Shown here one piece after another: positions 1 to 64,000 of a stretch of 64,000 nt of DNA; within the stretch, counting starts at the first letter, position 1; every line of letters begins with the position of its first letter. The translations under genes and the position numbers were made by a program. The notes beneath the pieces were generated by a model. That model made no database searches. It had not been told where the DNA came from and worked only from the letters and a program-made list of their open reading frames with translations. The stretch lies in the IMG/VR virus record IMGVR_UViG_3300025073_000026; one strand, given 5' to 3'. This DNA is from a virus.

Positions 1-864
1 CAGTACATCTGCCAGCAGGGATGAAGCTAATGCCTGTGCTGCATCCTTGCGGTTAGTGAACGTATCTAAGCCACCCAAGGCATCCCACCGGTGGGAGATA
101 CGCTCGGGAGTGAGCAGATCCACCACCATCTTCTCTAGTGGAGTAAACCCAAACTCGACAGCAAGACGATTCTCTAATGCCCTCTGATGCTTCCCTTCCC
201 GGTACTTAGGATTGACGATCTTGACCAGACAAGGATCCCCATTCTTACGGGTCAAGGGACCATGCAGGACCACACCTTCCCATGTGTCAAGCTTGGGATC
301 TTTAGCTGGGTCAATACCGAATACAGCCACGTCATCAAGTGACAGGCTACCGCCATTCTCGTACTTGGCAATAGCTTCCTTGACAGTCATCTTTACAGCA
401 GGAACAGCCAGCACTCTAGCATCCTTTTCAGTGAGCTGCTTTGGATCATGGTAACACCTATGCCTGATATGTGTCTCCCATAGTGGCACCCACTCCCACT
501 GTCCCGGAGCACCCGCAGCGAAAAGGCATATGGTTTGCCACATGGAATCATAGTAGGTGTCCACGGCGTTCTTGACCATGTACTCCCCATAGAGCCTTGG
601 GGTCATCCTGAGAAAATTGGCCAAGACACGACGGGTTTCAGCATGGAACCGGACTAGGGTAGCTGCACCTGAGTTATCACTCCAAGGTGGCAGTTCTCTT
701 GAATGAGAGCCTACAGCCGGAGTCCCCTCATCATCCCCATCCCAGATAGTGATGTTCGTCCCGTCCAACTTGGGCGAAACCCACACCACATAATCACTCT
801 GCTTGACTAGGTCGATGTCGCTAGAGTAATGATGCGGTACATCTGGGAAGGATCTGTATTCCAT
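1..864 (-). CDS. RNA ligase, Rnl2-like (3' end runs off window)
   Basis: Manual translation, absent from the ORF track: MEYRSFPDVPHH...SPKLDGTNI (motif I KxDGxN)...WEGVVL (motif IV)...LVKIVNPKY (motif V); open to position 1. Confidence 0.8.
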   Translation of the reverse strand, partial: MEYRSFPDVPHHYSSDIDLVKQSDYVVWVSPKLDGTNITIWDGDDEGTPAVGSHSRELPPWSDNSGAATLVRFHAETRRVLANFLRMTPRLYGEYMVKNAVDTYYDSMWQTICLFAAGAPGQWEWVPLWETHIRHRCYHDPKQLTEKDARVLAVPAVKMTVKEAIAKYENGGSLSLDDVAVFGIDPAKDPKLDTWEGVVLHGPLTRKNGDPCLVKIVNPKYREGKHQRALENRLAVEFGFTPLEKMVVDLLTPERISHRWDALGGLDTFTNRKDAAQALASSLLADVL

Positions 865-870
865 TGTCTG

Positions 871-1305
871 CTAGTCCTTATGCGTTTTCCGTGATTTCCG
901 CCCTGTAGGAAGTAATCGAGTAACTTTGGACGGTGGGTACCAGTGATCTACAGTTGGCCCGTTTCTGAAGGCAATCCCAAGAGGGCAAGTTGATCCCAAC
1001 ATGATGGCAACTACCTTACCCAGCGAATCCCCCACTAGGACGTCATCGTGGAGAGTGAATCCCAGACCCACCTTCTTGGCGAGTTTGCCTGACTTGGCAT
1101 ATCTCTCAGGCGGGCAGGGCGGATTCATCCACGCAACCACTGTAGATGGCTCGATAGGCATCCCGTTTGCGTACTCCCATAATGAATCCCCTTTCCCAGT
1201 ATAGATAGCTATCCAGACAGTTGGGGCGTAGTCGCCTTCGGTTACAGCAACAAGGTATTCACTGGGCTTTGACGGTTGATTACCATGAGTCCAGGACATT
1301 TTCAT
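871..1305 (-). CDS. hypothetical protein (DUF551-like N-terminus)
   Basis: ORF track; P...EYLV...VVAWM pattern; promoter motif upstream at 1330-1357. Confidence 0.6.
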   Translation of the reverse strand: MKMSWTHGNQPSKPSEYLVAVTEGDYAPTVWIAIYTGKGDSLWEYANGMPIEPSTVVAWMNPPCPPERYAKSGKLAKKVGLGFTLHDDVLVGDSLGKVVAIMLGSTCPLGIAFRNGPTVDHWYPPSKVTRLLPTGRKSRKTHKD

Positions 1306-1359
1306 AGCTTAACTCCTCCCACATCTATCTACTACTCTAATCGCCAAGCAGATAACACT

Positions 1360-1743
1360 TTAAGCCCATCCCAATCCTGTACGGCATCCTCCGGAATATT
1401 TCAGAACTCCCCGTATGTGCAGTTTTGCTGCCCAAATGGCCACGTCAGAAGCTCTCCGAGACCGGGCATTCTTTCCTCGTGTGTGGTAGTAATGGGCACC
1501 ATTTCCCACGATACAGACATAGTCACACCCTGGCTGGACACTCAGATCATATGGTGACGGCTTTCGCACCGTGACTGGCACCATTCCCTCTGGTTCGGGA
1601 AATACATCTCCAGGTATGGCCTGTCTCTTGAGGTAGACCGTGAATGTCTCGACTTGAAGGGCTTTTGCAGATGTGAACCTAACGGTCTGCTTCTGGTCAT
1701 GTTCTACCATCCCTGCAACAGTTGTCGACTTCCTAGTCATCAA
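1360..1743 (-). CDS. hypothetical protein
   Basis: GGAGG RBS; overlaps the stop of the upstream gene (ATGA coupling). Confidence 0.6.
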   Translation of the reverse strand: MMTRKSTTVAGMVEHDQKQTVRFTSAKALQVETFTVYLKRQAIPGDVFPEPEGMVPVTVRKPSPYDLSVQPGCDYVCIVGNGAHYYHTRGKNARSRRASDVAIWAAKLHIRGVLKYSGGCRTGLGWA

Positions 1744-2126
1744 CGCACCTCCTTCAACATCTTCATGACCTCAAGCCAATCCACGCACTTCTGATGGAAA
1801 CCATCAACCTGTATGAGCGGGCAACCGATAGCGGCATCGTCCACATACAAATGGGCGTAACACTTGGGGCTATCCGTCCAGGTGTGCTGTAAAGGTTCCT
1901 CCCAAATACCAAACAGGGGTATCTTCCGGTCACTGAACCACTGAGTTGCCGGTTTGATAGTTTCCGTTCCCCGCATGGTGTTGAGAACCAATTTGGTGCC
2001 GAGGCTTGTCAGCGCCAACAGGGACTCTACAGCGTGAGGAACATCTGGGCCAACCTTGGGATACCTGTGGTCCACCACTGTACCGTCAAAATCGACACCA
2101 AGGATCAAGCGGTCAAAGCGCATCAC
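1740..2126 (-). CDS. HAD-superfamily hydrolase (BT0820-like)
   Basis: ILGVDFDGTVV (DxDGT motif I), LVLNTMR, YVDD. Confidence 0.8.
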   Translation of the reverse strand: MMRFDRLILGVDFDGTVVDHRYPKVGPDVPHAVESLLALTSLGTKLVLNTMRGTETIKPATQWFSDRKIPLFGIWEEPLQHTWTDSPKCYAHLYVDDAAIGCPLIQVDGFHQKCVDWLEVMKMLKEVR

Positions 2127-2134
2127 TTAACACC

Positions 2135-2386
2135 TCACGGGTCAATGACCTTACCATTCTTAGTGATTTGGGTAGCATCATCAATACCCACGGATCCCCG
2201 GTCATCCGATTCATCAATGTAGATGACCACCTTCCTCATGCCCGAAGCTTTCCGAGTACAGTTAGAAACGATGTCTGCTACTGTTCCCGTGTTATCGGTT
2301 TCATAACTATCCTCACAGGGCCAAGCAAAGTAGTCCTTATCTTCCAAATCCGAATGCTGGAAACAGTAAACCTTGTACTTTGACAT
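2135..2386 (-). CDS. hypothetical protein
   Basis: Start moved to MSKYKV to avoid overlap with tRNA-Leu. Confidence 0.5.
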   Translation of the reverse strand: MSKYKVYCFQHSDLEDKDYFAWPCEDSYETDNTGTVADIVSNCTRKASGMRKVVIYIDESDDRGSVGIDDATQITKNGKVIDP

Positions 2387-2414
2387 CTTACACCCCCAAA
2401 GCGTTCCTGAATCG

Positions 2415-2497
2415 TACACGGGAGGGGACTTGAACCCCTATGAGTTTACACTCGCTGGGACCTAAACCCAGTGCGGCTGCCGTTACGCCACCCGTGC
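2415..2497 (-). tRNA. tRNA-Leu(UAG)
   Basis: Cloverleaf; CTGGG-TT TAG GT-CCCAG; long variable arm; GTTCAAGTC T-loop. Confidence 0.92.
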
Positions 2498-2537
2498 ATG
2501 TCAAACAACACACCCACTGACTTGCTACTCTAAACAG

Positions 2538-2619
2538 TGCCACCGGAGGAACTCGAATCCCCACACCTTTCGGCGGATGCTCTTGAGGCATCTGCGTCTA
2601 CCAGTTTCGCCACGGTGGC
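2538..2619 (-). tRNA. tRNA-Leu(CAA)
   Basis: GATGC-CT CAA GA-GCATC; long variable arm; A53:U61 T-stem closure. Confidence 0.9.
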
Positions 2620-2648
2620 ATACTATCAAAGAACTATCAGGCCCAACG

Positions 2649-2735
2649 TGCTACCGGGGGGATTCGGACCCCCATGAGGATTAAACCCTCGCCAAATTTT
2701 AAGTCTGGTGCGTCGACCAATTGCGCCACGGTAGC
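2649..2735 (-). tRNA. tRNA-Leu(UAA), C55 variant
   Basis: CCAGA-CT TAA AA-TTTGG; T-loop TCCGAAT. Confidence 0.88.
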
Positions 2736-2766
2736 ATACATTACCCATCTCATAGCCCCTCACCCA

Positions 2767-3063
2767 CTAAGGTCTCTTATAGCACTTGTAACAAATGGGA
2801 CTCCCATCTTCCGTGTAACTAACAGGTAGATCATCCTCTGGAATGGGTTCCTGACACTCCCCACAAAACATCGGTGGGTCCGGGAGATGCCATCTAAGGA
2901 TATCCACTAACGTCTCGATACTCCTTTCACACATCTTCGAACCAAGGTCGATGACATTGGGGGGTAAGGGTCCGATGTGGATGTAGGGTGTTCCCGGGAC
3001 TTCCTCAAACAGAGGGTAGGGTACTGGCCTGCCTTTTCCCTTGGGGAATTCTTTATCGTCCAT
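2767..3063 (-). CDS. hypothetical protein with C-terminal zinc ribbon
   Basis: CGEC...CYKC. Confidence 0.55.
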   Translation of the reverse strand: MDDKEFPKGKGRPVPYPLFEEVPGTPYIHIGPLPPNVIDLGSKMCERSIETLVDILRWHLPDPPMFCGECQEPIPEDDLPVSYTEDGSPICYKCYKRP

Positions 3064-3067
3064 CCCT

Positions 3068-3373
3068 TCAATCCTTATTAGGGCAACCTTGCCCTATGTA
3101 GAGATAGTCCTTGATAGCAAAAGCGTCCTTAGCCTTCTTCGTCAACAAGCCACATACGTAGCGCCCGCTGTGGTTCCTCAGCAATGGGCAAGGTCCACCA
3201 ATATCGCCCCTCTTGTCAGCAGCCACCCGGTAGATACCATATGCGATGGCACACAGAGTTTCCTTACAGCATTTCCCACAACAAGTACAAGGCTTCTTCC
3301 TTTCAGCAGAAGTACCTTTGAGTTCGGCCACCAGTGCTAGGGCTTCCTTGAAGAGATTAGAATCGTGCTTCAT
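3068..3373 (-). CDS. YkgJ-like CxxCxxCC cysteine-cluster protein
   Basis: CTCCGKCC...CPLL...YVCG. Confidence 0.65.
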   Translation of the reverse strand: MKHDSNLFKEALALVAELKGTSAERKKPCTCCGKCCKETLCAIAYGIYRVAADKRGDIGGPCPLLRNHSGRYVCGLLTKKAKDAFAIKDYLYIGQGCPNKD

Positions 3374-3594
3374 CCTTCCACGACTCCTACCAATTCAGGA
3401 ATGTCCATACTCTGGTAAAGGACAGCACCACAACTGAAACAAGCCGCTGAACAGTGCCCATCTTCCCAATCACCCACATCCTCGAAAGTATCAAAGAACG
3501 TTCCGCACTCTCGTTGGGGACTATCACTGGCTGCGAGGCTAGGCAACCCAACATCTCGCCCGCAGTACCATCTGACTTGGACTCTCTTAACCAT
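3370..3594 (-). CDS. hypothetical protein
   Basis: Co-oriented and tightly packed; RBS present. Confidence 0.5.
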   Translation of the reverse strand: MVKRVQVRWYCGRDVGLPSLAASDSPQRECGTFFDTFEDVGDWEDGHCSAACFSCGAVLYQSMDIPELVGVVEG

Positions 3595-3600
3595 AACGCC

Positions 3601-3801
3601 TCATACAACTTCCAGGGTTTTCCACCCACGGGATTTAAGCCGCCGCCAAGGTGTCCTGCTTGGTAGCCATGTCTTTGTGTTGACATGGTTCTTATGCCAC
3701 CAAGCCATGAATACTCCGATGGCCAATTCTCGTGTTCGATGCATTGTCCAATTGAGAACATTGCCATCTGGATTTCTTACCACGTAAACTCGGCTTCCCA
3801 T
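3601..3801 (-). CDS. hypothetical protein
   Basis: GGAGGT RBS before MGSRVY; promoter at 3827-3854. Confidence 0.55.
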   Translation of the reverse strand: MGSRVYVVRNPDGNVLNWTMHRTRELAIGVFMAWWHKNHVNTKTWLPSRTPWRRLKSRGWKTLEVV

Positions 3802-3927
3802 CAACCTACCTCCCCTTCCCACCCCATACTACCCTACCACAAGGATTCCTAACAGGTACAAGTTGCTCCCCACGGTAATCCCATTATGGAGTAGCCTTTC
3901 AATAGCAGCGAGTTTGGAGGCCAACCC

Positions 3928-4311
3928 ATGGACTTGAGAAGTGAAATCCTAAAGACAGCACATGATGTGCCGGAAACCCGTAAGCATCTGCTACCACTCC
4001 TATCCAAAGTAGCAGGAAGGCTTACTCTGTCTCCCGGCAAAGTGGATGAGAAGATGACTGTAACACTTGGCAAAGTCAAACTACAAGCCCGGAGCAATGG
4101 AAGCTTTGACACTGCCATGCTCTCAGCAGGGTTCTATGCTAAGAAGACCGGCAGGACTATGTACCTGTACTCAGGTAACTCCTACATGAACTGGGTATGG
4201 CGAGTTTCCTACAAGGCCAGTGACTACTTAGATCCCATTGGCAATACCGGGGACGTCGTGTTCTCCGTATCACCGGAACTGGTAGTACAGAGACATGAAA
4301 TCCAGAGATAG
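3928..4311 (+). CDS. hypothetical protein with shared N-terminal leader motif
   Basis: GGAGG RBS; N-terminus LRSEILKTAHDVPETRKHLLPLL matches the ORFs at 19900(-) and 63267(-). Confidence 0.75.
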   Translation: MDLRSEILKTAHDVPETRKHLLPLLSKVAGRLTLSPGKVDEKMTVTLGKVKLQARSNGSFDTAMLSAGFYAKKTGRTMYLYSGNSYMNWVWRVSYKASDYLDPIGNTGDVVFSVSPELVVQRHEIQR

Positions 4312-5306
4312 CTAGGGATTGGCGGAAACATCAATGGGGGCCCTCCACATGACTTTGGAAGTAGATCTCCGAGCACCCCATCCAAATGGTTCTCTGGGTA
4401 AAGGTCACTCGGGAACACTTCACGTAGAGTCAATCCCTTCCGCTTGGCCATGTCACGCTTCTTTCCAACGGCAGTATCATAATCCTTATGCCCATGCCAT
4501 AGGCCGAAATACTCCAGCCAGATATCTTTGTCAGGCAGATAGAAATCACAAGTGCAGCGACTCTGAGGGTACCTCTTTTGAGTGGTGTGCTGTATCCCGT
4601 GTGCCGATAGCCAATCGTCCACAATCTTTTCCGAGATACTATCCGCCCGATGACCGTCTTTGCAAGGAATCCCTTTCCGGGTGTACCATTCTGTATTAGG
4701 GGGGATGCCTAGAGACTCCATAGCTTTATTCCATGATCCAAAGAACCGGGAAGCCGCACCTGTCAACTTATGCCCGACTTCTTTGGTTGTGGGTGTTCTT
4801 CCGAACTCAATGTAGAGCTGCTGAATCCGAGATATGACCTCATCTTTGGTAAGGGGGAGTGAACCAAAATGTAGGATCTGTCCGCAAATCTTAGAACAAG
4901 CACGGGCGTCCTTATTTATGGGATGAAAACTATTACCACATATAACGCAATCCTTGGCAGCATGAATGGCTCCAGAGTTGGTTTCTTGAAGATGCCGTAT
5001 CTGTGCTTGGCGAGTCCGTTCCTTGGACTCTAGACTGCGGGGTGCTCTCCGTTGGTTGTTGTAGGTGGCAGCGCATGATTTGGAACAGAACACTCGTTTT
5101 GACGGGTTTTTGCGGCTGGGGGTTACATACACAGGTTTCCCACAAGTCAGGCAATTTTGGTCTTCGCCCACCCGGCGACTGTTCCCCTGGCAGTCTGGGG
5201 AACAGAACTGTAACCAACCCTGCTTTTCAGCTTCATTGGCTCTATTTACTGGCCGATCAAAGGCTTTGCCACAATGATCACAAACAACCTGTCTGATTCT
5301 GGACAT
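4224..5306 (-). CDS. putative homing endonuclease (zinc ribbons + PD-(D/E)XK/DUF559-like nuclease)
   Basis: Repeated CxxC...FCSxxC zinc motifs, GSWNKAM helical repeat, SEKIVDDWL...CDFYLPDKDIWLEYFG nuclease signature; lies directly downstream of tRNA-Pro. Confidence 0.7.
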   Translation of the reverse strand: MSRIRQVVCDHCGKAFDRPVNRANEAEKQGWLQFCSPDCQGNSRRVGEDQNCLTCGKPVYVTPSRKNPSKRVFCSKSCAATYNNQRRAPRSLESKERTRQAQIRHLQETNSGAIHAAKDCVICGNSFHPINKDARACSKICGQILHFGSLPLTKDEVISRIQQLYIEFGRTPTTKEVGHKLTGAASRFFGSWNKAMESLGIPPNTEWYTRKGIPCKDGHRADSISEKIVDDWLSAHGIQHTTQKRYPQSRCTCDFYLPDKDIWLEYFGLWHGHKDYDTAVGKKRDMAKRKGLTLREVFPSDLYPENHLDGVLGDLLPKSCGGPPLMFPPIPSYLWISCLCTTSSGDTENTTSPVLPMGSK

Positions 5307-5338
5307 AGGTAGTGCCTCCCTGTGGAGGCACTACCTAT
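5305..5338 (-). promoter_or_regulatory. RBS-sequestering hairpin of the endonuclease gene
   Basis: Perfect 15-bp stem with 4-nt loop containing GGAGG and the AT of the ATG. Confidence 0.8.
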
Positions 5339-5369
5339 AAGGAAAATAACGGAGTGGCAGACTTTGGAG

Positions 5370-5446
5370 TCGGGGTGATTGGATTTGAACCAACGAAAAC
5401 CTCCTGGTCCCAGGCCAGGCGCTCTACCAAACTGAGCTACACCCCG
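5370..5446 (-). tRNA. tRNA-Pro(UGG), C33 variant
   Basis: CCTGG-CC TGG GA-CCAGG; 8-nt variable loop. Confidence 0.82.
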
Positions 5447-5468
5447 ATATTGTCAAACCAACTTCACT

Positions 5469-5678
5469 CTACTCCACAGGCACACATATGAACCGTCTGT
5501 AGGTCTTCCTACCCTTCCCGTCGCTGGAAATCCTGACCGCTCCACCCATAGGGCAGTTGAAGTTCCACTCTGGCAAACCCTCCTTATGCGTATGTGGCTT
5601 TGCCAGTCCGCACTTCGTTGGGCCTGCACAGCCTTTCTCATCAGCATAATCACAGATGAACTGTTGGGTCTTTTTCAT
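5469..5678 (-). CDS. small Cys-rich hypothetical protein
   Basis: ORF track; co-oriented cluster. Confidence 0.5.
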   Translation of the reverse strand: MKKTQQFICDYADEKGCAGPTKCGLAKPHTHKEGLPEWNFNCPMGGAVRISSDGKGRKTYRRFICVPVE

Positions 5679-5684
5679 TGGCTT

Positions 5685-5915
5685 CTATTCCCACGCAAAA
5701 CCATTGATATTCCTCCGTTCAGACCAGTATCCCTCAGCGACCTTCTTGGTAAGGTAGCCATCGCCTTCACATAGACTGCACGCCCCTGAGCTGTCACAAC
5801 AGGGCGGGGGCATGTAGTTGCACCTACAGTCATCGTCCCAATGGGGCTTCCTGCATTCGTTCCCTGTGCCATCGCACTTGGGGCAGGAAACCAGCCCATC
5901 ACCAAGATCCGTCAT
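5685..5915 (-). CDS. small zinc-finger protein (CxxCxGxG repeats)
   Basis: CPKCDGTG and CSLCEGDG. Confidence 0.6.
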   Translation of the reverse strand: MTDLGDGLVSCPKCDGTGNECRKPHWDDDCRCNYMPPPCCDSSGACSLCEGDGYLTKKVAEGYWSERRNINGFAWE

Positions 5916-6157
5916 CTTGGAAACCTCCGTTCACAGGCTTCAATGGCTTCTGTTGCCGTGTCGTACCTGTCTGCCCCGAGTGTGTTGAAACCGCAAGCCC
6001 ACTGCTTTCCCTGTTTGCCAATCATGCCGACGTGACGAGGGGTGCATCCATACCATTCAAGCACATTATAGGCTTCCGTGAAGCCATCCATCCTGACCTG
6101 TACCAACTCGTACTTGTCAGGGACATTAGGGAATGTCTTTTCCAACTTGCTAGCCAT
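5912..6157 (-). CDS. hypothetical protein
   Basis: GGAGG RBS; coupled overlaps. Confidence 0.55.
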   Translation of the reverse strand: MASKLEKTFPNVPDKYELVQVRMDGFTEAYNVLEWYGCTPRHVGMIGKQGKQWACGFNTLGADRYDTATEAIEACERRFPR

Positions 6158-6599
6158 CGTTAGCCTCCTTGGTAGGACAACGTGTCATGTGCTGAGGTGC
6201 CATCCCCTCTTCGTTACAGGTTGCGGCTTCAGCCGGGGAGATAGGTCCGCCACACTTGAAGCAACTATACCCTTCTTTCAGCGTCCGTAGAACCGCTCTG
6301 GCGTCATCTTCTGTTGAGACAGTAGGAATCACACCGATAGCATGGTCTTCTTGGATACGGAGCCTATTGGCGAGCGCAGCAATTTGGGCTGCTAGGGTCA
6401 CCACCTTCTCTGTGAACCAGATGTCCTGATGAGAACCCGAGGAACACATTGCAGCCATCTCTCCGGTGAGATTGGCGAATTGCGCACGGTTATGGTCCAT
6501 GTCAGCTGCCATGAGTAAAGTCGTGTCCTTCTGCCCATCTGCAAAGGGTACGCCAACCAGTTCGTTGTAGGTGAGGAAACGGTTCTTTGCCATGATCAA
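6150..6599 (-). CDS. hypothetical protein
   Basis: Coupled overlaps; C-terminal CxxC. Confidence 0.55.
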   Translation of the reverse strand: MIMAKNRFLTYNELVGVPFADGQKDTTLLMAADMDHNRAQFANLTGEMAAMCSSGSHQDIWFTEKVVTLAAQIAALANRLRIQEDHAIGVIPTVSTEDDARAVLRTLKEGYSCFKCGGPISPAEAATCNEEGMAPQHMTRCPTKEANDG

Positions 6600-6901
6600 T
6601 CCTCCCAGACCGTGATAACAGCGCCATTGTTGGGTTCGGAGTGCAGCCGTTTCCCAGTCAATTCACACGCCATCTTGTCAACCTGCTGCCAGCGTTCAAA
6701 CCCCGTACCCCAATCGCTGTGCAGGGGATTCATGATCCCATTCTCCGTGTAGATGACCAGAAGGGCATCCGGCTTCCCCTTAACCCAACCCCCGGTATCT
6801 TCCTTGGGGGTACGAACATCGGCCTTCCAGTTCGGGGATTCCGTCAAAAAGAACCCCAGCACTTTCTCGATTGCCTGTGTATACGCTTCCTTGGCCGTCA
6901 T
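6596..6901 (-). CDS. hypothetical protein
   Basis: Promoter motif upstream at 6946-6973. Confidence 0.55.
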   Translation of the reverse strand: MTAKEAYTQAIEKVLGFFLTESPNWKADVRTPKEDTGGWVKGKPDALLVIYTENGIMNPLHSDWGTGFERWQQVDKMACELTGKRLHSEPNNGAVITVWED

Positions 6902-6971
6902 TTCCGTATCTCCCGGTTCAGGTTTCCACCTCCTGTCTACACCTGTACTACCCGGTTCTTGAAAACCCTAA

Positions 6972-7556
6972 CTAAAGACTTGGACATGGGATCCCTGCTT
7001 TCTGAAGGTACAGCGTCTTTTCCCCTATGTACTCCAACACAGCAGCTGGCACCAGTCCCTTGCAGGACTCCGAATTCCCAGTCCACTGCAATTCATTGCG
7101 GATATTGGTGCTGGAGATATCCGGGATCTTGATAAGGTGAGATGAGGGTACTCCATCCCGGCCTATGACCCATACAGGCACCATGGATAGTATCCCCCTA
7201 GCCTTGTGCCAGTTGTCAAAGTCAGCCCACTCGTCCTGGCCGACTATGAGATTGAAGATGTGATCTGGGTACTTCTCTTTCAGGTGCTTTAGCAGGTCCA
7301 CCGTGTACTTGGACTGAATGACACCCTCTACGGACATGACCTTAACTTTGCTGTAGTTAGTAGGGTCAAAAGCACGGACACACATCTGAATCCGATCCTC
7401 AAACGGAGCCATCTTCTTCCCAAAAGCATGTTCCCAGCAGGGAATGATCCACACTTGGTCAAACCCACCTACTGCTAAGGCATAGGTGACTGCAAAGACG
7501 TGCCCCATGTGAGGCGGGTCGAATGCTCCACCGAAGATACCAATTCGTTTCATCAT
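6972..7556 (-). CDS. nadD: nicotinate/nicotinamide-nucleotide adenylyltransferase
   Basis: IGIFGGAFDPPHMGH (HxGH), YTVDLL, IVGQD...W, ISSTNIR. Confidence 0.9.
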   Translation of the reverse strand: MMKRIGIFGGAFDPPHMGHVFAVTYALAVGGFDQVWIIPCWEHAFGKKMAPFEDRIQMCVRAFDPTNYSKVKVMSVEGVIQSKYTVDLLKHLKEKYPDHIFNLIVGQDEWADFDNWHKARGILSMVPVWVIGRDGVPSSHLIKIPDISSTNIRNELQWTGNSESCKGLVPAAVLEYIGEKTLYLQKAGIPCPSL

Positions 7557-8200
7557 TACTCCACTACTTGAACAACAGTCAGTCCCACCCTGATAATCTT
7601 GTCTGCATATGCTACTGCTGCTTTGATGATATCCAAATGGTCAAAGGCAAGCCGTGGAAGGCTATCCACGTAGAACCATTTTGCTTTGGTTGCATCGTCC
7701 TGTGCCTTCAGGTCATATATTTCCTTAGCATACGCTGTGAAGGCTGTGGAGATCACCCGTCCTCTAGGGTCTCTATCGGGTTTGCTGAATACCCCGAGCA
7801 ACTTCACATGCGTGAGTTCAAGGTTGGTTTCCTCTCGTACCTCTCGCCTAAGAGCGTCCTCTACCTCCTCATCCGGGTTGACAAATCCACCGGGGAGTGC
7901 CCAGCAGCCATAGAATGGCTCGTCTTTTCCCCCACGCTGGATTAGGAGTACTTTCATCTTGATATTGCTCAAGTCAAAGATCACAGCATCGACCGTGTTG
8001 TTTGCCTTGGGATACTTGTAGACGTGGCAGGTTTGGATGAATGCCGCTACGTCATAGGCACTCATGCCCGGAGGTAAACCCGAGAAGCACTCTGGGATCT
8101 GCGGGGGGTCCGTATAGGCACTCAATTCTTCCTTCAAGAGACGGCCAAGTTCCTGTACGACCACCTTAGCGTGCTTTTCAAGGTCTACGAGATTTGCCAT
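7556..8200 (-). CDS. NUDIX hydrolase (NrtR/ADP-ribose pyrophosphatase-like)
   Basis: WALPGGFVNPDEEVEDALRREVREETNL NUDIX box; RDPRGRVIS; LAFDH. Confidence 0.88.
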   Translation of the reverse strand: MANLVDLEKHAKVVVQELGRLLKEELSAYTDPPQIPECFSGLPPGMSAYDVAAFIQTCHVYKYPKANNTVDAVIFDLSNIKMKVLLIQRGGKDEPFYGCWALPGGFVNPDEEVEDALRREVREETNLELTHVKLLGVFSKPDRDPRGRVISTAFTAYAKEIYDLKAQDDATKAKWFYVDSLPRLAFDHLDIIKAAVAYADKIIRVGLTVVQVVE

Positions 8201-8610
8201 TACGTCAACTCCTTGAGCCATTCAGGTAGCCCTTTCCTAATGACTTCTGCGGCAAAATCAGGATCGGTCATGCACTCGTAACCTAGGGATTCCGTTATGA
8301 GAAGAAAGTGCTTGTACTTTCGCTTATTGGAAAGCCTGGACTCTGCTTCGGCCTTGATAGCAGCCCTCAACCCAACCAATAGTTGGTAAAGCCCCGGTGT
8401 ACCCGGCTTTGAATCCAAATACCCATATGAGACACCACTAGATCGCCCCATCAGATCACCGCAGGTGACTCTACAATGCTCGATCACCCTAACGATCTGA
8501 TCATCCGAGAGAACACAGATGACTTCCTCGGATTCTATCTCTTCTGCGGTGGGAGTATACCCCAGGCTATTGATGGGTCTATCGTCCGTTATGAAGAATC
8601 CACCTGCCAT
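8200..8610 (-). CDS. hypothetical protein
   Basis: GGAGGT RBS and promoter (8632-8659) before MAGGFF; TAATG overlap with the NUDIX gene. Confidence 0.6.
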   Translation of the reverse strand: MAGGFFITDDRPINSLGYTPTAEEIESEEVICVLSDDQIVRVIEHCRVTCGDLMGRSSGVSYGYLDSKPGTPGLYQLLVGLRAAIKAEAESRLSNKRKYKHFLLITESLGYECMTDPDFAAEVIRKGLPEWLKELT

Positions 8611-8668
8611 TGCCCCTACCTCCACACCCCTTACTACCCTAACCCATGTATCCCTAACAGGATATCCG

Positions 8669-9049
8669 CTAACCGAAGAGCCCACCTAGTCCGAACATGC
8701 CGCCCGCGGATACCCCGGCAAAGAAATACAATTTAGTTCCATTCCACTGTAAGGTACCGATCGGCAGATGGTATTCCGCAATAGCTGGCCTGTCCCACTC
8801 GATCCCCTCAGAAAGGACCAACATCTTGGCAGATCCCATAGGGCTGTCCTTCTCATTAGGGCACTTTGCTGTCCATAGTGCGTGCATTTCCTTGATTTTG
8901 TCGTCCTGCATGAGGAGCACCCAGGGTACATTTGGGTTATCGCTAGGTTCCACGCCCATGACCTGCTTGTAGGGCCCGGGTATTTGAACGATTCCCGGGA
9001 TGATCTCTTGAAGCTTAATGAGATCGAGTGACTTCCGCACCAACTTCAT
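8669..9049 (-). CDS. hypothetical protein
   Basis: ATGA-coupled ORF. Confidence 0.55.
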   Translation of the reverse strand: MKLVRKSLDLIKLQEIIPGIVQIPGPYKQVMGVEPSDNPNVPWVLLMQDDKIKEMHALWTAKCPNEKDSPMGSAKMLVLSEGIEWDRPAIAEYHLPIGTLQWNGTKLYFFAGVSAGGMFGLGGLFG

Positions 9050-9489
9050 TCAGCCCCCTTCCAATATCCCTTGTGCAAATTCTGTACCTTCAACGCCTTG
9101 TATTTGGTAGATTCCAACCGGAAAGTAGGGAAGTCCTGATGATGCAGACAAGCCAAATTCCCTCTACGGAGACTTACGGGACGCCCACCACACACTGGGC
9201 AAAGAGACACGTTCGGGTTTCCATCTGGGAAGATGACGAGATACTGATCGCATGTCTCACAAGTAGGTCGCTTAGGCTCGGGAACGCCCGGACATCCGAC
9301 TACTTGGCTGTCTGGTTCAAAGTAGTGCGGATTGCTGTAGGCACTTTTCTGGTACGGAAGGATCCGTGCCCCGCAATCTGATAACGGAATCGGGGGCGCA
9401 GCACCGGGAGCATTGGCGTTGAAACATCCATTTGTCTCATATCGTGGGCAACTCAGGCATCCAGCATGGCATACACTCACTAGTTTCAT
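9046..9489 (-). CDS. Cys-rich hypothetical protein
   Basis: Several CxxC pairs; coupled overlaps. Confidence 0.55.
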   Translation of the reverse strand: MKLVSVCHAGCLSCPRYETNGCFNANAPGAAPPIPLSDCGARILPYQKSAYSNPHYFEPDSQVVGCPGVPEPKRPTCETCDQYLVIFPDGNPNVSLCPVCGGRPVSLRRGNLACLHHQDFPTFRLESTKYKALKVQNLHKGYWKGAE

Positions 9490-9689
9490 TGTGCATTCCC
9501 CATCTTGAAGTCTCCAGGCAACTCAAACAAGTAATCTGGGATCAAACCTCGTTTGGTCCCTTCCATTCTAGTCGCATTGCACAGAGTGTTGACGTAGTCT
9601 CGGACCCCGTACCCCATGGCAGAGAAATCCATGATCTCCATGCCTACAGCATTCAGGATGATGACCTGACTGTCAGTCAACTTGGTCAC
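9486..9689 (-). CDS. hypothetical protein
   Basis: Coupled overlap. Confidence 0.45.
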   Translation of the reverse strand: MTKLTDSQVIILNAVGMEIMDFSAMGYGVRDYVNTLCNATRMEGTKRGLIPDYLFELPGDFKMGNAQ

Positions 9690-9743
9690 ATCAAAATTTT
9701 CTGGGAGGGGGGGGCAACTTGGGCGGTTTAGTGTAATCGTAGA

Positions 9744-9938
9744 TCAGACCCCAGCCTTCTCAACGCTATCATCAATATCTTCAAAGACACCTATTTCGGG
9801 CAAATTACGTTCCTTGAGCAACCCCCCTATCACCTGTGCCTGTTCTCTCAACCAATCCTCAACTACAGGATTAGCCGTGCCCCACATCCGGACAAACCTT
9901 TGGTAGCAGTGAAGAAAGCGTGCATCAACTGGAGCCAC
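9744..9938 (-). CDS. hypothetical protein
   Basis: ORF track; co-oriented. Confidence 0.4.
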   Translation of the reverse strand: MAPVDARFLHCYQRFVRMWGTANPVVEDWLREQAQVIGGLLKERNLPEIGVFEDIDDSVEKAGV

Positions 9939-9966
9939 AGATCGGGGAGTGCTTTCCAGGCATCGA

Positions 9967-11271
9967 TCATGGCTTGGCCTCGGCTTTGCCCGGACTCAGA
10001 CTTTCAATAGCCGGAAGGTTCTTCATGACATCCTCTAGAGCATCCTTCCCCTGCAAACCATCAATCAACCCAGGTGCCGTTTCCTGCATTAGATCAAACC
10101 CAAGACCTGCCCCGAGCATAGCCCCTGCAACTGCAGCGTTGGTATCTGTATCTCCCCCACCCCGGATAACCTTAGTCAGAGTATCAGCGAAGCCTCCATA
10201 CAGATGGTAGTTCTTGAGTGCCCAAAATCCCGCCCCGGCAGTCTTGTAGGTGTACCCGATTGCATGGGGTTCATTCAGATTGAGACCCTTGATATCCAAA
10301 CTGGCATATTTGATGATCTCAGGGTCATACTCCGATCCACGAGCAAGACCAATCTCGATAGCCTTGGGGATGCTACACCCACAAATCAAGGCAGCGATAG
10401 TACACGAGACCGACACTGCCGATGCAAGGCATCGTGGGTCAGCGTGTGTGACCCTACAGCATAGATCAGCCATCCTGATAGTCCACTCAGGGTTCCACGG
10501 CTTGACGATAGCCATACCGGCTGTCCGCATGACTGCCCCATTAGGAGCCGCCTGCCTGTTTGAGCCAACCCAATAGTTCTCCGCTATGGCTATCGGGTCG
10601 ACGTTGAACATCGGGTTGGTGAGAACCTCTACCGTGAGCCTACCCGCCCCCCGTCCATCCGTGAGGAGCCAGTTGATGAACTCGCCAGCAATGCTCTGGG
10701 CGATCTCAAGGATATCAGCATCAGGGGTTGCGGACAGTACCTTTGCAAGGATCAATGCCTGTGCAGTGTCATCGGTGAACTCACCCTTCTTGAAGGTGCC
10801 TCTAGGGGAATCTCTGTAGACGGCATCTTCCTTTGGTCCTACAACCATATGGCCGAACTCGTAGGGAGCTCCAAGGGCGTCCCCTATAGCCTGACCATAG
10901 AGGGCACCTTTGCGCCTGTCCTGGATGGTCTTGTACTCAGATGTACTTATCATGGCTGTAAACTCTGTGGGGGTCATCCTGGTTGCCTCTTCTCTAGGGA
11001 TGGCTGGTTCAACGGAAATCCGATTCTCTGCCAAGTGTTTGATTGTGGCAACATCCACATGACGTGGGACACTTTCCCGACAATAGGGGCAAACCCGGAC
11101 CATTGGGTCATCATCCGGGGCAGCCAGAACGTGCCCACATTCCAAGATGTCTTGCCACATGATAGGGATTTCAAATGCTGGCGTATGGGTATGGCCAAAG
11201 AGATTGCATTGGAATCTCCCTCGGGCTACTACCTTTCGTTCGGGTCCAGTCAACACCAACCTCACTTTCAT
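9967..11271 (-). CDS. ADP-ribosylglycohydrolase (DraG/ARH family) with N-terminal extension
   Basis: GALYGQAIGDALGAPYEF, FTDDTAQAL, NGAVMRTA, THADPRC, GGDTDTNAAVAGAMLGA; start uncertain. Confidence 0.92.
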   Translation of the reverse strand: MKVRLVLTGPERKVVARGRFQCNLFGHTHTPAFEIPIMWQDILECGHVLAAPDDDPMVRVCPYCRESVPRHVDVATIKHLAENRISVEPAIPREEATRMTPTEFTAMISTSEYKTIQDRRKGALYGQAIGDALGAPYEFGHMVVGPKEDAVYRDSPRGTFKKGEFTDDTAQALILAKVLSATPDADILEIAQSIAGEFINWLLTDGRGAGRLTVEVLTNPMFNVDPIAIAENYWVGSNRQAAPNGAVMRTAGMAIVKPWNPEWTIRMADLCCRVTHADPRCLASAVSVSCTIAALICGCSIPKAIEIGLARGSEYDPEIIKYASLDIKGLNLNEPHAIGYTYKTAGAGFWALKNYHLYGGFADTLTKVIRGGGDTDTNAAVAGAMLGAGLGFDLMQETAPGLIDGLQGKDALEDVMKNLPAIESLSPGKAEAKP

Positions 11272-11272
11272 A

Positions 11273-12235
11273 CTACTCTATCACGGAATTGATTCTCACG
11301 ACTACGGGCTCTTTCAATCCTGACCATCCGGACACAGGCCGAACCTTAATCTTACTGCCTACCTTCAAGCGATCCCTGCTAATGCACTCGTTGCACACCC
11401 AAACCAATCCTTGATCTGTATGTACCTGTACAGAAGCCCTCCGGCCGCACTCTTTGACTGACAAGACATCTGCAAATGCTTTCATTCCTTTCGATGGAAT
11501 ATAGCCCGCAATTTTCTTCATGACCCGACAGGTACCTGTGAGGCCATCTTTGGAGTCCTTCTGGCCTATGGCCTGATACTCATAGATTTTCTCTACTAGT
11601 ACCTGATCCGGGGAATAGACTACATACTCTGAGTGCTGCAGAGTACCACCCCAGCTTTCCGTTTTTCCCGCTACCCCCGCTACACTTTGGAAACCTTCTG
11701 TCTGGAGCCTGTCAAGATTCCATTTCTGCGCCCTCAGACATTCCTTGATCTTTCCAAGAGCCACCTTGACTTGAAGCAGGTAGCGGTGAGAGATACCTTG
11801 CCAACCTGATTGGGCATATGCCAACGCTTTGCCTGGATCACCTAGATAGATCCCCGACCCAAACATGCAAAGGCGACTTCCGGGTTTCAGGCCCTTAACG
11901 AGTATTTGGGAGATATTCATAGCAGACGTTCCGTGGTACAAAGTCCGAAGATTCCCGATGTTTCCGGCAACTTCCCGGAAGTGGGCATATCTCTCGGGTG
12001 AATTCTGGACATCATACGCTGCTATGCAGGCAGCTCCGGCAAATTTGGGGGCATCATGCTTTGAGCCCCCTACGACATTGAGCTGTTCTCCGTCTTTCTT
12101 GAACTCAGCGAGCGGTTTGGGGCGGGGGGCGTCTGGATTGAACTTTGGCTTTCGCATACCGGGGGCGACCACTGATGGCAAGGGTTTGGGGGCAATCTTT
12201 CTACTCTGCAACTTACTCTTTCGTTTCTTTGCCAA
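11273..12235 (-). CDS. PARP-like ADP-ribosyltransferase (H-Y-E clade)
   Basis: LYHGTS, FGSGIYL, LAYA, HSEYVVY; start reassigned to TTG after GAGG because the track start overlaps tRNA-Gln. Confidence 0.85.
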   Translation of the reverse strand: MAKKRKSKLQSRKIAPKPLPSVVAPGMRKPKFNPDAPRPKPLAEFKKDGEQLNVVGGSKHDAPKFAGAACIAAYDVQNSPERYAHFREVAGNIGNLRTLYHGTSAMNISQILVKGLKPGSRLCMFGSGIYLGDPGKALAYAQSGWQGISHRYLLQVKVALGKIKECLRAQKWNLDRLQTEGFQSVAGVAGKTESWGGTLQHSEYVVYSPDQVLVEKIYEYQAIGQKDSKDGLTGTCRVMKKIAGYIPSKGMKAFADVLSVKECGRRASVQVHTDQGLVWVCNECISRDRLKVGSKIKVRPVSGWSGLKEPVVVRINSVIE

Positions 12236-12257
12236 AACACCCTCATTACGACTAATG

Positions 12258-12332
12258 CTGGGGCGGCAGGATTCGGACCTGCGAGTTGTCTGGATCAAAG
12301 CCAGATGCCGTCGTCCACTTGGCTACGCCCCA
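12258..12332 (-). tRNA. tRNA-Gln(UUG), C55 variant
   Basis: U1-A72; TCTGG-CT TTG AT-CCAGA; T-loop TCCGAAT. Confidence 0.88.
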
Positions 12333-12334
12333 AA

Positions 12335-12510
12335 ACATCAATTCTGGTCGGCTCCCTGATAGAGGCCCAGCCGGTGTCGGACGCTTATCGATCCCGAACC
12401 GGCAACAGATCGTTAGGATGCAACGATAGGGAATCGAAGGGGTGCGAACCCCCGTGAGTGCCCCTATCGTGGCTTAAGGAGCGTCCATGCCCGAAGATGG
12501 AAAGCGCACC
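12335..12510 (-). ncRNA. candidate structured ncRNA or tRNA leader
   Basis: No ORF; promoter at 12520-12547; hairpins ACGATAGGG/CCCTATCGT, GCCGGT/ACCGGC, GGCCTCT/GGGAGCC. Confidence 0.35.
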
Positions 12511-12558
12511 CACAAACCTTACTACCCTAATTTTCAAAAGTCTAACAAAGATTCAGCA

Positions 12559-12915
12559 TTACAAAGTCGGAGCACGGACCCACAGGCTGTACCGGAGTCT
12601 CATGCCAGCCGACTGTACGCATCCAGTCGGATTCGGTTTGATGCACTTTTCAGGCAGGACCACTGGTGGATCGGGGTACTCAAAAGTCCAATCTGTAGGC
12701 TGTGGGTCACTAGCAGGTGCGGTGTAAGAGACCGTGACAGATGGACCGTCAACTACTGCATTGGTACCTGCCGTGGGGGATGCAGGATCAGGGAGTGTGC
12801 TGGTGTAGACGGTCCACTTAGACTTCTTGACTGGGGGAGCAGTCCAATCACAGGTGGACGAAGTAGTCCCCGTCCATGTTGTTGCTGTCTGGTCTCCTGT
12901 GCAGGACACAACCAT
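12559..12915 (-). CDS. Thr/Pro-rich hypothetical protein (possibly surface or virion)
   Basis: GAGGT RBS; beta-rich, low-complexity composition. Confidence 0.5.
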   Translation of the reverse strand: MVVSCTGDQTATTWTGTTSSTCDWTAPPVKKSKWTVYTSTLPDPASPTAGTNAVVDGPSVTVSYTAPASDPQPTDWTFEYPDPPVVLPEKCIKPNPTGCVQSAGMRLRYSLWVRAPTL

Positions 12916-12951
12916 ATCAACAAGACCTCAGTCTATTCCAGCTTCCGCATT

Positions 12952-13200
12952 TTACACATCGGATGCCTTTCGTTGCTGTGTGTGATCTCTTGATCTAGCA
13001 TTGGCCTCGTCATAGGGCCGGTCTCCCCAAACTTCTAGGATCTCCCACCCAATTGACCATCTTCCGTCCGGATCCATCAGGCTGATAACCACTCCCTTAG
13101 CAGCGTATCTCTTTGGTATCCATGAAACTATGGCCCTATTGCCAACGCCACTTTGGCTCCGCAACTTGCACTGGCAGAAGGTATCATATACGGATGCCAT
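12952..13200 (-). CDS. hypothetical protein
   Basis: Start MASVYD; the longer track start overlaps tnpB. Confidence 0.55.
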   Translation of the reverse strand: MASVYDTFCQCKLRSQSGVGNRAIVSWIPKRYAAKGVVISLMDPDGRWSIGWEILEVWGDRPYDEANARSRDHTQQRKASDV

Positions 13201-13300
13201 ATTGTTAGACAACGATAGGCAGACATAGATAAGAAAGCCAGCACTTTGTGCTTGCTCCCTTGTGATTACTGTAGTACAGTCCATCAAGGAGGATTGGTGG

Positions 13301-14575
13301 ATGACTCGCTCATCAAAAACTTCTCTCAAATTTGCTAATCCATCCAAACAGATAGCACTCCAATCCATCATCTCTGAATACTCTAAACTAACTCAATCCA
13401 TCATCGATACCATCTGGACACAAGCAGGGCCAATCCCAGCCCTGCTCCCAGCCAATATCACCAATGAACTCAAACAGCAAACATGGCTCTCCGCTCGGAT
13501 GATCCAATGTGCCGCAAAACAAGCTTCCGCCATCGTCCGTGGGACACAGGCCAAGCAGAAAAAACGCCTCTTCCTAATCGCTAAACTCAAAACCCAAGGC
13601 AAACTCAAACAAGCCCGAAAACTCGAACGACTCTGCAATGCTGCAGTGACCTCCAAGCCAACTCTCGACGGCAGTCTGGTTCCTATGGAACTGGACCGCC
13701 GCTTCATCCGATTTGATTTCACTCCGGAGACGGTAGCATTTGATTCATGGATTACTATCACATCAGTTGGTGACAAAAAGAAGCTAGTGCTCCCGTTCAA
13801 GAAAACCAAGCACATCCAGAAACTCATTGATAAGGGCGGTATCATGGCTCCAGGAGCCCGGATCACAGCCAAGAACATAACCCTGATGTTTGAGTTCAAG
13901 GACAAGGAACCTCAGGAACCCCATCCTCAGGAAGTTCCGAAAGAGATGATTGCGGGACTTGACATCGGGGTCAAGTCTTGCATTTCTGTTTCGTATAGCG
14001 ATGGTAGTTTTCATCAAGTATCAGAGGACGCCCATGGCTGGAGTCTTGACAAGATCAGTGACAAACTCTCAAGAAAGACGAAGGACTCGGGGGCATTTCA
14101 TAGGGCGCAAACTCATCGCACTAACTTCATAAACTGGTCGATTAATCAAGTAGACTTCCACGGTATCCGGGAGCTTAGGATTGAGGGTATCAGGAATCTC
14201 AGGTTGCGTAAGAGAGTTTCAAGGAAGTTGAGTCATTTTGTGTACCGGGAGATTTTTGACAGGTTGGGGATGAAAGCCGAAGAGGCGGATGTTCTGCTTT
14301 CTGAGGTTTCACCAGCCTATACAAGTCAAAGGTGCTCCGTTTGTGGTTGGACTCGTAGATCTAATCGAAAGGGAAAGCAATTCAAGTGCGGCAAATGCGG
14401 TTTTACTGCTGATGCAGATTTGAATGCTTCCGTGAACATTAGGTTGGACCTGAAGCCGATAGGCAAGAAGGAGCGGCTGAAGCGATTGAACCGGACGGGC
14501 TTTTATTGGCCGGTCGAGTTAGATCGTTTTGGGGCAGGAGTGTATAGTCCCTGCTGTCCTGGGAGCTTGGAGTGA
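13301..14575 (+). mobile_element. tnpB: IS200/IS605-type RNA-guided endonuclease TnpB (no tnpA nearby)
   Basis: RuvC-I GLDIG, RuvC-II IEG, YTSQRCSVCG...CGKCG zinc finger, RuvC-III DADLNASVNI; AGGAGG RBS; opposite strand to its neighbours. Confidence 0.9.
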
Positions 14576-14637
14576 CGGGTGTCTATACTCCAAGTAACTA
14601 TTATTTAAGTCGAGTGCCATTCTGTTGGATGCTCCTG

Positions 14638-15132
14638 TCAATCCGAGTTCAGGTATGTCAGGACTCCGACTCTGCCTTCAAGGCCACCAAAAGTGCCTCT
14701 GATGCCAAAACGGGTATCCGTCCCCTCCGGGAGTTCTGCCCTAACTCTAACCGGAACCCAAGCTTCTGCTAGGTCTACTCCTACAGGGAAGTACTCGGCA
14801 AGTTCATCATCTGGTATTGGTTCAAACATGTCCTGCAACTGCTGGCTTCGCCCCGACAGAAACTCCTGTACCCTTGAGGCATAGTAGGCACCACAGTAAT
14901 CTATAAGGGGGTCATCTCCACTATAATGGATCCAACTAGGGGGCAAAGGGATGAGTGTTCCCCGTATTTGCGGGTAGAAGCAGGCAGTTCCTCCCGTTTG
15001 GTTTGACCATTCAATAGGAGAATTGGGATCCCACATGATGAAGTACAAGTGATCAAGGTCCAAGTAATCAAGACTCAATTGGATAGGTTTGATGGATGAT
15101 AGGGACTTCAAGGTGTCCGAGAGATCCGTCAT
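14638..15132 (-). CDS. hypothetical protein (DUF6210-like)
   Basis: WSNQTGGTAC..P...G.LIPL and YLNSD end; GGAGGT RBS before MTDLSD. Confidence 0.6.
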   Translation of the reverse strand: MTDLSDTLKSLSSIKPIQLSLDYLDLDHLYFIMWDPNSPIEWSNQTGGTACFYPQIRGTLIPLPPSWIHYSGDDPLIDYCGAYYASRVQEFLSGRSQQLQDMFEPIPDDELAEYFPVGVDLAEAWVPVRVRAELPEGTDTRFGIRGTFGGLEGRVGVLTYLNSD

Positions 15133-15145
15133 TAGTGCTACCTCC

Positions 15146-15310
15146 TCATTTGTCATCGCTGTCAATCGGAGGCTGGTCCTCATCTTCATGGATGTGTGGT
15201 ACCAATTCCGACTTCGGGATATCGGCCATGAACTCTACTACTAACCCCACGGTATCATCGTCCGGGTACTTATCCCCCCATCGCAATGTTCTCGTGCCAT
15301 GACCTGACAT
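15146..15310 (-). CDS. hypothetical protein
   Basis: MSGHGTR start; acidic small ORF. Confidence 0.45.
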   Translation of the reverse strand: MSGHGTRTLRWGDKYPDDDTVGLVVEFMADIPKSELVPHIHEDEDQPPIDSDDK

Positions 15311-15431
15311 GGACGATCTTTCCAATGTATGGAAGGCAATCAGGACGCAAGTCGTCCGTCTGTTTGGGTTGAAAACGATAGGTTGGAAGATACAGGTCAC
15401 GGTCATCCATAGTTGGCCCCCACATTTATCT

Positions 15432-15480
15432 AACCCGGTGGCTTCCTGGCCCCGCTAAGTGCATGAGAAGCCACCGGGTT
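15432..15480. repeat. 14-bp perfect inverted repeat (hairpin)
   Basis: AACCCGGTGGCTTC-N21-GAAGCCACCGGGTT in an intergenic gap. Confidence 0.8.
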
Positions 15481-15570
15481 CAAGTCTCACTATACCCTAC
15501 TAATCCGTCGATTCCGTCACATCTCAATGGCTCCCCATACAGGGAAGTTTTCAACCAATTCGTGCTATGT

Positions 15571-16095
15571 TCAATCAACCAGTTCCGTCACAAGGACAGA
15601 ACCTGGTTCCCATCCCTCTAACCGCATGCTCAAATGCAGGTTCAACTGCTCCAACACTTGTTTGATCTCTTTGATGGATTTTCGGCCAAGCCCCTTCAAC
15701 TTGATCAAGTCAATTTCACTGAGTTGGACTATCTCACCTACCCAATGGATCCGAGCAGCATGCAGCACATGCTCTGTACGGATAGACAAATCAAGGTTGC
15801 TGACTTGTAGGCTACAGGCATGCCCCATATCCGACTCTCCCTCAGTTGGGTATGGATCAGCATCAGGCTGGATAGGTTTCTCACAATACAGGCTCAACTT
15901 TTCCTTGGTTGCCTTCCTGAGCCTGTATTCCATCCGAGCAAGAATCTGCCGTACTCGCTCTCTGGAGAGGAACACCTTCTCACCGATTTCTTCCAGGCTC
16001 ATTACAGGTGCTCGACCCTGACCGTCCTGTAGGAGCGGAATACCGTATCGGAGGCACAGGATCGTGATGTCCCGTGGATTGATAGGAGTTGGCAT
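15571..16095 (-). CDS. sigma70 region-4 HTH fused to RNA polymerase alpha-CTD-like domain
   Basis: MSLEEIGEKVFLSRERVRQI (sigma4.2) plus LDLSIRTEHVL..ARI..VGEIVQLSEIDLIKLKGLGRKSIKEIKQVL (alphaCTD). Confidence 0.85.
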   Translation of the reverse strand: MPTPINPRDITILCLRYGIPLLQDGQGRAPVMSLEEIGEKVFLSRERVRQILARMEYRLRKATKEKLSLYCEKPIQPDADPYPTEGESDMGHACSLQVSNLDLSIRTEHVLHAARIHWVGEIVQLSEIDLIKLKGLGRKSIKEIKQVLEQLNLHLSMRLEGWEPGSVLVTELVD

Positions 16096-16127
16096 TGTGG
16101 TCGACCTCCAAAGATGCTACCACTCTT

Positions 16128-16155
16128 TACTACTCTACTTTCTTGGAATCTAACA
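16128..16155 (-). promoter_or_regulatory. phage promoter upstream of the sigma4-alphaCTD gene
   Basis: TGTTAG at 16155-16150 and TAGAGTAGTA at 16137-16128. Confidence 0.75.
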
Positions 16156-16717
16156 CAGGTTTAGAGTCTTCGTGATCTTCGGAGAAGATTTTCAGCCTTT
16201 TGAGCGCCCGTAGATTGATGGAACTAGCACACCACCAACAATTCCGGTCATCTCCCCCAAAGTGGAGCATGAATCCAGTCCCGTCTGGTCCTGTAGTTGC
16301 GTAAGCCTCTTTCGTCTCCGGCGTCACGCTACCTACTTCAGCCAGACAGTAGCCAAATAAGGAAGGGGCTAGTACCATATCCCCGACCTTGATACCGTTC
16401 AGGGTCTTGATCCGGTACTTTCCTGTGTTAGCTAGACGCTCGTACATAGCTATTTCTGGCTCAGTACGGGTGTCATCTACAGGTGTTTTCGTGTTTCCTG
16501 CATCTTCGTGAAGACACTTCTTAGCGCCCCCTACTCGGTACTTGGCGTTGATAGCGTCTAAGGCTTCAAATGTCAGCCCCTCTGGGGCCAACACTACCTC
16601 GGCTCCTATCTGCTCGTAGCACATCCACTTGGGGGCTTCCTTTGGTTTGTCCGGGTGACCAAAGTTCTCTATGTCCATCGTGGACGGTGTTACTACCTTT
16701 GGGGACTCTCTGTCCAT
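16130..16717 (-). CDS. hypothetical protein, paralog A
   Basis: C-terminal domain shared with the next ORF. Confidence 0.7.
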   Translation of the reverse strand: MDRESPKVVTPSTMDIENFGHPDKPKEAPKWMCYEQIGAEVVLAPEGLTFEALDAINAKYRVGGAKKCLHEDAGNTKTPVDDTRTEPEIAMYERLANTGKYRIKTLNGIKVGDMVLAPSLFGYCLAEVGSVTPETKEAYATTGPDGTGFMLHFGGDDRNCWWCASSINLRALKRLKIFSEDHEDSKPVLDSKKVE

Positions 16718-16729
16718 ACGGGTATCTCC

Positions 16730-17338
16730 TTATCGGCTGATTTCCATCTTTTTGATTCCCTTCAGATTCATACTGAGGCCGCACCACCAGCAATCCCAGT
16801 CGGGACCACCAAATTCCAGAGGGAAGGCGCAACTTGAACTCCTTGCCCATGCCTTCCTCTCTTTGGCCCTTACCTCAGTTACGTTTGCAAGGGCATACCC
16901 AAAAAGGGTAGGGACCAAAAGCAGATCGCCTATCTGGATGCCATTAATGGACGTGATCTGGTATGTCTCTTCGTTGTCGATGACCTCAGCGATAGCTTTG
17001 CTCTGCTCATCCGACAAATCCAGTTGCTTCCCATCCTTGCTAACAGACTGATCTAGGGTCTCCTGAATTACTAGTCCCTTTGGGGCAAGGAGGACCGGCC
17101 CTCCATTCCGCATATGGACAGCCCAGCCTACAGGTTTGGTATCAGGGTCAGCAGGTAGGACTGTCATCTCAGTTCTAGACGGGATCTTCCCCACAGGCTC
17201 AGGTTCACCCACTTTGAAGGTGGTCCCATCAGGCAAAGAAATCGTCCTCATTACCTTCCCAGGGGGAAACACCGTTGCCATGTCATCATCCGCTAACATG
17301 GCTGCGTCCTTTTCCAACTTGGTGGGATCATCGGTCAT
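16730..17338 (-). CDS. hypothetical protein, paralog B
   Basis: NGI..GD..L.P.LFGY.LA.V...FGG.D..CWWC..S.NL shared with 16130-16717. Confidence 0.7.
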   Translation of the reverse strand: MTDDPTKLEKDAAMLADDDMATVFPPGKVMRTISLPDGTTFKVGEPEPVGKIPSRTEMTVLPADPDTKPVGWAVHMRNGGPVLLAPKGLVIQETLDQSVSKDGKQLDLSDEQSKAIAEVIDNEETYQITSINGIQIGDLLLVPTLFGYALANVTEVRAKERKAWARSSSCAFPLEFGGPDWDCWWCGLSMNLKGIKKMEISR

Positions 17339-17366
17339 GGGGTGCTACCTCCGTTAGAAACCATAG

Positions 17367-17438
17367 AGCGGATGGCGGGATTTGAACCCGCAACACTCTG
17401 GCTGGCAGCCAGACACGCTACCATTGCGCTACATCCGC
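17367..17438 (-). tRNA. tRNA-Gly(GCC)
   Basis: TCTGG-CT GCC AG-CCAGA; U73. Confidence 0.92.
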
Positions 17439-17641
17439 AACAGAAACCACAAACCCACCACAATCGCTGGTACTCCTGTAGCCCAGATCATAAGGCTCAG
17501 AATCTTTGCATCTGGGGTTCCCTTATCAGCCCAACTCTGCAGCGAAAGGTACCGACCCTTCCACGGGTGGGTTTTGGGCAGAATGGGGATCATCATGAAA
17601 GTGATAGACCAAGCAGGTATCCAGACCAATTTCTTCCACAT
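17429..17641 (-). CDS. small membrane protein
   Basis: Two hydrophobic segments. Confidence 0.4.
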   Translation of the reverse strand: MWKKLVWIPAWSITFMMIPILPKTHPWKGRYLSLQSWADKGTPDAKILSLMIWATGVPAIVVGLWFLLRM

Positions 17642-17653
17642 TGTGTCATGCCC

Positions 17654-17860
17654 CTAATCTGAAGTCGTCCGAATCGCCACAGCATTTAGGATATCAGGTG
17701 CTATTCCGTTATTGGGGCAATAGTCCCCGGTAGCCCTTTCATACGTCCCTGTCTCTAGTCCCTCAATGTCATAAACTATTTCACCATCTGGCCGCTGCAT
17801 GACCACTTCAAAATCAGGATCGATCTCCTGAAGTTTTGCAATCAATTCCTTGACTCTCAT
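17654..17860 (-). CDS. hypothetical protein
   Basis: MRVKELIAKLQEIDPDFEVV; GGAG RBS. Confidence 0.6.
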   Translation of the reverse strand: MRVKELIAKLQEIDPDFEVVMQRPDGEIVYDIEGLETGTYERATGDYCPNNGIAPDILNAVAIRTTSD

Positions 17861-18189
17861 ATCTCCCCCTGTTTCCGCATCATTTTCAGGCACGTCTTAC
17901 AGGTTACGGGATCATCCGTGAGGTGATCCCTAGAGAGTAAGCCCCCAAACCCGAACTCCGTGCCCATCACTTTACCGCATAGTGACTTGACCCTCCAGGC
18001 TAGGACTTTCCCTTTGGGGACATCAACGGCTTCTTGGAGTCTATGGATAGCACCTCCACTCTCACTAATAGCATTCCGTCCAGACCGTTTAAGTGTCCGA
18101 CACCAACGCTCACACTGCACAGCAGTGTTCTCATCCTTGAACTCATGTCCGCAGAACTCACAGCGGTAGTAGTTGACGGGACTAACCAT
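17857..18189 (-). CDS. zinc-finger hypothetical protein
   Basis: YRCEFCGHEF...C; CKTC; GGAG RBS before MVSPV. Confidence 0.55.
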   Translation of the reverse strand: MVSPVNYYRCEFCGHEFKDENTAVQCERWCRTLKRSGRNAISESGGAIHRLQEAVDVPKGKVLAWRVKSLCGKVMGTEFGFGGLLSRDHLTDDPVTCKTCLKMMRKQGEI

Positions 18190-18220
18190 TGTAGCTCCTT
18201 TATCTATACTCCATTCGTGC

Positions 18221-18489
18221 CTAATCCATCCCTGTTTTGACGAACTGCCCGAATTTGCCAAGGTCCGTGATCTTGATTACATCCGGGACAAGGCCCTTCC
18301 TGCACCTGCCGTAGCGATTGACGCTCATCTGGCGATCCGTCCCGCTATGCTTCAAGTGGGTGTACTGGTGAACACCGCACGTTCCCCACGGGGTTTGTGG
18401 GGAAGCAAAGGTGCCATTGCTGCACAGCCCACAACATTCCCGGATCGTGTACCCGACTTCCTTGAGCCTGTCTTCTTATTCTTGTCCAT
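18221..18489 (-). pseudogene. frameshifted small Cys-rich gene (1-nt deletion after MDKNKK)
   Basis: Promoter, GGAGG and ATG present; after six codons a -1 shift gives DRLKEVGYTIRECCGLC...RYGRC to TAG; span is 269 nt. Confidence 0.5.
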
Positions 18490-18543
18490 TCCCAGTACAC
18501 CTCCACAACAACATACTACTCTATTCTGACCCAACCTAACATG

Positions 18544-18617
18544 TAGCCCCGACCAGAGTTGAACTGGCAATCTCTGCCTTGAGAGGGCAGTGTCATAAAC
18601 CATTAGACTACGGGGCT
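18544..18617 (-). tRNA. tRNA-Glu(CUC)
   Basis: CTGCC-CT CTC AA-GGCAG. Confidence 0.88.
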
Positions 18618-18629
18618 ATACACGAAAAG

Positions 18630-18701
18630 AGCTGCAGGGGAGGGTCGGACTCCCGTTGCCGGATTACGAATCCGGAGTACTACCAATTGTACTACTGCAG
18701 C
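18630..18701 (-). tRNA. tRNA-Thr(CGU), C55 variant
   Basis: CCGGA-TT CGT AA-TCCGG; T-loop TCCGACC. Confidence 0.85.
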
Positions 18702-18719
18702 GTAGGAGTGATATGAACA

Positions 18720-18793
18720 TGGAGCGGGTTAGGAGACTTGAACTCCTCTCTTCAGGTTGGAAGCCTGAGGCCCAGCCTCTAGACCAAACCCGC
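18720..18793 (-). tRNA. tRNA-Gly(UCC)
   Basis: TCAGG-CT TCC AA-CCTGA; encoded CCA. Confidence 0.88.
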
Positions 18794-19900
18794 TTATGAC
18801 TTCTTGAACTGGGACTCACTGATAGGCGATGCTTCCCGGAAGAACTTCTCGATATCGTAGACTGTGACCTTCTTGTTACCCACACGCATTACAGGGAATT
18901 TACCCCACGTCCACTCAGCGGGGTTCCCATCGTACTCAAAATGCTTGGTTTTCCCGGCTGCTGTTTTCCCCTCGTTACTACCCCCAAACGCCTTCTTCCA
19001 AGCCTTATCATAGAGTGCCATCATTTCCCGATTAGCATCCTCTACGATAGCCATCTCTTCCTTGGATATGGTCTCCCCACCTGCCTTTTCTGCCTTCTCC
19101 TCAATCGAACGCACTTTCTCATAAAACCTATGGCCCTGTATCTTGGCAGTTAGCATAGGTTTCACGTGGAGTTGAAGTTCCCCGATATGACCGTTGGAGT
19201 AGGTCACGTTGAGTAGCACGTCCCTGTATCCTGCACCTGTGGGGGAAACGAACCGATCCTTTGGCTTTCTGGCTAATTTGATCCCGGACTTCTGCAACTC
19301 CGTCACCACTCTGGCAAGATCCTTGTAGTGATCCACAGCCACACTGGACCGTACAATGTCTTTCAGGCATGACCAGTTCCCGCCACAGGAAATCTCCACC
19401 TTCTCCTTGGAACGTTCTTTGGTCTTCATCGGGCCAATGACAATAACCGTGCCTTTGATGGCTGAGTAGTCCGGTTCTGGATCCTCCTTATCAATCCTGA
19501 CCATTTTGGCCCCAAGAGCCTTGTCTAGTCCTTTGCCCCGGTCCAGCATATCCAACTGGTCTTCATGTGCTTCCTTGGCGGCAGCAAACAGTTTGTCAGC
19601 ATCGGAAACAGACTGTCTGACGTCGTCCGGTAAATCCGCATGGCCTCTGAATAGGGGTTGTACCTTAGCTGGCATCCCGTGGGGGGACGTATCATCTTTG
19701 GTAGTGCCAGACGGTTCATAGAAGTCCCGCACGACCTTTTTGGTGGCAGGATGTTCTTTCTTGTACGCCTCAAAGAGGCTTTTAGCACCTTCTTCAGTAG
19801 GCGACTTGTCAGCAGCCATCCTAAGTAACGGCACAAGATATCGCCGGAGAGCGGGATCAAGGTGGGCTAGTTTGATGATGGACTTACGTAGAGTGGGCAT
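18794..19900 (-). CDS. RelA/SpoT nucleotidyltransferase-domain protein with shared N-terminal leader
   Basis: PMKTKERSKEK, LKDIVRSSV, KDRF, GYRDVLLNV, GELQLH; start MPTLRK after GGAGGT. Confidence 0.75.
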   Translation of the reverse strand: MPTLRKSIIKLAHLDPALRRYLVPLLRMAADKSPTEEGAKSLFEAYKKEHPATKKVVRDFYEPSGTTKDDTSPHGMPAKVQPLFRGHADLPDDVRQSVSDADKLFAAAKEAHEDQLDMLDRGKGLDKALGAKMVRIDKEDPEPDYSAIKGTVIVIGPMKTKERSKEKVEISCGGNWSCLKDIVRSSVAVDHYKDLARVVTELQKSGIKLARKPKDRFVSPTGAGYRDVLLNVTYSNGHIGELQLHVKPMLTAKIQGHRFYEKVRSIEEKAEKAGGETISKEEMAIVEDANREMMALYDKAWKKAFGGSNEGKTAAGKTKHFEYDGNPAEWTWGKFPVMRVGNKKVTVYDIEKFFREASPISESQFKKS

Positions 19901-19961
19901 GTGGTGATCTACCTCCATGAACGTCACACTCTAGTAGGCAAGATACGGAAACTATGCAACA

Positions 19962-20037
19962 AGTGGGTCTGGCCAGGATCGGACTGGCAACTTCCAGTTT
20001 GTAGGACTGGCACTCTCCCTAGTTGAGTTACAGACCC
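19962..20037 (-). tRNA. tRNA-Val(UAC), C33 and C55 variant
   Basis: CCAGT-CC TAC AA-ACTGG; T-loop TCCGATC; ends approximate. Confidence 0.82.
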
Positions 20038-20060
20038 ATATTGAAACCAAACAACAAAAG

Positions 20061-20143
20061 TGGGGGCGATTGGATTTGAACCAACACACCTTGCGGCACA
20101 GGTACCTTAAACCTGCGTGTCTACCAGATTCCACCACGCCCCC
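20061..20143 (-). tRNA. tRNA-Leu(AAG)
   Basis: Leu-type D arm; CAGGT-TT AAG GT-ACCTG with G37; long variable arm; A73. Confidence 0.85.
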
Positions 20144-20147
20144 AGAG

Positions 20148-20234
20148 CGGAAAGAGGGGGATTCGAACCCCCGGTAGGGTTGCCCCTACGTCGGATTAGC
20201 AATCCGGTGGTTTTAGCCGCTCACCCATCTTTCC
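20148..20234 (-). tRNA. tRNA-Ser(GCU)
   Basis: TT GCT AA loop; long variable arm; G73. Confidence 0.9.
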
Positions 20235-20253
20235 GTATCCACAAATTGTCAAG

Positions 20254-20328
20254 CAGAGGTGGCGAGAATCGGACTCGCTTAGACGTCGGTTTTGGAGACC
20301 GACCGCCGTGCCCACCGGCTGCACCTCC
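20254..20328 (-). tRNA. tRNA-Trp(CCA), C8 and C55 variant
   Basis: TCGGT-CT CCA AA-ACCGA; GGAGGTG-C8; T-loop TCCGATT. Confidence 0.8.
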
Positions 20329-20333
20329 AAAGG

Positions 20334-20531
20334 TTACTCCTCAAATCCTTGTGTGTCCATGTCGATCTGGTCACCCCCACTGGCACTGATGAACCACTGT
20401 TTGGCCCCTTTCCAATATGAATTCTTCTTGGAGCAGCAAACGATCCCACAGACCTCCCCCTCATATGCCCAGACATAGGCATTGTCCGGAATCTTGGACA
20501 GAAGTTCTTTCAAACGTTTGGCTCTGATCAT
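20334..20531 (-). CDS. hypothetical protein
   Basis: GGGGG RBS-like; lies between tRNAs. Confidence 0.55.
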   Translation of the reverse strand: MIRAKRLKELLSKIPDNAYVWAYEGEVCGIVCCSKKNSYWKGAKQWFISASGGDQIDMDTQGFEE

Positions 20532-20594
20532 TCAGACCCCCCATCAAGTTACACCCTAGGCTACCCCATTAGGGTAATCTCTGGCACAAAATAC

Positions 20595-20681
20595 TGGTGG
20601 GAAGGGGATGATTCGAACATCCTAGCCCTTTCGGGATTTGATTTACAGTCAAACGTAGCCCTCCAACTCTACCGCCTTCCC
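20595..20681 (-). tRNA. tRNA-Tyr(GUA), C8 variant
   Basis: TTTGA-CT GTA AA-TCAAA; long variable arm; encoded CCA; GGGAAGG-C8. Confidence 0.88.
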
Positions 20682-20850
20682 GAATGATGTGGTAGTGCTT
20701 TCGTCCAGGCACAGGCACCTATCCATGGCATGGGGTCCGTCCGGGGTGACTTACGCAATGGCAGCCTAGATTCCAAAGTAAGCGATTCCCGAGATACAGC
20801 CCACAGCAACCCACCACCCCACATCAGAGTGATGCCGAATCTGTTGTACT

Positions 20851-21219
20851 CTAAAACTGCCCCCACCCATGTGCCATGGCATAAGCCACAGCCGGGGCCA
20901 CATTGCTCTACTCTGGCCCAACCTGTTCTCCCGTAGAAATGTCATACCACCGTACTTTCTGCCCCTTCCGATACATGGCCACCCTCCTGCCATCAGGGAG
21001 ATTGAAACCCGTTTTGGCCCCGTACACAACTCCCCAATTCACCTTTGCGTCCAACTCCAAAACCCCCATAATCAGATGTTGGAATGGAACCCCCACCCAC
21101 GATCCCACTCCTTTGATCAGTGCTTCTAGGAACATCCATGTGTAATCCAAGCTCCCCGAAGGGCACCCCACCTCCCGCACTTCATAAGGTGAGGCAGGTT
21201 CCTGGCATGGACATCCCAC
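20851..21219 (-). pseudogene. hypothetical gene with internal TAG at 20908-20910
   Basis: ...EQVGPE*SNVAPAVAYAMAHGWGQF*; the frame continues plausibly past the TAG. Confidence 0.4.
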
Positions 21220-21527
21220 AACCGATCAAGCCCGAGCCGCAAGCAAATCCGGCTCCTGTCTCTTGCACCACTGAATAGGTGAGATTTCGCCAGATGGTGT
21301 TAGTAACCATTCCCCTCCCGTAAGAGGATCACAACAGTTGCATCCATCCAACTACCCCATACAAGTATCGCAACCTGTACAGTAATAGGCTGCTTGTACC
21401 CCTTACGTGCTACGGGGGGCGGATTCAAACCGCTCGTTCAAGCATCCGTCTCCTGCGACTTATCAAAGAGCATCGTTGCTCTTACATCCTACACTACCCG
21501 ACTCACGAAAAGTCTAACAAGAAAAAG

Positions 21528-21613
21528 TGCGAGGAGAGGAACTCGAATCCCCACGGGAAGCAACTCCCACAAGAACCTGAATCTTGCGCGGCTACCAGTT
21601 TCGCCATCCTCGC
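21528..21613 (-). tRNA. tRNA-Leu(CAG)
   Basis: CAAGA-TT CAG GT-TCTTG; long variable arm; A53:U61. Confidence 0.9.
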
Positions 21614-21617
21614 ATAG

Positions 21618-21702
21618 CGGAGAGGGGGAGATTCGGACCCCCGGTGGTGTGACCCACGTCTGCTTTCCAAGCAGATGCCCTAGACCTCTAGACGACCTCT
21701 CC
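21618..21702 (-). tRNA. tRNA-Ser(GGA), C55 variant
   Basis: TCTGC-TT GGA AA-GCAGA; T-loop TCCGAAT. Confidence 0.88.
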
Positions 21703-21703
21703 G

Positions 21704-21779
21704 TGGTGCCTCCCCCACGAGTTGAACGTGGATCTCCGATTCTTCAGACCGGCGCTTAGACCACCTAAGCTAGAGAGGC
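21704..21779 (-). tRNA. tRNA-Phe(GAA)
   Basis: CCGGT-CT GAA GA-ATCGG; encoded CCA. Confidence 0.9.
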
Positions 21780-22477
21780 TTATTGGGCGCATCCAATTGC
21801 TTCTTTGTCACTAGGAACCCACATCTTCCTTCCAAGATATACTCTACGTCCTCAACCCGCCAAACCATCTTACCATAAGTGACTTCATCAGCAGGGACTT
21901 CCAACATGAATCCTATGATGTCCAGTCGTTCTTGTGGGGCTTCAACCCCCACCCACTTGAGTTGGGCAAACTGGCAATTTTCCAGCCCCCACAGTTCCTT
22001 CCCCGCCCAGATCTTGAACGCTGCCCTGGGGCCACCTTTGACAGTTGGGGTTACATTCATCTCTGGTAGGCTCTCATCCAATTCTTTGAACACGGGTTTG
22101 ATAGGCGTCACAGGGGTCGGATCCGAAACAGGCTCCCCTGTTGGCCAAAACTTATGACAGAACTCTTGCTGCTGCAAACCCAATCTCAGATATGTGACCA
22201 GAGTCCCACTACCCTCTTTGACAAAGATGCCTTTCCTATCAGCTGTAAGCAGGTACACCCCACCATGTTCGCTAGAACGACCACATAGAGGCATGACCGT
22301 TTGGTAGTCCACCTCAGTAGCAGTGCAAACTGCATACCTAACGTCGCCCTCAGCGGCCCCCGGATGATGCTCTCTGTAACGCCTTAGAGCGTGTGTAGTC
22401 ACGAAAATGGGTACTTCCATAGGTATCGGCTCCTTTCGTGTCAGGAACAGACGCAAGAGTGCCCTGTTCACGGACAC
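21770..22477 (-). CDS. hypothetical protein; N-terminal half resembles small RNase/toxin folds
   Basis: FVTTHALRRYREH...GIFV....LVTYL; own promoter at 22479-22507; function speculative. Confidence 0.55.
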   Translation of the reverse strand: MSVNRALLRLFLTRKEPIPMEVPIFVTTHALRRYREHHPGAAEGDVRYAVCTATEVDYQTVMPLCGRSSEHGGVYLLTADRKGIFVKEGSGTLVTYLRLGLQQQEFCHKFWPTGEPVSDPTPVTPIKPVFKELDESLPEMNVTPTVKGGPRAAFKIWAGKELWGLENCQFAQLKWVGVEAPQERLDIIGFMLEVPADEVTYGKMVWRVEDVEYILEGRCGFLVTKKQLDAPNKPL

Positions 22478-22518
22478 ATACTACTCTACTGCCCTATAGA
22501 GGTAACAGGAGAAAACGG

Positions 22519-22593
22519 TCGGGGTGATTGGATCCTCGAACCAGCGACACCGAAACCCCAATCTCGTGGGCTACCTGGCTGCCCTACATCCCG
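22519..22593 (-). pseudogene. degenerate tRNA-Pro(GGG)
   Basis: tRNA-like arms, but 6-nt anticodon loop, 9-nt T-loop and mismatches in the acceptor and T stems. Confidence 0.65.
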
Positions 22594-22608
22594 ATTAGAC
22601 TCAAAAGG

Positions 22609-22683
22609 TGTCCCTGGCAAGACTTGAACTTGCGCCCTACAGTTCCGGAAACTGTCGCTCTGATCCGACTGAGCTACAGGGAC
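22609..22683 (-). tRNA. tRNA-Arg(CCG)
   Basis: ACAGT-TT CCG GA-ACTGT. Confidence 0.9.
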
Positions 22684-22744
22684 AAAAACGGATTCACCGT
22701 GGTATAGTGTCTCCCGGTGGTATGTTTAACAACTTTGAGGTATT

Positions 22745-23263
22745 GTGATGACTGATTACAGTGTAGGACCGGCTATTGATCGGCTTACTGTACAGGTGCG
22801 GGAACTTACCGGGGTGCTCAAAAGGCACTTCAAAGAAATGGGGGTGCCCGAAAACGCAATAGCACCTGAATCCGCAGAGGTGGCCTTTGAGCAGGCTATG
22901 GATTTCCTGACAAAGCTGCGCACCAAAACCCTGGAAGAACCCCTCCGTGTACATCCCGGGATAGCACCTTTAGGAAAGAATCCCTTAGCGGATGCGTTTG
23001 AGGGTGTGGAGCTGGATACCGGCCTCAGGGTGGCCGTGGTCCTTATGGGGTACAAGGAGTACAGCGACCTTAGACAGCTCCATGGCAATCATTTCAGGAT
23101 GGAAGATCGGGTTGTGAGACTCCGGAAAGGAATCATGGGGTCGATATGGGGAGCGTCTATTATACGGAACAAAGAAATCCCCCCTGGCAAAGTCTATGTC
23201 ATTGCTGAACGGACAGACCCGGCTGGGACCCATCTTTATCATGCCATCAGCATAATCCGCTAG
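22745..23263 (+). CDS. hypothetical protein resembling a C-terminal segment of a major capsid protein
   Basis: AFEGVE...LRVAVVLMG..EYSDLR...LRKGIMGSIWGASIIRNKEIPPGKVYVIAE recalled as similar to HK97-fold MCP A/P-domain segments; GAGGT RBS. Confidence 0.55.
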   Translation: MMTDYSVGPAIDRLTVQVRELTGVLKRHFKEMGVPENAIAPESAEVAFEQAMDFLTKLRTKTLEEPLRVHPGIAPLGKNPLADAFEGVELDTGLRVAVVLMGYKEYSDLRQLHGNHFRMEDRVVRLRKGIMGSIWGASIIRNKEIPPGKVYVIAERTDPAGTHLYHAISIIR

Positions 23264-23298
23264 CGCACTCCTGCAAACCTCTCAGATATTCTACTAGG

Positions 23299-23371
23299 CA
23301 GCGGTGGGAGGATTCGAACCTCCGTAGTGACCGGTCCAGAGCCGGTTGCCTTACCACTTGGCGACACCGCT
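23299..23371 (-). tRNA. tRNA-Gln(CUG)
   Basis: ACCGG-CT CTG GA-CCGGT; G73. Confidence 0.9.
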
Positions 23372-23564
23372 ATAAGATAGGAGTCCTGATTGGCACTCTC
23401 TTGACTTCCAACGTGTTCGGATCAATGATGGTTCTCCAACCTATGATCCGGCGTTCATGCTTAGGAGCAATTGGCTCTTCAGATGCCAGTAGGTTGTTGT
23501 CCGGTGTGTCATAGCCAAGATTGTCTGGGTGGAAGTAATAGAGCATGGTAGCACCCCCATACAT
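23370..23564 (-). CDS. hypothetical protein
   Basis: Small ORF between tRNAs; likely start MLYYF. Confidence 0.45.
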   Translation of the reverse strand: MYGGATMLYYFHPDNLGYDTPDNNLLASEEPIAPKHERRIIGWRTIIDPNTLEVKRVPIRTPIL

Positions 23565-23584
23565 CGACTATACCACAGACATAG

Positions 23585-23656
23585 CGGGAGTGACGAGAAT
23601 CGGACTCGCCTCATTGGCGTGACAAGCCAACCGCCTCACCAGAAGCGTACACCCCC
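23585..23656 (-). tRNA. tRNA-Asp(GUC), C55 variant
   Basis: TTGGC-TT GTC AC-GCCAA; G73; T-loop TCCGATT. Confidence 0.85.
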
Positions 23657-23674
23657 ATGAGCACGGAAAGGAAG

Positions 23675-23747
23675 GGTGAGTGATCGGGATCGAACCGACG
23701 ATAGAAGGGACCACAGCCCTTTGCCCTACCACTAGGCGACACTCACC
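23675..23747 (-). tRNA. tRNA-His(GUG) with genomically encoded G-1
   Basis: AAGGG-CT GTG GT-CCCTT; G-1 opposite C73. Confidence 0.9.
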
Positions 23748-23751
23748 ATCT

Positions 23752-24081
23752 TCAACTACTTTTCTGGTCACTCCCTGCACAATCACCCCAGAAGCGACCT
23801 TCGTGGGTTCGCATCAATCCACAGGCATACTTCCTAGCGGAGCCAGTGCCAGTATGTTCCACTACTGGAGCACCACAATCCGGGCAGGGCTTATTCATGA
23901 CCCACCCATCCAGATACGCCCGATCCTTACCAGCACACTCCATGGAACACCATGCCATCTCCCACTCTTCATCGTAGAAGCGAGTATCCCCCAGAGAAAC
24001 ACGCTTCCCACAACAAGGGCAATTGAATTCATCCTTGTACCGATGGATGACGGAACTCTTGAGTGTTGCTAGAAATGCCAT
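23752..24081 (-). CDS. zinc-finger hypothetical protein
   Basis: CPCCG, WCSMEC, CPDCG; promoter at 24102-24129. Confidence 0.6.
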   Translation of the reverse strand: MAFLATLKSSVIHRYKDEFNCPCCGKRVSLGDTRFYDEEWEMAWCSMECAGKDRAYLDGWVMNKPCPDCGAPVVEHTGTGSARKYACGLMRTHEGRFWGDCAGSDQKSS

Positions 24082-24132
24082 GCGAATCACCTCCACAGGC
24101 ATACTACCCGGCACAGCAGGATCCTAACAGAG

Positions 24133-24457
24133 CGGGTGTGGGAGGAATTGAACCTCCAACCTACGGATTACCCGTGCCCCCAAGTTTCCTTGGGACGTGG
24201 ACTATCTCATCATCCTAATCTGCTAGGATGCCGGGGGCTGACGGGGCTTATTGCTTTGGCTCTGCTCATCCCCTAGTCTCTGCACCTTCCAACCTACACA
24301 CTAAAACCAATTCGGTTGGTTCGGCTCAGGGTCACCATGCCCACCCGTAGAGGTGGGTTTAGGCTTCCTTGAATTCTCCCGGTTTGTCATGCTGGGTTAC
24401 CCCAACAAGCTGCATTTTCCTACAGTCCGTTGCCCTAACCAATTGGGCCACACACCC
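24133..24457 (-). tRNA. tRNA-Asn(GUU) split by a group I intron (exons 24422-24457 and 24133-24170)
   Basis: Spliced loop ACGGA-CT GT|T AA-TCCGT; G73. Confidence 0.85.
24171..24421 (-). mobile_element. group I intron (251 nt, no ORF), IC3-like
   Basis: P AATTCAAGGAAGC, Q GACCCTGAGCC, R GTGCAGAGACTAG, S GAGATAGTCC; P1 exon CUGU pairs with IGS GCAG (U.G at the splice site); terminal omegaG. Confidence 0.88.
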
Positions 24458-24470
24458 ATCGCTAAAACAG

Positions 24471-24545
24471 TAGCAGGAGAGGGAATTGAACCCCCGACTG
24501 ACGCAGAATATGGGTCTGCCGCACTACCAACTGTGCTATCCTGCT
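24471..24545 (-). tRNA. tRNA-Met/Ile2(CAU), C33 variant
   Basis: GCAGA-CC CAT AT-TCTGC; A1-U72; 7-nt variable loop. Confidence 0.8.
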
Positions 24546-24546
24546 A

Positions 24547-24622
24547 TGGTGGGAATGGCGGTAGTCGAAACCGCACTCTCAGGTTGAAAACCTGATGTCC
24601 AGAACCGCTAGACCACATTCCC
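24547..24622 (-). tRNA. tRNA-Glu(UUC)
   Basis: TCAGG-TT TTC AA-CCTGA; encoded CCA; U53:A61. Confidence 0.88.
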
Positions 24623-24634
24623 ATCCTGCAACAG

Positions 24635-24707
24635 TCGGAACGGGCAGAGTCGAACTGCCGACCTAACGGTTATCAACCGTTTGCTCTACCAACTGAGCTA
24701 CGCTCCG
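24635..24707 (-). tRNA. tRNA-Ile(GAU)
   Basis: AACGG-TT GAT AA-CCGTT. Confidence 0.9.
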
Positions 24708-24719
24708 AAACTATCCAAC

Positions 24720-24812
24720 ACGGAGGCCATGGGGGTGGTCTCTACACAGACCGTCACTTTGGGGTAGGTGTGTAGCCTTTTCCCAAAATTCAGACCCCCA
24801 TGGACTCTCCGT
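24720..24812 (-). ncRNA. novel structured RNA: three-way junction with kissing loops
   Basis: Outer stems ACGGAG/CTCCGT and CCATGGGGGT/ACCCCCATGG; two inner hairpins with complementary loops CTACAC and GTGTAG; strand inferred from the flanking tRNAs. Confidence 0.6.
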
Positions 24813-24814
24813 AG

Positions 24815-24888
24815 TCGGAGTGAGTGGATTTGAACCACCGGCCATCTGAGCCCGACTCAGAAGCTCTACCAGGCTGAGCTACACTCCG
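24815..24888 (-). tRNA. tRNA-Pro(CGG)
   Basis: TCTGA-GT CGG GC-TCAGA (unusual G32/C38). Confidence 0.85.
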
Positions 24889-24892
24889 ATAG

Positions 24893-24965
24893 CGGGCGAT
24901 ACAGAACTCGGATCTGTATTCCAGGATTCGTAATCCTGTGTCCTCTCCAATTAGACTAATCGCCC
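24893..24965 (-). tRNA. tRNA-Arg(ACG), C55 variant
   Basis: CAGGA-TT ACG AA-TCCTG; T arm ACAGA-TCCGAGT-TCTGT. Confidence 0.85.
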
Positions 24966-24972
24966 GTAAATG

Positions 24973-25194
24973 TCACGATTGATTTGCACGAAGACGCTTG
25001 GCTTTGTGCATCCGATTTAAAGTTGGCACATGAAGCCACCACTCCTTCCCGGTATCCCGACATCGGAAACCTATTCGGAAATTCTCTTTATCCTCTAGGG
25101 AGTCTATAATCCAATCATCGTGCCCTGCACCATATCTGCCCATGGCATCAAATAGCTGATCCAGATCCCCGAAGTCTCCGCTTTTCATCATCAC
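24973..25194 (-). CDS. hypothetical protein
   Basis: AAGGTG RBS; lies between tRNAs. Confidence 0.5.
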   Translation of the reverse strand: MMMKSGDFGDLDQLFDAMGRYGAGHDDWIIDSLEDKENFRIGFRCRDTGKEWWLHVPTLNRMHKAKRLRANQS

Positions 25195-25226
25195 GGCACC
25201 TTTTGTTGTTTCATCCCATTTCCAAC

Positions 25227-25303
25227 TGGAGGCGTCACCCGGATTTGAACCGGGGCAATGCCGAATTTGCAGTCCGGTGCTTTACCACCTTAGCTATGAC
25301 GCC
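25227..25303 (-). tRNA. tRNA-Cys(GCA)
   Basis: CCGGA-CT GCA AA-TTCGG; U73 and encoded CCA. Confidence 0.92.
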
Positions 25304-25320
25304 ACATGCTTCAATCTCGG

Positions 25321-25462
25321 CCGGGGGACTGGGACTTGAACCCAGAATTTGCTTGTGTGTTTAGCCCGATTAGGAACCTTTGCAGGCTCCCGAGTGAGCA
25401 AACAGGTTGCTTTTTAGATAGCTCCAAAAGGCTATTGCGTCTACCAGTTCCGCCATCCCCGA
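25321..25462 (-). ncRNA. tRNA-like RNA with 8-nt anticodon loop and about 70-nt branched variable arm
   Basis: Leu-type D arm GGCGGAACTGGTAGACGC; ATAGC-CTTTTGGA-GCTAT; canonical T arm CTGGG-TTCAAGT-CCCAG; insert contains GTTTGCT/AGCAAAT and a GGAGCCT-GCAA-AGGTTCC hairpin. Confidence 0.75.
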
Positions 25463-25485
25463 GAACACAAACCATCAACAAACAG

Positions 25486-25558
25486 TGGAGCTAACCCGGA
25501 TCGAACGGGCAACCTCAGGCTTGCAAAGCCCGCGCTCTCCCAATTGAGCTATAGCCCC
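25486..25558 (-). tRNA. tRNA-Ala(UGC)
   Basis: G3:U70; CGGGC-TT TGC AA-GCCTG. Confidence 0.92.
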
Positions 25559-26103
25559 AGACACTGATTCCATGTGTTCGTCATCAGTGCATCTAATGAC
25601 CGGACGATTGGTAAAGCCGGGTCTATCAGATACATCTGCATCTCCACGTCCCTAGTCCTAGGGTATCCTGGTTCAATCCCAATGCAGACAGCCTTACGTC
25701 TGAGCGGAAGATTCGCCCTCGGCCCAAAATTCGGGGGATATGCACACTCATTGTGCCATTCTGCCAGAGTAACGTACCGGCCCAACTCAAATAGCACAAT
25801 GGGTTGGATGGTTTCCTTGCAGAACCAGAACGAAATAACATCAGCCTCACACAATGCTTTCTGCTCCCACTCAATTTGGCCATCTGCCGCCTTCGGGTCA
25901 TGGATAGGGAAGTTGGCTCTACGTGGATTCAAGATGTGGATACAGGAATCTGTCCACTCTGCATCCGCTGTAAAACCACGGAGTCTTTCTATGGCTTCCT
26001 TCTGCCAATCCGGACATCCAGTGATGCCACCAGCAAGGAATAGGGGTGTATCATTAAGGCTGATTTCAAATGGCTCGATGGCTTCTGTAACCTTGATCTG
26101 CAT
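25549..26103 (-). CDS. nucleoside 2-deoxyribosyltransferase-like protein
   Basis: LFLAGGITGCPDWQ, LNPRR, QIEWE...L..ADVISFWF, PIVLFELG. Confidence 0.8.
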   Translation of the reverse strand: MQIKVTEAIEPFEISLNDTPLFLAGGITGCPDWQKEAIERLRGFTADAEWTDSCIHILNPRRANFPIHDPKAADGQIEWEQKALCEADVISFWFCKETIQPIVLFELGRYVTLAEWHNECAYPPNFGPRANLPLRRKAVCIGIEPGYPRTRDVEMQMYLIDPALPIVRSLDALMTNTWNQCLGL

Positions 26104-26348
26104 CAGGGCTTAACCTCCAAAGAATGCCCATCCTTATCAAACTTGAAGGGGCAGACAAAATCACATTCCCCTGCACCCAAGTACTCTACCGTAGCACACT
26201 TGGATGCACACTCAGGGAAGGGTAGGTGCTGTAGGTTTCCTGCTGGCAGAGGATTCTTTGCCACTTCAAGATTCGCTATCTCCATGTCTGGGCCATCGTC
26301 TGTCTCGTCCCATCGGATATCACTCATTGCCCTTGTCCTCCACATCAT
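26103..26348 (-). CDS. hypothetical protein
   Basis: TGATG overlap with the next gene. Confidence 0.5.
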   Translation of the reverse strand: MMWRTRAMSDIRWDETDDGPDMEIANLEVAKNPLPAGNLQHLPFPECASKCATVEYLGAGECDFVCPFKFDKDGHSLEVKP

Positions 26349-26352
26349 TCAG

Positions 26353-26426
26353 CGTCCCTGAGTGGATTTGAACCACCGGCTTCCCCTTTAGGAGAGGGGC
26401 ACTCTAATCCTCTGAGCTACAGGGAC
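26353..26426 (-). tRNA. tRNA-Arg(CCU)
   Basis: CCCCT-CT CCT AA-AGGGG. Confidence 0.9.
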
Positions 26427-26622
26427 AATCAACAACTTCCCACTCGCCAATCCACAAGATGAACACTCCCCAACTCTCTTTGCCATTAGGGTGCTTCAGA
26501 TCAACTGAAAACTCACTGTCTTTTGGGTTCACGGATATGACTTCACTCACATGGCCATTCTTGGGATTCCGGAATTTCATGCCGGGCACGATCTGTTCGT
26601 CGGATAGGTCCTTAACCTTCAC
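26404..26622 (-). CDS. hypothetical protein
   Basis: GAGGTG RBS; 3' end overlaps the tRNA 5' end. Confidence 0.5.
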   Translation of the reverse strand: MKVKDLSDEQIVPGMKFRNPKNGHVSEVISVNPKDSEFSVDLKHPNGKESWGVFILWIGEWEVVDCPCSSED

Positions 26623-26631
26623 TCGGCACCT

Positions 26632-26892
26632 CTACACATCATACAAACCCCTACCTGGCAGATCAAACATCTGAATCATGCTCTCTGGCACCTTCAGGTG
26701 CTTGAGAGCATATTTCCGACCTTCTCCCCCAAGAGTATGGAAATCCATGAGCAGGTTAGTGGTACCAAAAGTACCGGGTAGGCTGACAACGAGCCTGACT
26801 TTGTCTGTGTCACTCTTTCCATAGTGGAATATCTCGATTGCTTTGACCTTAATCTCTATCTTGAATCTCATCTTAGCCGTTTTGGTAGCCAC
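26632..26892 (-). CDS. hypothetical protein
   Basis: GGAGG RBS; overlaps the coaD end. Confidence 0.55.
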   Translation of the reverse strand: MATKTAKMRFKIEIKVKAIEIFHYGKSDTDKVRLVVSLPGTFGTTNLLMDFHTLGGEGRKYALKHLKVPESMIQMFDLPGRGLYDV

Positions 26893-27382
26893 GTTCGTCC
26901 TCCCTGTACTTGGCCTTCAGTGGTCCCACCACTTGGGGTGGCACAAACAACTCGACCCTACCGTGATGCTGTGCTAGTTCTCTAACAGCCGAAGAACTGA
27001 CGTAAAGCATATCCCGATCGGTCATGAGGTAGATGAATTCAATACCAGGAGCCAAACGCCTATTCATCAGGGTCATCTGAAATTCATACTCAAAATCACT
27101 GACGGCCCGCAACCCCCGGAGGACCAGTTTGGTGCCGACTGCCCTAACGAAGTCCACCAGCAATCCGCTAAAGGGGCGCACAGACACCCTAGGCTCATCA
27201 TCAAACACCGACTTGATGATACCTGCACGTTCATCTAGCGTGAACAAGGATTTCTTCTGCCCATTACAGGCAGGGGCAATGATCACCCTGTCTATGACTT
27301 CCAGACCACGCCGGATGATATCTACATGTCCGTTAGTGATAGGGTCAAAGGATCCGGGATAGATGGCTATTCGTTCTGGCAT
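26873..27382 (-). CDS. coaD: pantetheine-phosphate adenylyltransferase
   Basis: AIYPGSFDPITNGHVDII, LRGLRAVSDFEYEFQM..MNR, YVSSSAVRE. Confidence 0.95.
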   Translation of the reverse strand: MPERIAIYPGSFDPITNGHVDIIRRGLEVIDRVIIAPACNGQKKSLFTLDERAGIIKSVFDDEPRVSVRPFSGLLVDFVRAVGTKLVLRGLRAVSDFEYEFQMTLMNRRLAPGIEFIYLMTDRDMLYVSSSAVRELAQHHGRVELFVPPQVVGPLKAKYREDERGYQNG

Positions 27383-27600
27383 GGTGCATCCTCAGTGCCA
27401 AAGGCATCAATGGTTGAACTCATCCCACTCAATCCCCCTAGGATACCGTGGACACCTATATACACTTTGGAGAAAACCTCTGTCGCTAGGTTCATATCCC
27501 TGAAGGGTACAAACATCAGGACGATTGTACCAAGGAAGATAGCTAGACAAGTGAAGAAGCAGGCTTTGGTTGCCCACGGTTCCGAGCTATTGTCGTGCAT
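27367..27600 (-). CDS. small membrane protein
   Basis: Two hydrophobic helices. Confidence 0.5.
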   Translation of the reverse strand: MHDNSSEPWATKACFFTCLAIFLGTIVLMFVPFRDMNLATEVFSKVYIGVHGILGGLSGMSSTIDAFGTEDAPCQNE

Positions 27601-27603
27601 GGC

Positions 27604-27804
27604 TTACAACTCCTCTTGAGTGGGATCCCGGAAGTTCTCAGGGTGGTATCCCCAGTGGACCTTACCATCCTTAGTGGCAACGGCCACATGACCCGGCATA
27701 TTCTGTATCTCGCCTAGAAGGAGTACCTTTTCGCCATTGTTCCACGGGTACTGCCCATCATATCCCTCCGGTACATCGGTTATCTGGATGCGTAAGATTC
27801 TCAT
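27604..27804 (-). CDS. hypothetical protein
   Basis: GGAGGT RBS and promoter (27829-27856) before MRILRI. Confidence 0.6.
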   Translation of the reverse strand: MRILRIQITDVPEGYDGQYPWNNGEKVLLLGEIQNMPGHVAVATKDGKVHWGYHPENFRDPTQEEL

Positions 27805-28123
27805 GTGTCCACCACCTCCACACCTTCTTACTACTCTGATGTAGCAATGACTAACAGGAAAACGTTTGGCAGAGGATAGGCAGTACTCGAAACTGCACCG
27901 GATGGCATCAGCCACCCTTGCGAGACCCCGCATGGCACAATGGCCTTGCGTCCTCCATCTTCTATCCCCCGGAAATTCACAATGCAATGTACGCTCTGAC
28001 CAGATGGGTTGCTGGTCAGGCATACGATTGTACTTCGGTTGTCAAAGATCGGTTGACTCCTGATGCCTGTTTCGCACCGTCCCTCCCCGTCCAAATCTCA
28101 GGGGAGAAAGAGTCTAGCCAAGG

Positions 28124-28198
28124 TGGGACGAAGAGGACTTGAACCTCCAACCTGACGGTTAAGAGCCGCCTGCTCTAATCCAATTGAGCTATCGTCCC
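28124..28198 (-). tRNA. tRNA-Lys(CUU)
   Basis: GGCGG-CT CTT AA-CCGTC. Confidence 0.9.
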
Positions 28199-28273
28199 AT
28201 GATCTTTTCAAAGAGCGTCCTGTAACCAACCAATCCGTGGCTTCTGTACCGTAGGCACCTGAATTGTGCTGAG

Positions 28274-28345
28274 TGAGGATGGTTGGATTTGGACCAACGA
28301 CCTAAGGCTTAAAGGGCCTTTGCTCTTCCGCTAAGCTACATCCCC
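28274..28345 (-). tRNA. tRNA-Lys(UUU), C33 and C55 variant
   Basis: AAGGC-CC TTT AA-GCCTT; T-loop TCCAAAT. Confidence 0.82.
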
Positions 28346-28366
28346 GATTGTCTTGAAATTGTAGGT

Positions 28367-28675
28367 CTACTTCCAGAAGCTTTGTTTCGGCTGGTTGTCA
28401 AAGAGCAAATCCGATTCCGGGTGCGACCGCATCCGCTGCCAGGGTTCTGGCAGATGGTAGGGGCGCACCCTTTGATCCTTCCCGCGGTAATTGGCCGCAA
28501 GAATGGTCTCCGGGCACAAGCCCCGGAAACCCACGGATCCCATAATCGTCGTTGCGCTCAATGACACTTCAACTCCAACTGCTGTTTCAGGTTCATCCCT
28601 GCTCACACAGGGGCAACTATCATTGTCACTCTTACCATCGTGCTTGGAACTTGTCAAGCACTTTCTTCCACACAA
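28367..28675 (-). CDS. hypothetical protein (start uncertain)
   Basis: Downstream of promoter at 28678-28705. Confidence 0.35.
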   Translation of the reverse strand: MCGRKCLTSSKHDGKSDNDSCPCVSRDEPETAVGVEVSLSATTIMGSVGFRGLCPETILAANYRGKDQRVRPYHLPEPWQRMRSHPESDLLFDNQPKQSFWK

Positions 28676-28787
28676 TCTACTACCCTAAATATAGTCAAGC
28701 TAACATGAATCTTCCAAACTTTTTTGGCAACCCCATATGGGGTTGGGGGTACGAGATTCGAAGTCAGACCCACCACAAAAGTGGTCA

Positions 28788-29060
28788 TTAGTTATGACGA
28801 GAGCAGTCGGGGCACTCACAGTCATCGTCATCTTCCGGCCCCCCGAACATCTTTTCCATGTGACTGCTGAAAGCCTGCTGGACGGTCTCCACTGCCCCAT
28901 GGGCAGCCGACTGGACTGATGCTTGAGGGTTGACCCCAATCCCAGCAAAAAGATTGACTCCAGCGACTTTGACGAGTGTTATGAACACACCCGTTTCGTC
29001 TTCCTGTGTAACGAACTCCACATCCGACCACTTTATGAGACCCAATTCTTTCAATGTCAT
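28788..29060 (-). CDS. hypothetical protein
   Basis: C-terminal DDDCECPDC. Confidence 0.55.
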   Translation of the reverse strand: MTLKELGLIKWSDVEFVTQEDETGVFITLVKVAGVNLFAGIGVNPQASVQSAAHGAVETVQQAFSSHMEKMFGGPEDDDDCECPDCSRHN

Positions 29061-29087
29061 GTCCTAACCCCCTCTGTTGTCCACTTC

Positions 29088-29942
29088 TCATTTAGTTCCA
29101 ATTGGCTCCGCTTTTTCCAAATCCACTCCGGGCACGACGACATAGAATGCACCAGTGATTCTGGACTCTATGTCGTGAACCTGTAGATTCTCCAAATAAC
29201 GGGGCGTGTATTCATGCCTGTTCATCATCACTATGAGATTCTCTTTCATAGCCCAAAGCAATGCATCCTGAATGATATCCGTTTCAGGAGGTCGGAGACC
29301 GTGTTCCTTGATGTAGTGCTCCCATTGAGCAGGGTATAGCCATTTGGAATCTGGCGTTACATTGCAGGCATCTCCAAGGCGCTTCCCACAAATCCTGCAA
29401 GATGCCCAACCCTTCCAATACACCCCCGGTTTACCTGCCCTCAAGTACCAGATACATGCCACCCGCTCTGCTTCTGACATTGGGTCTGGCGGAACCCAAG
29501 AGAGTGCTTCATTTTTGCTATGGGTATTGAAGTACCCCATCTTTGGCAATTTCATAGCTAGGTTATGGAGACGATCCCCAGCAGCCCTAAAGGATGGCCC
29601 CTGCCGATAATAGTCAGTCTCCAGAATCGTCTGTAACTCCAGTATCCCCAATGTCTTGACAAGTTTCAAAGGCGGGACAGGCCTTTGTTCTGCAAGGATG
29701 GCGTCAACTTCCTCCGGTGTATCCGAAGTACAGTACTTGCCATAACCAGCATCTCCATCACGAATCTCTAAACACATGCTTTCTTTGTGGGGACCGTACT
29801 TCTCTCGGCAAAACCGCAGATGCGCCAAGACTTCTGGGGGCCATAGGAAGGGATCTTCAGTTGTTTCCCCCGTTCCATTCCATCGTGGGTCTGACTCAGA
29901 TGTCAATTTCCATTTGCATATCTCTGTCTGCTTTTTGGCCAT
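29088..29942 (-). CDS. hypothetical protein
   Basis: Long co-oriented ORF; G.A.CRICG motif. Confidence 0.65.
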   Translation of the reverse strand: MAKKQTEICKWKLTSESDPRWNGTGETTEDPFLWPPEVLAHLRFCREKYGPHKESMCLEIRDGDAGYGKYCTSDTPEEVDAILAEQRPVPPLKLVKTLGILELQTILETDYYRQGPSFRAAGDRLHNLAMKLPKMGYFNTHSKNEALSWVPPDPMSEAERVACIWYLRAGKPGVYWKGWASCRICGKRLGDACNVTPDSKWLYPAQWEHYIKEHGLRPPETDIIQDALLWAMKENLIVMMNRHEYTPRYLENLQVHDIESRITGAFYVVVPGVDLEKAEPIGTK

Positions 29943-29953
29943 TGGACCTATTC

Positions 29954-30442
29954 CTATTCCTTTTCCTTCATCAGCAGTTGATGCCTATCCCCACACAAGG
30001 CACAGATAACCAGGGGTTCCTTTCCACTATCATCTCGTATCAAAGTGCCATCACAATCGGACGATTTACAGAGGGTCTCTGTACTCTTTACAGCAGGGCC
30101 AATAATTCCCTTCGACTGCCGATACCTGACTACATCGCTGTACCGTTCCGGGTACCTTCCTGAGAACCACTGCATGCGTGTTTTCTTCATGACGAGAGCA
30201 AACCACTTTATGGTCCGGGTCGTATGCCCTATCTGGAAAACCGCAATAATCCGGACACCTTTATTCCCCTGGAACTCCCAGGATTCCATTGCGAAGCGGG
30301 ATTCCTCCAACGGGTAAGTGTCCACGATAAGGAACTCTGGCCATCGTCGCTGTATCTCGTGGAGACACTGGGCTTCCTCCTCGTAGGTAAGTGGATCTAT
30401 CCGCATGTTTAGCGTCCCAACTTCTTCATGGCAGCCAGCCAC
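29954..30442 (-). CDS. hypothetical protein with C-terminal zinc ribbon
   Basis: CKSSDC...CALCG. Confidence 0.55.
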   Translation of the reverse strand: MAGCHEEVGTLNMRIDPLTYEEEAQCLHEIQRRWPEFLIVDTYPLEESRFAMESWEFQGNKGVRIIAVFQIGHTTRTIKWFALVMKKTRMQWFSGRYPERYSDVVRYRQSKGIIGPAVKSTETLCKSSDCDGTLIRDDSGKEPLVICALCGDRHQLLMKEKE

Positions 30443-31116
30443 TTTTGGGTAATGACTAGTTGGCCTTCATATGCCCTGTAGCGTCCTCGAACCCAATTCA
30501 GGTTCCCGCTTGGGTGATCAATTGTGGCCCCCAGTTTAGCCAAAAGAGCAGCAAGAGACTCATGAATATGGGCTGAGATGTGCAATTGGCAATCTGGTAC
30601 ATCGAGGGTACGATCCGCTTCCGTGAAGTCCCTCCCGCAAATGGGGCAAATGTGGGGGCTGTAAACATGCTCAATACATAAGAGCATCTCAATTGCACGA
30701 TCCGCGTTCTCTTCAGTCAGCCCTATATTGGAATCTGTCTTGACTAAGTGGGGAAGCAAATCACCCATGTCTGTGTTATCGTCTAGAATCACATAAGGCA
30801 TCTTAGCAGGATAGCGTGCTAAGAAGGCTCCGATCTCTTCGTCACGGGGAATGTCACGCCTGAAATCGGGGGTGTACTTGACCTCTCCGGGCAATCGGAT
30901 GTTCTGACGGAATAGTTCCTTTGTGAGATCGGCTGCAGTGCGGTTGAAACGCCACACCGATGAAATGACAACTTGTGCTTCTGTTATTTTGAGTACCCTG
31001 TTCAGGGCATTGACACAAACAGGATCAAAGGTAGCAAAAGTGCCAAACTGCTTTGCTGACCTGGAGCTATTCAGTACCCCGTCAATATCTAGGAATAGGA
31101 ATGGTTTGCTGTCCAA
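30409..31116 (-). CDS. HAD phosphatase (Swiss-Army-knife RNA-repair-like HAD domain)
   Basis: FLDIDGVLNS, VVISSVWR, R.EEI..FL, YVILDD, GLT. Confidence 0.82.
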   Translation of the reverse strand: MDSKPFLFLDIDGVLNSSRSAKQFGTFATFDPVCVNALNRVLKITEAQVVISSVWRFNRTAADLTKELFRQNIRLPGEVKYTPDFRRDIPRDEEIGAFLARYPAKMPYVILDDNTDMGDLLPHLVKTDSNIGLTEENADRAIEMLLCIEHVYSPHICPICGRDFTEADRTLDVPDCQLHISAHIHESLAALLAKLGATIDHPSGNLNWVRGRYRAYEGQLVITQKWLAAMKKLGR

Positions 31117-31171
31117 TTATTGCCCCTCCCCTCTATACTACCCAAATCGATGGGTTCCTAACAGAAAAGTT

Positions 31172-31636
31172 CTAGTCTGGACTGAATCTGAAAAAAGCAA
31201 AAATGGCGCCTTTGGCGATTTCATCTAGTGCCTGCTCTATTTCTTTATCAGTCTGCCCAAATGCATTGGAAACAACTCGAAAGACGGATCGTGCTCTTTC
31301 CCATCGGGTTTGTTCATAAGCCATCCAACGTCGAGTCCGGTGAAAGAGGGATTCTAAGGCTTCTGTTTGAGTCAAGGAGAACCGTCGAGTCCTATATGAG
31401 TACCACTGCCCAAAGCTACGGATTGGTGTGCCTCTATCCAATTCCTGTGCCATATGGAGTAGCCAAAGATCAGACTTCTCCCCAGGATCTGCCCAAAATC
31501 CTGTTTCTGTCAATCTGAGAACGGTCCACTTGGCAAACGAGATGTTATCTAACCTATCGGAGGTCATTCGCTGATGGAGATTGACATTGGCTCGAATCAA
31601 ACTTGATCCTATTCGGATCTTCCCTTTCAGGGACAT
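31172..31636 (-). CDS. hypothetical protein
   Basis: Co-oriented; overlap coupling. Confidence 0.55.
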   Translation of the reverse strand: MSLKGKIRIGSSLIRANVNLHQRMTSDRLDNISFAKWTVLRLTETGFWADPGEKSDLWLLHMAQELDRGTPIRSFGQWYSYRTRRFSLTQTEALESLFHRTRRWMAYEQTRWERARSVFRVVSNAFGQTDKEIEQALDEIAKGAIFAFFRFSPD

Positions 31637-31929
31637 GGTATGGACTCCTCTACTTTGGAGAGTGTTTCAGCAACCTCTTTGCCTTTCTTTGTCAGAATCC
31701 AATGACGGGGATAGTAATCATCGTTCGGACGAGGATAGTAGTAGTCCACGAGCCCTTCTTTCATGAGTCTTGTCAGGAGAGCCGCCATGGGAAGATTGTA
31801 CTTGGTTTTCTTAGCCGGAATGGTAGTGAACCTGCCAAACACATATCTGGCAAGACTAGCCGTCCTGAGACCCCCATACCCTGGACCCCAGTTTCTCAGG
31901 AACAAGAGGGTCCTAGTCCGAGAGTCCAC
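31627..31929 (-). CDS. winged-HTH-like protein
   Basis: LLTRLMKEGLV...WILTKKG.E pattern. Confidence 0.55.
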   Translation of the reverse strand: MDSRTRTLLFLRNWGPGYGGLRTASLARYVFGRFTTIPAKKTKYNLPMAALLTRLMKEGLVDYYYPRPNDDYYPRHWILTKKGKEVAETLSKVEESIPCP

Positions 31930-31930
31930 C

Positions 31931-32779
31931 CTACGCCTCCGTACATTGTGTTGCCTGAGGATCGGGAATTATGACAATGGGAGCTTCCCCATAGATCAGG
32001 ACTCCGACCCGATTTGCCACAGCACCAAACTTAGGCATATCCAATTCCTGGACTTCATGGCGTTCTACGACCAGGTTGGGATCCTTCCTAGCTGCGTGTT
32101 TGGCCGGAAGTTTCCCGATCTCGGACGCCGTAAACGGCCTCTGTACCGTAACCCGCCGAATCCATGCCCCCCGTTTGGCCCAAGCGGGATAGTCGCTCCA
32201 GTTGATGCCCTTCTCTTGGAACAGCATCTCTTGAATCTCCTTGGTATCCTTGTGCATGAGCTGCTTGTGTGAGAATACTGCCTGCCCAGCAGCTTGGATA
32301 CTGTTACGGGCAGCATCCTGCTCCCGCCACAGAAAGACATTGGCGGCTTCAATCAGTGTGGGCACTGACCACACCCTGCAATCGAACACAGGCATCTGAT
32401 GCATCTTGTCAGGTAAGTAGTGGGGGATCTTTCGGTTGAAATCCGCGGTTGCCAGTGCCGCCAGGATAGAACACATCTTCTGGATGCGTCCATCAAAGAA
32501 AACCTGACTCTTGATGTTGTCGCTGTACCAGCACAAGCTGATCTCATCAGACTGTCGGTATCCCACGACAGCATTGGTTTCCTCCACCAGAAACTTGGTA
32601 ACAGACACCATTAGGCTCTTGAATCGTTCATCGAAGGGTCGGTTCAGTCCACGGCAGAAGGAATGGAAACTCCTGCCGTCCAGTCGGGCCATGATGGGAA
32701 GGAGGGGCATCAGACGTCGGCTACTTTCAGCCCCTTCGTACAACTTCATACGGTCACCGAAATCATCTGCTTTCATCAT
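31931..32779 (-). CDS. thg1: tRNA(His) guanylyltransferase Thg1-like protein
   Basis: ARLDGRSFHSF, GYRQSDEISL, FFDGRIQK, FDCRV, WREQDAARNSI, GINW.DYP.W.KRG. Confidence 0.93.
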   Translation of the reverse strand: MMKADDFGDRMKLYEGAESSRRLMPLLPIMARLDGRSFHSFCRGLNRPFDERFKSLMVSVTKFLVEETNAVVGYRQSDEISLCWYSDNIKSQVFFDGRIQKMCSILAALATADFNRKIPHYLPDKMHQMPVFDCRVWSVPTLIEAANVFLWREQDAARNSIQAAGQAVFSHKQLMHKDTKEIQEMLFQEKGINWSDYPAWAKRGAWIRRVTVQRPFTASEIGKLPAKHAARKDPNLVVERHEVQELDMPKFGAVANRVGVLIYGEAPIVIIPDPQATQCTEA

Positions 32780-32828
32780 CCACCTCCACACCCCCTACTA
32801 CCCGGTAGGTTGGCTCTCTAACAACAAA

Positions 32829-33467
32829 TTATTTTATGGAGGACGATACACCGATCGCAACATAACTCAATGGGAGGTAGCCCGGATCAGTGACCGACGT
32901 GTCTCCAATGTCCCTATACACCTTCTCAAACAGAACCGTGTAATAGAGGCAACTCTCGTCTCCAGGATACTGTGGGATATCCCAGTCGTCCATGCAATCA
33001 GGGTCCGTTTCTCCACGAGCAGTCAAAGAGATAGCTTTCCAGCCGTTTTCCCCATAGTCTGAGAGGTCACCCATCAATCGGCCAGCAGGGATATCCCTTT
33101 GAATATACGCCCACCGGAGATAAGCAGGGTTCAGAGCTTCAACTTCTTCAACAACTTTGGCATAGTCCGTATCGACTCGATACGTCCAGTCACCCACCTT
33201 CTGATTGAGAGATTTCAAGCGGGAGTCAATGCTGTCCAAGAGTTCTGGAGCATTTGCAGTTGAATGTCGAGTTGCCCTCGTATTTGTCTCGATGTCGACA
33301 GTGCGAACTCGAATATCTTCCCATGTAGGCCTGACACTTGCGAAAAGAAAAGCACCTAGAATCAGGAACACCACGAGAATGCCTACTCTTATGGAATCTG
33401 CCAAAGACATTTTTAACCTCCCCCTATTCAAAGACCCGCCAGATATACTACTCTGATTTAGGCACAT
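32829..33467 (-). CDS. membrane-anchored hypothetical protein
   Basis: N-terminal hydrophobic helix; likely start MSLADS. Confidence 0.55.
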   Translation of the reverse strand: MCLNQSSISGGSLNRGRLKMSLADSIRVGILVVFLILGAFLFASVRPTWEDIRVRTVDIETNTRATRHSTANAPELLDSIDSRLKSLNQKVGDWTYRVDTDYAKVVEEVEALNPAYLRWAYIQRDIPAGRLMGDLSDYGENGWKAISLTARGETDPDCMDDWDIPQYPGDESCLYYTVLFEKVYRDIGDTSVTDPGYLPLSYVAIGVSSSIK

Positions 33468-33768
33468 CTAATACGGAATCGCTCTCATTAATCAACCGCA
33501 CAAGTTGCCATCGGGCATAAAGGGACATGAACGAGTGCAAGAAATATCCATTTGCACACCAACCAATGGCACATCCGCCGACTGCCAAGCACCACGGTGG
33601 GGTATTCCACTCGACACCACACCAAGGAGCCACTATACACCAAACTACCAGCAACATCGCCACTACGCCCCAAACGATGCATTGCTTCCGAGACTCGCAA
33701 TGTGCCTCATTTAACCTCTCCATGTTCTGGCGTGTCGCATCTACTAGCAAGCTATGTTCCGGTCTCAT
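33448..33768 (-). CDS. membrane protein
   Basis: Two hydrophobic helices. Confidence 0.5.
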   Translation of the reverse strand: MRPEHSLLVDATRQNMERLNEAHCESRKQCIVWGVVAMLLVVWCIVAPWCGVEWNTPPWCLAVGGCAIGWCANGYFLHSFMSLYARWQLVRLINESDSVLDVPKSE

Positions 33769-34225
33769 CTTTTATCCCCCTCGTTGTTCGCAATTCCTCT
33801 CTGACCGCCATGAGCAATTTGCCAAGTCTATTCAGACCCATCTTGTCTCTACCCCATCCCCAATAGGAATCGTATGGGGATGCTTCAATGATTTCCCGGT
33901 TTCCTGATAAGGACAAAAGTTCCATAAGGGCTATATTCTGCCCGAACTTGGCTCTCAGGGCTGTCAGCATGACAGACTCCCGGACAGAATCCCAATCAAC
34001 CCTGATGGTGTACATCTTACTCCGACCCATCGTAGCAGCTTCTTTGGGGGTTTTAGCAACTCGAATCCACTCCTCTACCAGGGTGCCATGGAACTTTTGA
34101 GCCTGATAGTAATGCTCCACGGTGGGCCACATCTTCCCGCCTATGGTAAAGGATACCTTGAAGAAATTGGAGAAAGGCCCCCAGGGAACATCTACTGTAC
34201 GCCAAAAGGTTGCTGGTCCAGTCAT
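33752..34225 (-). CDS. NADAR (YbiA-like) protein
   Basis: FSNF, WPTVEHYYQAQKF, W...R..VM...LRAKF.QN, IIEASPYDSYWG.G, NRLGKLLM.VR. Confidence 0.92.
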   Translation of the reverse strand: MTGPATFWRTVDVPWGPFSNFFKVSFTIGGKMWPTVEHYYQAQKFHGTLVEEWIRVAKTPKEAATMGRSKMYTIRVDWDSVRESVMLTALRAKFGQNIALMELLSLSGNREIIEASPYDSYWGWGRDKMGLNRLGKLLMAVREELRTTRGIKDETGT

Positions 34226-34280
34226 GTGGGTAAAAAAGCCCCCAAGTTGTTCTAGGGAACTATACCTTATTTTCGGGTTC

Positions 34281-34457
34281 TTACTGTTTTGCCAGTGCTT
34301 CCCACTTTCCTTTCACGACTTTCTTCTGAATCTCGGTTAAAGCATCATAGACGGCCAGAAGAAGGGGGACCAACTTAGAATCCTGACGTGGAATCCCCGT
34401 ACAATCTTGGTCGTACCTTGAGTCATTGGCTAACAGATTCCTGATGAGACTTTCCAT
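34281..34457 (-). CDS. small hypothetical protein (58 aa, below the track cutoff)
   Basis: Manual translation MESLIRNLLAND...EALAKQ; directly follows the 559-aa gene. Confidence 0.45.
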   Translation of the reverse strand: MESLIRNLLANDSRYDQDCTGIPRQDSKLVPLLLAVYDALTEIQKKVVKGKWEALAKQ

Positions 34458-34468
34458 TGTTGGAGCAC

Positions 34469-36112
34469 CTATTTAGGGAACCCAATGACAGCCGCCGCAT
34501 GGAGATTCAGGGCATTGGCTCCATCACTCTTTAGATCTAGTGCCCAGACAACAGTGGCAGCGTCGGTGACGGCTGTTAAATCGAGGACTCCGGAATAGAA
34601 TTGCTGGTGGGTCACGCTTATTGTCGTGATCTCAGATGAGGGCAACGCAGACCACCCACCCCCATTATACCAATAGAGCTGACAGCTTCCATTTGCTGCC
34701 CCAGCATTCTTGAAAGCATTCACTACTAGCTTGTAGTCGTAATTCACAAAGTCCCAATAGGACTTCTGTGGCAAAACCAATCGCCAGACCAAAGCTCCCG
34801 TATAGCCAGCCCCAGATGTTGATACTACAGTCACTGGAGTATATGTGCCGATTACACTGATACCTGGGGATGGTATCTGTATGGATGCTGTGAGTTGAGC
34901 CTTGGAAGTGATCAGTCGAACATATGCCTTGATCACACATTTACCAGAGGATACGTAACTGGTATGTCCCCGAAAAGTGATCTGATAAACGGGAGCTATC
35001 TCAGGGAAAGGCAGGGGAGTGCCCCACTGGAGACCCGATACTGTTTCTGCTTCCGCCGCTGATTGACTCGTATGGACAGCTTGTCCAGGTACGACAATAA
35101 TCCTGTGAGGAACTTCCAGGGTCGACATGACAAACACATAATAGTTGACAAATTGGCCCGAAGTCAATTCTGTCAGTTGCCATGCTCCACCTGTAAACTG
35201 ATTGTATCGGATATATGACGCCCCCACCAAATAGGGGTCAACATTACCTTCTACCCAAGTCCAGTCCCCTGCGGCCCCCGTTCTTGAGAGGATTGTGTAG
35301 TTTCCAGCCAAAAGGGCACCAACAGGATAGTAAATATCCTCATCCATGACGACGCCAGACGTAAAGGCTGGACGCTTGTTGGCATCCACGTCACTATCTA
35401 GGGTGACTCCAGAAAGCAGAAAGCCACTATGCACCTGAGTTCCATATGTTGCATGAAGGAAACTATGAAGTGCCGGATCCCGTCGCCAGCCATGTAACTC
35501 AAACCATGCTATCCCGTCTACCAAAGTAGCATTGTAGTAGACAACACAAATAGGGGTTACTTCCTGGAGTAGCCAATAGGTAGTAGAAACCTGTAGCACA
35601 CCCGCACTGTTGTATGAGAAATAGTAGGTAGCAGTCACAGCTGCATGAGCCGCCGATATTTCAGCTCCAACGTGATTGAACTTGTTGCCTTTCACATAGT
35701 AGTCAAAGGAAGCTCCCAAAGGGGTTATTGTGACCTGTCTGGCAACGGCATCATAGGAGAGCGTGACATAGTGCTGCTGATTGGCATCTAGGGGGAATCC
35801 ATGAAGGTCCCGAGCACCCATGGATAGTGCATCTACATGATCCGCCCCACCCAGCACATGTGTGGGTGCATGAGTAACTAAGGCATACCCAGCTGCTGCT
35901 GTTCCCCCCAGAGCATCCGAATCCAAGGCATGATCGACGTAACCCAAAACAGCCGATGGGGCATACTCAGCTTTGGTCATGTCACCTATGGGGCCAGGAA
36001 CCGTAGTCCAAATGACTCGATCCAGAGCAGCACTGTAGACTGGTATGTCATTATCAGCGGGAGTCGAACTGATAAACCACTTGCCCCCGATCTTCCATTC
36101 TGCGTAACCCAT
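34469..36112 (-). CDS. probable virion structural / tail-fibre-like protein
   Basis: HAPTHVLGGAD repeat-like segment; Ala/Gly/Thr/Tyr-rich beta composition; GGAGGT RBS before MGYAEW. Confidence 0.5.
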   Translation of the reverse strand: MGYAEWKIGGKWFISSTPADNDIPVYSAALDRVIWTTVPGPIGDMTKAEYAPSAVLGYVDHALDSDALGGTAAAGYALVTHAPTHVLGGADHVDALSMGARDLHGFPLDANQQHYVTLSYDAVARQVTITPLGASFDYYVKGNKFNHVGAEISAAHAAVTATYYFSYNSAGVLQVSTTYWLLQEVTPICVVYYNATLVDGIAWFELHGWRRDPALHSFLHATYGTQVHSGFLLSGVTLDSDVDANKRPAFTSGVVMDEDIYYPVGALLAGNYTILSRTGAAGDWTWVEGNVDPYLVGASYIRYNQFTGGAWQLTELTSGQFVNYYVFVMSTLEVPHRIIVVPGQAVHTSQSAAEAETVSGLQWGTPLPFPEIAPVYQITFRGHTSYVSSGKCVIKAYVRLITSKAQLTASIQIPSPGISVIGTYTPVTVVSTSGAGYTGALVWRLVLPQKSYWDFVNYDYKLVVNAFKNAGAANGSCQLYWYNGGGWSALPSSEITTISVTHQQFYSGVLDLTAVTDAATVVWALDLKSDGANALNLHAAAVIGFPK

Positions 36113-36242
36113 GGTGATGGAACCTCCCCTTGAAAAGCCAGGACTCACCCTGTCAAGGAGAGATTGGATAGAGAGAAAAGTGCGAGCTTTCTAGACTGAT
36201 GGTTATCTGTAGAGGTTCACAGAAATTTCCGGGGGGACCAAA

Positions 36243-36656
36243 CTACCTCAGATCCTTGCACAAGGTCGCTTCATCTGGTGAGAGTGTCTTGTAGTCAACC
36301 GTGATCTCTTCTCCGGCTTCAATGTCTCGGAGTGCGAAATACTCCGTATCTTCCTGGCCGTCTCCCTCGGAGTTCGGTGTGTTTGAATGATTGATGTACC
36401 AGCCCACATCCATTTTGCAGAAGTCGTGCGGTGCCCAGTAGATAGGGCCGTCCTTGATCCCGTACCTATCCAGGAACTCGTAGAGAACTGAACCGGGTTC
36501 CACGTCTTTGACTGGAACCTTCCTAGTTCCCGGCCCTTTGAAGAGCCTCAGATGGGTTCTCTTCTTGATGCCGTGCATGGCAAAGACCCCTACCCCATCT
36601 ATGGAGGACGGCTTAAGCATGAAACTTAATTCATCCGTATCAGTCCGATAGATCAT
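36243..36656 (-). CDS. SET-domain protein
   Basis: SSIDGVGVFA, YINHSNTPN, ALRDIEAGEEITVDY. Confidence 0.9.
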   Translation of the reverse strand: MIYRTDTDELSFMLKPSSIDGVGVFAMHGIKKRTHLRLFKGPGTRKVPVKDVEPGSVLYEFLDRYGIKDGPIYWAPHDFCKMDVGWYINHSNTPNSEGDGQEDTEYFALRDIEAGEEITVDYKTLSPDEATLCKDLR

Positions 36657-36985
36657 TTCGGCTCCTTCAATTGGGCATAGTAGGTAGGGGTGAGTTCTCC
36701 TGAGACAGTATAGATAGTGACCTCTCCGGTCTCAGAATTCTTGACGTGGACAATCATCTCTTCCTTACCTGCGGCTACATCGTATTCACAGGCACGGTTC
36801 TCGTAATTCTCCACAAAGTCCTGTGCCGCATATTTAGCATCGGAAGCACTAATCCTGTAGGCGTCATCTTCCTCTTGCGTGTCTGGTGCCCAGCAAAGCC
36901 ATTGGGGAGGGCACTTGTGGGACTTCAACCCCAAGAGGCAAGACTCACCACAAGTTGGGCATCGATCTATCATTTCTGCACCCAA
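36653..36985 (-). CDS. hypothetical protein
   Basis: ATGA-coupled to the SET gene. Confidence 0.55.
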   Translation of the reverse strand: MGAEMIDRCPTCGESCLLGLKSHKCPPQWLCWAPDTQEEDDAYRISASDAKYAAQDFVENYENRACEYDVAAGKEEMIVHVKNSETGEVTIYTVSGELTPTYYAQLKEPK

Positions 36986-37395
36986 TCCTGGGATTTCCTT
37001 TCCTCAATTGCTTGCCTCAGGTACACAGCCGAATCAAGTATCTCCTGGTAAGTGTCTATGAGGGCATCTCTGCCATTGTGCGGCTGTAGGGGCGTCCCGT
37101 ACCTTTTGATGCCCACCTAACGTCGCTCTTCCATATCCGCCATAACCAACTTCCAAACATCGGGCTTGGATGGGTCATTTGGGGTGGGTGCAGGCTGGTC
37201 CTTGATATCATTGGAGGTATTAACATTGCGCCGTTGAAACAGACTTAGCAGACTACCTATAAGTAGGCTAACGATTACGACTATGACTACGACTACAGTA
37301 GCAAGAAACAGACTCCACTCTCCGAACCCATTTATAGCGCCATGGACCGGAAGATAGGCTCCTTTCATAATTGTCGTCGCAAACATCTGAACCAT
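36970..37395 (-). pseudogene. hypothetical gene with internal TAG at 37117-37119
   Basis: DQPAP...VW.LV.ADMEERR*VGIKRYGTPLQPHNGRDAL.D.YQE.LD.AVYLRQAIEE; the motif continues across the stop. Confidence 0.6.
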
Positions 37396-37411
37396 CTTAC
37401 GCTCCTTTCAC

Positions 37412-37633
37412 CTAATGGCGTATTGTCACCTTCCTGATTCTACCGCAAACTGTGCAGGATAGGATAGTCGTGTGTTTGATCCAACCAAAATGCTGCGTTT
37501 TCATCGTATCAACAATCGTCCACTGGTGCTTGCAGTAGTTGTTCAGGTAGCGGAGTATCGCAATGACTCCTACAATCGCAAGTGCGATAACTAAACCAGA
37601 TGATAACAAGAAGTCCCAATCCATCTCTAACAC
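37412..37633 (-). CDS. small membrane protein with C-terminal CxxC
   Basis: TM helix then CKHQW...CTVCG. Confidence 0.55.
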   Translation of the reverse strand: MLEMDWDFLLSSGLVIALAIVGVIAILRYLNNYCKHQWTIVDTMKTQHFGWIKHTTILSCTVCGRIRKVTIRH

Positions 37634-37639
37634 CTTTCC

Positions 37640-38512
37640 CTATACTGTAAACTCGTAGACTACCCCCGCCTTGGCCCACCCGGCAAAGCCGGAGATGTTT
37701 TGCTGCTCCCAATTGTCTGCATAATGCATTAGGAACATCCGACTCTTAACATCATCAGGCAGAGTCTTCAGATCATCCAGAGGTGCATGGACGGCTCCGG
37801 GGAAGAACTGCACGTCATGGAAGTAGGTCTCAACATCCGGATACATACTTATCAACTCCGGGTCAAACCTGCTATCCGCTGAGATGAAAACCTTCCCATC
37901 CACCACCATCCCGTAAGAGATAAAGCTATCTGCCCATCCCCCGGATCCTTCAGGGATATGCTTGGTACGGAACAAATCAATATGAATGGGGCCATAGTCA
38001 AAAGACCATATCTCTCTGGGCTGATTGGTCTTCCACGTTGGGGTAACTACATCAAAGAAATCGTGTAGCCCTAATCGCTGTCCACTAGTCTGATCCTTCT
38101 CGTTCCACTCTAGCCCGCCCCGCAAGCTGTAGTCCCATAGGACCCTCTGATACTCAGGAGTAGCTATCAACTGAATTTTGGGATGCTTCATGAAGCGCAT
38201 ACCCACGTATCGGTTCATCAAGGCGAGACATTCTGCGGATCCAATATGATCACTGTGACTGTGAGTGGGTAAGAAACATCGGATGTCTGTAGGCTTCAAC
38301 CCTGTGGTTTCTTTGAGTGCCCTTTGACCCGTGGCTCCAAAGTCCACCAAGATGTGGGTACTCCCTTTGATCAACAGGAAGTTGGTCTGGTTGTTCTTCT
38401 CAGCAAAGGCCGAACCCACCCCAATGAAGAACACTTGGAGTCGATTCGGATCACCACATGAGAGTGATAGGACTTCTGAACCTGTTGGCCTAAGAAATGG
38501 TTTCTGGTCCAT
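37640..38512 (-). CDS. metallo-beta-lactamase-fold hydrolase (RNase Z / phosphodiesterase-like)
   Basis: FIGVGSAF, ILVDFG, THSHSDH, KHIP, SADS, FHD, LMHY. Confidence 0.85.
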   Translation of the reverse strand: MDQKPFLRPTGSEVLSLSCGDPNRLQVFFIGVGSAFAEKNNQTNFLLIKGSTHILVDFGATGQRALKETTGLKPTDIRCFLPTHSHSDHIGSAECLALMNRYVGMRFMKHPKIQLIATPEYQRVLWDYSLRGGLEWNEKDQTSGQRLGLHDFFDVVTPTWKTNQPREIWSFDYGPIHIDLFRTKHIPEGSGGWADSFISYGMVVDGKVFISADSRFDPELISMYPDVETYFHDVQFFPGAVHAPLDDLKTLPDDVKSRMFLMHYADNWEQQNISGFAGWAKAGVVYEFTV

Positions 38513-38522
38513 TGAATACCCC

Positions 38523-38948
38523 CTAATCTACTATACCAGGAGGATTATCGGATTCTTTCCCGACGTCAAAGCACTCTTCGTTATCAGCGGAAACTTTTTC
38601 GTCCGTCACTCTCCCACCGACAATAGTCACAGGAGTTTGCGCACCAGCTTTGAGTGCTTCCTTCTGAATATCCATCATGGCATCGTCCACCCCGAGGCGC
38701 AGACGAGTACGCATGTGTGTGCCATCCCAGGACACTTCTGTGTTTGTTGCCTCCACAACCTGACCATTCTCACCGATTCCCCCAAAGTGTAGACAATGAT
38801 CGCAGCGCAGATAATCGTCCCCTGCCAATTTCAACTCTGGCCCCCAAACGTCACAGAAAGATTTGTTCCTCTGTGGACAAGCGGAACACCACTTTCCTTT
38901 GTAACCTGTCACTTGAGTTACAAAATGTCGAGATACCAGATAGGCCAT
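38523..38948 (-). CDS. hypothetical protein
   Basis: Cys-rich N-terminus; GGAG RBS. Confidence 0.55.
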   Translation of the reverse strand: MAYLVSRHFVTQVTGYKGKWCSACPQRNKSFCDVWGPELKLAGDDYLRCDHCLHFGGIGENGQVVEATNTEVSWDGTHMRTRLRLGVDDAMMDIQKEALKAGAQTPVTIVGGRVTDEKVSADNEECFDVGKESDNPPGIVD

Positions 38949-39025
38949 ATGTCAGACTCCTTTCAATTGACAGCACACCGGAGGATACAGACACCACCCA
39001 GGACTGCGACGTCCACTGTGAGAGA

Positions 39026-39631
39026 TCATCCCTTGACTCCAGACAGCATAACGTAGTGCTGCCAGAACCGAAACGACTTCTTCATCTCCCGTTCAAATCG
39101 TGTTGCATCCCACCCGGTGCTGGTGCCTCCGTCACCTTCCCTATGGAAATGGTTATAAAGCAAGGTCATGATGGGAAGTGGGACTTCTTCATCGGTCGGG
39201 CTGGCATTAATACTGATGATCTCCCAATTCCCCTCTTCCGGAGGAAGGTCATTCTCTTTGTTCTCAAATAGCACTGTGGATGCGTAGAGAATGATCTCAA
39301 CACGTTTGGCCGGAGTCTTGGCCCCCTGAATCTGAGGCACCCCAAACCGTGGTGGTTCATTGGGAACTCTAGAACGATAGGCTACGATGGCTTCAGCATC
39401 TTTGGTCACACCATCTTGGCCAACCATGACCGAAGGCATTTCAGCGATTGCCGTGTGGAACTTCCACGAGGGTACTCCTACCGACCTAACGCCTTCCTTG
39501 TAGCCTAGAGAGCCAAGGTGGAAGAACTTACCCACCAACTCTACCAATTCTTCATCTGTTCCGTTGAAATGCGAATATGGTTTCTCTGGAAGATGCCTGC
39601 CTTTTGCAAACTTATTGACCACGATCTTCAT
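39026..39631 (-). CDS. DUF3228-like protein
   Basis: GYKEGV, VEIILYA..VL.E, WEIISINA, GGT; promoter at 39655-39682. Confidence 0.6.
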   Translation of the reverse strand: MKIVVNKFAKGRHLPEKPYSHFNGTDEELVELVGKFFHLGSLGYKEGVRSVGVPSWKFHTAIAEMPSVMVGQDGVTKDAEAIVAYRSRVPNEPPRFGVPQIQGAKTPAKRVEIILYASTVLFENKENDLPPEEGNWEIISINASPTDEEVPLPIMTLLYNHFHREGDGGTSTGWDATRFEREMKKSFRFWQHYVMLSGVKG

Positions 39632-39689
39632 CCGTCCCCCTTAGTCACGCTATTTACTACTCTATTTCTTCACGCCCTAACAAGAGAAT

Positions 39690-40001
39690 TCAGGATTTTT
39701 GCTGAGAAAGCACACGATTGACTAAAATCTTCTTCCAACAAGCATACCCATCCTTCCCAGCACTCTCGCATGGCCCCTGACAAGGATAGCCTACCTTATG
39801 GGGACAAGGAATCGCTTTATGTAGTTCGTCCAGAGACGCCTGAAAGAGGGAACGTAGCCACGTAGCTTCTCTCTCCCGACAGGAATCCGCTATGGCCACC
39901 ATCTTTTTCCGGCTGGAATCGAAGGTCGACCCGCATTCGAATCTACACCGCTTCTCATACAGTTCCTTGATGGGACTCTTACAAAGGGGGCAACGGTTCA
40001 T
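39690..40001 (-). CDS. zinc-finger hypothetical protein
   Basis: CPLC...FECGS. Confidence 0.55.
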   Translation of the reverse strand: MNRCPLCKSPIKELYEKRCRFECGSTFDSSRKKMVAIADSCREREATWLRSLFQASLDELHKAIPCPHKVGYPCQGPCESAGKDGYACWKKILVNRVLSQQKS

Positions 40002-40441
40002 TTACGGGAATCCAGTTCTTTCAAGGTATCTTCCAAGAGACGTTCCAGGGTATCTGCTTTGACCCTCAAGTAGTCCACTTGTCCTCTGACCTCCAGATAT
40101 TTAGCACAGATGGACGTATTCACCATTAGAAAAATGTCCAGGAGTCCGTCAACTACTTCCTTTCGGGATTCAGGGGCGACGAATACCCCGGCTCGTTCAC
40201 AGGAGAGACAAATCTTCTCGAATGAGCGTACTAGCCGTGAAATTGACCCCTCCACATCTCTTGCCAAGACACTTCTAGACCCGATCCGAACGCAATCACC
40301 ACCTCTCCTGATGGTCGTTCCATCCTTTTTGGAAATGACCGTTCCGCACTCGTACTCTACGGTTCCAAACGGAAGCACATCGGTCTTGACCCAAACGGAA
40401 GCGTCACAATATGGACAATAAGGGGGAGGGGGTGTTGACAT
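39998..40441 (-). CDS. zinc-finger hypothetical protein
   Basis: CPYC...YECGT. Confidence 0.55.
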   Translation of the reverse strand: MSTPPPPYCPYCDASVWVKTDVLPFGTVEYECGTVISKKDGTTIRRGGDCVRIGSRSVLARDVEGSISRLVRSFEKICLSCERAGVFVAPESRKEVVDGLLDIFLMVNTSICAKYLEVRGQVDYLRVKADTLERLLEDTLKELDSRK

Positions 40442-40512
40442 TGATGACTCTTGGCCTCCCTTTCTTGGGTCTACTAAAAATGACCCACTAGAGAGAGCTG
40501 ATAGACAAGGTA

Positions 40513-41166
40513 TCAGGGGGCGACTTTACTTGCCTTTGGGAATCCAACTGGTACCTGCTGCGACGTAGGGAACACCTGGAGGGGCTCATCCTCTCCTGCA
40601 GCGAAAGCTTCCTTGGTCCGGGTGGAAGTCACAATATCGTAGTCAAGAACAGTCAGGTGGAAATCCCCATCTAGATCCTTGGGGGGTGCCAACTCCCCAG
40701 CCATATCATCAAGGTAGTCGGCAAAGAACAGGCAGAACTTACCCCACACTCCCTTTCGGTGTGTCCTAACTGCCCGCTGCTTATCCAAGAGCAATTCCTG
40801 GCCCTTAGCGAAGTCATTCCGACCGGACTCAATGACCTGCTGCACCTTCAAGTACATGTCGGCTGAAGGCCGTAGATCCCGTTCTTGGAACCACTGCATC
40901 ATAGCCCCTGAGCCGTTGGGGCCAAACTTGGCACTTACTTCAGCGGTCAGGAGTTCCTTGAAGTCGGACTTATACTTGTCAGGTACCTGAGCGACTTCCA
41001 CCACTTTCTTCCAGAAGGCATCATAAGAGTTCATGTTGTTACGATACTGTGCCATCGTGGATTCCTGCAAGGAGACCCCGTTGGAATACCACGACACGAT
41101 GCTGATGATCATGATCAGAATGAATACTACACCTGATACTACAGCAATCAGACCAACTCTGTTCAT
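40513..41166 (-). CDS. membrane-anchored coiled-coil protein
   Basis: TM helix after MNRVGL; E.AQVP..YK.D..E...GS.AMMQW..E...Y..VQQVIESGRN.F pattern; GGAGGT RBS. Confidence 0.7.
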   Translation of the reverse strand: MNRVGLIAVVSGVVFILIMIISIVSWYSNGVSLQESTMAQYRNNMNSYDAFWKKVVEVAQVPDKYKSDFKELLTAEVSAKFGPNGSGAMMQWFQERDLRPSADMYLKVQQVIESGRNDFAKGQELLLDKQRAVRTHRKGVWGKFCLFFADYLDDMAGELAPPKDLDGDFHLTVLDYDIVTSTRTKEAFAAGEDEPLQVFPTSQQVPVGFPKASKVAP

Positions 41167-41170
41167 TAGT

Positions 41171-42274
41171 CTACCTCCAGTTAGAACGTCCAAATCCACG
41201 GAAACCCCGGAACCGTCCGGAATCCCCGAAGATATCTTCCTTATGCGACCATATACCCAACCCCACCACAACCGCTAGATCCAACAGATACAGTAGGATC
41301 AAAGCCCAAGTGGGTGGAGTGGCATTAGCAGAGAGGTAACTATACTCCTCCATGGAAGTGCGGGTATACTTAGTTTCAATTGCCTGACGGATGGCTTCGA
41401 CACCACCTTCGGCATCCGAAAGAGGCCACCCCTTCAGATTGTCTCTCAGGATCACCTTGAGTTCTTCCACTTGATTCAGGGTCACGACCCGTACCCAGGT
41501 CAAGACCTTACCGTCCGTACCGGCTATGATGTTCACGCTATTCTTAGGGCCGTAGAGCCACTTCCCTTCCACCTTTAGGGCATAGGACTCATCAGGCTGG
41601 TCGGTCACCATCAGGGTCACATCCACTTGGCTGGAATAGCCTATGTCAGCATTCATTTCATTCAAGAGCCGATCCCACCCTTGAAGTTCGGGTATCCCCT
41701 TGTGCATGACCGGGTGCCTCTTGTACCTGTCATAAACGCTGGGGAATGGTGGTATCCTAAGTACCTTCTCCTCTTCTTCACTCAACGTCTGGTCTTTGTT
41801 CAGGATGGAATCTGGGTCCATCAAAAGGTAGTTAGTGTAGGAGTGCCCAACTGAGGCGGGTTCTCCTACAATAGCTTTGGCCCAGAGAAGCGGGTCACTA
41901 GCAGACGGTGGCTCACAGGAGTCAACTGTAATGGAATCGCCTGTAGATACATCCAACGACCACATCAGGTCATAGGAATGGGAACACACCTCCGTCCAAG
42001 AATTGCAGTTGCCATTACTATCGTGCCCCGTGCACACCTGACTGCAATGGCAGCAAGACATGTGCGACCGATCCTTATTAGTGATCCGTCCATTCCAGTA
42101 CTCCGTATCCTGTGCTGATCCCCAACGGGCGATGAAGAATCCGAGCACAGCGATTAGGATGGCAGCGCCCTCCATGAGGAGATACTCTTTCCAAGTGATA
42201 GTGGACTTGAAGAAGTAAAACATCGCCCCACCGACAATCAGGGGGACCAGAATTAATCCAATGAGCGACCCCAT
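41171..42274 (-). CDS. multi-pass membrane protein
   Basis: Two N-terminal TM helices, Cys-rich insert, C-terminal TM helix. Confidence 0.7.
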   Translation of the reverse strand: MGSLIGLILVPLIVGGAMFYFFKSTITWKEYLLMEGAAILIAVLGFFIARWGSAQDTEYWNGRITNKDRSHMSCCHCSQVCTGHDSNGNCNSWTEVCSHSYDLMWSLDVSTGDSITVDSCEPPSASDPLLWAKAIVGEPASVGHSYTNYLLMDPDSILNKDQTLSEEEEKVLRIPPFPSVYDRYKRHPVMHKGIPELQGWDRLLNEMNADIGYSSQVDVTLMVTDQPDESYALKVEGKWLYGPKNSVNIIAGTDGKVLTWVRVVTLNQVEELKVILRDNLKGWPLSDAEGGVEAIRQAIETKYTRTSMEEYSYLSANATPPTWALILLYLLDLAVVVGLGIWSHKEDIFGDSGRFRGFRGFGRSNWR

Positions 42275-42324
42275 CTCCGCAAACCCCCGAAAACACACCT
42301 ATCACGACTCTACTTTTGGAATCC

Positions 42325-42951
42325 CTAACAGGGCAATTCGTTACATGGAACTGTGGATGGGAACAATGGGACACTCACAGACGAGTTCCTATTGATTGCA
42401 TTGGCGTACTCAACGATCAGCTCCCCATCATTCTCGAAAGGAACGCTAACATGACGTACAGGATAAGCACGGAACAGATGTGCACAATTCAATGGATTGG
42501 GCGGCACATCCGAAGCAGGAAATGTCCGGGGTGACCTGGAAACCACAGAACGAGAGAAATCAAACGCACCATCTCGCCATGGAGTTGTCCAGTACACACG
42601 GGTCTCCCTAGCCGACAGGACGATACCCACACAAGTTGTCTTGGGGTCATAATGGAGGATACCAGTCAATGTGGGAGTGCCGTTAACCCAGACACCAAGC
42701 TCCAAGTCAACAACTTCTTCGGTAGTCAATTTCCCTGGCAACATCACGATGGCTGCCTGTAGTTGGTTATCGGTATGATCGAACACAACCAAATGCACCC
42801 CAGATGACCATGCCTTCCCTAGAGATGGGGTCAGAGCCAAGGCCATCTGGTCCAGAAAGAACCTTTTGAAGAATCTGCGAGTCGCAGCCAGGGTATCTCT
42901 CAAAGGGATTAACCCTCCGTCACGTTGTACACCCTCTACTACCCAACTCAA
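42325..42951 (-). CDS. hypothetical protein (start likely about 42900)
   Basis: Promoter motif at 42937-42964 overlaps the track start. Confidence 0.5.
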   Translation of the reverse strand: MSWVVEGVQRDGGLIPLRDTLAATRRFFKRFFLDQMALALTPSLGKAWSSGVHLVVFDHTDNQLQAAIVMLPGKLTTEEVVDLELGVWVNGTPTLTGILHYDPKTTCVGIVLSARETRVYWTTPWRDGAFDFSRSVVSRSPRTFPASDVPPNPLNCAHLFRAYPVRHVSVPFENDGELIVEYANAINRNSSVSVPLFPSTVPCNELPC

Positions 42952-42958
42952 AGGAAAC

Positions 42959-43144
42959 CTAACGAGAATTCATCTCGGCCAACTTTCGAGATAATTTGGT
43001 GTTCTGTTCCCTCTCATCCTGTAAATCCAGTATGAGGTCGAGAAACAATTCTCGCCAGCTCTTCCCTTCTGGTGCAAAGGTGCGCACCTTTGCATTCACC
43101 TCGTGGTACCTATCCTGCAAATCCCAATCGGATATTCGCTGCAT
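42959..43144 (-). CDS. hypothetical protein
   Basis: GAGGTG RBS. Confidence 0.5.
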   Translation of the reverse strand: MQRISDWDLQDRYHEVNAKVRTFAPEGKSWRELFLDLILDLQDEREQNTKLSRKLAEMNSR

Positions 43145-43173
43145 CTTTTCACCTCTTATCTCTGGGCGTTTTG

Positions 43174-43422
43174 TCAGATCGGAGTCACTTCAACACTTTC
43201 GTCGCAATAGGGACAATCAGCATGGCGACTCAAGTCAGTCTCTACAAAGGCCATCCCCCTATACGTCTCTTCTCTACGGACACGTAAACGCTGCCCACAA
43301 GTGCTGCACGTCCCCCCCATCCAATCCGGCAATCGGACGATCCGAAACGCCATCAAAGCACCTTTACATGCTCCAATTGCAACTGCACTACCAAAGTAGA
43401 TTGCCCTTAAAGGATTCATCAT
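43174..43422 (-). CDS. hypothetical protein with zinc ribbon
   Basis: CSTCG...CPYC; start MMNPLR. Confidence 0.5.
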   Translation of the reverse strand: MMNPLRAIYFGSAVAIGACKGALMAFRIVRLPDWMGGTCSTCGQRLRVRREETYRGMAFVETDLSRHADCPYCDESVEVTPI

Positions 43423-43454
43423 GTGTGGCCCCACTTGAAATGCTACTCGTATAG

Positions 43455-44498
43455 TTAACTCACCCAATGCCATCTAATGGCATTGTACGAAACAAATTTA
43501 CAGTCGGACGGGCGCACATTCTGTGCTAGCCGATCCCCTATCTCTACACTATGTAAACTTATCCGCTCATTTGACGAACCCCCTACATACGTTAACCCAT
43601 ACTTCTGATGCCTCACCAAAGAACCCCTCCTAAATCCCATCGACCTAGTACCACCATGAGACCTTCTCAAACCACCTTTAGCCGGTACCTCTAAATGCAA
43701 TGCCCGTCTCCTATAATCCAGAGGAGCTATGCACAATAAGCGCCCCGATGTAGGCTGTCGTTTTATTCCCAGCCCGTAAAGGGCCAGGACAAAACTGTCC
43801 ACACAATGTGCAGCAAAAATCTCATCCATCTTAGCTTTAGTCTTTTTCAGCCCAAGGTCATCCCTCAAAGCTTTCGTTTCATACCCAGCGATTAGGACTA
43901 GTGGCAGTTCCAACGCCTTAATTTGATTAGCAAAATAAGTCTTTCCTGCCTCCAAGGGCGAGAAAGACTTGTTCCACTTACGTTGGCCTTTCTTAGTGAC
44001 TGCTTTGATGTCCTCAACTACCACCTTGGAGACCGGGTAGATTTTCATCAACGCTTTGACTATAGTGAGTTTCCAATCCCATCTCGCCTTCGTTGATGGC
44101 GGGATACGATCCGAATGCACAGAACGATTGCTTCTGTTGGCCCGGCAAGGCGTATTCCTGCCCCGCCGTGCATGGCGCAATGCCGCCCTGCCCCCCAACT
44201 TCTCCTTGACCTTAGTTTTGGCGTCTAGTTGGATGTGCAGCAGGTCTGTAAGTTCTGTGAGAACGGACACACCTTCTTTCTTTGATCCCGGATCGATTCC
44301 AATGACTACAGGTTGGGTTGCATAACCGGATGGTTCCACATCAAGTCTGGCACAGAAGATACCGAGTTCGTTTACGAACGGGGTCGCTTTCCGTGTCTTG
44401 ATCCACAACTCTACACGTCGCCTTCTTGCGGGCATAAGAGGGACGCCTTTGGATGAAATCACAGGAATTCTCTTGGCGGGGGATGGAAAAGCCTTCAT
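43455..44498 (-). mobile_element. isrB: IsrB (IscB-family RRXRR RuvC nuclease lacking HNH), about 347 aa
   Basis: PLMP motif, GIDPG (RuvC-I), Arg-rich bridge RAALRHARRGR, RIPPS, VEDI (RuvC-II), HCVDS (RuvC-III), RRALH; no HNH between RuvC-II and RuvC-III. Confidence 0.85.
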
Positions 44499-44702
44499 GC
44501 CTGTAAGAGCAGCAAGTTTTTCCATCTTCGCCACTGATCCTGACAGAGGTGTAAAGCTAGACGAGCACTTTTCACATGTTTGCCCCGCTATTGCCGTACC
44601 GGCAATAGCTTCGCAGGATTCAGTTGAGGTTCTAACGATCATCTCTCCCTCTTAGGCTAATCCCTTGACCTGAGTTAACCGCAACAACATGGTTTTCAAG
44701 CC
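44499..44702 (-). ncRNA. omegaRNA scaffold of IsrB (guide predicted about 44703-44722)
   Basis: Begins GGCTTGA...TCAAG stem, GATTAGCC, GCTATTGCC-GGTAC-GGCAATAGC hairpin, TGCTCGTCTAGC, CAGTGGCGAAG; immediately upstream of the CDS. Confidence 0.7.
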
Positions 44703-44770
44703 AAACTCTGGGATGTGAAGTCTCCCCCAACACATCCGAAGGCACCTTACTCCATTTGCAGTCGATTTTC

Positions 44771-44798
44771 TGTTAGGAAAGGAAAAAATAGGGTAGTA
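44771..44798 (+). promoter_or_regulatory. representative phage promoter TGTTAG-N12-YRGRGTAGTA
   Basis: TGTTAG at 44771-44776 and TAGGGTAGTA at 44789-44798; the same spacing occurs at more than 20 sites in the window. Confidence 0.8.
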
Positions 44799-44843
44799 AG
44801 GGGTGTGGTAGGTAAGTTGTGTATCGTTGAAGGGGTATGAACA

Positions 44844-46529
44844 ATGGCAACAAAACTAGGACGTAAAGAGATGGTAGCCGGACATGGGCCTGAGGATTTC
44901 GAAGTTCAGGGTCGGGCTGCTAAGGACCAAGGTGACTTTGGCCCAGATGTCGGTGTGGCCGACTGTGCGTGTGTGAATCAGTTTGGCACTGTCGATGGGG
45001 ACAAAGCCAATAACGCGAAGTATTACAGTGGGGCTGTAGTCAAGAGTCGGAAAACAGGCCAGTGGTATGTCTACCTGGAGTGGGGACGTATCTTTGCCGG
45101 GAGGTCCTGGGAAGGTGGTTTTCACGGGCAGGACTACCAATTCGTCCAGTGCAACGGAGAGGCTGATGCACGGGACTTCTTTGCCGATCAGTTGAAGTCC
45201 AAGAACATCAAGCGTGTGGAGCAGAAGGTCATCGCTGGTGTGACAGTCTGGGCAGCCAAGGCTGGTAAGGATGGCTACCTTGTCCAGAGTCTGGCAACCA
45301 GAGAACGGGGCCTCCCCGACTGCTACAAGATCAAAGATTCCACGGGTATCGCCCCCAAGCCCGTGACACCTTTGGCAACTCCCAAGAGCAAGAAAGACGT
45401 TAAGACTCCGACTGTAGTAAAGCCTCTCCGCTCCTTCCAGCCTCAGGTGATCGCTCTGGCGCAGGCTCTGGTGGGCGGTGTGCGGACATACACCAAGGCT
45501 CTAGCAGCTGCTTCCGGGGTGTCACCCACCATGGATGCCATTACCAACGTTCGGGACAATCTGATCCCCGCTGCTCTCCAGCGGATCAAGATTGTGGGTA
45601 CGGACGTAGAAAAACAGATCAAGGACATCGACCTCAGAGACCTGTCGAAAATGGTCTCAGCCTTGGTTCCCCGTCCCATCCCGAGGACTGGCATGGACGA
45701 ACGGGAAGCCATCCTGAACACAGACAACATCCTGCGGCTTCAGCAGGATCTAGACACATTCGAGTCATCCCTGCAGGGTGAATCCTTTGACGTGGAGACC
45801 ACAGCTCCGTCTGTGGACCCTGATAGTATGCTCAGTGCACGCCTGACGTGGCTGGATATTAGCAGTGGGTTGGGTGAATGGGTAGCCCAAACCTACATGA
45901 GGATGTCCCGCAATAGGCACTCCAATGTGCGGAGTATGCGGGTCATCAATGTCTTCTCTGTGGAACGCCCTGATCGTGATAGCCGTTTCCTGGCAGCAAC
46001 GAACGCACTGGCAGCTAGCAGGAAAGGCCAGCAGCTGGGTGACATCCGACCGGAACTCCAGCCTTCCACCAGACCCGACATCACTGACATTGGGGCTCTT
46101 GCCCGGGAAGCTAACGTATTCCTTGGCATCCATGGGACACGTAGTGTCAATGTATCCCCCATCCTGTCAACTCATTTCAGAATGCCGAAGTCTCTTATTG
46201 GTGTTCAGATCCAGGGCGCCGCCTTCGGGTCGGGCGTATACGTAGCAGACGACAGAGGCAAGTCGGCACAGTATGTGGGGGCGTCCGCATCTGTTTACGG
46301 GTCAGGTGGTGGTATCCGTAATCGGGGCAATTTCATGTTCTTGTGCGATGTGGCGGGCGGTAAATTCTTCTATCCGACTCAAGCATGGGGGATTGGAGAT
46401 CGGTGCCCTAATGGTTGTGACACCGTCTATGCCCACCCGTCCAGATGCTACAGCCTCCAGAACAACGAGTATGTCTGTTTCCAGCCGGAGCGGATGCGTA
46501 TCCGCTATTTGGTTGAAGTAGCCCTGTAG
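44844..46529 (+). CDS. WGR-domain PARP-like ADP-ribosyltransferase
   Basis: WYVYLEWGRI (WGR), helical region, IHGTR, FGSGVYVAD, KSAQY, FLCDVAGG, QNNEYV. Confidence 0.88.
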   Translation: MATKLGRKEMVAGHGPEDFEVQGRAAKDQGDFGPDVGVADCACVNQFGTVDGDKANNAKYYSGAVVKSRKTGQWYVYLEWGRIFAGRSWEGGFHGQDYQFVQCNGEADARDFFADQLKSKNIKRVEQKVIAGVTVWAAKAGKDGYLVQSLATRERGLPDCYKIKDSTGIAPKPVTPLATPKSKKDVKTPTVVKPLRSFQPQVIALAQALVGGVRTYTKALAAASGVSPTMDAITNVRDNLIPAALQRIKIVGTDVEKQIKDIDLRDLSKMVSALVPRPIPRTGMDEREAILNTDNILRLQQDLDTFESSLQGESFDVETTAPSVDPDSMLSARLTWLDISSGLGEWVAQTYMRMSRNRHSNVRSMRVINVFSVERPDRDSRFLAATNALAASRKGQQLGDIRPELQPSTRPDITDIGALAREANVFLGIHGTRSVNVSPILSTHFRMPKSLIGVQIQGAAFGSGVYVADDRGKSAQYVGASASVYGSGGGIRNRGNFMFLCDVAGGKFFYPTQAWGIGDRCPNGCDTVYAHPSRCYSLQNNEYVCFQPERMRIRYLVEVAL

Positions 46530-46649
46530 GCCTGCACACGTTTAGGCTACTTTTCTTTGTTAGACTTTTGAAAATCAGGGTAGTAAGTAATGTAACAGTT
46601 CCCTTCCTTAGAGAAGGGTTGGATTGAAACTAAAAAGGAGGCGTGGCCA

Positions 46650-47486
46650 ATGACCACCAATTTTGTTCCCGTTGACGATGCAGCGAATGGTGCCCCAATC
46701 ATGAACAGTGCCGACTGGCAGTCAGCGATCAAGGATCTGCTGACCTTCTGGGTCGGACAGGGACGGTGCTTCTCCAGTGGGGAGGTCACGGCAGTCCTGA
46801 GGCTTCACCGTCCTGACCTGCGGTTCTCTACTCGTCGGGTCGGTGAGACTCTGAGGGATATGTTCTGGATGAACGCATTCCCGCAGTACACGGATGACGG
46901 AACCGGATTCGGCCCGGTCTCCCCGCTCCAGGCTTCCCGGTTCACGGTTGGGAAGTTCCCGGATCGGACCCCAGAGAACACGGAAGTCTTCGTGTATGGT
47001 CCCAACCAGAACGCTCTGGATTCGCACGAGTTCGAAATTTTCGTGCCCAAGCCTCCGATGGATGGCAAGCCGGGAGAGACCATGGACGATGCGCCGGATC
47101 CGGCAGTCACGACCCCTGCCAGCCAGACCGGGCCGGGATCGGTTCCCCACAACACGGGACTCACGGCTCTCCGGGCCAAGTTGGGTCGGGACAAGGTCAT
47201 CGCATCGGGTCTCAACGACGGGCGGCTCTACATCCCCCGTGCGGCCTTTGAGGCACTGTGTCACCTGAGTGGTACGGCACTTCGAGCGGGCGATCCGGTC
47301 TTCGTGCTGGCCGAACCCACCAAAGTCACGATCACGATGTTCGACACGAACAATGGAGGGATCCCCCGCCAGTTATTCACGGGCAAAGGTTCCCTCACGA
47401 TTCCGGGAACACTGCCCCCGTCGTCCCACTACCTGTGCAACGTAGACGCACAGAAGGTGGAGATCGATCTGACCGTAACCGTATAG
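46650..47486 (+). CDS. hypothetical protein with C-terminal AbrB-like domain
   Basis: DGRLYIPRAAF...LRAGDPVFV resembles the AbrB swapped hairpin; own promoter at 46558-46585. Confidence 0.55.
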   Translation: MTTNFVPVDDAANGAPIMNSADWQSAIKDLLTFWVGQGRCFSSGEVTAVLRLHRPDLRFSTRRVGETLRDMFWMNAFPQYTDDGTGFGPVSPLQASRFTVGKFPDRTPENTEVFVYGPNQNALDSHEFEIFVPKPPMDGKPGETMDDAPDPAVTTPASQTGPGSVPHNTGLTALRAKLGRDKVIASGLNDGRLYIPRAAFEALCHLSGTALRAGDPVFVLAEPTKVTITMFDTNNGGIPRQLFTGKGSLTIPGTLPPSSHYLCNVDAQKVEIDLTVTV

Positions 47487-47518
47487 AGGGGAACGTCTAC
47501 CATAGAAAGGGTGCTAGA

Positions 47519-48190
47519 ATGTCTTACTCGGGAAGTGGGGCGATCGTCCTCAAAAACTGGAAGCGAGATACCACCTGTGAGGATGTCTCCTTTGCGGGAT
47601 CCCCCAAACCCGCCTCTCAACCATGGTTTGACCGAACCGGACTCAAACTCGATGTCCTCATGGAATACTACAAGAAGTTTGGGCACGACCAAAATGCACT
47701 CGCTGACTGGCTCCTGATCCATCCCCACCATGCCATTATTGGGGAGAGGAACGGACTGTCCATCATCATGCACAAGAATGAACCATCCTTCTTGTGGAAA
47801 GGCAAAGAATTCAAAATCAAGCTGAAGCGGGGGATCCCCACGGAACGCCAAAAAGGCGGCTACACCTTTACTGTCTCTCATGTAGACGTTGCAAGTACCA
47901 GAGATGTTCTCTTCGCCATGGTGCTTTGCCCAGGTGGGGACGTCTACGTAGCGGTCTCAGGCTATGGCGTCGGAGACGGAGACATCGGGTTCCACAAGAA
48001 AGGTCGGACAATCCGTCGTAAAGGCCAATGGCACGACATGGTTTGGGATGTAAGTCATTCTGATGCCATCGAGAGCAATGAAGTTGTCGGGACTATCCCG
48101 GGGTATTACTACCCCACACCCAGAGAGTGGGAACAGTTGCTACGGTGGCAGAGAAAGTGTCTTGAACATCAGGCAATTTCAACCCTCTGA
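47519..48190 (+). CDS. hypothetical protein
   Basis: Start MSYSGS after AAGGG. Confidence 0.6.
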   Translation: MSYSGSGAIVLKNWKRDTTCEDVSFAGSPKPASQPWFDRTGLKLDVLMEYYKKFGHDQNALADWLLIHPHHAIIGERNGLSIIMHKNEPSFLWKGKEFKIKLKRGIPTERQKGGYTFTVSHVDVASTRDVLFAMVLCPGGDVYVAVSGYGVGDGDIGFHKKGRTIRRKGQWHDMVWDVSHSDAIESNEVVGTIPGYYYPTPREWEQLLRWQRKCLEHQAISTL

Positions 48191-48210
48191 ATTCCAGGAG
48201 TAACCTGACT

Positions 48211-49458
48211 TTGGGAACCAAACAGAGACCGTGGACTCCTACTGAGTGGGCCATCATAGTTGATGCACACAAAAATGGTATCGGCGGGAATGCTCTTTTT
48301 CACTCCGGACTGATCCCGGACAGATCAGAGATCAATATTCGTAACAGTCTGAACAGGTACAGTAGGTTGGCTAGGGGGCTTTGTTCGCATTGCTTGCAGC
48401 CCGTACTCAAAGAACCCCCAAAGGATCCCATCCCGGGGACGACTCTGACTTGTGGTGCCTGTAAGGCAGTAACGCGGGAATATCAACACAAGAGAATTCG
48501 TGCGGGTCACTGCGCCGCTTGTGGAAAAAAGCGAGACGCAGACGGAACTGCAACCTTGTGTTCGACGTGCAACACTCGCCACAAGACATATTTGTCATCC
48601 TACTTGAAGCTTAGACAACGAGTGGGCAAACCCCACCAGAAATCTGCCCAATATGTGTTTCCGTGGCCTGGTGCAATGTCCCGATACGCCATTGCGGAGG
48701 CTTGCAGTGGGCGAAAGGTATTTGATCTCTTTGGCGGGGCAGCCAAACTATCCTACCTTTGTCACCAAAAAGGGGCGGAAATTGTAGGCTGGAACGATAT
48801 CCACCCTGTCATTTACCAGTTCATGGAGCAGCTGAGGGACCGACCCGACATGCTCTTGGTCAACATCGAGAACCTCAGAGACGATCTTCAAGTTGGACTG
48901 CTAACCCCCCAGCAAATCATCAAGAGATACAGTACAGCCCGAGACAGTGGCCAGAGGAATTCTATCAACCCTGCATTACTCTTTTGGGCGAGTCGACTAG
49001 TGATGGGCTCCGCTTTGGTGAAGCCCGTTTTGCGAGAGATCCGAGGAAACACCTTCAAGGTTCCAACACATAATCTTCGGCGCATTCTGGCCCCCACCTC
49101 CAAGGCACTACAAGGTGTGCCTCTGCATTGTATGGATTTCGCTTCCGCTCTGGACAGGTATGGCGGAAAAGATGTTGTCATTGTGGCCGACCCCCCATGG
49201 CCTGGAGAGAGTCTCTTTGAGTACAGCATCGGGGATCGACATTGGGACCTTATAGCAGCCTTACTCCGAAAGAAAGCCGATTTCATCCTGACTCTACAGT
49301 CATCCAATAAGTCAAGGGAGCTCATAGATGAGTTCTGTCTGGGTGAGAAACGCCAGAGTAGGAAGACATACGTCTACAAGCACATGAACATCTATGGGCA
49401 TGAGCTGGTGATTTCAAGTTTCGAGATGAAGGCTGGGGTCAAGCCCCTTTGTCTGTGA
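48211..49458 (+). CDS. Dam-like (D12 class) DNA adenine methyltransferase with N-terminal HTH/zinc fingers
   Basis: FPWPGAMSR, DLFGGA, WNDI, DF..AL, VADPPW. Confidence 0.75.
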   Translation: MGTKQRPWTPTEWAIIVDAHKNGIGGNALFHSGLIPDRSEINIRNSLNRYSRLARGLCSHCLQPVLKEPPKDPIPGTTLTCGACKAVTREYQHKRIRAGHCAACGKKRDADGTATLCSTCNTRHKTYLSSYLKLRQRVGKPHQKSAQYVFPWPGAMSRYAIAEACSGRKVFDLFGGAAKLSYLCHQKGAEIVGWNDIHPVIYQFMEQLRDRPDMLLVNIENLRDDLQVGLLTPQQIIKRYSTARDSGQRNSINPALLFWASRLVMGSALVKPVLREIRGNTFKVPTHNLRRILAPTSKALQGVPLHCMDFASALDRYGGKDVVIVADPPWPGESLFEYSIGDRHWDLIAALLRKKADFILTLQSSNKSRELIDEFCLGEKRQSRKTYVYKHMNIYGHELVISSFEMKAGVKPLCL

Positions 49459-49471
49459 GGTAGGAGTAGCA

Positions 49472-50056
49472 ATGTCCAAACGTATTCTGACGATCTACTC
49501 TGACGGATTGGCTGAGCCTATGAACCCGGGTTTGGGTGCATGGGGGTGGCTCATTGAACAGGATGGCAAAACTCTGGTCTCCGAGTTCGACTGCACTAAG
49601 GATCAGCAGCCCATGACGAACAATGAGGCTGAGTACATAGCCCTAATCTCTGCTTTACAGCACGTCAAAGTGACAGTGGAGCCCTCAGAGATCGACAGGA
49701 TCGTAGTCAAAGGCGATAGCCAACTGGTCATTCGCCAAATGACAGGGGAGTATGCTGTAAAGGCGCCTAATCTGCATGTTCTATACGCCAAGGTATGCCA
49801 GATGGTCAACGACATTGGGATCCCTATCGAATTTGAATGGGTACCCCGGGAACAGAACGAAAAAGCGGATGCCCTTTCTCTGCTTGGGCTCAGGAAGGTA
49901 GAAGAGCAGGTCATAAGAGATACAACTTCCTGGAGTTGGAAGCGACACACAGCAACGCCTGCTCAGAGAAATTTCCTGAAGAATTTGGGTTTCGATTGCC
50001 CTGTGTGGTTGGGCAAACGTGCGGCATCAAAGAAGATCGACGAATTGAGGGGGTAA
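49472..50056 (+). CDS. rnhA: ribonuclease HI
   Basis: IYSDG...NPG.GAWG, TNNEAEY.AL, GDSQLVIRQ, WVPREQNEKADALS. Confidence 0.9.
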   Translation: MSKRILTIYSDGLAEPMNPGLGAWGWLIEQDGKTLVSEFDCTKDQQPMTNNEAEYIALISALQHVKVTVEPSEIDRIVVKGDSQLVIRQMTGEYAVKAPNLHVLYAKVCQMVNDIGIPIEFEWVPREQNEKADALSLLGLRKVEEQVIRDTTSWSWKRHTATPAQRNFLKNLGFDCPVWLGKRAASKKIDELRG

Positions 50057-50060
50057 ACCG

Positions 50061-50345
50061 ATGTTCTCAAAGAAAATTATGGCCAAAAAGGTGAAGGCGG
50101 GCACTTGGATTGAAGTCCGATGGGATGATGTCCCACCCGAAATGTGCCTTGTGATTGACAAGCCTGATTTCCGGGGGAAGGGTGACATTGATGTCCGGGT
50201 TTACTTCCCAAATCAGGGCACAACGGGTAGAGTGACTCACGGGCAGATCATTGGTATCAGCGACGAACCCCTGATGTTGCCTGGCGACTCCACCTTTTGG
50301 GACTCCAAAGGAGTCAATAGGAAGTGCCCTGAGGAGACCAGATAG
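50061..50345 (+). CDS. hypothetical protein
   Basis: GAGGGG RBS. Confidence 0.55.
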   Translation: MFSKKIMAKKVKAGTWIEVRWDDVPPEMCLVIDKPDFRGKGDIDVRVYFPNQGTTGRVTHGQIIGISDEPLMLPGDSTFWDSKGVNRKCPEETR

Positions 50346-50485
50346 TCCAGGGAGCCATGGGTAAGAGATTGGGGGCGGCAAGCTGCAGCCCGTATAGGGG
50401 GAACGAAAACCATGCCTACAGTCAAGCGACTTGTTAAGGATTGTGTTGCTGACCCTGCCCAATATTTCCACAACCGGAGTGCCAA

Positions 50486-50911
50486 ATGACTGATTCGGAA
50501 GAGCGCATCAAACAGATTGAAGCAGATCTTGACGTAGCCCACAAACGGAATAGCGATTTGAGAATGTTACTCACAGAAACCGATCTCAAGGCTGACCGCT
50601 ATCTGACTGCTTTAGGGAACATTGCAAAGCATTCCCATATAGGTCCAGCCGTTTGGAGTATAGCAACCGTGGCTTTGGGCCTTGGTGCGGACTCACAGGG
50701 TACTACTGACAAAGTAGTCAACGAGGACGATGCACTAGCTAGGGCTTACCGTAAATTGGCTGATGTCTCCGAAGAACTTGGGGTGGTCACAAAGAAGGCC
50801 GAGCATTACAGGGCCACACTCCGGGCTATCGCCCGAAGCGCATCCCACTGTAACGATGATGATGCGGATCTGGCTAGAAGGGTTCTAACCTCTTGGAAGG
50901 AATTGGAGTAG
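50486..50911 (+). CDS. coiled-coil hypothetical protein
   Basis: GGAGTG RBS; internal helical duplication. Confidence 0.6.
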   Translation: MTDSEERIKQIEADLDVAHKRNSDLRMLLTETDLKADRYLTALGNIAKHSHIGPAVWSIATVALGLGADSQGTTDKVVNEDDALARAYRKLADVSEELGVVTKKAEHYRATLRAIARSASHCNDDDADLARRVLTSWKELE

Positions 50912-50917
50912 GAGCCT

Positions 50918-51130
50918 ATGCCCACAATCAAACGCCTTGTGGTCGAGTTGATGGGAGAACGATGCTGCACCAAACCTCTCTACACGATGTTCTTACGGTA
51001 CAAACCTGAACGGTTAGAACTAACTTGCGTCCATTGTGGTGCAGTCGTCGTATCTGACATTGCTTATCTAGACCTTGCCCACAAGTATCTCACTAAGGAG
51101 ATATCCAAAGATGCCAAAGAAACTGCCTAG
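50918..51130 (+). CDS. zinc-ribbon hypothetical protein
   Basis: AGGAG RBS; CC...CVHCG. Confidence 0.55.
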   Translation: MPTIKRLVVELMGERCCTKPLYTMFLRYKPERLELTCVHCGAVVVSDIAYLDLAHKYLTKEISKDAKETA

Positions 51131-51899
51131 GATACCCATAGAGGGGGCGGAAAACCTTGCCAAGCAGTACGGATGCGATCAGGTCATAATCTTGGGCTGG
51201 TGGGCCAAAACCGGGTCAACCTGTGTGGCTACCTATGGCAAAAGTCTGGCTGACTGTGACCAAGCTGCTCAAGGTGGCAACTGGCTCAAGACGCATCTTT
51301 TGAAGTGGCCTGAATGCGAGGCACTCGCAGAACCCAATCGGGTCAAGACGCTAAAGAAGCGGATCAAAGAACTGGAGGCATACGTCGAATCCATACAGGA
51401 TGCCATACAACCGGCGATAGAAAACAGGAAGCGACCGGGAGAGGAACTGGTCAAGGAATTTGATGCGTTGCTGGATGGTCACCCCGACGCAAAACCGTCT
51501 CCTGATGTATGCCACTCTTCTAATCCCACCTCTGTCGGGACCCCTATTGACTCACCGTACCCTGAAGTCCTGACATATTCGATGATGGAGTGCCTAGCAT
51601 ACGACAGGCACCAATACAAGTGGATTCCAGTGTGTAAGGCGCTACCCGCCTTGGAGACACTCGTATCAGTTATCAGATCAGAGTGCCTCTATCCCATGGA
51701 CGCATTCCTGAAAGTCGATGAGACTAAGACACCCTTCTTTGTGGTGCCTTCCGAACCTGACGACAAGCGCACCTTGGCACAACGGCGGATTGGCGAGGTA
51801 ACCCACTGGATCTGGCCCCCGATTCTCACCCCACAGTATCTACCGGAAGACCCCGAGTGGAATCTAGGTCCTGATGGTTGGATTCGTAAGGGAAAGTAA
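51111..51899 (+). CDS. hypothetical protein (DUF551-like C-terminus)
   Basis: AAGGAG RBS before MPKKLP; WIPVCKALP...VTHWI. Confidence 0.6.
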   Translation: MPKKLPRIPIEGAENLAKQYGCDQVIILGWWAKTGSTCVATYGKSLADCDQAAQGGNWLKTHLLKWPECEALAEPNRVKTLKKRIKELEAYVESIQDAIQPAIENRKRPGEELVKEFDALLDGHPDAKPSPDVCHSSNPTSVGTPIDSPYPEVLTYSMMECLAYDRHQYKWIPVCKALPALETLVSVIRSECLYPMDAFLKVDETKTPFFVVPSEPDDKRTLAQRRIGEVTHWIWPPILTPQYLPEDPEWNLGPDGWIRKGK

Positions 51900-51981
51900 A
51901 GACCCCAAGCGCTTACGCTTTTCCACCACACTCGAAACTTGTGATCTAGTGGCTTTTCCGTCTCATAGAGACCGTTGCAAC

Positions 51982-52773
51982 CTAGGATGCCGGATAGAGT
52001 ATCAAAGGATTCTCATCCCATTCAGGGCCACGAGTCTTCTCCCACACCTGTCTCACGTCTAGAATAATAGCGTCTTCCTTCCCTTCCACAAAAGAGCAGG
52101 GCTTAGCCAAGTTTCCTAACCACTTCTGCTCTGCAATCGACCACAACACCACCATTTTGTATGCTGTTCCCAATAGTGGGATTAGGTCTGCACTTGTGGT
52201 CAGGCTATTCAGGGTGATTCCTACTCCACTACCAACTTCAAAGCACGCTTCTCGTGGGCCTTTCTCCTTCAGCCGTACCCACCCCTTGTAGGACAGGCCC
52301 CACAGAGCAGTATCCCGTGGGTGTTTCGGCCGGAGGGGAAGCCCATCAGTTCCAGGAGAAAACCAATGAGTGACCTCAAACGTCTCCAGTGTGTCGAGCC
52401 CTCTATATTTTGACGATCCCGCTTGGGGTACCACAAAATAGGGATTGTCCATATTGCCAGCGGAGAAGTTAAGCCATCCATAAGCAGGGCAAGGGTCCCC
52501 TCGAAGTAGAACGAGAATTGAGACGTTCTCCGGTGGCAGCGCCTCGGTGACTGGAATCCAATTCCCACAATAAGTTGCAGATAGGCGTCCCAACAGAACG
52601 GGCTTTGGTCGGGGCCTTTCCTTGACACTCTCAGGCTCGTGCAACATGAAGGCAAGGGCTTCTACAATCTCCCAAAGGGATTTGTCCTTTTCAGCCCACT
52701 CTAGGTACTGATGCAGGACTTTCCGAGCTCTTTCCCGATCCCACAGGCCGAATACCAAGTCCTTGTCTATCAT
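51982..52773 (-). CDS. hypothetical protein (DUF551-like)
   Basis: WIPVTEALPPE...VTHW. Confidence 0.6.
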   Translation of the reverse strand: MIDKDLVFGLWDRERARKVLHQYLEWAEKDKSLWEIVEALAFMLHEPESVKERPRPKPVLLGRLSATYCGNWIPVTEALPPENVSILVLLRGDPCPAYGWLNFSAGNMDNPYFVVPQAGSSKYRGLDTLETFEVTHWFSPGTDGLPLRPKHPRDTALWGLSYKGWVRLKEKGPREACFEVGSGVGITLNSLTTSADLIPLLGTAYKMVVLWSIAEQKWLGNLAKPCSFVEGKEDAIILDVRQVWEKTRGPEWDENPLILYPAS

Positions 52774-52988
52774 TTCTCGTTGCCTATCTTGTATCTACCT
52801 TCCATGCCCCAAGACCCGCAATGCCCAGTGCCCAGTGCCTTTAGGAACCAGCCTTCAAAGGGCGGGTCAAGAAGGATACTCGCGAAACAAGCCAAAACTG
52901 CCCCAAGTACTCCGATAAACCAACCGATCTGTGACGCCGTTATTTTCATACTTGCACCTCCACACCCTACTACTCTACCGTTGCACAT
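52770..52988 (-). CDS. small membrane protein (start likely MKITAS)
   Basis: TM helix; promoter at 52968-52995. Confidence 0.5.
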   Translation of the reverse strand: MCNGRVVGCGGASMKITASQIGWFIGVLGAVLACFASILLDPPFEGWFLKALGTGHCGSWGMEGRYKIGNEK

Positions 52989-53032
52989 CCTAACAGGAAT
53001 TCCTTGTTAGATTTTCTACCAGCAGGGTAGTA
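52968..53032. promoter_or_regulatory. back-to-back pair of TGTTAG-N17-TAGTA promoters
   Basis: Minus: 52968-52995; plus: 53005-53032. Confidence 0.75.
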
Positions 53033-53060
53033 TAGACGTGACAACGGGAGGCTTTGACGA

Positions 53061-53366
53061 ATGAAGACAGAAACCTTACGCCCGGCGAGTGTGAAGATCG
53101 AAACCCTGTGGGAGGAGAAGTCGGAGAGGGGTCATTACTCTGATCTCTCTGGGTGTTACCAATCGAACTGGACTCGCCTGAAGGTGGAAATCCACCTGGA
53201 TACATCTTATGCTTTCCAGTCTAGCGCGCACGTCTACCTTTGGGACGAAACCAAGTGGACACATGTGGCTGAGATCCTCGCCATGAATGTCAAGACACTG
53301 GAACAGGCGAAGCAGGTTCTTGTAGAACGGGCTGCCCTGGTGCTGGACATGGATTTCTCCTGTTAG
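53061..53366 (+). CDS. hypothetical protein
   Basis: GGAGG RBS; promoter upstream. Confidence 0.6.
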   Translation: MKTETLRPASVKIETLWEEKSERGHYSDLSGCYQSNWTRLKVEIHLDTSYAFQSSAHVYLWDETKWTHVAEILAMNVKTLEQAKQVLVERAALVLDMDFSC

Positions 53367-53414
53367 GAATTTCAGAGTCCGGGTAGTACTAGCGTGATAA
53401 CACGGGGTGATACG

Positions 53415-53777
53415 ATGGAAACCACGATCAGAGAATTTGCCGATGCCCTGCAGGAGAAGGCACACGAACACTACATCCGGCAATTCGGACAGGAGAATGC
53501 CGATAACATCCATGCACGATCTTGGAAGGTCAATGTCCGTTCGGGTCGGAAGTACACCAAGGTTGACCTTGGGGACTCTGGTAAGTTCATGGTCGACAAC
53601 AGCACAGGCTACGTGTACTACATCAAGGGATACGGAGTAGTAGACATCCGCAAATGCTTTGGCAAGGTACAGGACATTCTTGCTGCCGGGTTCCGGTTCG
53701 ACGGGTACAGCATAGTCCCTCTGTCCCTCCCGGCGCACATGGGTGCCCGCTTCGGCTTTGCTGGGCGGATTGCATAG
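53415..53777 (+). CDS. hypothetical protein
   Basis: GRKYTKVD..DSGKFMVD..TG.VY.IKGYG; promoter at 53361-53388. Confidence 0.65.
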   Translation: METTIREFADALQEKAHEHYIRQFGQENADNIHARSWKVNVRSGRKYTKVDLGDSGKFMVDNSTGYVYYIKGYGVVDIRKCFGKVQDILAAGFRFDGYSIVPLSLPAHMGARFGFAGRIA

Positions 53778-53784
53778 AGAGGAT

Positions 53785-54024
53785 ATGATGGCTGCCTACA
53801 ACTTGGGGATCAAAGAGGATCGGCTTTTACTCCGTAAGGAGAGGCAGGCTGAGTTAGACGCCATCAACTCCGGGCTGTGGCCTCGGGATGAAAATGACAG
53901 GATGCGATGGATTGGTTACCCCACTGGCGCAACTTTGAAAGAATGCCTGGTATATGCCGCCCAAATGTGCCGAGCAGATTTACATTACCTCGACTACTTG
54001 GATCATCAGAAGGACAAAGCATGA
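53785..54024 (+). CDS. hypothetical protein
   Basis: GAGG RBS; ATGA coupling. Confidence 0.5.
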   Translation: MMAAYNLGIKEDRLLLRKERQAELDAINSGLWPRDENDRMRWIGYPTGATLKECLVYAAQMCRADLHYLDYLDHQKDKA

Positions 54025-54626
54025 ATGCAACCAACTACGATTGGCTTCAGGACGCTCGTGAGCAGGCTGGTACCAAAAGCTTAGCAGTCATCCCCAGACA
54101 GTGGGTGGACGAATTCTGCAACAGGAATCCCATGTGGTTCCATGACCTGTGCAGGGAGGTGAAATCCTATCAAGGGCGGGTGACCATAGTCTCAGAAGGC
54201 TGGGATACCAATGTGACAGACCTGAATCCTTTTGGAGTTACTTTCAAGGAGCCCGGATCAGTTGCTATCACATTTCATGTGCCGGTCTATATCCGAATTC
54301 GCAAGCACCCCAATTGGGGCTTTATGCCCTTCATTTACTATGGTGCCAATGCAGATTGGCATGGTGGGTGGCACGGTTCCGAACAGGCCGCTCGTGAGGA
54401 AACCCATAGGGTACTGAATGGAAACGGAACCAAGGCACAGCCGGGGTATCTCGATTACTTCACTGAACAGCACAATATCGACTGCAAAGTAATTGATGTC
54501 CCTGTAGAGCCGTATGATGAATGGCAATGTAGCAGTTGCCACAAGGAAGTCTCCTTCATGGGATACACCGGGAACAAAATCATGGGTACCTGCATCAATT
54601 GCAGAAAGCCTCAGACTAGGGAATAG
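54021..54626 (+). CDS. hypothetical protein with C-terminal zinc ribbon
   Basis: CSSC...CINC. Confidence 0.6.
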   Translation: MNATNYDWLQDAREQAGTKSLAVIPRQWVDEFCNRNPMWFHDLCREVKSYQGRVTIVSEGWDTNVTDLNPFGVTFKEPGSVAITFHVPVYIRIRKHPNWGFMPFIYYGANADWHGGWHGSEQAAREETHRVLNGNGTKAQPGYLDYFTEQHNIDCKVIDVPVEPYDEWQCSSCHKEVSFMGYTGNKIMGTCINCRKPQTRE

Positions 54627-54628
54627 AG

Positions 54629-55246
54629 ATGGACTGGCTCGAAAAGTTTAAGGTCAATGTCCCGGAGGGGCAGGACGGTGTGTGGTCCGTCAAGAAATTC
54701 AACGTGAGCAAAAGGGACGCTGAATACGAACAGATGAGGGCCAGTTGTTCATCTAATGGCGGGCGGGGTGTACCCGCTGGAACCTACACGGGGCTCTATC
54801 GGGGTGACACACTGATCATGTCAGATACTCCGGATGAGATTCTCGATCATCTGGATATCATCCGCAAGGCGGCGGGGCATTGTCTGATCGGTGGTCTGGG
54901 TCTTGGTATGGTGACAAAAGCTATGCTCCAGAAACCAGAAGTCACCCATGTCACTGTAATCGAGTTGGCACCTGAGGTCATCCGGTTGATTGGAACCCAC
55001 CTTCAGGCAGAGTTTCCTGACCGCCTGACTATTGTAGAGGGGGACATCCTGACGTGGAAACCCCATAAGGGAGTCAAGTACGATACGGCATGGTTCGACA
55101 TATGGGATGGCATCTGCACGGACAACTTGAAGGAAATCAGCACACTCAATCGGAGATTTGCCCGGTGTGCTAAGGTAAAGCATTCGTGGCAGGAGGATAG
55201 GCTCCGGTACGAATTGAGACGTCTACAGAACTCTTGGGGATGGTAG
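54629..55246 (+). CDS. class I SAM-dependent methyltransferase (spermidine-synthase-like fold)
   Basis: LIGGLGLGMV, VTVIEL.PEVI, IVEGD, YDTAWFDIW. Confidence 0.8.
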   Translation: MDWLEKFKVNVPEGQDGVWSVKKFNVSKRDAEYEQMRASCSSNGGRGVPAGTYTGLYRGDTLIMSDTPDEILDHLDIIRKAAGHCLIGGLGLGMVTKAMLQKPEVTHVTVIELAPEVIRLIGTHLQAEFPDRLTIVEGDILTWKPHKGVKYDTAWFDIWDGICTDNLKEISTLNRRFARCAKVKHSWQEDRLRYELRRLQNSWGW

Positions 55247-55252
55247 GAATAC

Positions 55253-55837
55253 ATGGAAAGCACACAAGACCTTGCAGCAAAGTTGGTAGCCACCCTGAAA
55301 GGTATGTCTCGTTACGCCCCTCCAGGTTGGGGATTACCGACCAACTGGACGATAGCCACTGTGGAATCCTGCACAGGCGGGGCTTTGGCCAATGCCATTA
55401 CAGATATACCGGGTGCCAGTGAAGTGTTCAAGTACGGGTGGGTAACCTACTCCGACGACGCCAAACGTACCTTTGGTAGCGGGTACGGCAACTTCGGGTC
55501 CATGGATGATGCAATCCGAAAACACACAGTCTACTCCCCTGATGTCGCCCTGGAGATGGCTCGATCCGGGCAAACGACAGCCAACTCAGAGATCGCAATC
55601 GGGATTACGGGGACTCTCAACCGTGAGGACCCAGCCAATCCTGGAGTTACCCAAGGCTCCGTGAATATCGCCATCTATACCGTCTTGCCGGATGCTGACT
55701 GCCAAACGCACGTTCACATGGCCATTCCAGTTACAGACAGACGCACCATGAAGGACCAGATCGTCCACAAGGTGCTTGAAACAACTTTGGCCTTGCTCAG
55801 AGAAGTTAATCCGTTAGGTAGCCAAGTAGCAGAGTAG
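55253..55837 (+). CDS. CinA C-terminal / PncC NMN deamidase family protein
   Basis: VESCTGG, IPGASEVF..GWVTYS.DAK, S...A.EMA, IGITG. Confidence 0.85.
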   Translation: MESTQDLAAKLVATLKGMSRYAPPGWGLPTNWTIATVESCTGGALANAITDIPGASEVFKYGWVTYSDDAKRTFGSGYGNFGSMDDAIRKHTVYSPDVALEMARSGQTTANSEIAIGITGTLNREDPANPGVTQGSVNIAIYTVLPDADCQTHVHMAIPVTDRRTMKDQIVHKVLETTLALLREVNPLGSQVAE

Positions 55838-55884
55838 TATGAGAATGTGGAACGTAGCTATTCCACTCCGATGGAGATGATGCC

Positions 55885-56547
55885 ATGCGTAAGAATACTG
55901 TGAGGCTAAAACCACCCATCAAACTGGGAGACACAGTACGAGTCAGGATTCCTATCTGGAGACGTTGCGATGTGTGTGACGGTGAGGGTCGGATGCTTAA
56001 GGGCTACAAAAGGTGTCCAGCCTGCAACGACTATCACAATGGCGGGAATCCAGGCCGCGTATTAGTTGGGTACAAGGTGATCAAGTCCCGCCTGACTAGT
56101 GTCTCTTATGCAGGTTCGATAAGAGCAACGATCGAGGATCGCCCTGGTGAAGCTTTCTTCCCGGACAGTTTCCCGGATTGGCCTAAAGACTTTACTCGTG
56201 ATCCAGTGGTCATGTCCGATGGGTCGTTTGTCCGTAGACCCTATTGGATGCTCATAGACGTTCCTGGCACGATCCCATGTAAAGTGTGCAAGAAAGGGAA
56301 GCTCCGGTCCAAGCTGCTGAGACGATCTTTCACCTGCCCCTCGTGTCAAGGAACTGGTACCATCTATCACAGTGATCGGGTCACGGTAGAACAATCACCC
56401 TACTTGACTGACGAAGCGATATGGTCCTCAGACGGCGAGGCCACTATCACCTATCGCTCTGATTCCTATCCCACAGAGAAGGATGCCAAAGCAGCAGCTC
56501 GCAAGCGCAATCGAATCCTTAGCCAGAAAGAAATGAAATCCAGTTAA
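55885..56547 (+). CDS. protein with DnaJ-type CxxCxGxG zinc repeats
   Basis: CDVCDGEG, CPAC, CKVC, CPSCQGTG; promoter at 55812-55839. Confidence 0.65.
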   Translation: MRKNTVRLKPPIKLGDTVRVRIPIWRRCDVCDGEGRMLKGYKRCPACNDYHNGGNPGRVLVGYKVIKSRLTSVSYAGSIRATIEDRPGEAFFPDSFPDWPKDFTRDPVVMSDGSFVRRPYWMLIDVPGTIPCKVCKKGKLRSKLLRRSFTCPSCQGTGTIYHSDRVTVEQSPYLTDEAIWSSDGEATITYRSDSYPTEKDAKAAARKRNRILSQKEMKSS

Positions 56548-56593
56548 GAATTTGGTAAGTTGGGTAGTATCAGTGTGATAGGGGGCAAAGGTA

Positions 56594-56923
56594 ATGACGC
56601 CTATGGCAATCTGGTACATGAACAACGAAGTTTTCCGGGATCTCAGCTTTGGTTCACAGTCTTGTAAGGAATTGGGGATTGATCTCCCGGACCCCAAGAA
56701 TCTTCCTGGCACCCACACCATGGTTCTTAACATGAGTGGGGTTGATCTGGATGATGCTTTCACGCGATGCAATGATCCCGTTCCTAACGGTCTTCTGGCA
56801 CAAAACGTCCAGATGCTTGGACTTCGGCACACTTCCATGAGTGTGGGCGACATCGTAGTCATGGATGGCCACGCCTTCATGTGCGACAACAGCGGTTGGT
56901 ACGATTTGGGGAAATTCTGTTAG
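56594..56923 (+). CDS. hypothetical protein (YodL-like)
   Basis: LDDAF.RCN...HTSMSVGDIVV; promoter at 56542-56569. Confidence 0.65.
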   Translation: MTPMAIWYMNNEVFRDLSFGSQSCKELGIDLPDPKNLPGTHTMVLNMSGVDLDDAFTRCNDPVPNGLLAQNVQMLGLRHTSMSVGDIVVMDGHAFMCDNSGWYDLGKFC

Positions 56924-56974
56924 AGACAGCAAAATTAGAGTAGTACAGGATGTTGACATAAAGGAGCCTAACCG

Positions 56975-57280
56975 ATGAAAGCCTATATCACGAAGTACGC
57001 ATTGACTCAGGGTATCCTGGAAGTTGATGGGGAGATATCTGGGAGCTGCCCAACCATGTTCAACTATCTTGATGCCACGAGTTCGTGGAACTACATAATC
57101 AGCACTCACAAACCCGACTGGTACCTGTCCCTTGAGGAAGCTCAGGCTTACGCCGAGAAACTTCGGCTCAAAAAGATCGCGTCCATCAATAAGCAGATGG
57201 CCCAGTTGAAAAACATGGAAATCAAGGTGACTGTGATTCCCTGTAGGAAGAAAGCAGCCGACACGTCGGTTGAGGAGTAG
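56975..57280 (+). CDS. hypothetical protein
   Basis: AAGGAG RBS; promoter at 56918-56945. Confidence 0.65.
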   Translation: MKAYITKYALTQGILEVDGEISGSCPTMFNYLDATSSWNYIISTHKPDWYLSLEEAQAYAEKLRLKKIASINKQMAQLKNMEIKVTVIPCRKKAADTSVEE

Positions 57281-57749
57281 GGCCAGGGATCAATGCACGT
57301 ATTGTACCTGTAAGGGCAACTGGAAGGTTTGCAACTGCACAGTTTGCCCTATCAAGGAGACGTGGTTTGTCAAGGAGTACGACCTCCGGCATCAGAAGTT
57401 GGTGGATGCCCTTACTGGATTGCTGGGCTGCTTTGACACGCCAATCGCCCGTAGGGCTTTCTCTAATTCCTTCACGGAGGAAGCATTGAAGGATGCTAGG
57501 GAGACCTTGAAAGAACTCCGGATCCCGGTCAAACAGGCACAGCGAGAATTCGGGGTCTACGTCAGGGCGACCTCCCCCCAACTGGCAGAAAAGCCAGTTG
57601 GTACCATCACCTGCAGAGACACGATGACTGCTGCAGCAATACTTCGGGGTATGGCTGAGTCCGGGAGAGAGTTTTTCGGGCATCCAGCCAATGAGTTGGA
57701 AATCGGTGAGCCATGGGTGGAGAAGAGGAGTACGAGGGGACATCATTGA
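57270..57749 (+). CDS. hypothetical protein (start uncertain)
   Basis: Co-oriented ORF. Confidence 0.45.
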   Translation: MRSRARDQCTYCTCKGNWKVCNCTVCPIKETWFVKEYDLRHQKLVDALTGLLGCFDTPIARRAFSNSFTEEALKDARETLKELRIPVKQAQREFGVYVRATSPQLAEKPVGTITCRDTMTAAAILRGMAESGREFFGHPANELEIGEPWVEKRSTRGHH

Positions 57750-57794
57750 CTTTGGTGGTGATTCTACCAAGACTTCTTCCTGGATGAAAATGCC

Positions 57795-57947
57795 ATGGAT
57801 ATGGTCACTCAGTCCGAGTTGGTCCAAGAAGGGAAAATAGGACACATTACAGGATCAGATATAAACGGGCAACAACTACCAAATGCCTGCATGTGCTACG
57901 CTAGTCCGATTGACCCACCGGACAGCGACTCAAAACCCAAGGAGTAG
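57795..57947 (+). CDS. small ORF resembling a capsid-protein segment
   Basis: Manual translation MDMVTQSELVQEGKIGHITGSDI...LPNACMCYASP; frame open from 57762. Confidence 0.3.
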   Translation: MDMVTQSELVQEGKIGHITGSDINGQQLPNACMCYASPIDPPDSDSKPKE

Positions 57948-57951
57948 TGCC

Positions 57952-58323
57952 ATGCCTTTCGTGAACCTTCCAAAGCTGAAAGACATTGACGCTTGGAAAT
58001 GCCCACCTATTCCCGGACCCGGGATATATCTAATTGCCGAGTATGACGGGGCAGACTGGCGATTACGAGGACTCTGCGAATTGGCACAACGGTTCAGTGA
58101 GAAAACCGGATGCCATCTCAAAGGTTTGTATGGCCGCTGGATTGATGATGGCGGGAAGCGATGCACCGTGAACCTCCGGGGCCGACATTGGGTTTGGCGG
58201 AAATTGGGTTTCCCCGTGATTCAATCGGAATGGACTCGTAACTTTCGGCAGGGATCACTATTAAGGCCATGGGACATCACCTACATAGACGAAGCCCCAG
58301 CGGAAGATAGTGGCAAAACCTAG
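57952..58323 (+). CDS. hypothetical protein
   Basis: AAGGAG RBS before MPFVNL. Confidence 0.55.
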   Translation: MPFVNLPKLKDIDAWKCPPIPGPGIYLIAEYDGADWRLRGLCELAQRFSEKTGCHLKGLYGRWIDDGGKRCTVNLRGRHWVWRKLGFPVIQSEWTRNFRQGSLLRPWDITYIDEAPAEDSGKT

Positions 58324-58823
58324 GCCCAAGCCCCTTCCGTCTTAGCATCAGCCGGAGAGAACACATGTACTAACTGCAAGAGAACAGGATGCTCCTCTGT
58401 AGTCCGATATCCCTGTGTGCATGTCCAGATATCCTCTGACACTACACTACGGGCTGTGGCTGTCACCCCGTCATCCGTCTCCCCGGAAACCGTGGTCATT
58501 ACCATAGTGGACCCGTTGACATTCACACCCATAGCAGGATTCAGTTCCACGCTGGCAACCCTGTAACCCCCATCATGGGACAACCTGATAAGAAAGGGGT
58601 TATCCGCTTCATAACCGCCATTCCCATGCCCATGCTTCACAGGGCACGTCCACATCAACTTTGAGACTACACCCCGAACACCATTCAGGATCCTCACCAT
58701 CGTCTCGTCTGAGAAACTGGCCAAAATCACCGGAGCAGTCCCATCCGGTTTAGTGGCTGACTCTACAATCAACTTGGCTACTGTACTGTTAGATCCGTCT
58801 TGCCCCATTTCAATCGTGAACAT
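58320..58823 (-). CDS. hypothetical protein
   Basis: Downstream of the lysin-like gene. Confidence 0.55.
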   Translation of the reverse strand: MFTIEMGQDGSNSTVAKLIVESATKPDGTAPVILASFSDETMVRILNGVRGVVSKLMWTCPVKHGHGNGGYEADNPFLIRLSHDGGYRVASVELNPAMGVNVNGSTMVMTTVSGETDDGVTATARSVVSEDIWTCTQGYRTTEEHPVLLQLVHVFSPADAKTEGAWA

Positions 58824-58852
58824 TGTCCGTCCCCCTCACTGTAAGGTTCCCA

Positions 58853-59902
58853 CTATTCCAACACGATTGGCCACGCATCTCTGCCCTTCCACGGCCCACC
58901 TACAGGACTACATGTCACGGGATCCACGTCCATGACCCTGTAGAAATCCCACCCCTGAGTGAATCCCTCAGCCTGCTCAATCAGCCGGAACGTCTGCTTA
59001 GTGCCACTATAGTACTTCTCCGGAGTGCCATCCCCATCCACATCCTTCTTTGGGTAGTACCCATCCGCACCCCAACGATACAAGCCCGATTGAAGCGGCT
59101 TGCCCGGATTGGCAGGATCTTCAAGGTTCAAACCATTACCTCCCACTTTGAGGACGATAACGCAGTGGTGTTCCATCTCCACGAAGTTCACTTTCCGCAT
59201 CCACTCCCAATGCTTATAGAGAGTGTTCATTGGGATCTTTTCGAGACGGCGAACGCCTTCAACTTCGCAGTAGTCACCAAAGCCTGGAATCAGGGAGTTC
59301 TTGAAGACGTGATCGAAGTCTGCGTTGGCGATATCGAATGCACTTCGACCGATCCTGAAGTTGTAGTCGCTGTTAGCACAAAGGATATGAGCCATCATAA
59401 GGGATGCCCAAGGGGAACAGGTTCCGCCGTGCAACGGCTTGACCAGCGTGTTACCAGGGACGATCTTCCCCACTAGCGGAATCACGAACTTCTTCTGTAC
59501 ATCAAACTCTGGTTTGTCAAACAGATAAGGGTTGATCCACCCCCCATACCTGCACCCCTGTCCGTTGTCGCACGTCTGCTGCAATTTGATGGACTCGGAT
59601 ATCCGTTTGTCAAAGTTGGTGACCGGAAGTGTAGACGGGAGAGCACGGACTTCCTTGAAAGTATCCACCACCGTATCTACAATACCCTGTAGATCGGCCA
59701 GGATACCATCTAGAATCGCCAGAGTCTTGTTACCCACTACACCATCAACGGATAGGCCATGATCGACTTGAAAAGCCCTTACTGCACGGTCTGTGATCGC
59801 ACCAAAAATGCCGTCAGCAACCCCGCAAGGATATCCTGCCCGATTCAACTTGCCCTGCAACAGCCGGACTGGTTCTCCCATGAAGCCTTTCTTGAGTAGC
59901 AT
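58853..59902 (-). CDS. peptidoglycan-binding-domain protein, endolysin candidate
   Basis: LKKG..GEPVRLLQ..L...GY....ADGIFG..T..AVRAFQ..HGL.VDGVVG..T (PG_binding_1); C-terminal GGTCSPW...EHHC suggests a Cys/His hydrolase. Confidence 0.75.
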   Translation of the reverse strand: MLLKKGFMGEPVRLLQGKLNRAGYPCGVADGIFGAITDRAVRAFQVDHGLSVDGVVGNKTLAILDGILADLQGIVDTVVDTFKEVRALPSTLPVTNFDKRISESIKLQQTCDNGQGCRYGGWINPYLFDKPEFDVQKKFVIPLVGKIVPGNTLVKPLHGGTCSPWASLMMAHILCANSDYNFRIGRSAFDIANADFDHVFKNSLIPGFGDYCEVEGVRRLEKIPMNTLYKHWEWMRKVNFVEMEHHCVIVLKVGGNGLNLEDPANPGKPLQSGLYRWGADGYYPKKDVDGDGTPEKYYSGTKQTFRLIEQAEGFTQGWDFYRVMDVDPVTCSPVGGPWKGRDAWPIVLE

Positions 59903-59994
59903 CGTTTTCACCTCCACTGCACACTATACCACAGGGGATAGCCGCAAAAATGGAGTATAGTAGATTGCTGCTGGTAAGGAGCGGTTGAAAAGCC

Positions 59995-60417
59995 ATGTGG
60001 GTGAAATTGACTAGCACGGAAGATATAACGAGGAAGGGACTCCTAAGAGAGGGGTTGGGGTACCTCAGATTGGGTGAAGCGCAATACGATGGGAAGCGGT
60101 ATCCTGTAGATGACATTAAAGTGGAGGGCGGGTTCCTTCACTTATGGGTACCACGCCGATGGAAAAACCTGCCGGATACTCTAGTCTGTCTCGCCGGATG
60201 GCTCGTCGTTCTCCTTTTAGTTTGGAGGGGAAAGGTTCGGATACCCATTGCAATGTGGTGGCTGGGTTTTGGTCTACCCATAGCGGTTGCCATACAGGTT
60301 ATAGGTAGATTCCTTTTCAGTAGACTTACCCGCAAGAAGCGCATCGCACAACTTGAAAATGAAGTACGGGGACTCGCGACCAGGGCCGACAATAGTTGGT
60401 TGAACGGAAACCTTTAA
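59995..60417 (+). CDS. membrane protein
   Basis: Two hydrophobic helices. Confidence 0.55.
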   Translation: MWVKLTSTEDITRKGLLREGLGYLRLGEAQYDGKRYPVDDIKVEGGFLHLWVPRRWKNLPDTLVCLAGWLVVLLLVWRGKVRIPIAMWWLGFGLPIAVAIQVIGRFLFSRLTRKKRIAQLENEVRGLATRADNSWLNGNL

Positions 60418-60434
60418 CCCGGAGTGATTCATCC

Positions 60435-60686
60435 ATGCTAATGACCCCAGAGCAGATCCAAAATGCGCTACGTCCCTACTTCCCCACTGATACGGTAGAG
60501 GTTTACCCCGAGGGGGATAGTGCCAGAGTTGTTATCGTATCCAAGAAATTTACCTGTCAAGAGAAGGCATTCCGTGAGTACACTATCCGGGCTGTTCTAC
60601 CCCTTGGCTTTGAAGGCATCCTTTCCTTGTGGACACCTGCTGAGGTCATTGAACGATTCACACAGGAAGGCGGGCCGACCACTTAG
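60435..60686 (+). CDS. BolA-like protein (degenerate)
   Basis: EQIQNAL...V.V...GDS.RVVIVS.KF...R...I.A.L...L.LWTP.E pattern; the HR and HAL motifs are absent. Confidence 0.5.
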   Translation: MLMTPEQIQNALRPYFPTDTVEVYPEGDSARVVIVSKKFTCQEKAFREYTIRAVLPLGFEGILSLWTPAEVIERFTQEGGPTT

Positions 60687-60687
60687 T

Positions 60688-62145
60688 ATGGAACCTGTCA
60701 TCCTACGACCCGGTTTCCACGACAATCGTCCTGAGGCACGTCTGTACTATGGGATAGACGTAATCTCCGGGTTACGGATACTGCCAGACAACTCTGTGCA
60801 TTGTGCGGCAACCAGCCCACCTTATTGGGGCTTAAGGGACTACGGCACAGAACCCGTTGTATGGGGTGGTGATCTAACCTGTGACCACGAATGGTTTGAT
60901 ACGTCTGTCACCAGGAAAGGATCAACCAACGGGCGGATAGACCTTGGCTCGACCTTGATATCCGCCAATGGTCCGAAAACGTTGGCTCCTGGACTGGACA
61001 ATGACCCGATTGGAACAAAGCAATACAGGACAGATGGAATGGCGACTTGCCATAAATGCGGTGCATGGAAGGGGCATTTGGGTTTGGAACCAACCCCACA
61101 GATGTTCATACAGCATCTTGTGCAGATTTTCCGTGAAGTCAAACGGGTACTGCGATCTGATGGAGTGCTCTGGCTCAATCTAGGGGATTGCTTTGCACAG
61201 GCTCGGGGACATGGGCATTGGGAATGTAGAGATGGCAAAGGAGATGAATCAGGGCAGAAAGCCACTCAACTTTGGGCTGGTAAAGATGCTTCTGATATTG
61301 GACTCAAACCCAAGGACTTGATCGGTATTCCATGGAGAGCAGCGTTTGCCTTGCAAGATGATGGTTGGTGGTTGCGCTCTTGCGTATGCTGGGAAAAACC
61401 GAATGCCCTTCCGGAACCCGTGATTGATAGACCAACTCAATCACATGAATACCTGTTCCTACTGACCAAGAGTGCTAGGTATTACTACGACCACATGGCT
61501 GTTAGAGAGAATGCCACTAGAGACAAATCCGGGTGTAAAGACCGTAGGAAATATGAGTCCGGTGAGAATCAACGTGTGGGGACTGCTCGTGGAGAATCTA
61601 TCCCGTGGATCAACACAGGGGACGGACGCAATTTAAGATCCGTTTGGTCAATTCCGACCCAACCCTATCCAGGCAGCCACTTTGCAACATGGCCCACCAC
61701 ACTAGTAGAACGTCTTATCAAAACAGGGTCATCAGAGAAAGGGTGCTGCCCTATTTGTGGAGCCCCATGGGTACGGGTACTACAGCGAACTGATGCTGTA
61801 GATGAACGTGCCTGCGGGAGTCGCTTTGATAAAGGCAAAACAGTAGCCAGGCTAGGTGGTGAAAGAACTCAACCCGGAGAACGATACCTACAGCAGATGA
61901 CTGGCTGGCAACCTTCCTGTGGTTGCCCTAACAACACTCCTACCCACTGCACTATCCTAGACCCCTTTTCAGGAAGCGGTACAACGGGCTACAAGGCTCT
62001 GCAACTAGGAAGGAACTACATTGGTATTGACTTGAATCCAACCTACCTGGAAATGGCAATCAGACGCATCAGTGGGGAACCCGCTCTAAAAGAGCCGGAT
62101 GACGCTGATACATCCTTCATGGATACCTTTGGGACTAACGAATGA
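60688..62145 (+). CDS. site-specific DNA methyltransferase (N4-C/N6-A, beta class)
   Basis: TSPPYWGLRDY, LWLNLGD, KPKDLIGIPWR.AFAL, HFATWP, LDPFSGSGTT. Confidence 0.92.
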   Translation: MEPVILRPGFHDNRPEARLYYGIDVISGLRILPDNSVHCAATSPPYWGLRDYGTEPVVWGGDLTCDHEWFDTSVTRKGSTNGRIDLGSTLISANGPKTLAPGLDNDPIGTKQYRTDGMATCHKCGAWKGHLGLEPTPQMFIQHLVQIFREVKRVLRSDGVLWLNLGDCFAQARGHGHWECRDGKGDESGQKATQLWAGKDASDIGLKPKDLIGIPWRAAFALQDDGWWLRSCVCWEKPNALPEPVIDRPTQSHEYLFLLTKSARYYYDHMAVRENATRDKSGCKDRRKYESGENQRVGTARGESIPWINTGDGRNLRSVWSIPTQPYPGSHFATWPTTLVERLIKTGSSEKGCCPICGAPWVRVLQRTDAVDERACGSRFDKGKTVARLGGERTQPGERYLQQMTGWQPSCGCPNNTPTHCTILDPFSGSGTTGYKALQLGRNYIGIDLNPTYLEMAIRRISGEPALKEPDDADTSFMDTFGTNE

Positions 62146-62939
62146 CTCAAGTAGAAATCCGGCAACAGGAAGCCACTCAACTCCTGCGATCATTAGCGCC
62201 AGGATCAGCCCAAATTATCCTAACCGATCCGCCTTATGGTATTGCCTATCACTCAGGGCACTACAAGGACAAGAACCCCCACGCACCTGTAGCTAGAGAT
62301 TGGAATTTCCAGATAGGCTCCTTTCTGAATGTAGCAGCACAGCCCTTGAAAGAAGGCGGGGTTATCTACCTGTTCTGCCGCTGGGACGTGTATCCCCTTT
62401 GGGTTCAACAGATCCCGCCTCCATTGAAGTTGAAGAACGCCATCATTTGGGTCAAAGACAACTGGAGTGCAGGTGATCTGACTGGTAACTTTGGGTACCA
62501 ATACGAAATCCTGATGATGCTCACTAAGGGACGGCACACCATCCGTGGGCATAGGTATCCCAACGTATGGCCTTTCCCACGAGTACCATCCAAGTCTTTG
62601 ACGCATCCAACTGAAAAGCCAGTTCCAGTATTGCAACGGGCTATCATAGCATCATCGGATGAAGGCGATTTGATAGTGGACCCCTTCTGTGGCTCAGGGA
62701 GCACAGGAACAGCTGCTGTCTCTACTAATCGGAATGTCCTACTGGGGGATATCGATCCCAAGATGGTACGGCTGACTGCCGAACGGCTAGATGTACCTTG
62801 CCCTGAGATGGTGGATGCAGAACCGGAATCTATGCCTGTTGATCCATGCTACAATCTAGAACCGCCAGACCCAAACTTGTGGGGGATCCATCCAGAAGAT
62901 TTGGCTGAGTGGATAAAGCGATCTACAGGACCGGCTTGA
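62142..62939 (+). CDS. site-specific DNA methyltransferase (beta class)
   Basis: TDPPYG, IIWVK, HPTEKP, VDPFCGSGST. Confidence 0.92.
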   Translation: MTQVEIRQQEATQLLRSLAPGSAQIILTDPPYGIAYHSGHYKDKNPHAPVARDWNFQIGSFLNVAAQPLKEGGVIYLFCRWDVYPLWVQQIPPPLKLKNAIIWVKDNWSAGDLTGNFGYQYEILMMLTKGRHTIRGHRYPNVWPFPRVPSKSLTHPTEKPVPVLQRAIIASSDEGDLIVDPFCGSGSTGTAAVSTNRNVLLGDIDPKMVRLTAERLDVPCPEMVDAEPESMPVDPCYNLEPPDPNLWGIHPEDLAEWIKRSTGPA

Positions 62940-63267
62940 GCTTCTTCTTGAGGTCTTCCTTGAACTGCTGAACTACACCGGCGATTTCTTCTCTATCCCT
63001 AGGTGAATCTCCGAAATCATTCTCCAGCTGCTCTTGGAGCCCCATAGCTGCTAAACGCAGTGCTTTAATGGCACTCACGAAGTCGGCACTGGTGGTAATT
63101 GAACCATTACAAATAGCCGCAAGGATCAGAGCAATTTTACCTGAGTAGGTCGATGCAAAAGGTACGCTGAATGCGGCATGCTTCTTCAACAGCGGGGTCA
63201 AGTGCTTCCGAGTCTCAGGCTTATCATGTGCTAGTTTCACTAACTGGTTATAGAGTTGCTTTTCCAC
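62923..63267 (-). CDS. hypothetical protein with shared N-terminal leader motif
   Basis: GGAGGT RBS and GTG start; LYNQLVKLAHDKPETRKHLTPLL. Confidence 0.7.
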   Translation of the reverse strand: MEKQLYNQLVKLAHDKPETRKHLTPLLKKHAAFSVPFASTYSGKIALILAAICNGSITTSADFVSAIKALRLAAMGLQEQLENDFGDSPRDREEIAGVVQQFKEDLKKKLKPVL

Positions 63268-63424
63268 AGGGATACCTCCATATGTGCTATAGTAACTGCT
63301 GTGATAGTCAGAATAACGATATCATAGATAGGTTTTTCCTGTTAGAACCCCTCAAGGTAGAGTAGTAGGTGTAGTACCTGAAGGGCGCAAATCTATGGGG
63401 CCCATCTGACAGGGGGGCATTGAA

Positions 63425-64000
63425 GTGACTCGCAGATACATCCGACACAAGGAATGCCCCTTTGCTCTAACGGCCGAGAAGATAAACGAGATACGAATAC
63501 TAATCTCTCAGGGGATGACCCTAACAGAAGTGGGCAAACGTACAGGCCGATCAAGACAAGCAGTAACCCAGATATCTCAGAGATATGGTATCCCACTCCC
63601 TGAGAGAGTAGACTGGTCAAGAGTAAACCTGAGTCAGGACTACCATGACATCGCCAAAGAACTGAGAGTCACTGAATCCACAGTCACTGAACACCAACGG
63701 AAAGCACTTGGGCATACAGTCCCTTGGCGGAAGAGACTGCTGGAAGATGTTCCAGACGCCATTCTAGTCACCCCCGAAGCCTACAACATCCTCAGAGAAT
63801 TAGGTGGGAAGGACACCACTAAGGTTTACCTGGAACGTAAACGACGGGGCCTAAGTAGGCCCAAAGAGCAACGAAACTGGCAGGAAGCCGCCCATTTATT
63901 CGGTCATGTCTCTGATCGAGAAGTAGGTGCCCAGATGGGTGTCTCAGATCGTGCGGCCTCTATTCAGAGGCGCAGACGTGGGATTCACGCTTGCAATCCC
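63425..64000 (+). CDS. multi-HTH DNA-binding protein (3' end runs off window)
   Basis: Manual translation from GTG: GMTLTEVGKRTGRSRQAVTQI, DIAKELRVTESTV, SDREVGAQMGVS; promoter at 63340-63367. Confidence 0.7.
   Translation, partial: MTRRYIRHKECPFALTAEKINEIRILISQGMTLTEVGKRTGRSRQAVTQISQRYGIPLPERVDWSRVNLSQDYHDIAKELRVTESTVTEHQRKALGHTVPWRKRLLEDVPDAILVTPEAYNILRELGGKDTTKVYLERKRRGLSRPKEQRNWQEAAHLFGHVSDREVGAQMGVSDRAASIQRRRRGIHACNP

Follow-up and report, generated by a model that had tools for sequence, protein, structure and literature searches.

The 64,000-nucleotide window analysed here, i.e. the whole stretch of DNA taken from the viral record IMGVR_UViG_3300025073_000026, derives from a large uncultured phage, the phage origin being indicated by PHROG and Pfam matches and by its large-phage relatives. 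It carries a dispersed array of tRNA genes (Table 1). In this window, 31 tRNA genes were found with ARAGORN, all of them on the minus strand, and a tRNA-Asp gene missed by this program was added by Rfam, bringing the number to 32. The array also contains an intron-split tRNA-Asn and a 142-nt tRNA-like gene, both with U55, and it covers 20 of the 20 amino acids with, according to ARAGORN, a single gene for each anticodon. At the edge of the window, three tRNA-Leu genes adjoin a possible RNA ligase gene.

Several neighbouring genes may be related to RNA metabolism or to defence. A gene for a Thg1-like protein is located just upstream of the array. Homologues of this protein were found in all large-phage relatives tested, that of the relative G001 being 55% identical. 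Here, the Thg1-like gene, the HAD domain and the weakly matched RNA ligase are regarded as context only. The window also encodes the anti-defence protein Apyc1, two PARP-domain proteins and ARH and NADAR erasers, and a RelA/SpoT-like gene, some homologues of which match PF04607, lies within the array.

Table 1. Variant tRNA genes and neighbouring features in the window, with the evidence for each assignment.
Feature	Variant bases and remarks	Coordinates	Strand	Evidence
Dispersed tRNA gene array		2414..28345	-	ARAGORN, Rfam, manual reading
tRNA-Leu(UAA)	C55; T-arm GGGGG TCCGAAT CCCCC	2648..2735	-	Rfam 52.6 bits
tRNA-Pro(UGG)	C33; anticodon loop CCTGGGA	5369..5446	-	ARAGORN structure, hand reading
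tRNA-Gln(UUG)	C55	12257..12332	-	ARAGORN structure, hand reading
tRNA-Thr(CGU)	C55	18629..18701	-	Rfam 61.1 bits
tRNA-Val(UAC)	C33 and C55	19963..20037	-	ARAGORN structure, hand reading
tRNA-Trp(CCA)	C8 and C55; D-loop begins with G	20253..20328	-	ARAGORN cloverleaf; Rfam 34.5 bits, tRNA-Sec model only
tRNA-Tyr(GUA)	C8; CCA encoded	20595..20681	-	ARAGORN cloverleaf
tRNA-Ser(GGA)	C55	21617..21702	-	Rfam 45.3 bits
tRNA-Asp(GUC)	C55; T-arm GCGAG TCCGATT CTCGT	23585..23656	-	Rfam 47.5 bits, manual fold
tRNA with anticodon CAU (Met, possibly Ile2)	C33	24470..24545	-	ARAGORN structure, hand reading
tRNA-Arg(ACG)	C55	24892..24965	-	Rfam 57.1 bits
tRNA-Lys(UUU)	C33 and C55	28273..28345	-	Rfam 65.3 bits
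Possible RNA ligase, cut by window edge	Weak match, context only	1..864	-	PF09414, E=2e-4, below curated cut-off
HAD domain of 'Swiss Army Knife' RNA-repair proteins	Context only	30412..31116	-	PF18143, E=9.3e-27
Thg1-like protein	tRNA 5'-end guanylyltransferase / 3'-5' polymerase family	31934..32791	-	PF04446, E=3.4e-31

The ARAGORN structures, together with reading by hand, identify 15 U-to-C substitutions in 12 tRNA genes, nine at position 55, four at position 33 and two at position 8 (Table 1), which exactly reproduces the inventory of the preliminary description. C55, which replaces a nearly universal U, is found in a T-loop of the form TCCRANN and C33 always occurs as C32-C33. The presence of C55 is linked to that of G57 (8 of 9 C55 tRNAs versus 9 of 22 others, p=0.02), tRNA-Lys(UUU) being the only C55 tRNA with A57. 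The T-arm of tRNA-Leu(UAA) is found again in tRNA-Ser(GCU) (20147-20234), but with T55. An assembly error, envisaged in the preliminary description as a source of these bases, is ruled out because contigs assembled from three independent samples (ENA ERZ4902915, JGI 3300009285 and JGI 3300003358) agree at 100% identity over 21 kb spanning the array.

The variant tRNAs are otherwise well formed. T54, as previously noticed, but also C56 and A58 are invariant in all 30 seven-base T-loops of the array. The GG of the D-loop is kept in all cases, the acceptor stems have 7 of 7 pairs and no stem mismatch is observed. The gathering threshold of RF00005 is passed by 29 genes, with 30.7-70.4 bits (Leu-CAG having 45.1 bits in a second run), and, of the 9 tRNAs with C55, 8 score above the Rfam tRNA threshold. 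The initial view that the arms are intact holds for the pairing of the stems and the invariant bases, but needs qualification for the two C8 tRNAs, which are the least canonical. Neither Trp nor Tyr reaches the RF00005 threshold, although both fold perfectly in ARAGORN; Trp is matched by Rfam to the tRNA-Sec model, with 34.5 bits, and Tyr has no Rfam match at E<=1.

To place these substitutions in context, the window (n=31) was compared with 388 distinct well-formed tRNAs of other large phages. C55 is present in 9 of 31 tRNAs of the window versus 2 of 388 elsewhere (Fisher p=1e-9), where the non-U bases at position 55 are C twice and G once. By contrast, C33 occurs in 4 of 31 versus 22 of 388 (p=0.12; non-U bases elsewhere, C 22 and A 3), and a base other than U8 in 2 of 31 versus 47 of 388 (p=0.56), with A 20, G 18 and C 9 in the other phages. 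Thus, C55 is exceptional for this phage, whereas C33 and non-U8 are general traits of large-phage tRNAs. The idea of one directional phenomenon acting at three positions, put forward in the preliminary description, has to be abandoned, since only position 55 is special to the phage.

The two outside cases of C55 both belong to G001, which is among the closer large relatives. Its tRNA-Trp also has C55, with G8 and with a T-stem that is different but compensated, and its tRNA-Cys has C55 in a T-arm identical to that of the window, where U55 is found. Apart from this Trp, the search for close relatives yielded no diverged copies of the C55 genes. C33 of Val(UAC) is common to the window and G001; the Val(UAC) of L232, a contig carrying a Thg1-like protein 73% identical to that of the window, is canonical. 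C33 of Pro(UGG) is also present in G002 (two copies), G003, G004 and G006. In tRNA-Tyr of other large phages, position 8 is C, C, A, C, G, C, A, C and U, i.e. not U in 8 cases out of 9. The window has C55 of Trp, C8 of Tyr and C33 of Val and Pro in common with distant relatives whose stems differ by compensated changes. At position 8, A, G and C occur alike, so that, for this position at least, substitutions of all types are scattered, an outcome named in the preliminary description as one that would refute its reading. In the other phages, a swap of U54-A58 to A54-U58 is observed in 7 of 388 tRNAs and in 4 of 19 of L243. This suggests, from sequence comparison, a parallel to C55, the structure being kept and the sequence changed.

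C55 looks like a recent change, specific to the phage lineage, because identical T-arms with U55 occur in relatives and in bacteria. In addition to the Cys case, the T-arm of tRNA-Asp differs from that of the relative L233 and from bacterial tRNA-Asp at position 55 alone, and the T-arm and acceptor stem of tRNA-Gln are identical to those of bacterial tRNA-Gln, save T55 there. The exact C55 form of the tRNA-Gln arm was found in 3 unrelated bacterial MAGs only. No two of the nine T-stems are alike and the C55 genes are scattered along the array, which argues for independent events. What is shown, then, is that the substitutions are real and derived, that they cluster at position 55 and that the genes carrying them are intact.

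The C residues are genuine gene sequence, which most likely serves unedited, and positions 8, 33 and 55 reflect three separate phenomena. C33 is an older variant, widespread in large phages and conserved in certain isoacceptors (Pro-UGG, for example), and fits the known anticodon-loop changes in phage tRNAs. Non-U8 is a common feature of large-phage tRNAs, allowing any base and nearly fixed in tRNA-Tyr. C55, for its part, appears to represent a recent, lineage-specific burst of single-site U-to-C changes in nine otherwise unchanged, well-formed tRNAs. The explanation that we favour, tentatively and by analogy with characterised nucleases, is that these tRNAs are unedited and working, U55C removing a uridine needed by T-loop nucleases. 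We infer that selection was at work, that a nuclease exerted it and that the tRNAs function unedited. In this model, C55 would have been fixed because it destroys the T-loop U-turn uridine (U54-U55-C56 motif) that T-loop endonucleases require, and C would be the sole replacement still able to bond G18, so that the elbow fold would survive. The nine C55 tRNAs would then serve as cut-resistant spares.

CbCash, a CRISPR-associated Schlafen nuclease, and the toxin CdiA-CT E479 are candidate agents. CbCash cuts immediately 5′ of U55, and a single substitution of U54 or U55 abolishes cleavage (PMC13462974). CdiA-CT E479 cuts the T-loop between T and pseudouridine (PMC9086364). Position 55 is the nucleotide required by CbCash, but the match is one of position only, the published U55 substitutions being probably not U-to-C (PMC13462974). 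The case of phage tRNAs was left as an open question by the authors of that study (PMC13462974), and nuclease evasion has previously been put forward for phage tRNAs with a variant anticodon loop (PMC10264068). The escape from nucleases already considered in the preliminary description fits better than editing, with the correction that the enzymes would read sequence rather than depend on modification, as CbCash needs U54 and U55. The occurrence of the Thg1-like protein, the HAD RNA-repair domain, the weak RNA ligase match and Apyc1 in the same window is in favour of evasion of T-loop nucleases. Several observations run against it. CbCash cuts most tRNAs, yet 9 of 32 are changed, so that the other 23 would stay vulnerable. 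C33 does not fit the anticodon-loop motif of CbCash (UC after the cut) and is present in 1 of 11 C34 tRNAs. Finally, bacteria also show occasional C55 tRNAs for which no connection with a nuclease is known.

A somewhat less probable alternative is that U55C is near-neutral or mildly useful in this phage-host pair, the changes having built up through drift or under weak selection. A G18-C55 bond, for instance, might stabilise the elbow without pseudouridine 55 when abundant phage tRNAs outrun TruB. Such tolerance would agree with the change of only 9 of 32 tRNAs, with the C55 tRNA-Gln arm of the three unrelated MAGs and with the natural C55 tRNAs of Lactiplantibacillus plantarum, where tRNA-Gly with C55 is aminoacylated as well as its C55U mutant (PMC10464925). 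The tie between C55 and G57 could be its structural condition. However, nine independent fixations, against two cases in 388 tRNAs elsewhere, would need a lineage-specific relaxation at position 55 only, while T54, C56, A58 and G18G19 stay invariant and nine of nine changes are to C.

It may also be imagined that an effector of the phage inactivates host tRNAs via the T-loop or the anticodon loop, its own variants being exempt. This is improbable. The RelA/SpoT-like gene, the two PARP-domain proteins and the ARH and NADAR erasers are possible RNA- or tRNA-directed effectors, and the tRNA set spans all amino acids; however, these candidates have no known target specificity, Pfam revealed no member of a tRNA-cutting nuclease family in the window, and protection would extend to 9 of 32 tRNAs only.

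The preliminary description had proposed that a phage or host deaminase turns C8, C33 and C55 into U after transcription, a proposal that now appears very improbable. The enzyme CDAT8 deaminates C8 to U8 in Methanopyrus kandleri tRNAs, and all 15 changes of the window are to C. Were U33, U55 and U8 restored by the phage, its genes would be invisible to recognition at the DNA or precursor level and its mature tRNAs would be canonical, a scenario to which we give very little credence. The absence of an obvious cytidine deaminase, already remarked upon, was confirmed: no zinc-deaminase signature occurs in the six frames of the 64-kb window, and no deaminase or THUMP match was obtained with Pfam among the 103 larger ORFs examined. 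The window is the smaller part of the phage genome, and each large-phage relative has one CDA-fold gene, which in G001 is separated by about 2 kb from the tRNA array and the Thg1-like gene. Nevertheless, this gene is present in relatives with C55 (G001) or without (G002, G003, G005 and G006), and no THUMP domain was found in the large-phage relatives searched. Since the relatives have A or G more often than C at position 8, C-to-U editing could not repair this position there. Three structurally unrelated sites would moreover demand three specificities, and the exclusive use of C can be explained otherwise, by pyrimidine retention and G18 pairing. C55 needs no correction, because natural bacterial C55 tRNAs, those of L. 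plantarum, are charged uncorrected like the C55U mutants (PMC10464925).

Lastly, pseudogenes in a large redundant array, or sequencing or assembly errors, are hardly credible as an explanation: there is one true pseudogene (22517-22593) and Trp and Tyr score poorly against Rfam, but that pseudogene looks quite unlike the C55 genes, three independent assemblies are identical, stems and other invariant bases are perfect, the changes are limited to one position and one base, several variants are common to distant relatives across compensated stems, and redundancy is lacking because each anticodon has one gene and C55 tRNAs are the sole ones for Asp, Trp, Val and Thr in the array.

Among known systems, that of CDAT8 in M. 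kandleri resembles the present case by a genomic C at position 8, in two tRNAs of the window. It differs in that neither the window nor the relatives yielded a CDA-THUMP enzyme and that the latter have A or G at position 8; nor does this precedent extend to positions 33 and 55. A closer likeness is offered by L. plantarum tRNA-Gly(UCC/CCC), which has C55 in a TCCGA T-loop with G57 and is charged normally (PMC10464925). There, however, C55 belongs to a cell's own tRNAs for one amino-acid family and is unconnected with defence, whereas here it concerns nine isoacceptors in one phage and is derived with respect to relatives with U55.

Phage tRNAs with altered anticodon loops, proposed or shown to resist nucleases, are known in mycobacteriophage C1 and in T5-like phages (PMC10264068, PMC11555353, PMC11464382). 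As in the window, these tRNAs are phage-encoded, otherwise intact, part of large arrays and different from host-type tRNAs at nucleotides needed by nucleases. The C33 variants fall directly under this heading. In contrast to these cases, which concern the anticodon loop and particular isoacceptors, the change in the window is mainly at position 55 of the T-loop and in nine isoacceptors. In the literature searched, U55C appears as an engineered mutant only and no T-loop variant of a phage tRNA is described. CbCash and CdiA-CT E479 are presumed selective agents rather than relatives of the finding. Both cut between positions 54 and 55, and CbCash needs U54 and U55 (PMC13462974, PMC9086364). These sites of T-loop nucleases coincide with the variation observed, at position 55 in the present array and at position 54 elsewhere among large phages, and, if C55 indeed confers escape from such enzymes, nine tRNAs would sustain phage translation when those of the host are destroyed.

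Uridines 33 and 55 are the U-turn uridines of tRNA, one per loop, and no modified position of the molecule is said to be more universally conserved than U55, the pseudouridine 55 site. In the window, ARAGORN detected 31 tRNA genes, all on the minus strand, to which Rfam added a tRNA-Asp that was folded by hand, making 32 tRNA genes. Loops were taken from the ARAGORN structure strings and position 8 was re-derived via acceptor pairing. The U-to-C substitutions listed in the preliminary description were all recovered in this way. C55 is found in nine tRNAs (Leu-UAA, Gln-UUG, Thr-CGU, Val-UAC, Trp, Ser-GGA, Asp, Arg-ACG, and Lys-UUU), C33 in four (Pro-UGG, Val-UAC, Met-CAU, and Lys-UUU, in all four cases as C32-C33), and C8 in two (Trp and Tyr). 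The acceptor stems of the variant genes are paired at 7/7 positions, and mismatches are absent from all stems. The GG of the D-loop is kept in all genes, as are T54, C56, and A58 in the 30 seven-base T-loops, so that T54 is indeed never altered. The idea that the arms are otherwise intact holds to this extent; the furthest from canonical are the two C8 genes, which score below the Rfam tRNA threshold despite being perfect cloverleaves according to ARAGORN. A degenerate, Pro-like pseudogene adjoining Arg-CCG, whose anticodon loop has six bases and whose T-loop has nine, provides an internal control for the appearance of decay in the array. A 142-nt tRNA-like gene has U55. Separately, the anticodon loop of tRNA-Asn(GUU) is interrupted by a group I intron, and the joined exons give a normal tRNA with the T-loop TTCAATT and U55.

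The variant bases are not an artefact, because about 21 kb of the window is 100% identical in contigs from three independent samples (ENA ERZ4902915, JGI 3300009285, and JGI 3300003358), reached through one array protein; assembly or sequencing error is thereby ruled out. In the collection, up to 32 blocks contain a record of the same phage, and the longest contig measures 140.6 kb.

For comparison, 388 distinct well-formed tRNAs were assembled from eight IMG/VR records of large phages (G001-G008, 158-481 kb) and several ENA and Logan contigs. These phages were reached via CoaD-like and Thg1-like genes, the former having given G001-G007. At position 55, the other large phages have U in 385 tRNAs, C in two, and G in one, against C in 9/31 in the window (Fisher p=1e-9). 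At position 33, the counts are U 363, C 22, and A 3, with C in 4/31 in the window (p=0.12), and at position 8, U 341, A 20, G 18, and C 9, with a base other than U in 2/31 (p=0.56). Thus, a single directional change across the three positions, as first proposed, is not what the comparison gives: enrichment is limited to position 55, and of the three variants C55 alone sets this phage apart.

C33 is a standing trait of large-phage tRNAs. It recurs in the tRNA-Pro(UGG) of six large phages, including the window, G002 (two copies), G003, G004, and G006, which suggests a non-canonical lineage of Pro-UGG that has been conserved. Some of these copies carry A37 in place of G37. C33 in Val-UAC is common to the window and G001. 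A base other than U at position 8 is likewise frequent in large-phage tRNAs and may be any base. In nine other large-phage copies of tRNA-Tyr(GUA), position 8 is C, C, A, C, G, C, A, C, and U; since eight of these nine copies, together with that of the window, lack U8, selection against U8, the s4U8 site, in phage tRNA-Tyr is suggested by these sequences.

Other T-loop positions also vary. In 7/388 large-phage tRNAs, A54-U58 takes the place of U54-A58; both members of this 'invariant' tertiary pair change in a compensatory manner, the fold being kept and the sequence altered. A 220-kb contig (SESF01018285.1) has, among 19 tRNAs, four with A54-U58, three with A54-A58, one with G54-G58, and one with C55. 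Position 57 is A in 14/31 T-loops of the window, a rate similar to those of G001, G002, and the L233 contig and to be compared with 22% in other large phages; TTCG is kept in 9/31 T-loops versus 288/388 elsewhere. Within the window, G57 accompanies C55 in 8/9 tRNAs and U55 in 9/22 (p=0.02). Either selection against UUCG or a structural requirement for the tolerance of C55 could account for this association.

How C55 arose may be judged from related T-arms. That of tRNA-Asp is the same, except at position 55, in the window, in L233, and in many bacterial tRNA-Asp. The T-arm and acceptor strand of tRNA-Gln have a widespread bacterial form, there with U55. The T-arm of tRNA-Cys is identical in the window, with U55, and in G001, with C55. 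A check proposed beforehand was whether relatives keep C while the stems covary. This is observed for tRNA-Trp, where the window and G001 share C55 on T-stems that differ but are compensated, and does not extend to the contigs with the Thg1-like proteins most similar to that of the window, at 73% (L232), 69% (L233), 66% (L239), and 63% (L234) identity, where C55 occurs in 0/1, 0/8, 0/2, and 0/11 tRNAs, respectively. More generally, on short contigs encoding Thg1-like homologues of 61-75% identity, all tRNAs have U55. Gene-homologue and pattern searches gave no diverged copies of the C55 genes in closer relatives, pattern scans returned only U55 forms or bacterial genes, and no relative of a 235-aa ORF of the array was found. 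The nine C55 T-stems are all different and the C55 genes are scattered among U55 genes; therefore, independent C55 events are indicated, and acquisition as a block or gene conversion is ruled out. From these sequence comparisons, C55 appears to be a recent and recurrent change in the window.

The window comes from a large uncultured phage, with about 30% protein identity at best to isolated phages such as Xanthomonas jumbo phages. Its gene content was deduced by scanning the larger ORFs with Pfam and PHROG. Two tRNA-related genes are located directly upstream of the array, namely a Thg1-like gene, with homologues in all large-phage relatives tested, and a gene for a 'Swiss Army Knife' RNA-repair HAD domain protein (PF18143). 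Because G-1 of tRNA-His is already encoded, opposite C73, the predicted role of the Thg1-like protein is more likely that of a tRNA 5'-end repair polymerase. Together with the PF18143 protein and a weak RNA-ligase match, which flank the tRNAs, it suggests a tRNA repair kit. An anti-Pycsar protein of the Apyc1 family, with a metallo-beta-lactamase fold, belongs to a known phage counter-defence type. An NAD/ADP-ribose set comprises two PARP-domain proteins, an ADP-ribosylglycohydrolase (ARH), NADAR, NUDIX, CinA, and two cytidylyltransferase-like proteins. DNA methylases, HNH and RRXRR endonucleases, and a TnpB-like gene are also present. The RelA/SpoT-like gene inside the array is considered mobile, since its homologues (up to 55% identity, a few with PF04607) occupy unrelated contexts in other large phages.

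Locations of features in the window and of variant tRNAs in other contigs (L-numbers)
Feature	Location	Details
tRNA genes (ARAGORN)	2414-28345	31 genes, minus strand
tRNA-Pro(UGG), C33	5369-5446	
tRNA-Tyr(GUA), C8	20595-20681	
Pro-like pseudogene	22517-22593	
tRNA-Asp	23585-23656	Rfam
tRNA-His, encoded G-1 region	23746-23747	
tRNA-Asn(GUU)	24133-24457	
Group I intron	24178-24432	RF00028, 71 bits
Segment identical in three samples	8794-29918	
RNA-ligase match, weak	1-864	left window edge
RelA/SpoT-like gene	18794-19927	
PF18143 protein	30412-31116	E=9e-27
Thg1-like protein	31934-32791	E=3e-31
Apyc1-family protein	37643-38512	E=3e-29
NAD/ADP-ribose set	9970-12298, 33755-34225, 44844-46526, 7559-8221, 55253-55834	
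Other tRNA-Pro(UGG), C33	L132:12777, L134:1772, L138:1356, L142:1175, L152:3305	
tRNA-Tyr(GUA) survey, non-U8	L130, L138, L142, L150, L152, L155, L231	G001-G008
A54-U58 tRNAs	L129:11062, L147, L150, L153	
tRNAs of SESF01018285.1	L243:3400-10900	
tRNA-Gly(UCC), C55	L096:12172, L098:13421	IMG/VR contigs

Two nucleases acting on the T-loop are of particular relevance. CbCash, a CRISPR-associated Schlafen nuclease, acts on the T-loop of most E. coli tRNAs, where it cleaves at the phosphate immediately 5' of U55, and a single substitution of U54 or U55 abolishes cleavage (PMC13462974). The toxin CdiA-CT E479 cuts between T and the pseudouridine of the T-loop (PMC9086364). Nine derived single-site changes, in intact genes and beside tRNA-repair and anti-defence neighbours, point to selection for uncuttable T-loops: on the likeliest reading, C55 would have been selected as conferring resistance to nucleases of the CbCash or E479 type. 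The A54-U58 swaps of other phages support escape from T-loop nucleases, and the loss of U55 from nine tRNAs with its surroundings kept suggests a host factor punishing U55. This explanation has weak points. Only 9/32 tRNAs are changed, whereas CbCash is broad, the published U55 substitutions were probably other than U-to-C, and C33 departs from the anticodon-loop motif of CbCash. As a result, a near-neutral origin of C55, or independence from modification, is a serious rival, if a less probable one; it is further favored by the occurrence of bacterial C55 with no known link to defence. In L. plantarum, tRNA-Gly(UCC/CCC) naturally has C55 and is glycylated like its C55U mutant (PMC10464925). 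Among 185,579 species genomes, three unrelated bacterial MAGs contain the exact C55 form of the tRNA-Gln arm of the window. Two IMG/VR contigs contain a tRNA-Gly(UCC) with C55 in otherwise canonical, bacterial-looking tRNA operons, which matches the Lactiplantibacillus-type C55 tRNA-Gly.

C-to-U editing of C8, C33, and C55 by a deaminase, as originally proposed, is very improbable judging from this 64-kb part of the genome. As already remarked, no obvious cytidine deaminase is encoded in the window: zinc-deaminase signatures are absent from all frames, and Pfam scans of the larger ORFs matched neither deaminases nor THUMP. A single gene of the CDA fold is present in each of five large relatives, irrespective of C55 tRNAs, and THUMP is absent from all five. 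Moreover, C-to-U editing cannot repair the A and G found at position 8 in relatives. The natural C55 tRNAs of bacteria, charged normally in L. plantarum, also speak against a need to correct C55. That the change is always to C is explained more simply by retention of a pyrimidine, C being expected, on structural grounds, to bond G18. Avoidance of a DNA motif or restriction site is ruled out because one T-arm occurs with both T55 (Ser-GCU) and C55 (Leu-UAA) and because the depletion of TTCGA in the window is no more than mild (72 observed versus 99 ± 11 expected). No link with codon usage was seen, the codons read by C55 tRNAs being both rare and common, and the 'UC after cut' anticodon-loop motif of CbCash does not fit as a cause of C33, present in 1/11 C34 tRNAs.

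The replacement of U55 in 9/32 viral tRNAs with its surroundings kept indicates that position 55 can be given up, and the array offers a natural test set in which C55 and U55 tRNAs share one T-arm. Large-phage tRNAs systematically break 'invariant' rules, as with C33 in Pro-UGG, non-U8 in Tyr, and the A54-U58 swaps, which bears on tRNA annotation and on the practice of calling such variants decay. Should C55 prove to make tRNAs resistant, it would represent the first counter-defence at the tRNA T-loop. Immune nucleases cutting the T-loop were first described in 2026, and the authors leave the targeting of phage tRNAs as a question (PMC13462974). Loop substitutions in phage tRNAs as a means of escape from host tRNA nucleases are an established idea for anticodon loops (PMC10264068), and the notion of nuclease-proof phage tRNAs would then extend past the anticodon loop. 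In the literature searched, no description of C55-rich phage tRNA sets was found, U55C appearing there only as an engineered negative control. Phage tRNAs altered at nuclease-critical nucleotides are known; the location in the T-loop and the involvement of nine isoacceptors are new.

What the first reader, a model, noticed from the sequence alone, without database searches (positions are those of the whole stretch)
15571..16095. Sigma4-alphaCTD fusion protein: candidate reader of the TGTTAG -35 element
The 174-aa protein joins a sigma70 region 4.2 HTH (the -35 reader) to an RNA polymerase alphaCTD (the UP-element and activator contact). These two modules normally sit side by side on promoter DNA but belong to different subunits. 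Its own gene carries the TGTTAG promoter. Inference: a single-chain adaptor that redirects host RNAP to phage promoters, or a decoy that titrates host activators and -35 sites.
Basis: partly seen in the sequence, partly recalled or inferred. Interest (0 to 1): 0.72.

Follow-up and report, generated by a model that had tools for sequence, protein, structure and literature searches.

The report
Phage sigma4–alphaCTD fusion protein
A large uncultured phage encodes a small protein that joins copies of the two host RNA polymerase parts that read the upstream half of a promoter; the fusion is real and belongs to a recurrent, uncharacterised phage family, but its DNA-reading residues match the ordinary host type, so it is unlikely to be the dedicated reader of the phage's own unusual promoters.

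Summary
The ORF at 15571-16095 (minus strand, 174 aa) carries a Sigma70_r4 HTH (residues 6-60) and an RNA_pol_A_CTD (90-150), both above Pfam's cut-offs. A flexible linker of about 25 residues joins them. The σ4 half folds like region 4 of primary sigmas. The αCTD half superposes on E. coli αCTD at about 1.2 Å.

The gene has a GGAGG ribosome-binding site and a copy of a real promoter class, TGTTAG-N16-GTAGT (19 exact copies against 0.06 expected).

The σ4 recognition helix keeps the −35-contacting residues of housekeeping σ70 (R584, E585, R586, R588, Q589 equivalents). These are nearly invariant in 44 αCTD-associated σ4 modules from unrelated phages, defence islands and bacteria, so nothing marks it as specialised for TGTTAG. 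Its own gene also depends on that promoter class.

My best reading (about 0.4) is a single-chain mimic of the upstream promoter-reading half of the holoenzyme. It would occupy host-type UP/−35 DNA and divert RNA polymerase from host promoters. Rival readings are an adaptor at phage promoters (about 0.25) and a protein decoy (about 0.2).

The same phage also encodes an RNAP ω homolog. Earlier notes of this scan described the promoter on this genome; none described the fusion on other DNA.

The parts
15571..16095 (-). CDS of the 174-aa σ4-αCTD protein (P0001), stop codon included
   Evidence: The identical DNA occurs in other metagenome contigs. The 143-aa cluster member P0157 is only a different start call on the same sequence.
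15898..16080 (-). σ70 region-4-type HTH module (residues 6-66): helices 7-17, 34-41 and 45-66/71, with recognition helix SRERVRQ at residues 44-50
   Evidence: Pfam Sigma70_r4, 30.7 bits. The AF2 model of residues 1-76 has pLDDT 83.2. All top Foldseek matches are region 4 of SigA/σ70/σS. Best NCBIfam sigma hits are RpoD/SigA/SigB/SigC/MzaA types.
15814..15897 (-). Linker (residues 67-94), predicted disordered and rich in Pro/Asp/Glu
   Evidence: pLDDT is below 50 for residues 63-90. The linker alone finds nothing in the PDB.
15595..15813 (-). RNAP αCTD module (residues 95-167). E. coli R265, G296, K298, S299 and E302 equivalents are kept as R106, G137, K139, S140 and E143. N268 and C269 are replaced by H109 and V110.
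   Evidence: Pfam RNA_pol_A_CTD, 59.9 bits. Alignment to E. coli RpoA residues 254-326. Foldseek 3n97_C rmsd 1.2 Å, TM 0.91, 43% identity.
16128..16155 (-). Phage promoter of the TGTTAG-N16-GTAGTA class, lying in the last codons of the upstream gene
16105..16109 (-). Shine-Dalgarno GGAGG, 9 nt upstream of the ATG
   Evidence: sequence read
15432..15480 (-). Perfect 15-bp stem-loop in the 165-nt gap downstream of the gene, with no U-tract and no Rfam match. Possibly a transcript-end or stability element.

Best explanation
P0001 is a phage-made single-chain copy of the upstream promoter-reading half of the bacterial holoenzyme. It has a three-helix σ70 region-4 HTH that reads a −35-type hexamer in the major groove. 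A flexible tether of about 25 residues links it to an αCTD that binds the adjacent minor groove or backbone. This is the arrangement the two modules adopt on UP/−35 DNA in RNAP complexes.

SHOWN: both folds are present, the DNA-contact residues of σ4 are retained, most of the αCTD DNA-contact residues are retained, the linker is flexible, and the gene has expression signals.

INFERRED:
- Fusion gives avidity, so the protein binds composite UP-proximal/−35 sites much more tightly than either free domain.
- Its base-contacting residues are those of housekeeping σ70, so it should prefer host-type (TTGACA-like) −35 elements.
- It lacks σ2 and αNTD, so it cannot initiate transcription or assemble into RNAP.
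- It therefore acts as a competitive occupant of strong host promoters, shutting off or diverting host RNAP.
- The phage's own TGTTAG/GTAGTA promoters do not resemble its target and would escape.

I put about 0.65 on 'sequence-directed DNA-binding regulator of promoter choice' in general, and about 0.4 on the host-promoter-competitor version specifically.
For: Both domains score above the Pfam cut-offs. Both folds are confirmed.

By the alignment and the σ70 numbering, σ4 keeps the equivalents of σ70 R554, R562, L573, E574, R584, E585, R586, R588 and Q589. In 44 related modules T/R/E/R/R/Q are at least 90% invariant. The best sigma models matched are RpoD/SigA types, not ECF.

The αCTD keeps R265, G296, K298 and S299. 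These are also the most conserved columns of the family alignment.

E261 and σ70 R603, which touch each other when the two modules sit side by side, are conservatively kept as D102 and K64 (sequence; numbering).

3n97 shows the two modules adjacent on UP/−35 DNA.

No σ2 or αNTD is present; the protein is 174 aa.

Canonical σ70-type promoter-like sites are absent around the gene (0 against 4.3 expected). They are under-represented across the window (42 against 57.4 ± 5.7), as expected if the phage avoids the target of such a protein.
Against: There is no binding or transcription data. The αCTD has lost two of the classical DNA-binding determinant residues (N268 to H, C269 to V), which may weaken or change DNA binding. 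The depletion of σ70-like sites is modest (z about −2.7) and has other possible causes. The host is unknown; a proteobacterium is only inferred from αCTD and ω similarity. The phage promoters carry a T-rich tract right where an αCTD would sit next to the hexamer, which fits an activating role equally well. Same-order relatives in temperate phages lie where late activators usually lie. The family-wide invariance of the recognition helix could reflect mimicry for a protein partner rather than DNA reading.
Confidence: 0.4

Rival explanations
1. First reader's adaptor model. The σ4 module reads TGTTAG (or yTGTTA) and the αCTD reads the T-rich tract just upstream. The protein docks on RNAP, for example on the β-flap in place of host σ70 region 4. 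It would act as an outsourced −35/UP reader that activates the phage promoter class, analogous in logic to T4 AsiA/MotA sigma appropriation or a split sigma.
For: The promoter logo has a moderately conserved T-rich tract at −40..−38 (0.5-0.6 bits per position) directly upstream of the invariant TGTTAG. That is the αCTD/σ4 geometry of 3n97. Shifted by one base, yTGTTA shares TTG..A with TTGACA. No σ2, σ3 or RNAP-core Pfam hit, even a faint one, appears in about 130 kb of the genome. The promoters are unlike σ70 consensus (−7 not conserved), so some adaptor is needed. The phage also encodes an ω homolog, suggesting it re-equips host core RNAP. The relative P0002 sits in a late-activator-like position in a temperate phage.
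Against: The recognition residues are identical to σ70 and invariant across unrelated family members, so there is no basis for a TGTTAG-specific reading. The invariant TTAG part is not explained by these residues. The gene itself is driven by the same promoter class, with no host-type promoter nearby, which creates a bootstrapping problem unless the protein is injected. The first helix of σ domain 4 is missing. From memory, positions where σ70 mutations weaken flap binding (D581, L607) are F42 and S68 here. A free σ4 bound at −35 would compete with the holoenzyme's own σ4 unless that is displaced, and no AsiA-like gene was identified. The genome is incompletely seen, so a phage sigma or virion RNAP may exist.
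Confidence: 0.25
2. Protein decoy. The fusion displays the two RNAP surfaces most often contacted by regulators. It would soak up proteins that target them: host activators or anti-sigma factors, host defence sensors, or the phage's own RNAP-modifying enzymes such as ADP-ribosyltransferases of the T4 Alt/ModA kind, which modify αCTD R265.
For: The αCTD '287 determinant' (activator contact patch) is conservatively kept as S126 E127 I128 D129 L130 and R158 L159. The same αCTD+σ4 pair is embedded in defence proteins, namely the central region of BREX PglW and PglW-like proteins in a defence island, where it could serve as bait. The phage carries two PARP-like genes, an ADP-ribosylglycohydrolase, NADAR and NUDIX. 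The residues flanking the R265 equivalent are unusually diverged in P0001 (RTEHV against family RSxNC).
Against: No partner is identified. The conserved positions are precisely the DNA-contact residues of both modules, more than a protein decoy would need. Stoichiometric titration of many regulators is inefficient.
Confidence: 0.2
3. General DNA-binding or architectural protein, or a recently captured gene fragment chimera with little function.
For: Only three near-identical sequences of this exact protein are known, and there are no orthologs at intermediate distance. So selection on this particular gene cannot be measured.
Against: The gene has its own strong promoter and ribosome-binding site. 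The αCTD is only about 45% identical to RpoA, so it is not a recent capture, yet its key residues are kept. The same architecture recurs in several phage protein clusters of 53-179 members.
Confidence: 0.1

Closest known systems
Host RNAP upstream promoter-recognition pair: σ70 region 4.2 on the −35 hexamer next to αCTD on the proximal UP subsite (PDB 3n97; also 1ku7 and 1lb2)
   Same: The folds are the same and so are the σ4 base-contact residues. Most αCTD DNA-contact residues are kept. The modules are known to sit side by side and touch (E261/R603 equivalents are D102/K64).
   Different: Here the two modules are one polypeptide, detached from σ2-σ3 and from αNTD. The first helix of σ domain 4 is absent. 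αCTD N268 and C269 are changed. The σ4 turn carries a 7-residue insertion.
'Minimal' single-HTH sigma factors and gp33-type flap binders of group 2 jumbo phages (Iyer et al. 2021, PMC7824862)
   Same: These are phage-encoded stand-alone σ4-like HTH proteins presumed to act on host RNAP. I also found many phage proteins with an orphan group-1-type σ4 module plus other, unannotated regions.
   Different: That survey mentions no αCTD fusion and no phage ω. P0001's partner domain is an αCTD.
T4 AsiA/MotA sigma appropriation at middle promoters (from my own knowledge)
   Same: A phage replaces −35 recognition at its own promoter class. If TAGRGT is taken as the −10 element, TGTTAG lies 12 bp upstream, like the MotA box.
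   Different: There is no sequence or family similarity to MotA or AsiA. MotA uses a different DNA-binding fold and needs AsiA to remodel σ4. No AsiA-like gene was identified here.
S. aureus phage G1 gp67 (ORF67) bound to σA region 4 (PDB 4g6d, 4g8x; function from my own knowledge)
   Same: A phage targets the σ4/αCTD/UP-element junction to shut down UP-dependent (rRNA) host promoters. That is the outcome I propose.
   Different: gp67 is an unrelated protein that binds σ4. P0001 would compete for the DNA itself.
Central αCTD+σ4 region of the BREX/Pgl kinase PglW, and PglW-like [αCTD]2-3-σ4-X proteins
   Same: The same two Pfam domains and the same invariant TRERVRQ helix.
   Different: The domain order is reversed. 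The proteins are much larger (600-1400 aa) and have kinase or unknown C-terminal regions. They are host or MGE defence proteins, not phage proteins.
Engineered α-σ70 region 4 chimeras used in bacterial two-hybrid and activation studies (from my own knowledge)
   Same: A σ4 module tethered by a flexible linker can bind an auxiliary −35 element on its own.
   Different: Those chimeras keep αNTD, so they are assembled into RNAP. P0001 keeps the αCTD instead and cannot assemble.

Membership tests
σ70-family sigma factor | σ2 domain (region 2: core binding, −10 recognition and melting) | tested here: not met
   Pfam and NCBIfam match only the region 4 end of sigma models. The protein is 174 aa with σ4 at residues 6-66.
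σ70-family sigma factor | Region 4.2 HTH with −35 contact residues | tested here: met
   Sigma70_r4 scores 30.7 bits against a cut-off of 24.1. The SRERVRQ helix is present. Fold matches are σA/σ70 region 4.
RNAP α subunit (RpoA) | αNTD (RNA_pol_L / RNA_pol_A_bac) for dimerisation and core assembly | tested here: not met
   There are no such Pfam hits. RpoA models match only at their C-terminal 70-80 positions and fall far below the equivalog cut-offs.
RNAP α subunit (RpoA) | αCTD fold with R265/G296/K298/S299 DNA-binding determinant | tested here: met
   59.9 bits. R106, G137, K139 and S140 are kept, while N268 and C269 are not. Rmsd is about 1.2 Å to E. coli αCTD.
Small phage σ4+αCTD fusion proteins (PF04545+PF03118; ESM Atlas clusters of 184-454 aa, mostly Uroviricota) | Both domains in one small protein | tested here: met
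   The relatives P0002-P0005 have the same two domains.
Small phage σ4+αCTD fusion proteins (PF04545+PF03118; ESM Atlas clusters of 184-454 aa, mostly Uroviricota) | Sequence kinship over both domains with other members | tested here: inconclusive
   Identity to P0002-P0004 and P0110 is only 30-39%. The Atlas similarity score is 0.90. Independent fusion of the same two domains cannot be excluded.
T4 MotA-type activator | MotA N- and C-terminal domains; AsiA partner | tested here: not met
   P0001 has no MotA or AsiA family hit in Pfam or PHROGs. AsiA was not specifically searched for in the rest of the genome.
BREX/Pgl PglW | Ser/Thr kinase domain and a protein of about 1400 aa | tested here: not met
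   P0001 matches only PglW model positions 806-864, at 23 bits.
LuxR/GerE-type HTH regulators | GerE HTH signature | tested here: not met
   No GerE hit for P0001 at E ≤ 10. The best HTH models are sigma region 4.

The most novel reading that the evidence does not exclude
The phage re-equips host core RNAP with its own small parts. P0001 would work as a detachable −35/UP reader (an outsourced σ4 plus αCTD in one chain) that, together with the phage ω homolog and a not-yet-seen −10-reading factor, drives the TGTTAG-N16-GTAGTA promoter class. That would be a 'split sigma' in which upstream promoter recognition is carried by a separate polypeptide built from two different host subunits.
Probability: 0.2. 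Interest if true: 0.85.

Novelty: new variant of a known kind. Interest (0 to 1): 0.6.

Why it matters
Phages are known to redirect host RNA polymerase with sigma factors, anti-sigma or appropriation factors and covalent modification. They are not known to do so with a free-standing single chain that copies σ region 4 and αCTD together. If it competes for UP/−35 DNA, it is a new, simple route to host shut-off and a natural probe of the σ4-αCTD-UP junction. If it activates the phage promoters, it is a new form of split sigma.

The architecture recurs in several phage protein clusters and, reversed, in defence proteins such as PglW. One biochemical characterisation would therefore annotate a whole family and might explain why defence systems carry the same two modules. 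The phage-encoded ω homolog and the strict, non-canonical promoter class make this genome a compact test system.

Tried and rejected
- No whole genome is held for this window.
Binding to RNAP and expression or TSS could therefore not be tested.
- P0001 was not found in viral contigs.
- The promoter pattern in viral contigs gave only single, chance-level matches per contig, so no relatives using this promoter class were found.
- tblastn against deposited phages gave mostly bacterial rpoA in mislabelled records. One gut-phage contig covered both domains at 26% identity.
- The 832-aa phage protein has no relative among deposited phages.
- The linker alone finds nothing in the PDB, so RpoA-linker ancestry is not shown.
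- Two neighbouring genes with faint Sigma70_r4 hits turned out to be tandem-HTH proteins without σ2, so they are not sigma factors.
- The 143-aa 'truncated' cluster member is the same DNA with another start call.
- A 118-sequence alignment misplaced the σ4 segments onto the αCTD and was discarded.
- Literature searches for the fusion, the hexamer and a phage ω found no description.
- Rfam finds nothing around the gene.
- Rejected readings: a full sigma factor (no σ2), an RpoA paralog that assembles into RNAP (no αNTD), and a LuxR/GerE regulator (no hit).

Full report
OBSERVATION

The window holds an ORF at 15571-16095 on the minus strand (174 aa, P0001).

Pfam finds RNA_pol_A_CTD at residues 90-150 (E 2e-16, 59.9 bits, cut-off 23.8). 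It finds Sigma70_r4 at residues 6-60 (E 2.2e-7, 30.7 bits, cut-off 24.1). PHROGs gives only a weak sigma-factor hit.

A sequence search of the PDB puts the C-terminal half on E. coli RpoA residues 254-326 (1coo, E 8e-16). The N-terminal half falls on region 4 of RpoD/SigA (E about 1e-3).

An AF2 model of the whole protein is of modest confidence (pLDDT 58.9). It shows two helical domains and a disordered stretch at residues 63-90.

The σ4 module modelled alone with 44 homologous modules is confident (pLDDT 83.2, and 92-98 over the HTH). It has three helices: 7-17, 34-41 and 45-71. All its best structural matches are region 4 of primary or σS sigmas (probability 1.00, TM 0.56-0.66).

The αCTD half superposes on E. 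coli αCTD at 1.0-1.3 Å (TM 0.90-0.93, 42-45% identity). Both lists include 3n97, the solved complex of αCTD and σ region 4 side by side on UP/−35 DNA.

The gene has GGAGG 9 nt before its ATG. The 143-aa cluster member is the same DNA with a later start call.

THE PROMOTER

TGTTAG alone is barely enriched (35 against 24.2 expected). The bipartite TGTTAG-N16-GTAGT is another matter: 19 copies against 0.06 expected, always with the same spacing. Allowing one mismatch gives 24 copies. All point into genes on both strands.

The logo reads wTTTCc at −41..−36, TGTTAG at −35..−30 and YAGRGTAGTA at −17..−8. Position −7 is unconserved, and a GGAGG(TG) ribosome-binding site follows closely.

One copy lies at 16128-16155(-), inside the end of the upstream gene and 33 nt before the ATG of P0001.

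Two registers are possible. In the first, TAGTAN is the −10 with a 17-bp spacer. In the second, TAGRGT (which fits TAnnnT) is the −10, with TGTTAG 12 bp upstream, as for a T4 MotA box. TSS data are needed to decide.

Canonical σ70-type sites are absent near the gene (0 against 4.3 expected). They are under-represented in the window (42 against 57.4 ± 5.7).

Earlier notes of this scan had already described the motif here and in the adjacent window. I re-derived it independently.

CONTEXT

The window has 31 tRNA genes on one strand. Its content looks like host takeover: two PARP-like genes, ADP-ribosylglycohydrolase, NADAR, NUDIX, NadD-like, CinA, Thg1, an anti-Pycsar-like protein, methylases, HNH endonucleases, TnpB and an endolysin.

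Walking along metagenome contigs covered about window −47 kb to +83 kb. No Sigma70_r2, r3 or RNAP-core Pfam hit appears there, not even a faint one. No terminase, portal or capsid hit appears either. The genome is therefore larger than what I saw, and a phage sigma or RNAP elsewhere cannot be excluded.

Two genes with faint Sigma70_r4 hits are tandem-HTH proteins, not sigmas.

Unexpectedly, the phage encodes a 74-aa homolog of the RNAP ω subunit. It scores 51.7 bits on Pfam RNA_pol_Rpb6 (cut-off 26) and 54.5 bits on TIGR00690 rpoZ (cut-off 23.6). Its closest solved relatives are the ω subunits of entries 6j9e and 7f0r, which I recall as Xanthomonas and Pseudomonas RNAP.

Together with the E. 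coli/Pseudomonas-like αCTD, including the MRLEGWEP tail, this points to a gamma- or beta-proteobacterial host or donor. That is an inference.

RESIDUE-LEVEL READING

This section uses the alignment, the sequence and the E. coli σ70 C-terminal numbering from my own knowledge.

In σ4, the equivalents of R554, R562, L573, E574, T583, R584, E585, R586, R588, Q589 and K593 are R8, R16, L34, E35, S44, R45, E46, R47, R49, Q50 and R54. Every classical −35 contact is therefore kept.

In an alignment of 44 αCTD-associated σ4 modules from phages, defence islands and bacteria, E46 and Q50 are invariant. G18, L34, G38, T44, R45, R47 and R49 are at least 90% conserved. A helix that is constant across unrelated elements cannot encode a phage-specific hexamer preference. 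Its expected target is the generic TTGACA-type element, with which yTGTTA shares only TTG..A.

In the αCTD, R265, G296, K298, S299 and E302 are kept, and these are the most conserved family columns. N268 and C269 are H and V. The 287 patch is conservatively kept. The 261 patch is partly kept: E261 becomes D102, and its σ70 partner R603 becomes K64.

The module lacks the first helix of σ domain 4.

RELATIVES

The exhaustive search of 1.84 billion representatives gave 5315 hits at E ≤ 1e-3. No full-length relative was above 50% identity.

Most top hits are multi-αCTD proteins. Many have the architecture [αCTD]2-3, then σ4, then 300-500 unannotated residues. They resemble the centre of the BREX/Pgl kinase PglW.

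Same-order relatives are P0002-P0004 (221-237 aa), P0110 (376 aa) and P0069 (396 aa, two αCTDs). P0002 lies in a temperate-phage early/replication module. P0155 lies in an ICE or defence island beside a HATPase gene and CBASS. P0110 lies in a bacterial chromosome.

The ESM Atlas has clusters of 53-179 small proteins in which nearly all members carry both domains. The taxa known for them are mostly Uroviricota.

Among the 80 viral contigs with the most similar σ4 modules, none had an αCTD. Many were full sigmas. A group of 200-295-aa proteins carried an orphan σ4 plus unannotated regions.

The literature searches found no description of the fusion. The main jumbo-phage survey mentions minimal single-HTH sigmas and gp33, but neither an αCTD fusion nor a phage ω.

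MECHANISM

What is shown is a two-module, flexibly linked protein with the DNA-contact residues of the upstream promoter readers of the holoenzyme, expressed from a phage promoter.

I infer that fusion gives avidity for composite UP-proximal/−35 sites. The protein has neither σ2 nor αNTD, so wherever it binds a −35 element it competes with the holoenzyme's own σ4 and αCTD.

Given σ70-type recognition residues, the best targets are host-type promoters, especially UP-assisted ones. The phage's TGTTAG/GTAGTA promoters and its depletion of σ70-like sites would keep it clear of its own genome. I put this at about 0.4, and a DNA-binding regulator of promoter choice in general at about 0.65.

- the T-tract next to TGTTAG;
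- the lack of any visible phage sigma;
- the phage ω.

It has four points against it:
- the unspecialised recognition helix;
- the self-promoter;
- the missing first σ4 helix;
- the need to displace host σ4.

A protein-decoy role (about 0.2) is suggested by the same module pair in defence proteins and by the phage's ADP-ribosylation genes.

VERDICT

This is a real and unusual protein. The protein is a divergent member of a recurrent but uncharacterised class of phage proteins, and it is readily testable.

Noticed in passing
L008:13800-14024 (+), about 23 kb left of the window start on the same phage contig: A 74-aa phage-encoded homolog of the RNAP ω subunit (RpoZ). Pfam RNA_pol_Rpb6 scores 51.7 bits (cut-off 26) and TIGR00690 scores 54.5 bits (cut-off 23.6). 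The N-terminus MARVTV is kept, and the closest solved relatives are the ω subunits of 6j9e and 7f0r. It lies next to NAPRTase and NAD synthase genes. I found no phage ω described in the papers searched.
   Followed up: partly
window, whole (for example 3828-3854, 8633-8659, 44771-44797, 52969-53031): The TGTTAG-N16-GTAGTA promoter class is the only evident promoter class here. Canonical σ70-like sites are under-represented (42 against 57 ± 6). Position −7 is not conserved. An alternative register makes TAGRGT the −10 element, with TGTTAG 12 bp upstream like a T4 MotA box.
   Followed up: partly
window 63425-64000 (continues as L005:11284-12021) and L005:13957-14502 (-): Two phage proteins (245 and 181 aa) with two N-terminal HTH motifs each (HTH_23 and Sigma70_r4-like). 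The first sits behind its own TGTTAG promoter. They are not sigma factors, but they are other candidate readers or regulators of the phage promoters.
   Followed up: partly
window 16130-16717 (-) and 16730-17338 (-): The two genes just upstream of the target are paralogs (34% identity over 158 residues, E 3e-28). They share a C-terminal FGY.LA.V ... CWWC motif and have no family hit.
   Followed up: partly
window 15432-15480 (-): A perfect 15-bp stem-loop in an unusually long (165 nt) gap after the target gene. It has no U-tract and no Rfam match.
   Followed up: partly
L011:6344-10142: A 713-aa [αCTD]2-σ4-X protein (P0155) follows a 545-aa HATPase_c_3 protein that weakly hits PADLOC MzaB (E 0.0017). 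The pair lies in an ICE or defence island next to a CBASS operon. It may be an MZA- or PglW-like defence pair using RNAP-mimicking modules.
   Followed up: partly
P0006 (1031 aa) and other hits: Metagenomic proteins with up to 12 tandem αCTD-like repeats dominate the exhaustive search. αCTD is evidently a widely reused module outside RpoA.
   Followed up: no
L015-L017, L021, L023, L025, L027, L037, L054, L068 (viral contigs): A group of phage proteins of 200-295 aa has a strong group-1-type σ4 module (58-74 bits in the members tested) in the middle and unannotated N- and C-terminal regions. These are orphan σ4 proteins with partners other than αCTD.
   Followed up: partly
window 13262-14575 (+): A TnpB/Cas12f-like gene lies two genes downstream of the target on the opposite strand. 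A second copy lies at L013:1101-2285.
   Followed up: no

Follow-up and report, generated by a model that had tools for sequence, protein, structure and literature searches.

On the minus strand of the viral record IMGVR_UViG_3300025073_000026, within the 64,000-nucleotide stretch analysed here (the window), a gene resembling tRNA-Asn is broken inside its anticodon loop by 251 nucleotides. The locus raises the question of what this insert is, where exactly its ends lie, which tRNA is obtained when it is removed and whether it is still able to leave the transcript. A first-pass annotation had read the insert as a group I intron at anticodon positions 35/36 of a phage tRNA-Asn(GUU). The analysis described below gives us considerable confidence that the tRNA-Asn(GUU) gene of a large tailed phage is indeed split between nucleotides 35 and 36 by a group I intron lacking an ORF.

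The window looks like a part of a large phage. It carries 33 tRNA genes, all situated on one strand and interleaved with small ORFs; 31 of them are found by ARAGORN, and the other two are a tRNA-Asp recognized by Rfam only and the split Asn gene. The tRNA-Asp(GUC) gene (23585-23656, minus strand) has a weak D arm, is missed by ARAGORN at its default settings and scores 47.5 bits in Rfam. With tRNA-Asp and the split tRNA-Asn included, the tRNAs of the window cover all 20 amino acids. A tRNA-like gene at 22517-22593 (minus strand) has a 6-nt anticodon loop, UUGGGG, and is labelled 'tRNA-??? (gg)' by ARAGORN; its Rfam tRNA score is 30.7 bits against a cut-off of 29, and it is possibly a derivative of a Pro(GGG) gene.

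The protein genes of the window include those for a virion structural protein (phrog_1383), an endolysin with a peptidoglycan-binding domain, a Thg1-like tRNA-His guanylyltransferase of a phage family (31931-32791, minus strand; phrog_4717, E 9e-86), DNA methyltransferases and HNH endonucleases. No capsid, terminase or portal gene was recognized within this 64 kb. Three regions (9967-12298, minus strand; 37640-38512, minus strand; 44844-46529, plus strand) between them carry a gene for an ADP-ribosylglycohydrolase adjoining a PARP-like gene, a second PARP-like gene (561 aa) and a gene for the anti-Pycsar protein Apyc1. These look like genes for counter-defence or host takeover. An ORF similar to TnpB/Cas12f is located on the opposite strand inside the tRNA region (13262-14575, plus strand; Pfam Cas12f1-like TNB, E 7e-20) and is a transposase according to PHROG.

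Close DNA relatives of the window were not found among the GenBank phages, either by blastn with the pre-tRNA or by megablast with the surrounding 12 kb. The ORF adjoining tRNA-Asn has no relatives in IMG/VR, and the relatives of the Thg1-like protein in IMG/VR are at most 55% identical to it and have no tRNA genes in their flanks. The lack of a near match in the phage collection, together with the occurrence of the same intron family in bacterial MAGs, would be compatible with a bacterial or chimeric contig, in which case the insert would be one more bacterial tRNA-Asn intron. Such an origin is, however, highly improbable in view of the number of tRNA genes among small ORFs in 64 kb and the presence of the virion protein, the endolysin, the phage-family Thg1-like enzyme, Apyc1 and the HNH endonucleases. 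Furthermore, housekeeping bacterial genes were absent from the 34 ORFs scanned, and the best matches to GenBank phage proteins, at about 30% amino-acid identity, are to the Xanthomonas jumbo phages X1, BUDD and XacN1.

The 5' exon of the split phage gene contains the acceptor strand GGGUGUG, the D arm, the anticodon-stem strand ACGGA and the loop nucleotides C32-U33-G34-U35; the 5' splice site is situated directly after U35 (24422). The 3' exon continues with U36-A37-A38, the stem strand UCCGU, a 5-nt variable loop, a T arm formed by GGAGG/CCUCC and the acceptor strand CACACCC. It ends with the discriminator base G73 (24133), and CCA is not encoded. Upon joining the two exons in silico, a normal cloverleaf is obtained with a 5-bp anticodon stem and the anticodon loop CUGUUAA, that is, a tRNA-Asn(GUU), which ARAGORN calls tRNA-Asn. 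G73, with which the restored GUU was said to agree in the first-pass annotation, is invariant in all 13 sequences of the alignment used to count base pairs (A2), and GUU is likewise common to them. G73 suits asparagine identity by the rule established for E. coli. The acceptor of the window tRNA opens with G1-C72, whereas U1-A72 is found in 11 of the 12 other aligned tRNA-Asn genes. Because of this difference, the tRNA is atypical for asparagine apart from its anticodon and G73.

ARAGORN run on the window at its default settings does not report the gene; when introns are allowed, the gene appears as tRNA-Asn(gtt) i(37,251). The prediction that standard tRNA callers miss this gene thus holds for default ARAGORN. 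By the statement of its authors, tRNAscan-SE 2.0 was not built for the detection of group I introns (PMC8450103). The gene was also said to be the only Asn tRNA in the window, and it is the single tRNA-Asn found there by ARAGORN and Rfam.

The insert has a recognizable group I core. A check with an Infernal-type group I model had been proposed, and the Rfam model RF00028 (Intron_gpI) matches the minus strand at 24178-24432 over its full length (model positions 1-253), with a score of 71.0 bits and an E-value of 5.3e-16; the gathering cut-off of this family is 50 bits. The coordinates and the length of 251 nt given in the first-pass annotation are exact, the first base being A (24421) and the last base being the omegaG (24171). 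The intron was described as having no ORF, and its sense strand contains merely a 30-aa GTG frame, which runs into the exon.

A structure model was drawn from the window, comprising the cloverleaf, P1, P2, P3, P4, P5/P5a, P6/P6a, the P7 pseudoknot, an extra helix between P7 and the 3' strand of P3, P8, P9.0 and P9 (Table 1). The model was counted on alignment A2, which has 13 sequences and 89 pairs. In the model, 91.4% of the cells of this alignment are paired, a value that drops to 36-46% if the 3' partners are slid by 1-3 columns. Changes on both sides are found at 65 of the 89 pairs, and none of 500 shuffles matched the observed pairing values. The Rfam E-value and the covariation over 13 homologues rule out a chance resemblance.

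Table 1. Positions of the two exons, the intron and the helices of the ribozyme in the window, with the evidence for each
Feature	Positions	Strand	Evidence
5' exon of tRNA-Asn(GUU)	24457-24422	minus	Sequence; ARAGORN -i; cloverleaf helices covary in A2
Group I intron, 251 nt	24421-24171	minus	RF00028 match; covariation
3' exon of tRNA-Asn(GUU)	24170-24133	minus	Sequence; ARAGORN -i; 13-sequence alignment A2
P1, exon C32-U33-G34-U35 and intron A+1 (24425-24421) with intron UGCAG (24414-24410)	24410-24425	minus	
P2 hairpin, 8 bp, GUAA (GNRA) loop	24389-24408	minus	8/8 pairs compensatory; present in MFE fold
P3, 5' strand CCGGG (partner 24231-24235)	24378-24382	minus	100% of cells paired; 3/5 pairs compensatory
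P4-P5-P5a domain (P4, 24367-24373 with 24325-24331; P5/P5a, 24334-24364)	24325-24373	minus	P4 strands invariant; P5a covaries at 6/6 pairs
P6/P6a hairpin	24285-24324	minus	100% of cells paired; P6a, 6/6 pairs compensatory
P7, 5' strand G-A(bulge)-GACUA (partner 24199-24204)	24274-24280	minus	Invariant, 13/13
P7.1-like extra helix, 31 nt, between P7 and P3 3' strand, GGGG/CCCC closure	24243-24273	minus	Rfam alignment; covariation
P3, 3' strand CCCGG	24231-24235	minus	Pair count in A2
P8 hairpin, 7 bp	24211-24230	minus	6/7 pairs compensatory; present in MFE fold
P7, 3' strand UAGUCC	24199-24204	minus	Invariant
P9.0 enclosing P9 (P9.0, 24196-24198 with 24172-24174; P9, 24179-24194, 6 bp, GAAA loop)	24172-24198	minus	Covariation at 3/3 P9.0 pairs and 6/6 P9 pairs

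The conserved core consists of P3, P5a, P6a and P8, which show compensatory changes, and of P4 and P7, which are invariant; the P3-P8 and P4-P6 domains and the P7 pseudoknot are all supported by the alignment. Within P7, G 24278 and C 24200 presumably form the guanosine-binding pair, by homology to the Tetrahymena numbering. The P7.1-like helix is an insertion relative to the Rfam model; its four closing pairs covary, and 69% of its cells are paired. The window departs from canonical pairing at three places, with a U·U in P2, an A·G in the outermost pair of P9.0 and an A·C in P4, the last of which is common to all 13 sequences. The minimum free energy (MFE) fold of the intron alone regains P2, P3, P5a, P6a, P7.1, P8 and P9, with a thermodynamic z-score of only -1.4. 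The intron is real, well preserved and probably self-splicing.

The 5' splice site had been placed by means of a P1 helix between exon CUGU and intron GCAG, with a U·G pair at the junction. The Rfam alignment agrees with this placement, setting the conserved U·G pair of the P1 of the model on U35 (24422) and G 24413. The exon pairs C32-G, U33-A, G34-C and U35·G are invariant in all 13 sequences, and the next pair inwards, between intron A+1 and U, covaries (A-U in six sequences, C-G in two and G-C in two). At the other end of the intron, P9.0 is formed by the three bases that precede the terminal G and the three that follow P7. Its first pair varies between AU and GC, its second among AU, CG, GC and UA, and its third between GC and UA. 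Because this covarying helix adjoins the terminal G, the position of the omegaG at 24171 is fixed independently of the exons. U-1, an omegaG before UAA and the loop CUGUUAA are present in the window and in its 18 homologues without exception (19 of 19 sequences), which upholds the claim that the omegaG before UAA restores GUU. The fold, the geometry of the splice sites and the tRNA identity features are direct observations on these sequences.

The first-pass annotation had itself named a junction that would overturn this assignment, namely CU-GGU-AA. Splicing would then occur after U33, with G 24173 as the terminal base, and would yield the loop CUGGUAA and a tRNA-Thr(GGU). The intron ends in GGG, which in the window formally offers another terminal G two bases further upstream, and ARAGORN labels the product of a splice after U33 as tRNA-Thr; when set to accept introns, the same program wrongly reports several homologues as Thr(tgt). 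Nevertheless, this junction fails. In P1, U33 pairs with A and not with G, so that the splice site would have no U·G pair, and G 24173 is paired within the covarying P9.0 helix, which would be broken. The terminal G needed for splicing after U33 is present in only 7 of the 19 homologues, and the anticodons obtained in this way are inconsistent, being GGU, UGU, AGU or CGU. The acceptor end of the split gene, with G2-C71 and G73, also differs from that of the real tRNA-Thr(CGU) of the window, which has C2-G71 and U73. Since P1, P9.0 and the comparative data oppose it, the Thr(GGU) reading is rejected and has almost no chance of being correct. The first-pass reading is upheld in each of its structural claims.

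Although the ends of the tRNA-Asn intron are well defined, the insert could be a decayed relic that no longer splices. In that case the tRNA-Asn would be a pseudogene, and the phage would use the tRNA-Asn of its host or a copy outside the window. The window copy is without an endonuclease gene, has the lowest Rfam score of the relatives scored (the others range from 76 to 106 bits) and contains two private mismatches, the U·U of P2 and the A·G of P9.0. However, 86 of the 89 model pairs are canonical in the window, and the positions that are invariant over the 13 homologues, which by definition are intact in it, include P1, P4, P7 and the omegaG, as well as J4/5 and J8/7 as placed by our reading. 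The G1-C72 acceptor end is unusual, but both exons still form a perfect cloverleaf. A related phage (L051, described below) retains an uninterrupted tRNA-Asn beside the interrupted one, and the phage of the window may also have a second, uninterrupted copy elsewhere in its genome. In the window an otherwise complete 20-amino-acid tRNA set would lack Asn alone if the split gene were not used. Taken together, these observations make a relic decidedly unlikely.

Assuming that the intron is active, the precursor would be co-transcribed with the adjacent tRNA genes of the minus strand. The P3-P8 and P4-P6 domains would make up the core of the folded ribozyme, with P2, the P7.1-like helix and P9 at its periphery, and P1 would arise by pairing of the exon nucleotides C32-U35 with the internal guide GCAG. 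The bond after U35, which is held in the U·G wobble, would then be attacked by a free guanosine occupying the site in P7. The terminal G (24171), placed by P9.0, would then take over the guanosine site, and U35 would be joined to U36. Inspection by eye of the 3' exon UAAUCC and the P1 loop GGAAAA revealed no pairing that could represent P10. Instead of a P10 helix, the 5-bp anticodon stem probably holds the exons together, as it does in other tRNA introns. The product would be a normal tRNA-Asn with the loop CUGUUAA, the only Asn tRNA beside a set for the 19 other amino acids. We infer that catalysis is performed by the intron itself and that the tRNA-Asn is used during infection.

The known introns in bacterial tRNA genes provide a framework for comparison. 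The four classical types listed in the first-pass annotation agree with a survey by Williams (bioRxiv 2020, doi 10.1101/2020.01.27.920355), in which Leu.3Ug, fMet.2Ug, Ile2.5Ug and Arg.5Ug all belong to subgroup IC3 and are located at positions 34/35 of tRNA-Leu(UAA), 33/34 of tRNA-fMet and 36/37 of both tRNA-Ile(CAU) and tRNA-Arg(CCU). That survey was restricted to bacteria and archaea; after its screen of about 81,000 genome assemblies, 21 tRNA/site combinations were known instead of 4. The Asn 35/36 site is among them as class "Asn.4Ug", with the seed Pam37.Asn.4Ug in the supplementary alignment. The text of this preprint names neither phages nor viruses. The window intron resembles the Asn.4Ug class in several respects: the tRNA is tRNA-Asn GUU, the insertion is at loop site 4, equivalent to 35/36, U-1 and the omegaG are the same, and so is the P4 strand, which in the seed reads AAUUCAAGGAA...CCCUGA. 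This class was also confirmed directly in MAGs of several phyla and in Patescibacteria. Unlike these, the window intron resides in a large phage that has its own tRNA set, and it is at most 68% identical to any copy found.

The pre-tRNA-Ile of Azoarcus is the structural model of the classical tRNA introns. The window intron is similar to the classical IC3 introns in being a small ORF-less ribozyme located in the anticodon loop, in having a P1 formed by loop bases and exons held together by the stem, and in the lack of a convincing P10. It differs from them in the tRNA, in the insertion site and in the 31-nt helix between P7 and the 3' strand of P3. To our knowledge, IC3 introns have no P7.1/P7.2 element at this place, and P7.1 and P7.2 belong to introns of the IA type. 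By this mark of IC3, the Asn introns fall outside that subgroup, the element being present in 13 of 13 homologues. P7.1 and P7.2 are counted among the class-defining elements (Hausner 2014). In the window intron and all its Asn relatives, the element between P7 and the P3 3' strand is 27-40 nt long.

A structural resemblance is found to the two introns in orf142 of the Staphylococcus phage Twort, I2 and I3, which we take to be of subgroup IA2 and which RF00028 locates at 16973-17197 and 17248-17506 of NC_007021. Their core strands AAUUCA(A/G)GGAA, CCUGAGC(C/U)AAGC, GUGCA..GACUA and GAUAUAGUC align with those of the Asn introns, as does the inserted P7.1/P7.2 region between P7 and the P3 3' strand. 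In addition, the hairpin UAUUCCG.UAGGAAGUA of I2 is common with one of the homologues (L162). However, the Twort introns are situated in a protein-coding gene, and the insertion in the window forms one long helix rather than two clear hairpins. Because the core strands and the inserted region are common to the Twort introns, the architecture looks IA-like rather than IC3. This comparison suggests, rather than proves, that the window intron belongs to an IA-like subgroup. The site and the class are already catalogued for bacteria; modestly new are the occurrence of the intron in a phage and a ribozyme that does not look like IC3.

Pattern scans and a sample of Patescibacteria yielded 18 related introns in the same tRNA and at the same site. 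IMG/VR contains one homologue, on the 436-kb phage contig IMGVR_UViG_3300032782_000001 (L051; intron-containing gene at L051:1926-2227). Six were found in GTDB species genomes, namely an uncultured bacterium, a Pedobacter MAG, Blastocatellia, Elusimicrobia, Stahlbacteria and a short contig binned as Enterobacteriaceae, and nine more on metagenome contigs. Pattern matches in other CPR and archaeal genomes (L243, L238, L177 and others) turned out to be chance matches in coding sequence and were discarded.

The L051 contig comes from a huge phage with a tRNA array of at least 35 genes. It has the same intron site and the same P1 as the window, and the two are 65% identical across the aligned pre-tRNA. 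In contrast to the window, its intron is 227 nt long, a second, uninterrupted tRNA-Asn is located 560 bp downstream, the acceptor begins with U1-A72 and CCA is encoded.

In the Patescibacteria sample, RF00028 matches were found in 62 of 151 genomes (G001-G151; loci L472-L502). ARAGORN called 11 of the best 30 loci tRNA-Asn and four 'Thr(tgt)'. Two of these four were inspected, and both are the Asn intron miscalled; the other two are probably the same. Asn 35/36 introns thus account for 11-15 of the best 30 loci in this 151-genome sample. The first-pass annotation had described these introns as reported mainly from Patescibacteria (CPR), and in this sample they are indeed common. ARAGORN also assigned three of the best 30 loci to introns in tRNA-Phe(GAA). 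The call 'tRNA-Thr(tgt) i(33,...)' was obtained for L051:1926-2227, L270:1011-1302 (minus strand), L478, L502, L481 and L493. It arises from the preference of the program for CU/.../UGUAA over CUGU/...G/UAA. The first four of these loci were inspected and are tRNA-Asn 35/36 introns, and the last two carry the same call. Automated counts of introns per isoacceptor are therefore off.

The pre-tRNA of the window aligns end to end with the 18 other members of the family, with identities of 52-68%. Besides the window, the 19 sequences compared include 12 non-CPR homologues and six short CPR copies taken from the Patescibacteria sample. A maximum-likelihood tree of these pre-tRNAs (about 330 columns) nests the window among the other members, in a clade of seven (support 97/96) that also includes L051, L358, L270, L291, L269 and L292. 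Its nearest neighbour, with 68% identity, is L358, a contig on which tRNA-Asn is situated between tRNA-Gln and tRNA-Glu. The six CPR copies, all short and ORF-less, form a group of their own and are 52-56% identical to the window.

The first-pass annotation had suggested that a phage copy points to a transfer route and had called for a phylogeny against CPR and phage introns. The tree does not support a CPR-to-phage route: the window groups with non-CPR copies and with that of the huge phage. The search pattern used to collect the non-CPR set was based on the window and L051 and so favours similar sequences, and the alignment has about 330 columns; the tree is therefore read only as giving no sign of a direct CPR-to-phage transfer.

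The window intron is probably immobile by itself, since it has no homing-endonuclease gene. A free-standing homing endonuclease was looked for beside tRNA-Asn, and the flanking ORFs gave only sub-threshold zinc-ribbon matches; HNH genes are located 19-20 kb from the tRNA-Asn gene. LAGLIDADG ORFs, or small ORFs that weakly match HNH, occur in some relatives, and the intron family as a whole therefore is or was mobile. In a Blastocatellia MAG (L229:2435-3402), an intron of the Asn lineage is 893 nt long and contains a LAGLIDADG_2 ORF of 224 aa (E 5e-34). A long CPR intron (L482) contains a small ORF whose weak HNH match (E 1e-3) is below the Pfam cut-off. Loss of the recognition site for endonucleases directed against the intact anticodon-loop DNA of tRNA-Asn might explain why the window intron is kept. 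A broader proposal is that large phages keep a tRNA-Asn intron lineage of their own (the window, L051 and L358), IA-like and similar to the Twort introns rather than IC3, and serve as a reservoir or vehicle that spreads tRNA introns across distant bacterial phyla. We put both ideas forward as speculations that are unlikely on present evidence.

Other group I introns were seen in viral contigs of IMG/VR. ARAGORN places one in a tRNA-Gln(CUG) gene (L072:7005-7241, plus strand) and one in a tRNA-Leu(UAA) gene (L074:6333-6624, minus strand). A 101-kb contig (L070) has two introns among its tRNA genes (5366-5568 and 7024-7270, both on the minus strand), where the split tRNA was identified as Leu by eye only. 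The introns of these three contigs carry a P7.1-type insertion like that of the Asn introns. About 30 further group I introns in IMG/VR share the P4/P5 strands of the Asn introns and are located outside tRNA genes, mostly in proviruses from isolate genomes (this set includes L120, L123, L125-L129, L131-L134, L137, L139-L141, L144 and L149-L153). Many of them begin tens of bases past a TATAAT-like box and a conserved (A/T)TTGCCC motif.

The intron of the window adds nothing to present knowledge of the ribozyme as such. Its significance is in part practical, as default tRNA finders would list Asn as missing from a phage whose tRNAs in fact cover all 20 amino acids. Phage introns tend toward conserved protein-coding genes, according to a review of bacterial group I introns (Hausner 2014), and reviews place the group I introns of phages in protein genes and tRNA introns in bacteria. 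The window, L051 and the tRNA-Gln and tRNA-Leu cases from IMG/VR indicate that these two intron worlds overlap, and they offer a concrete system for studying how tRNA introns move between phyla.
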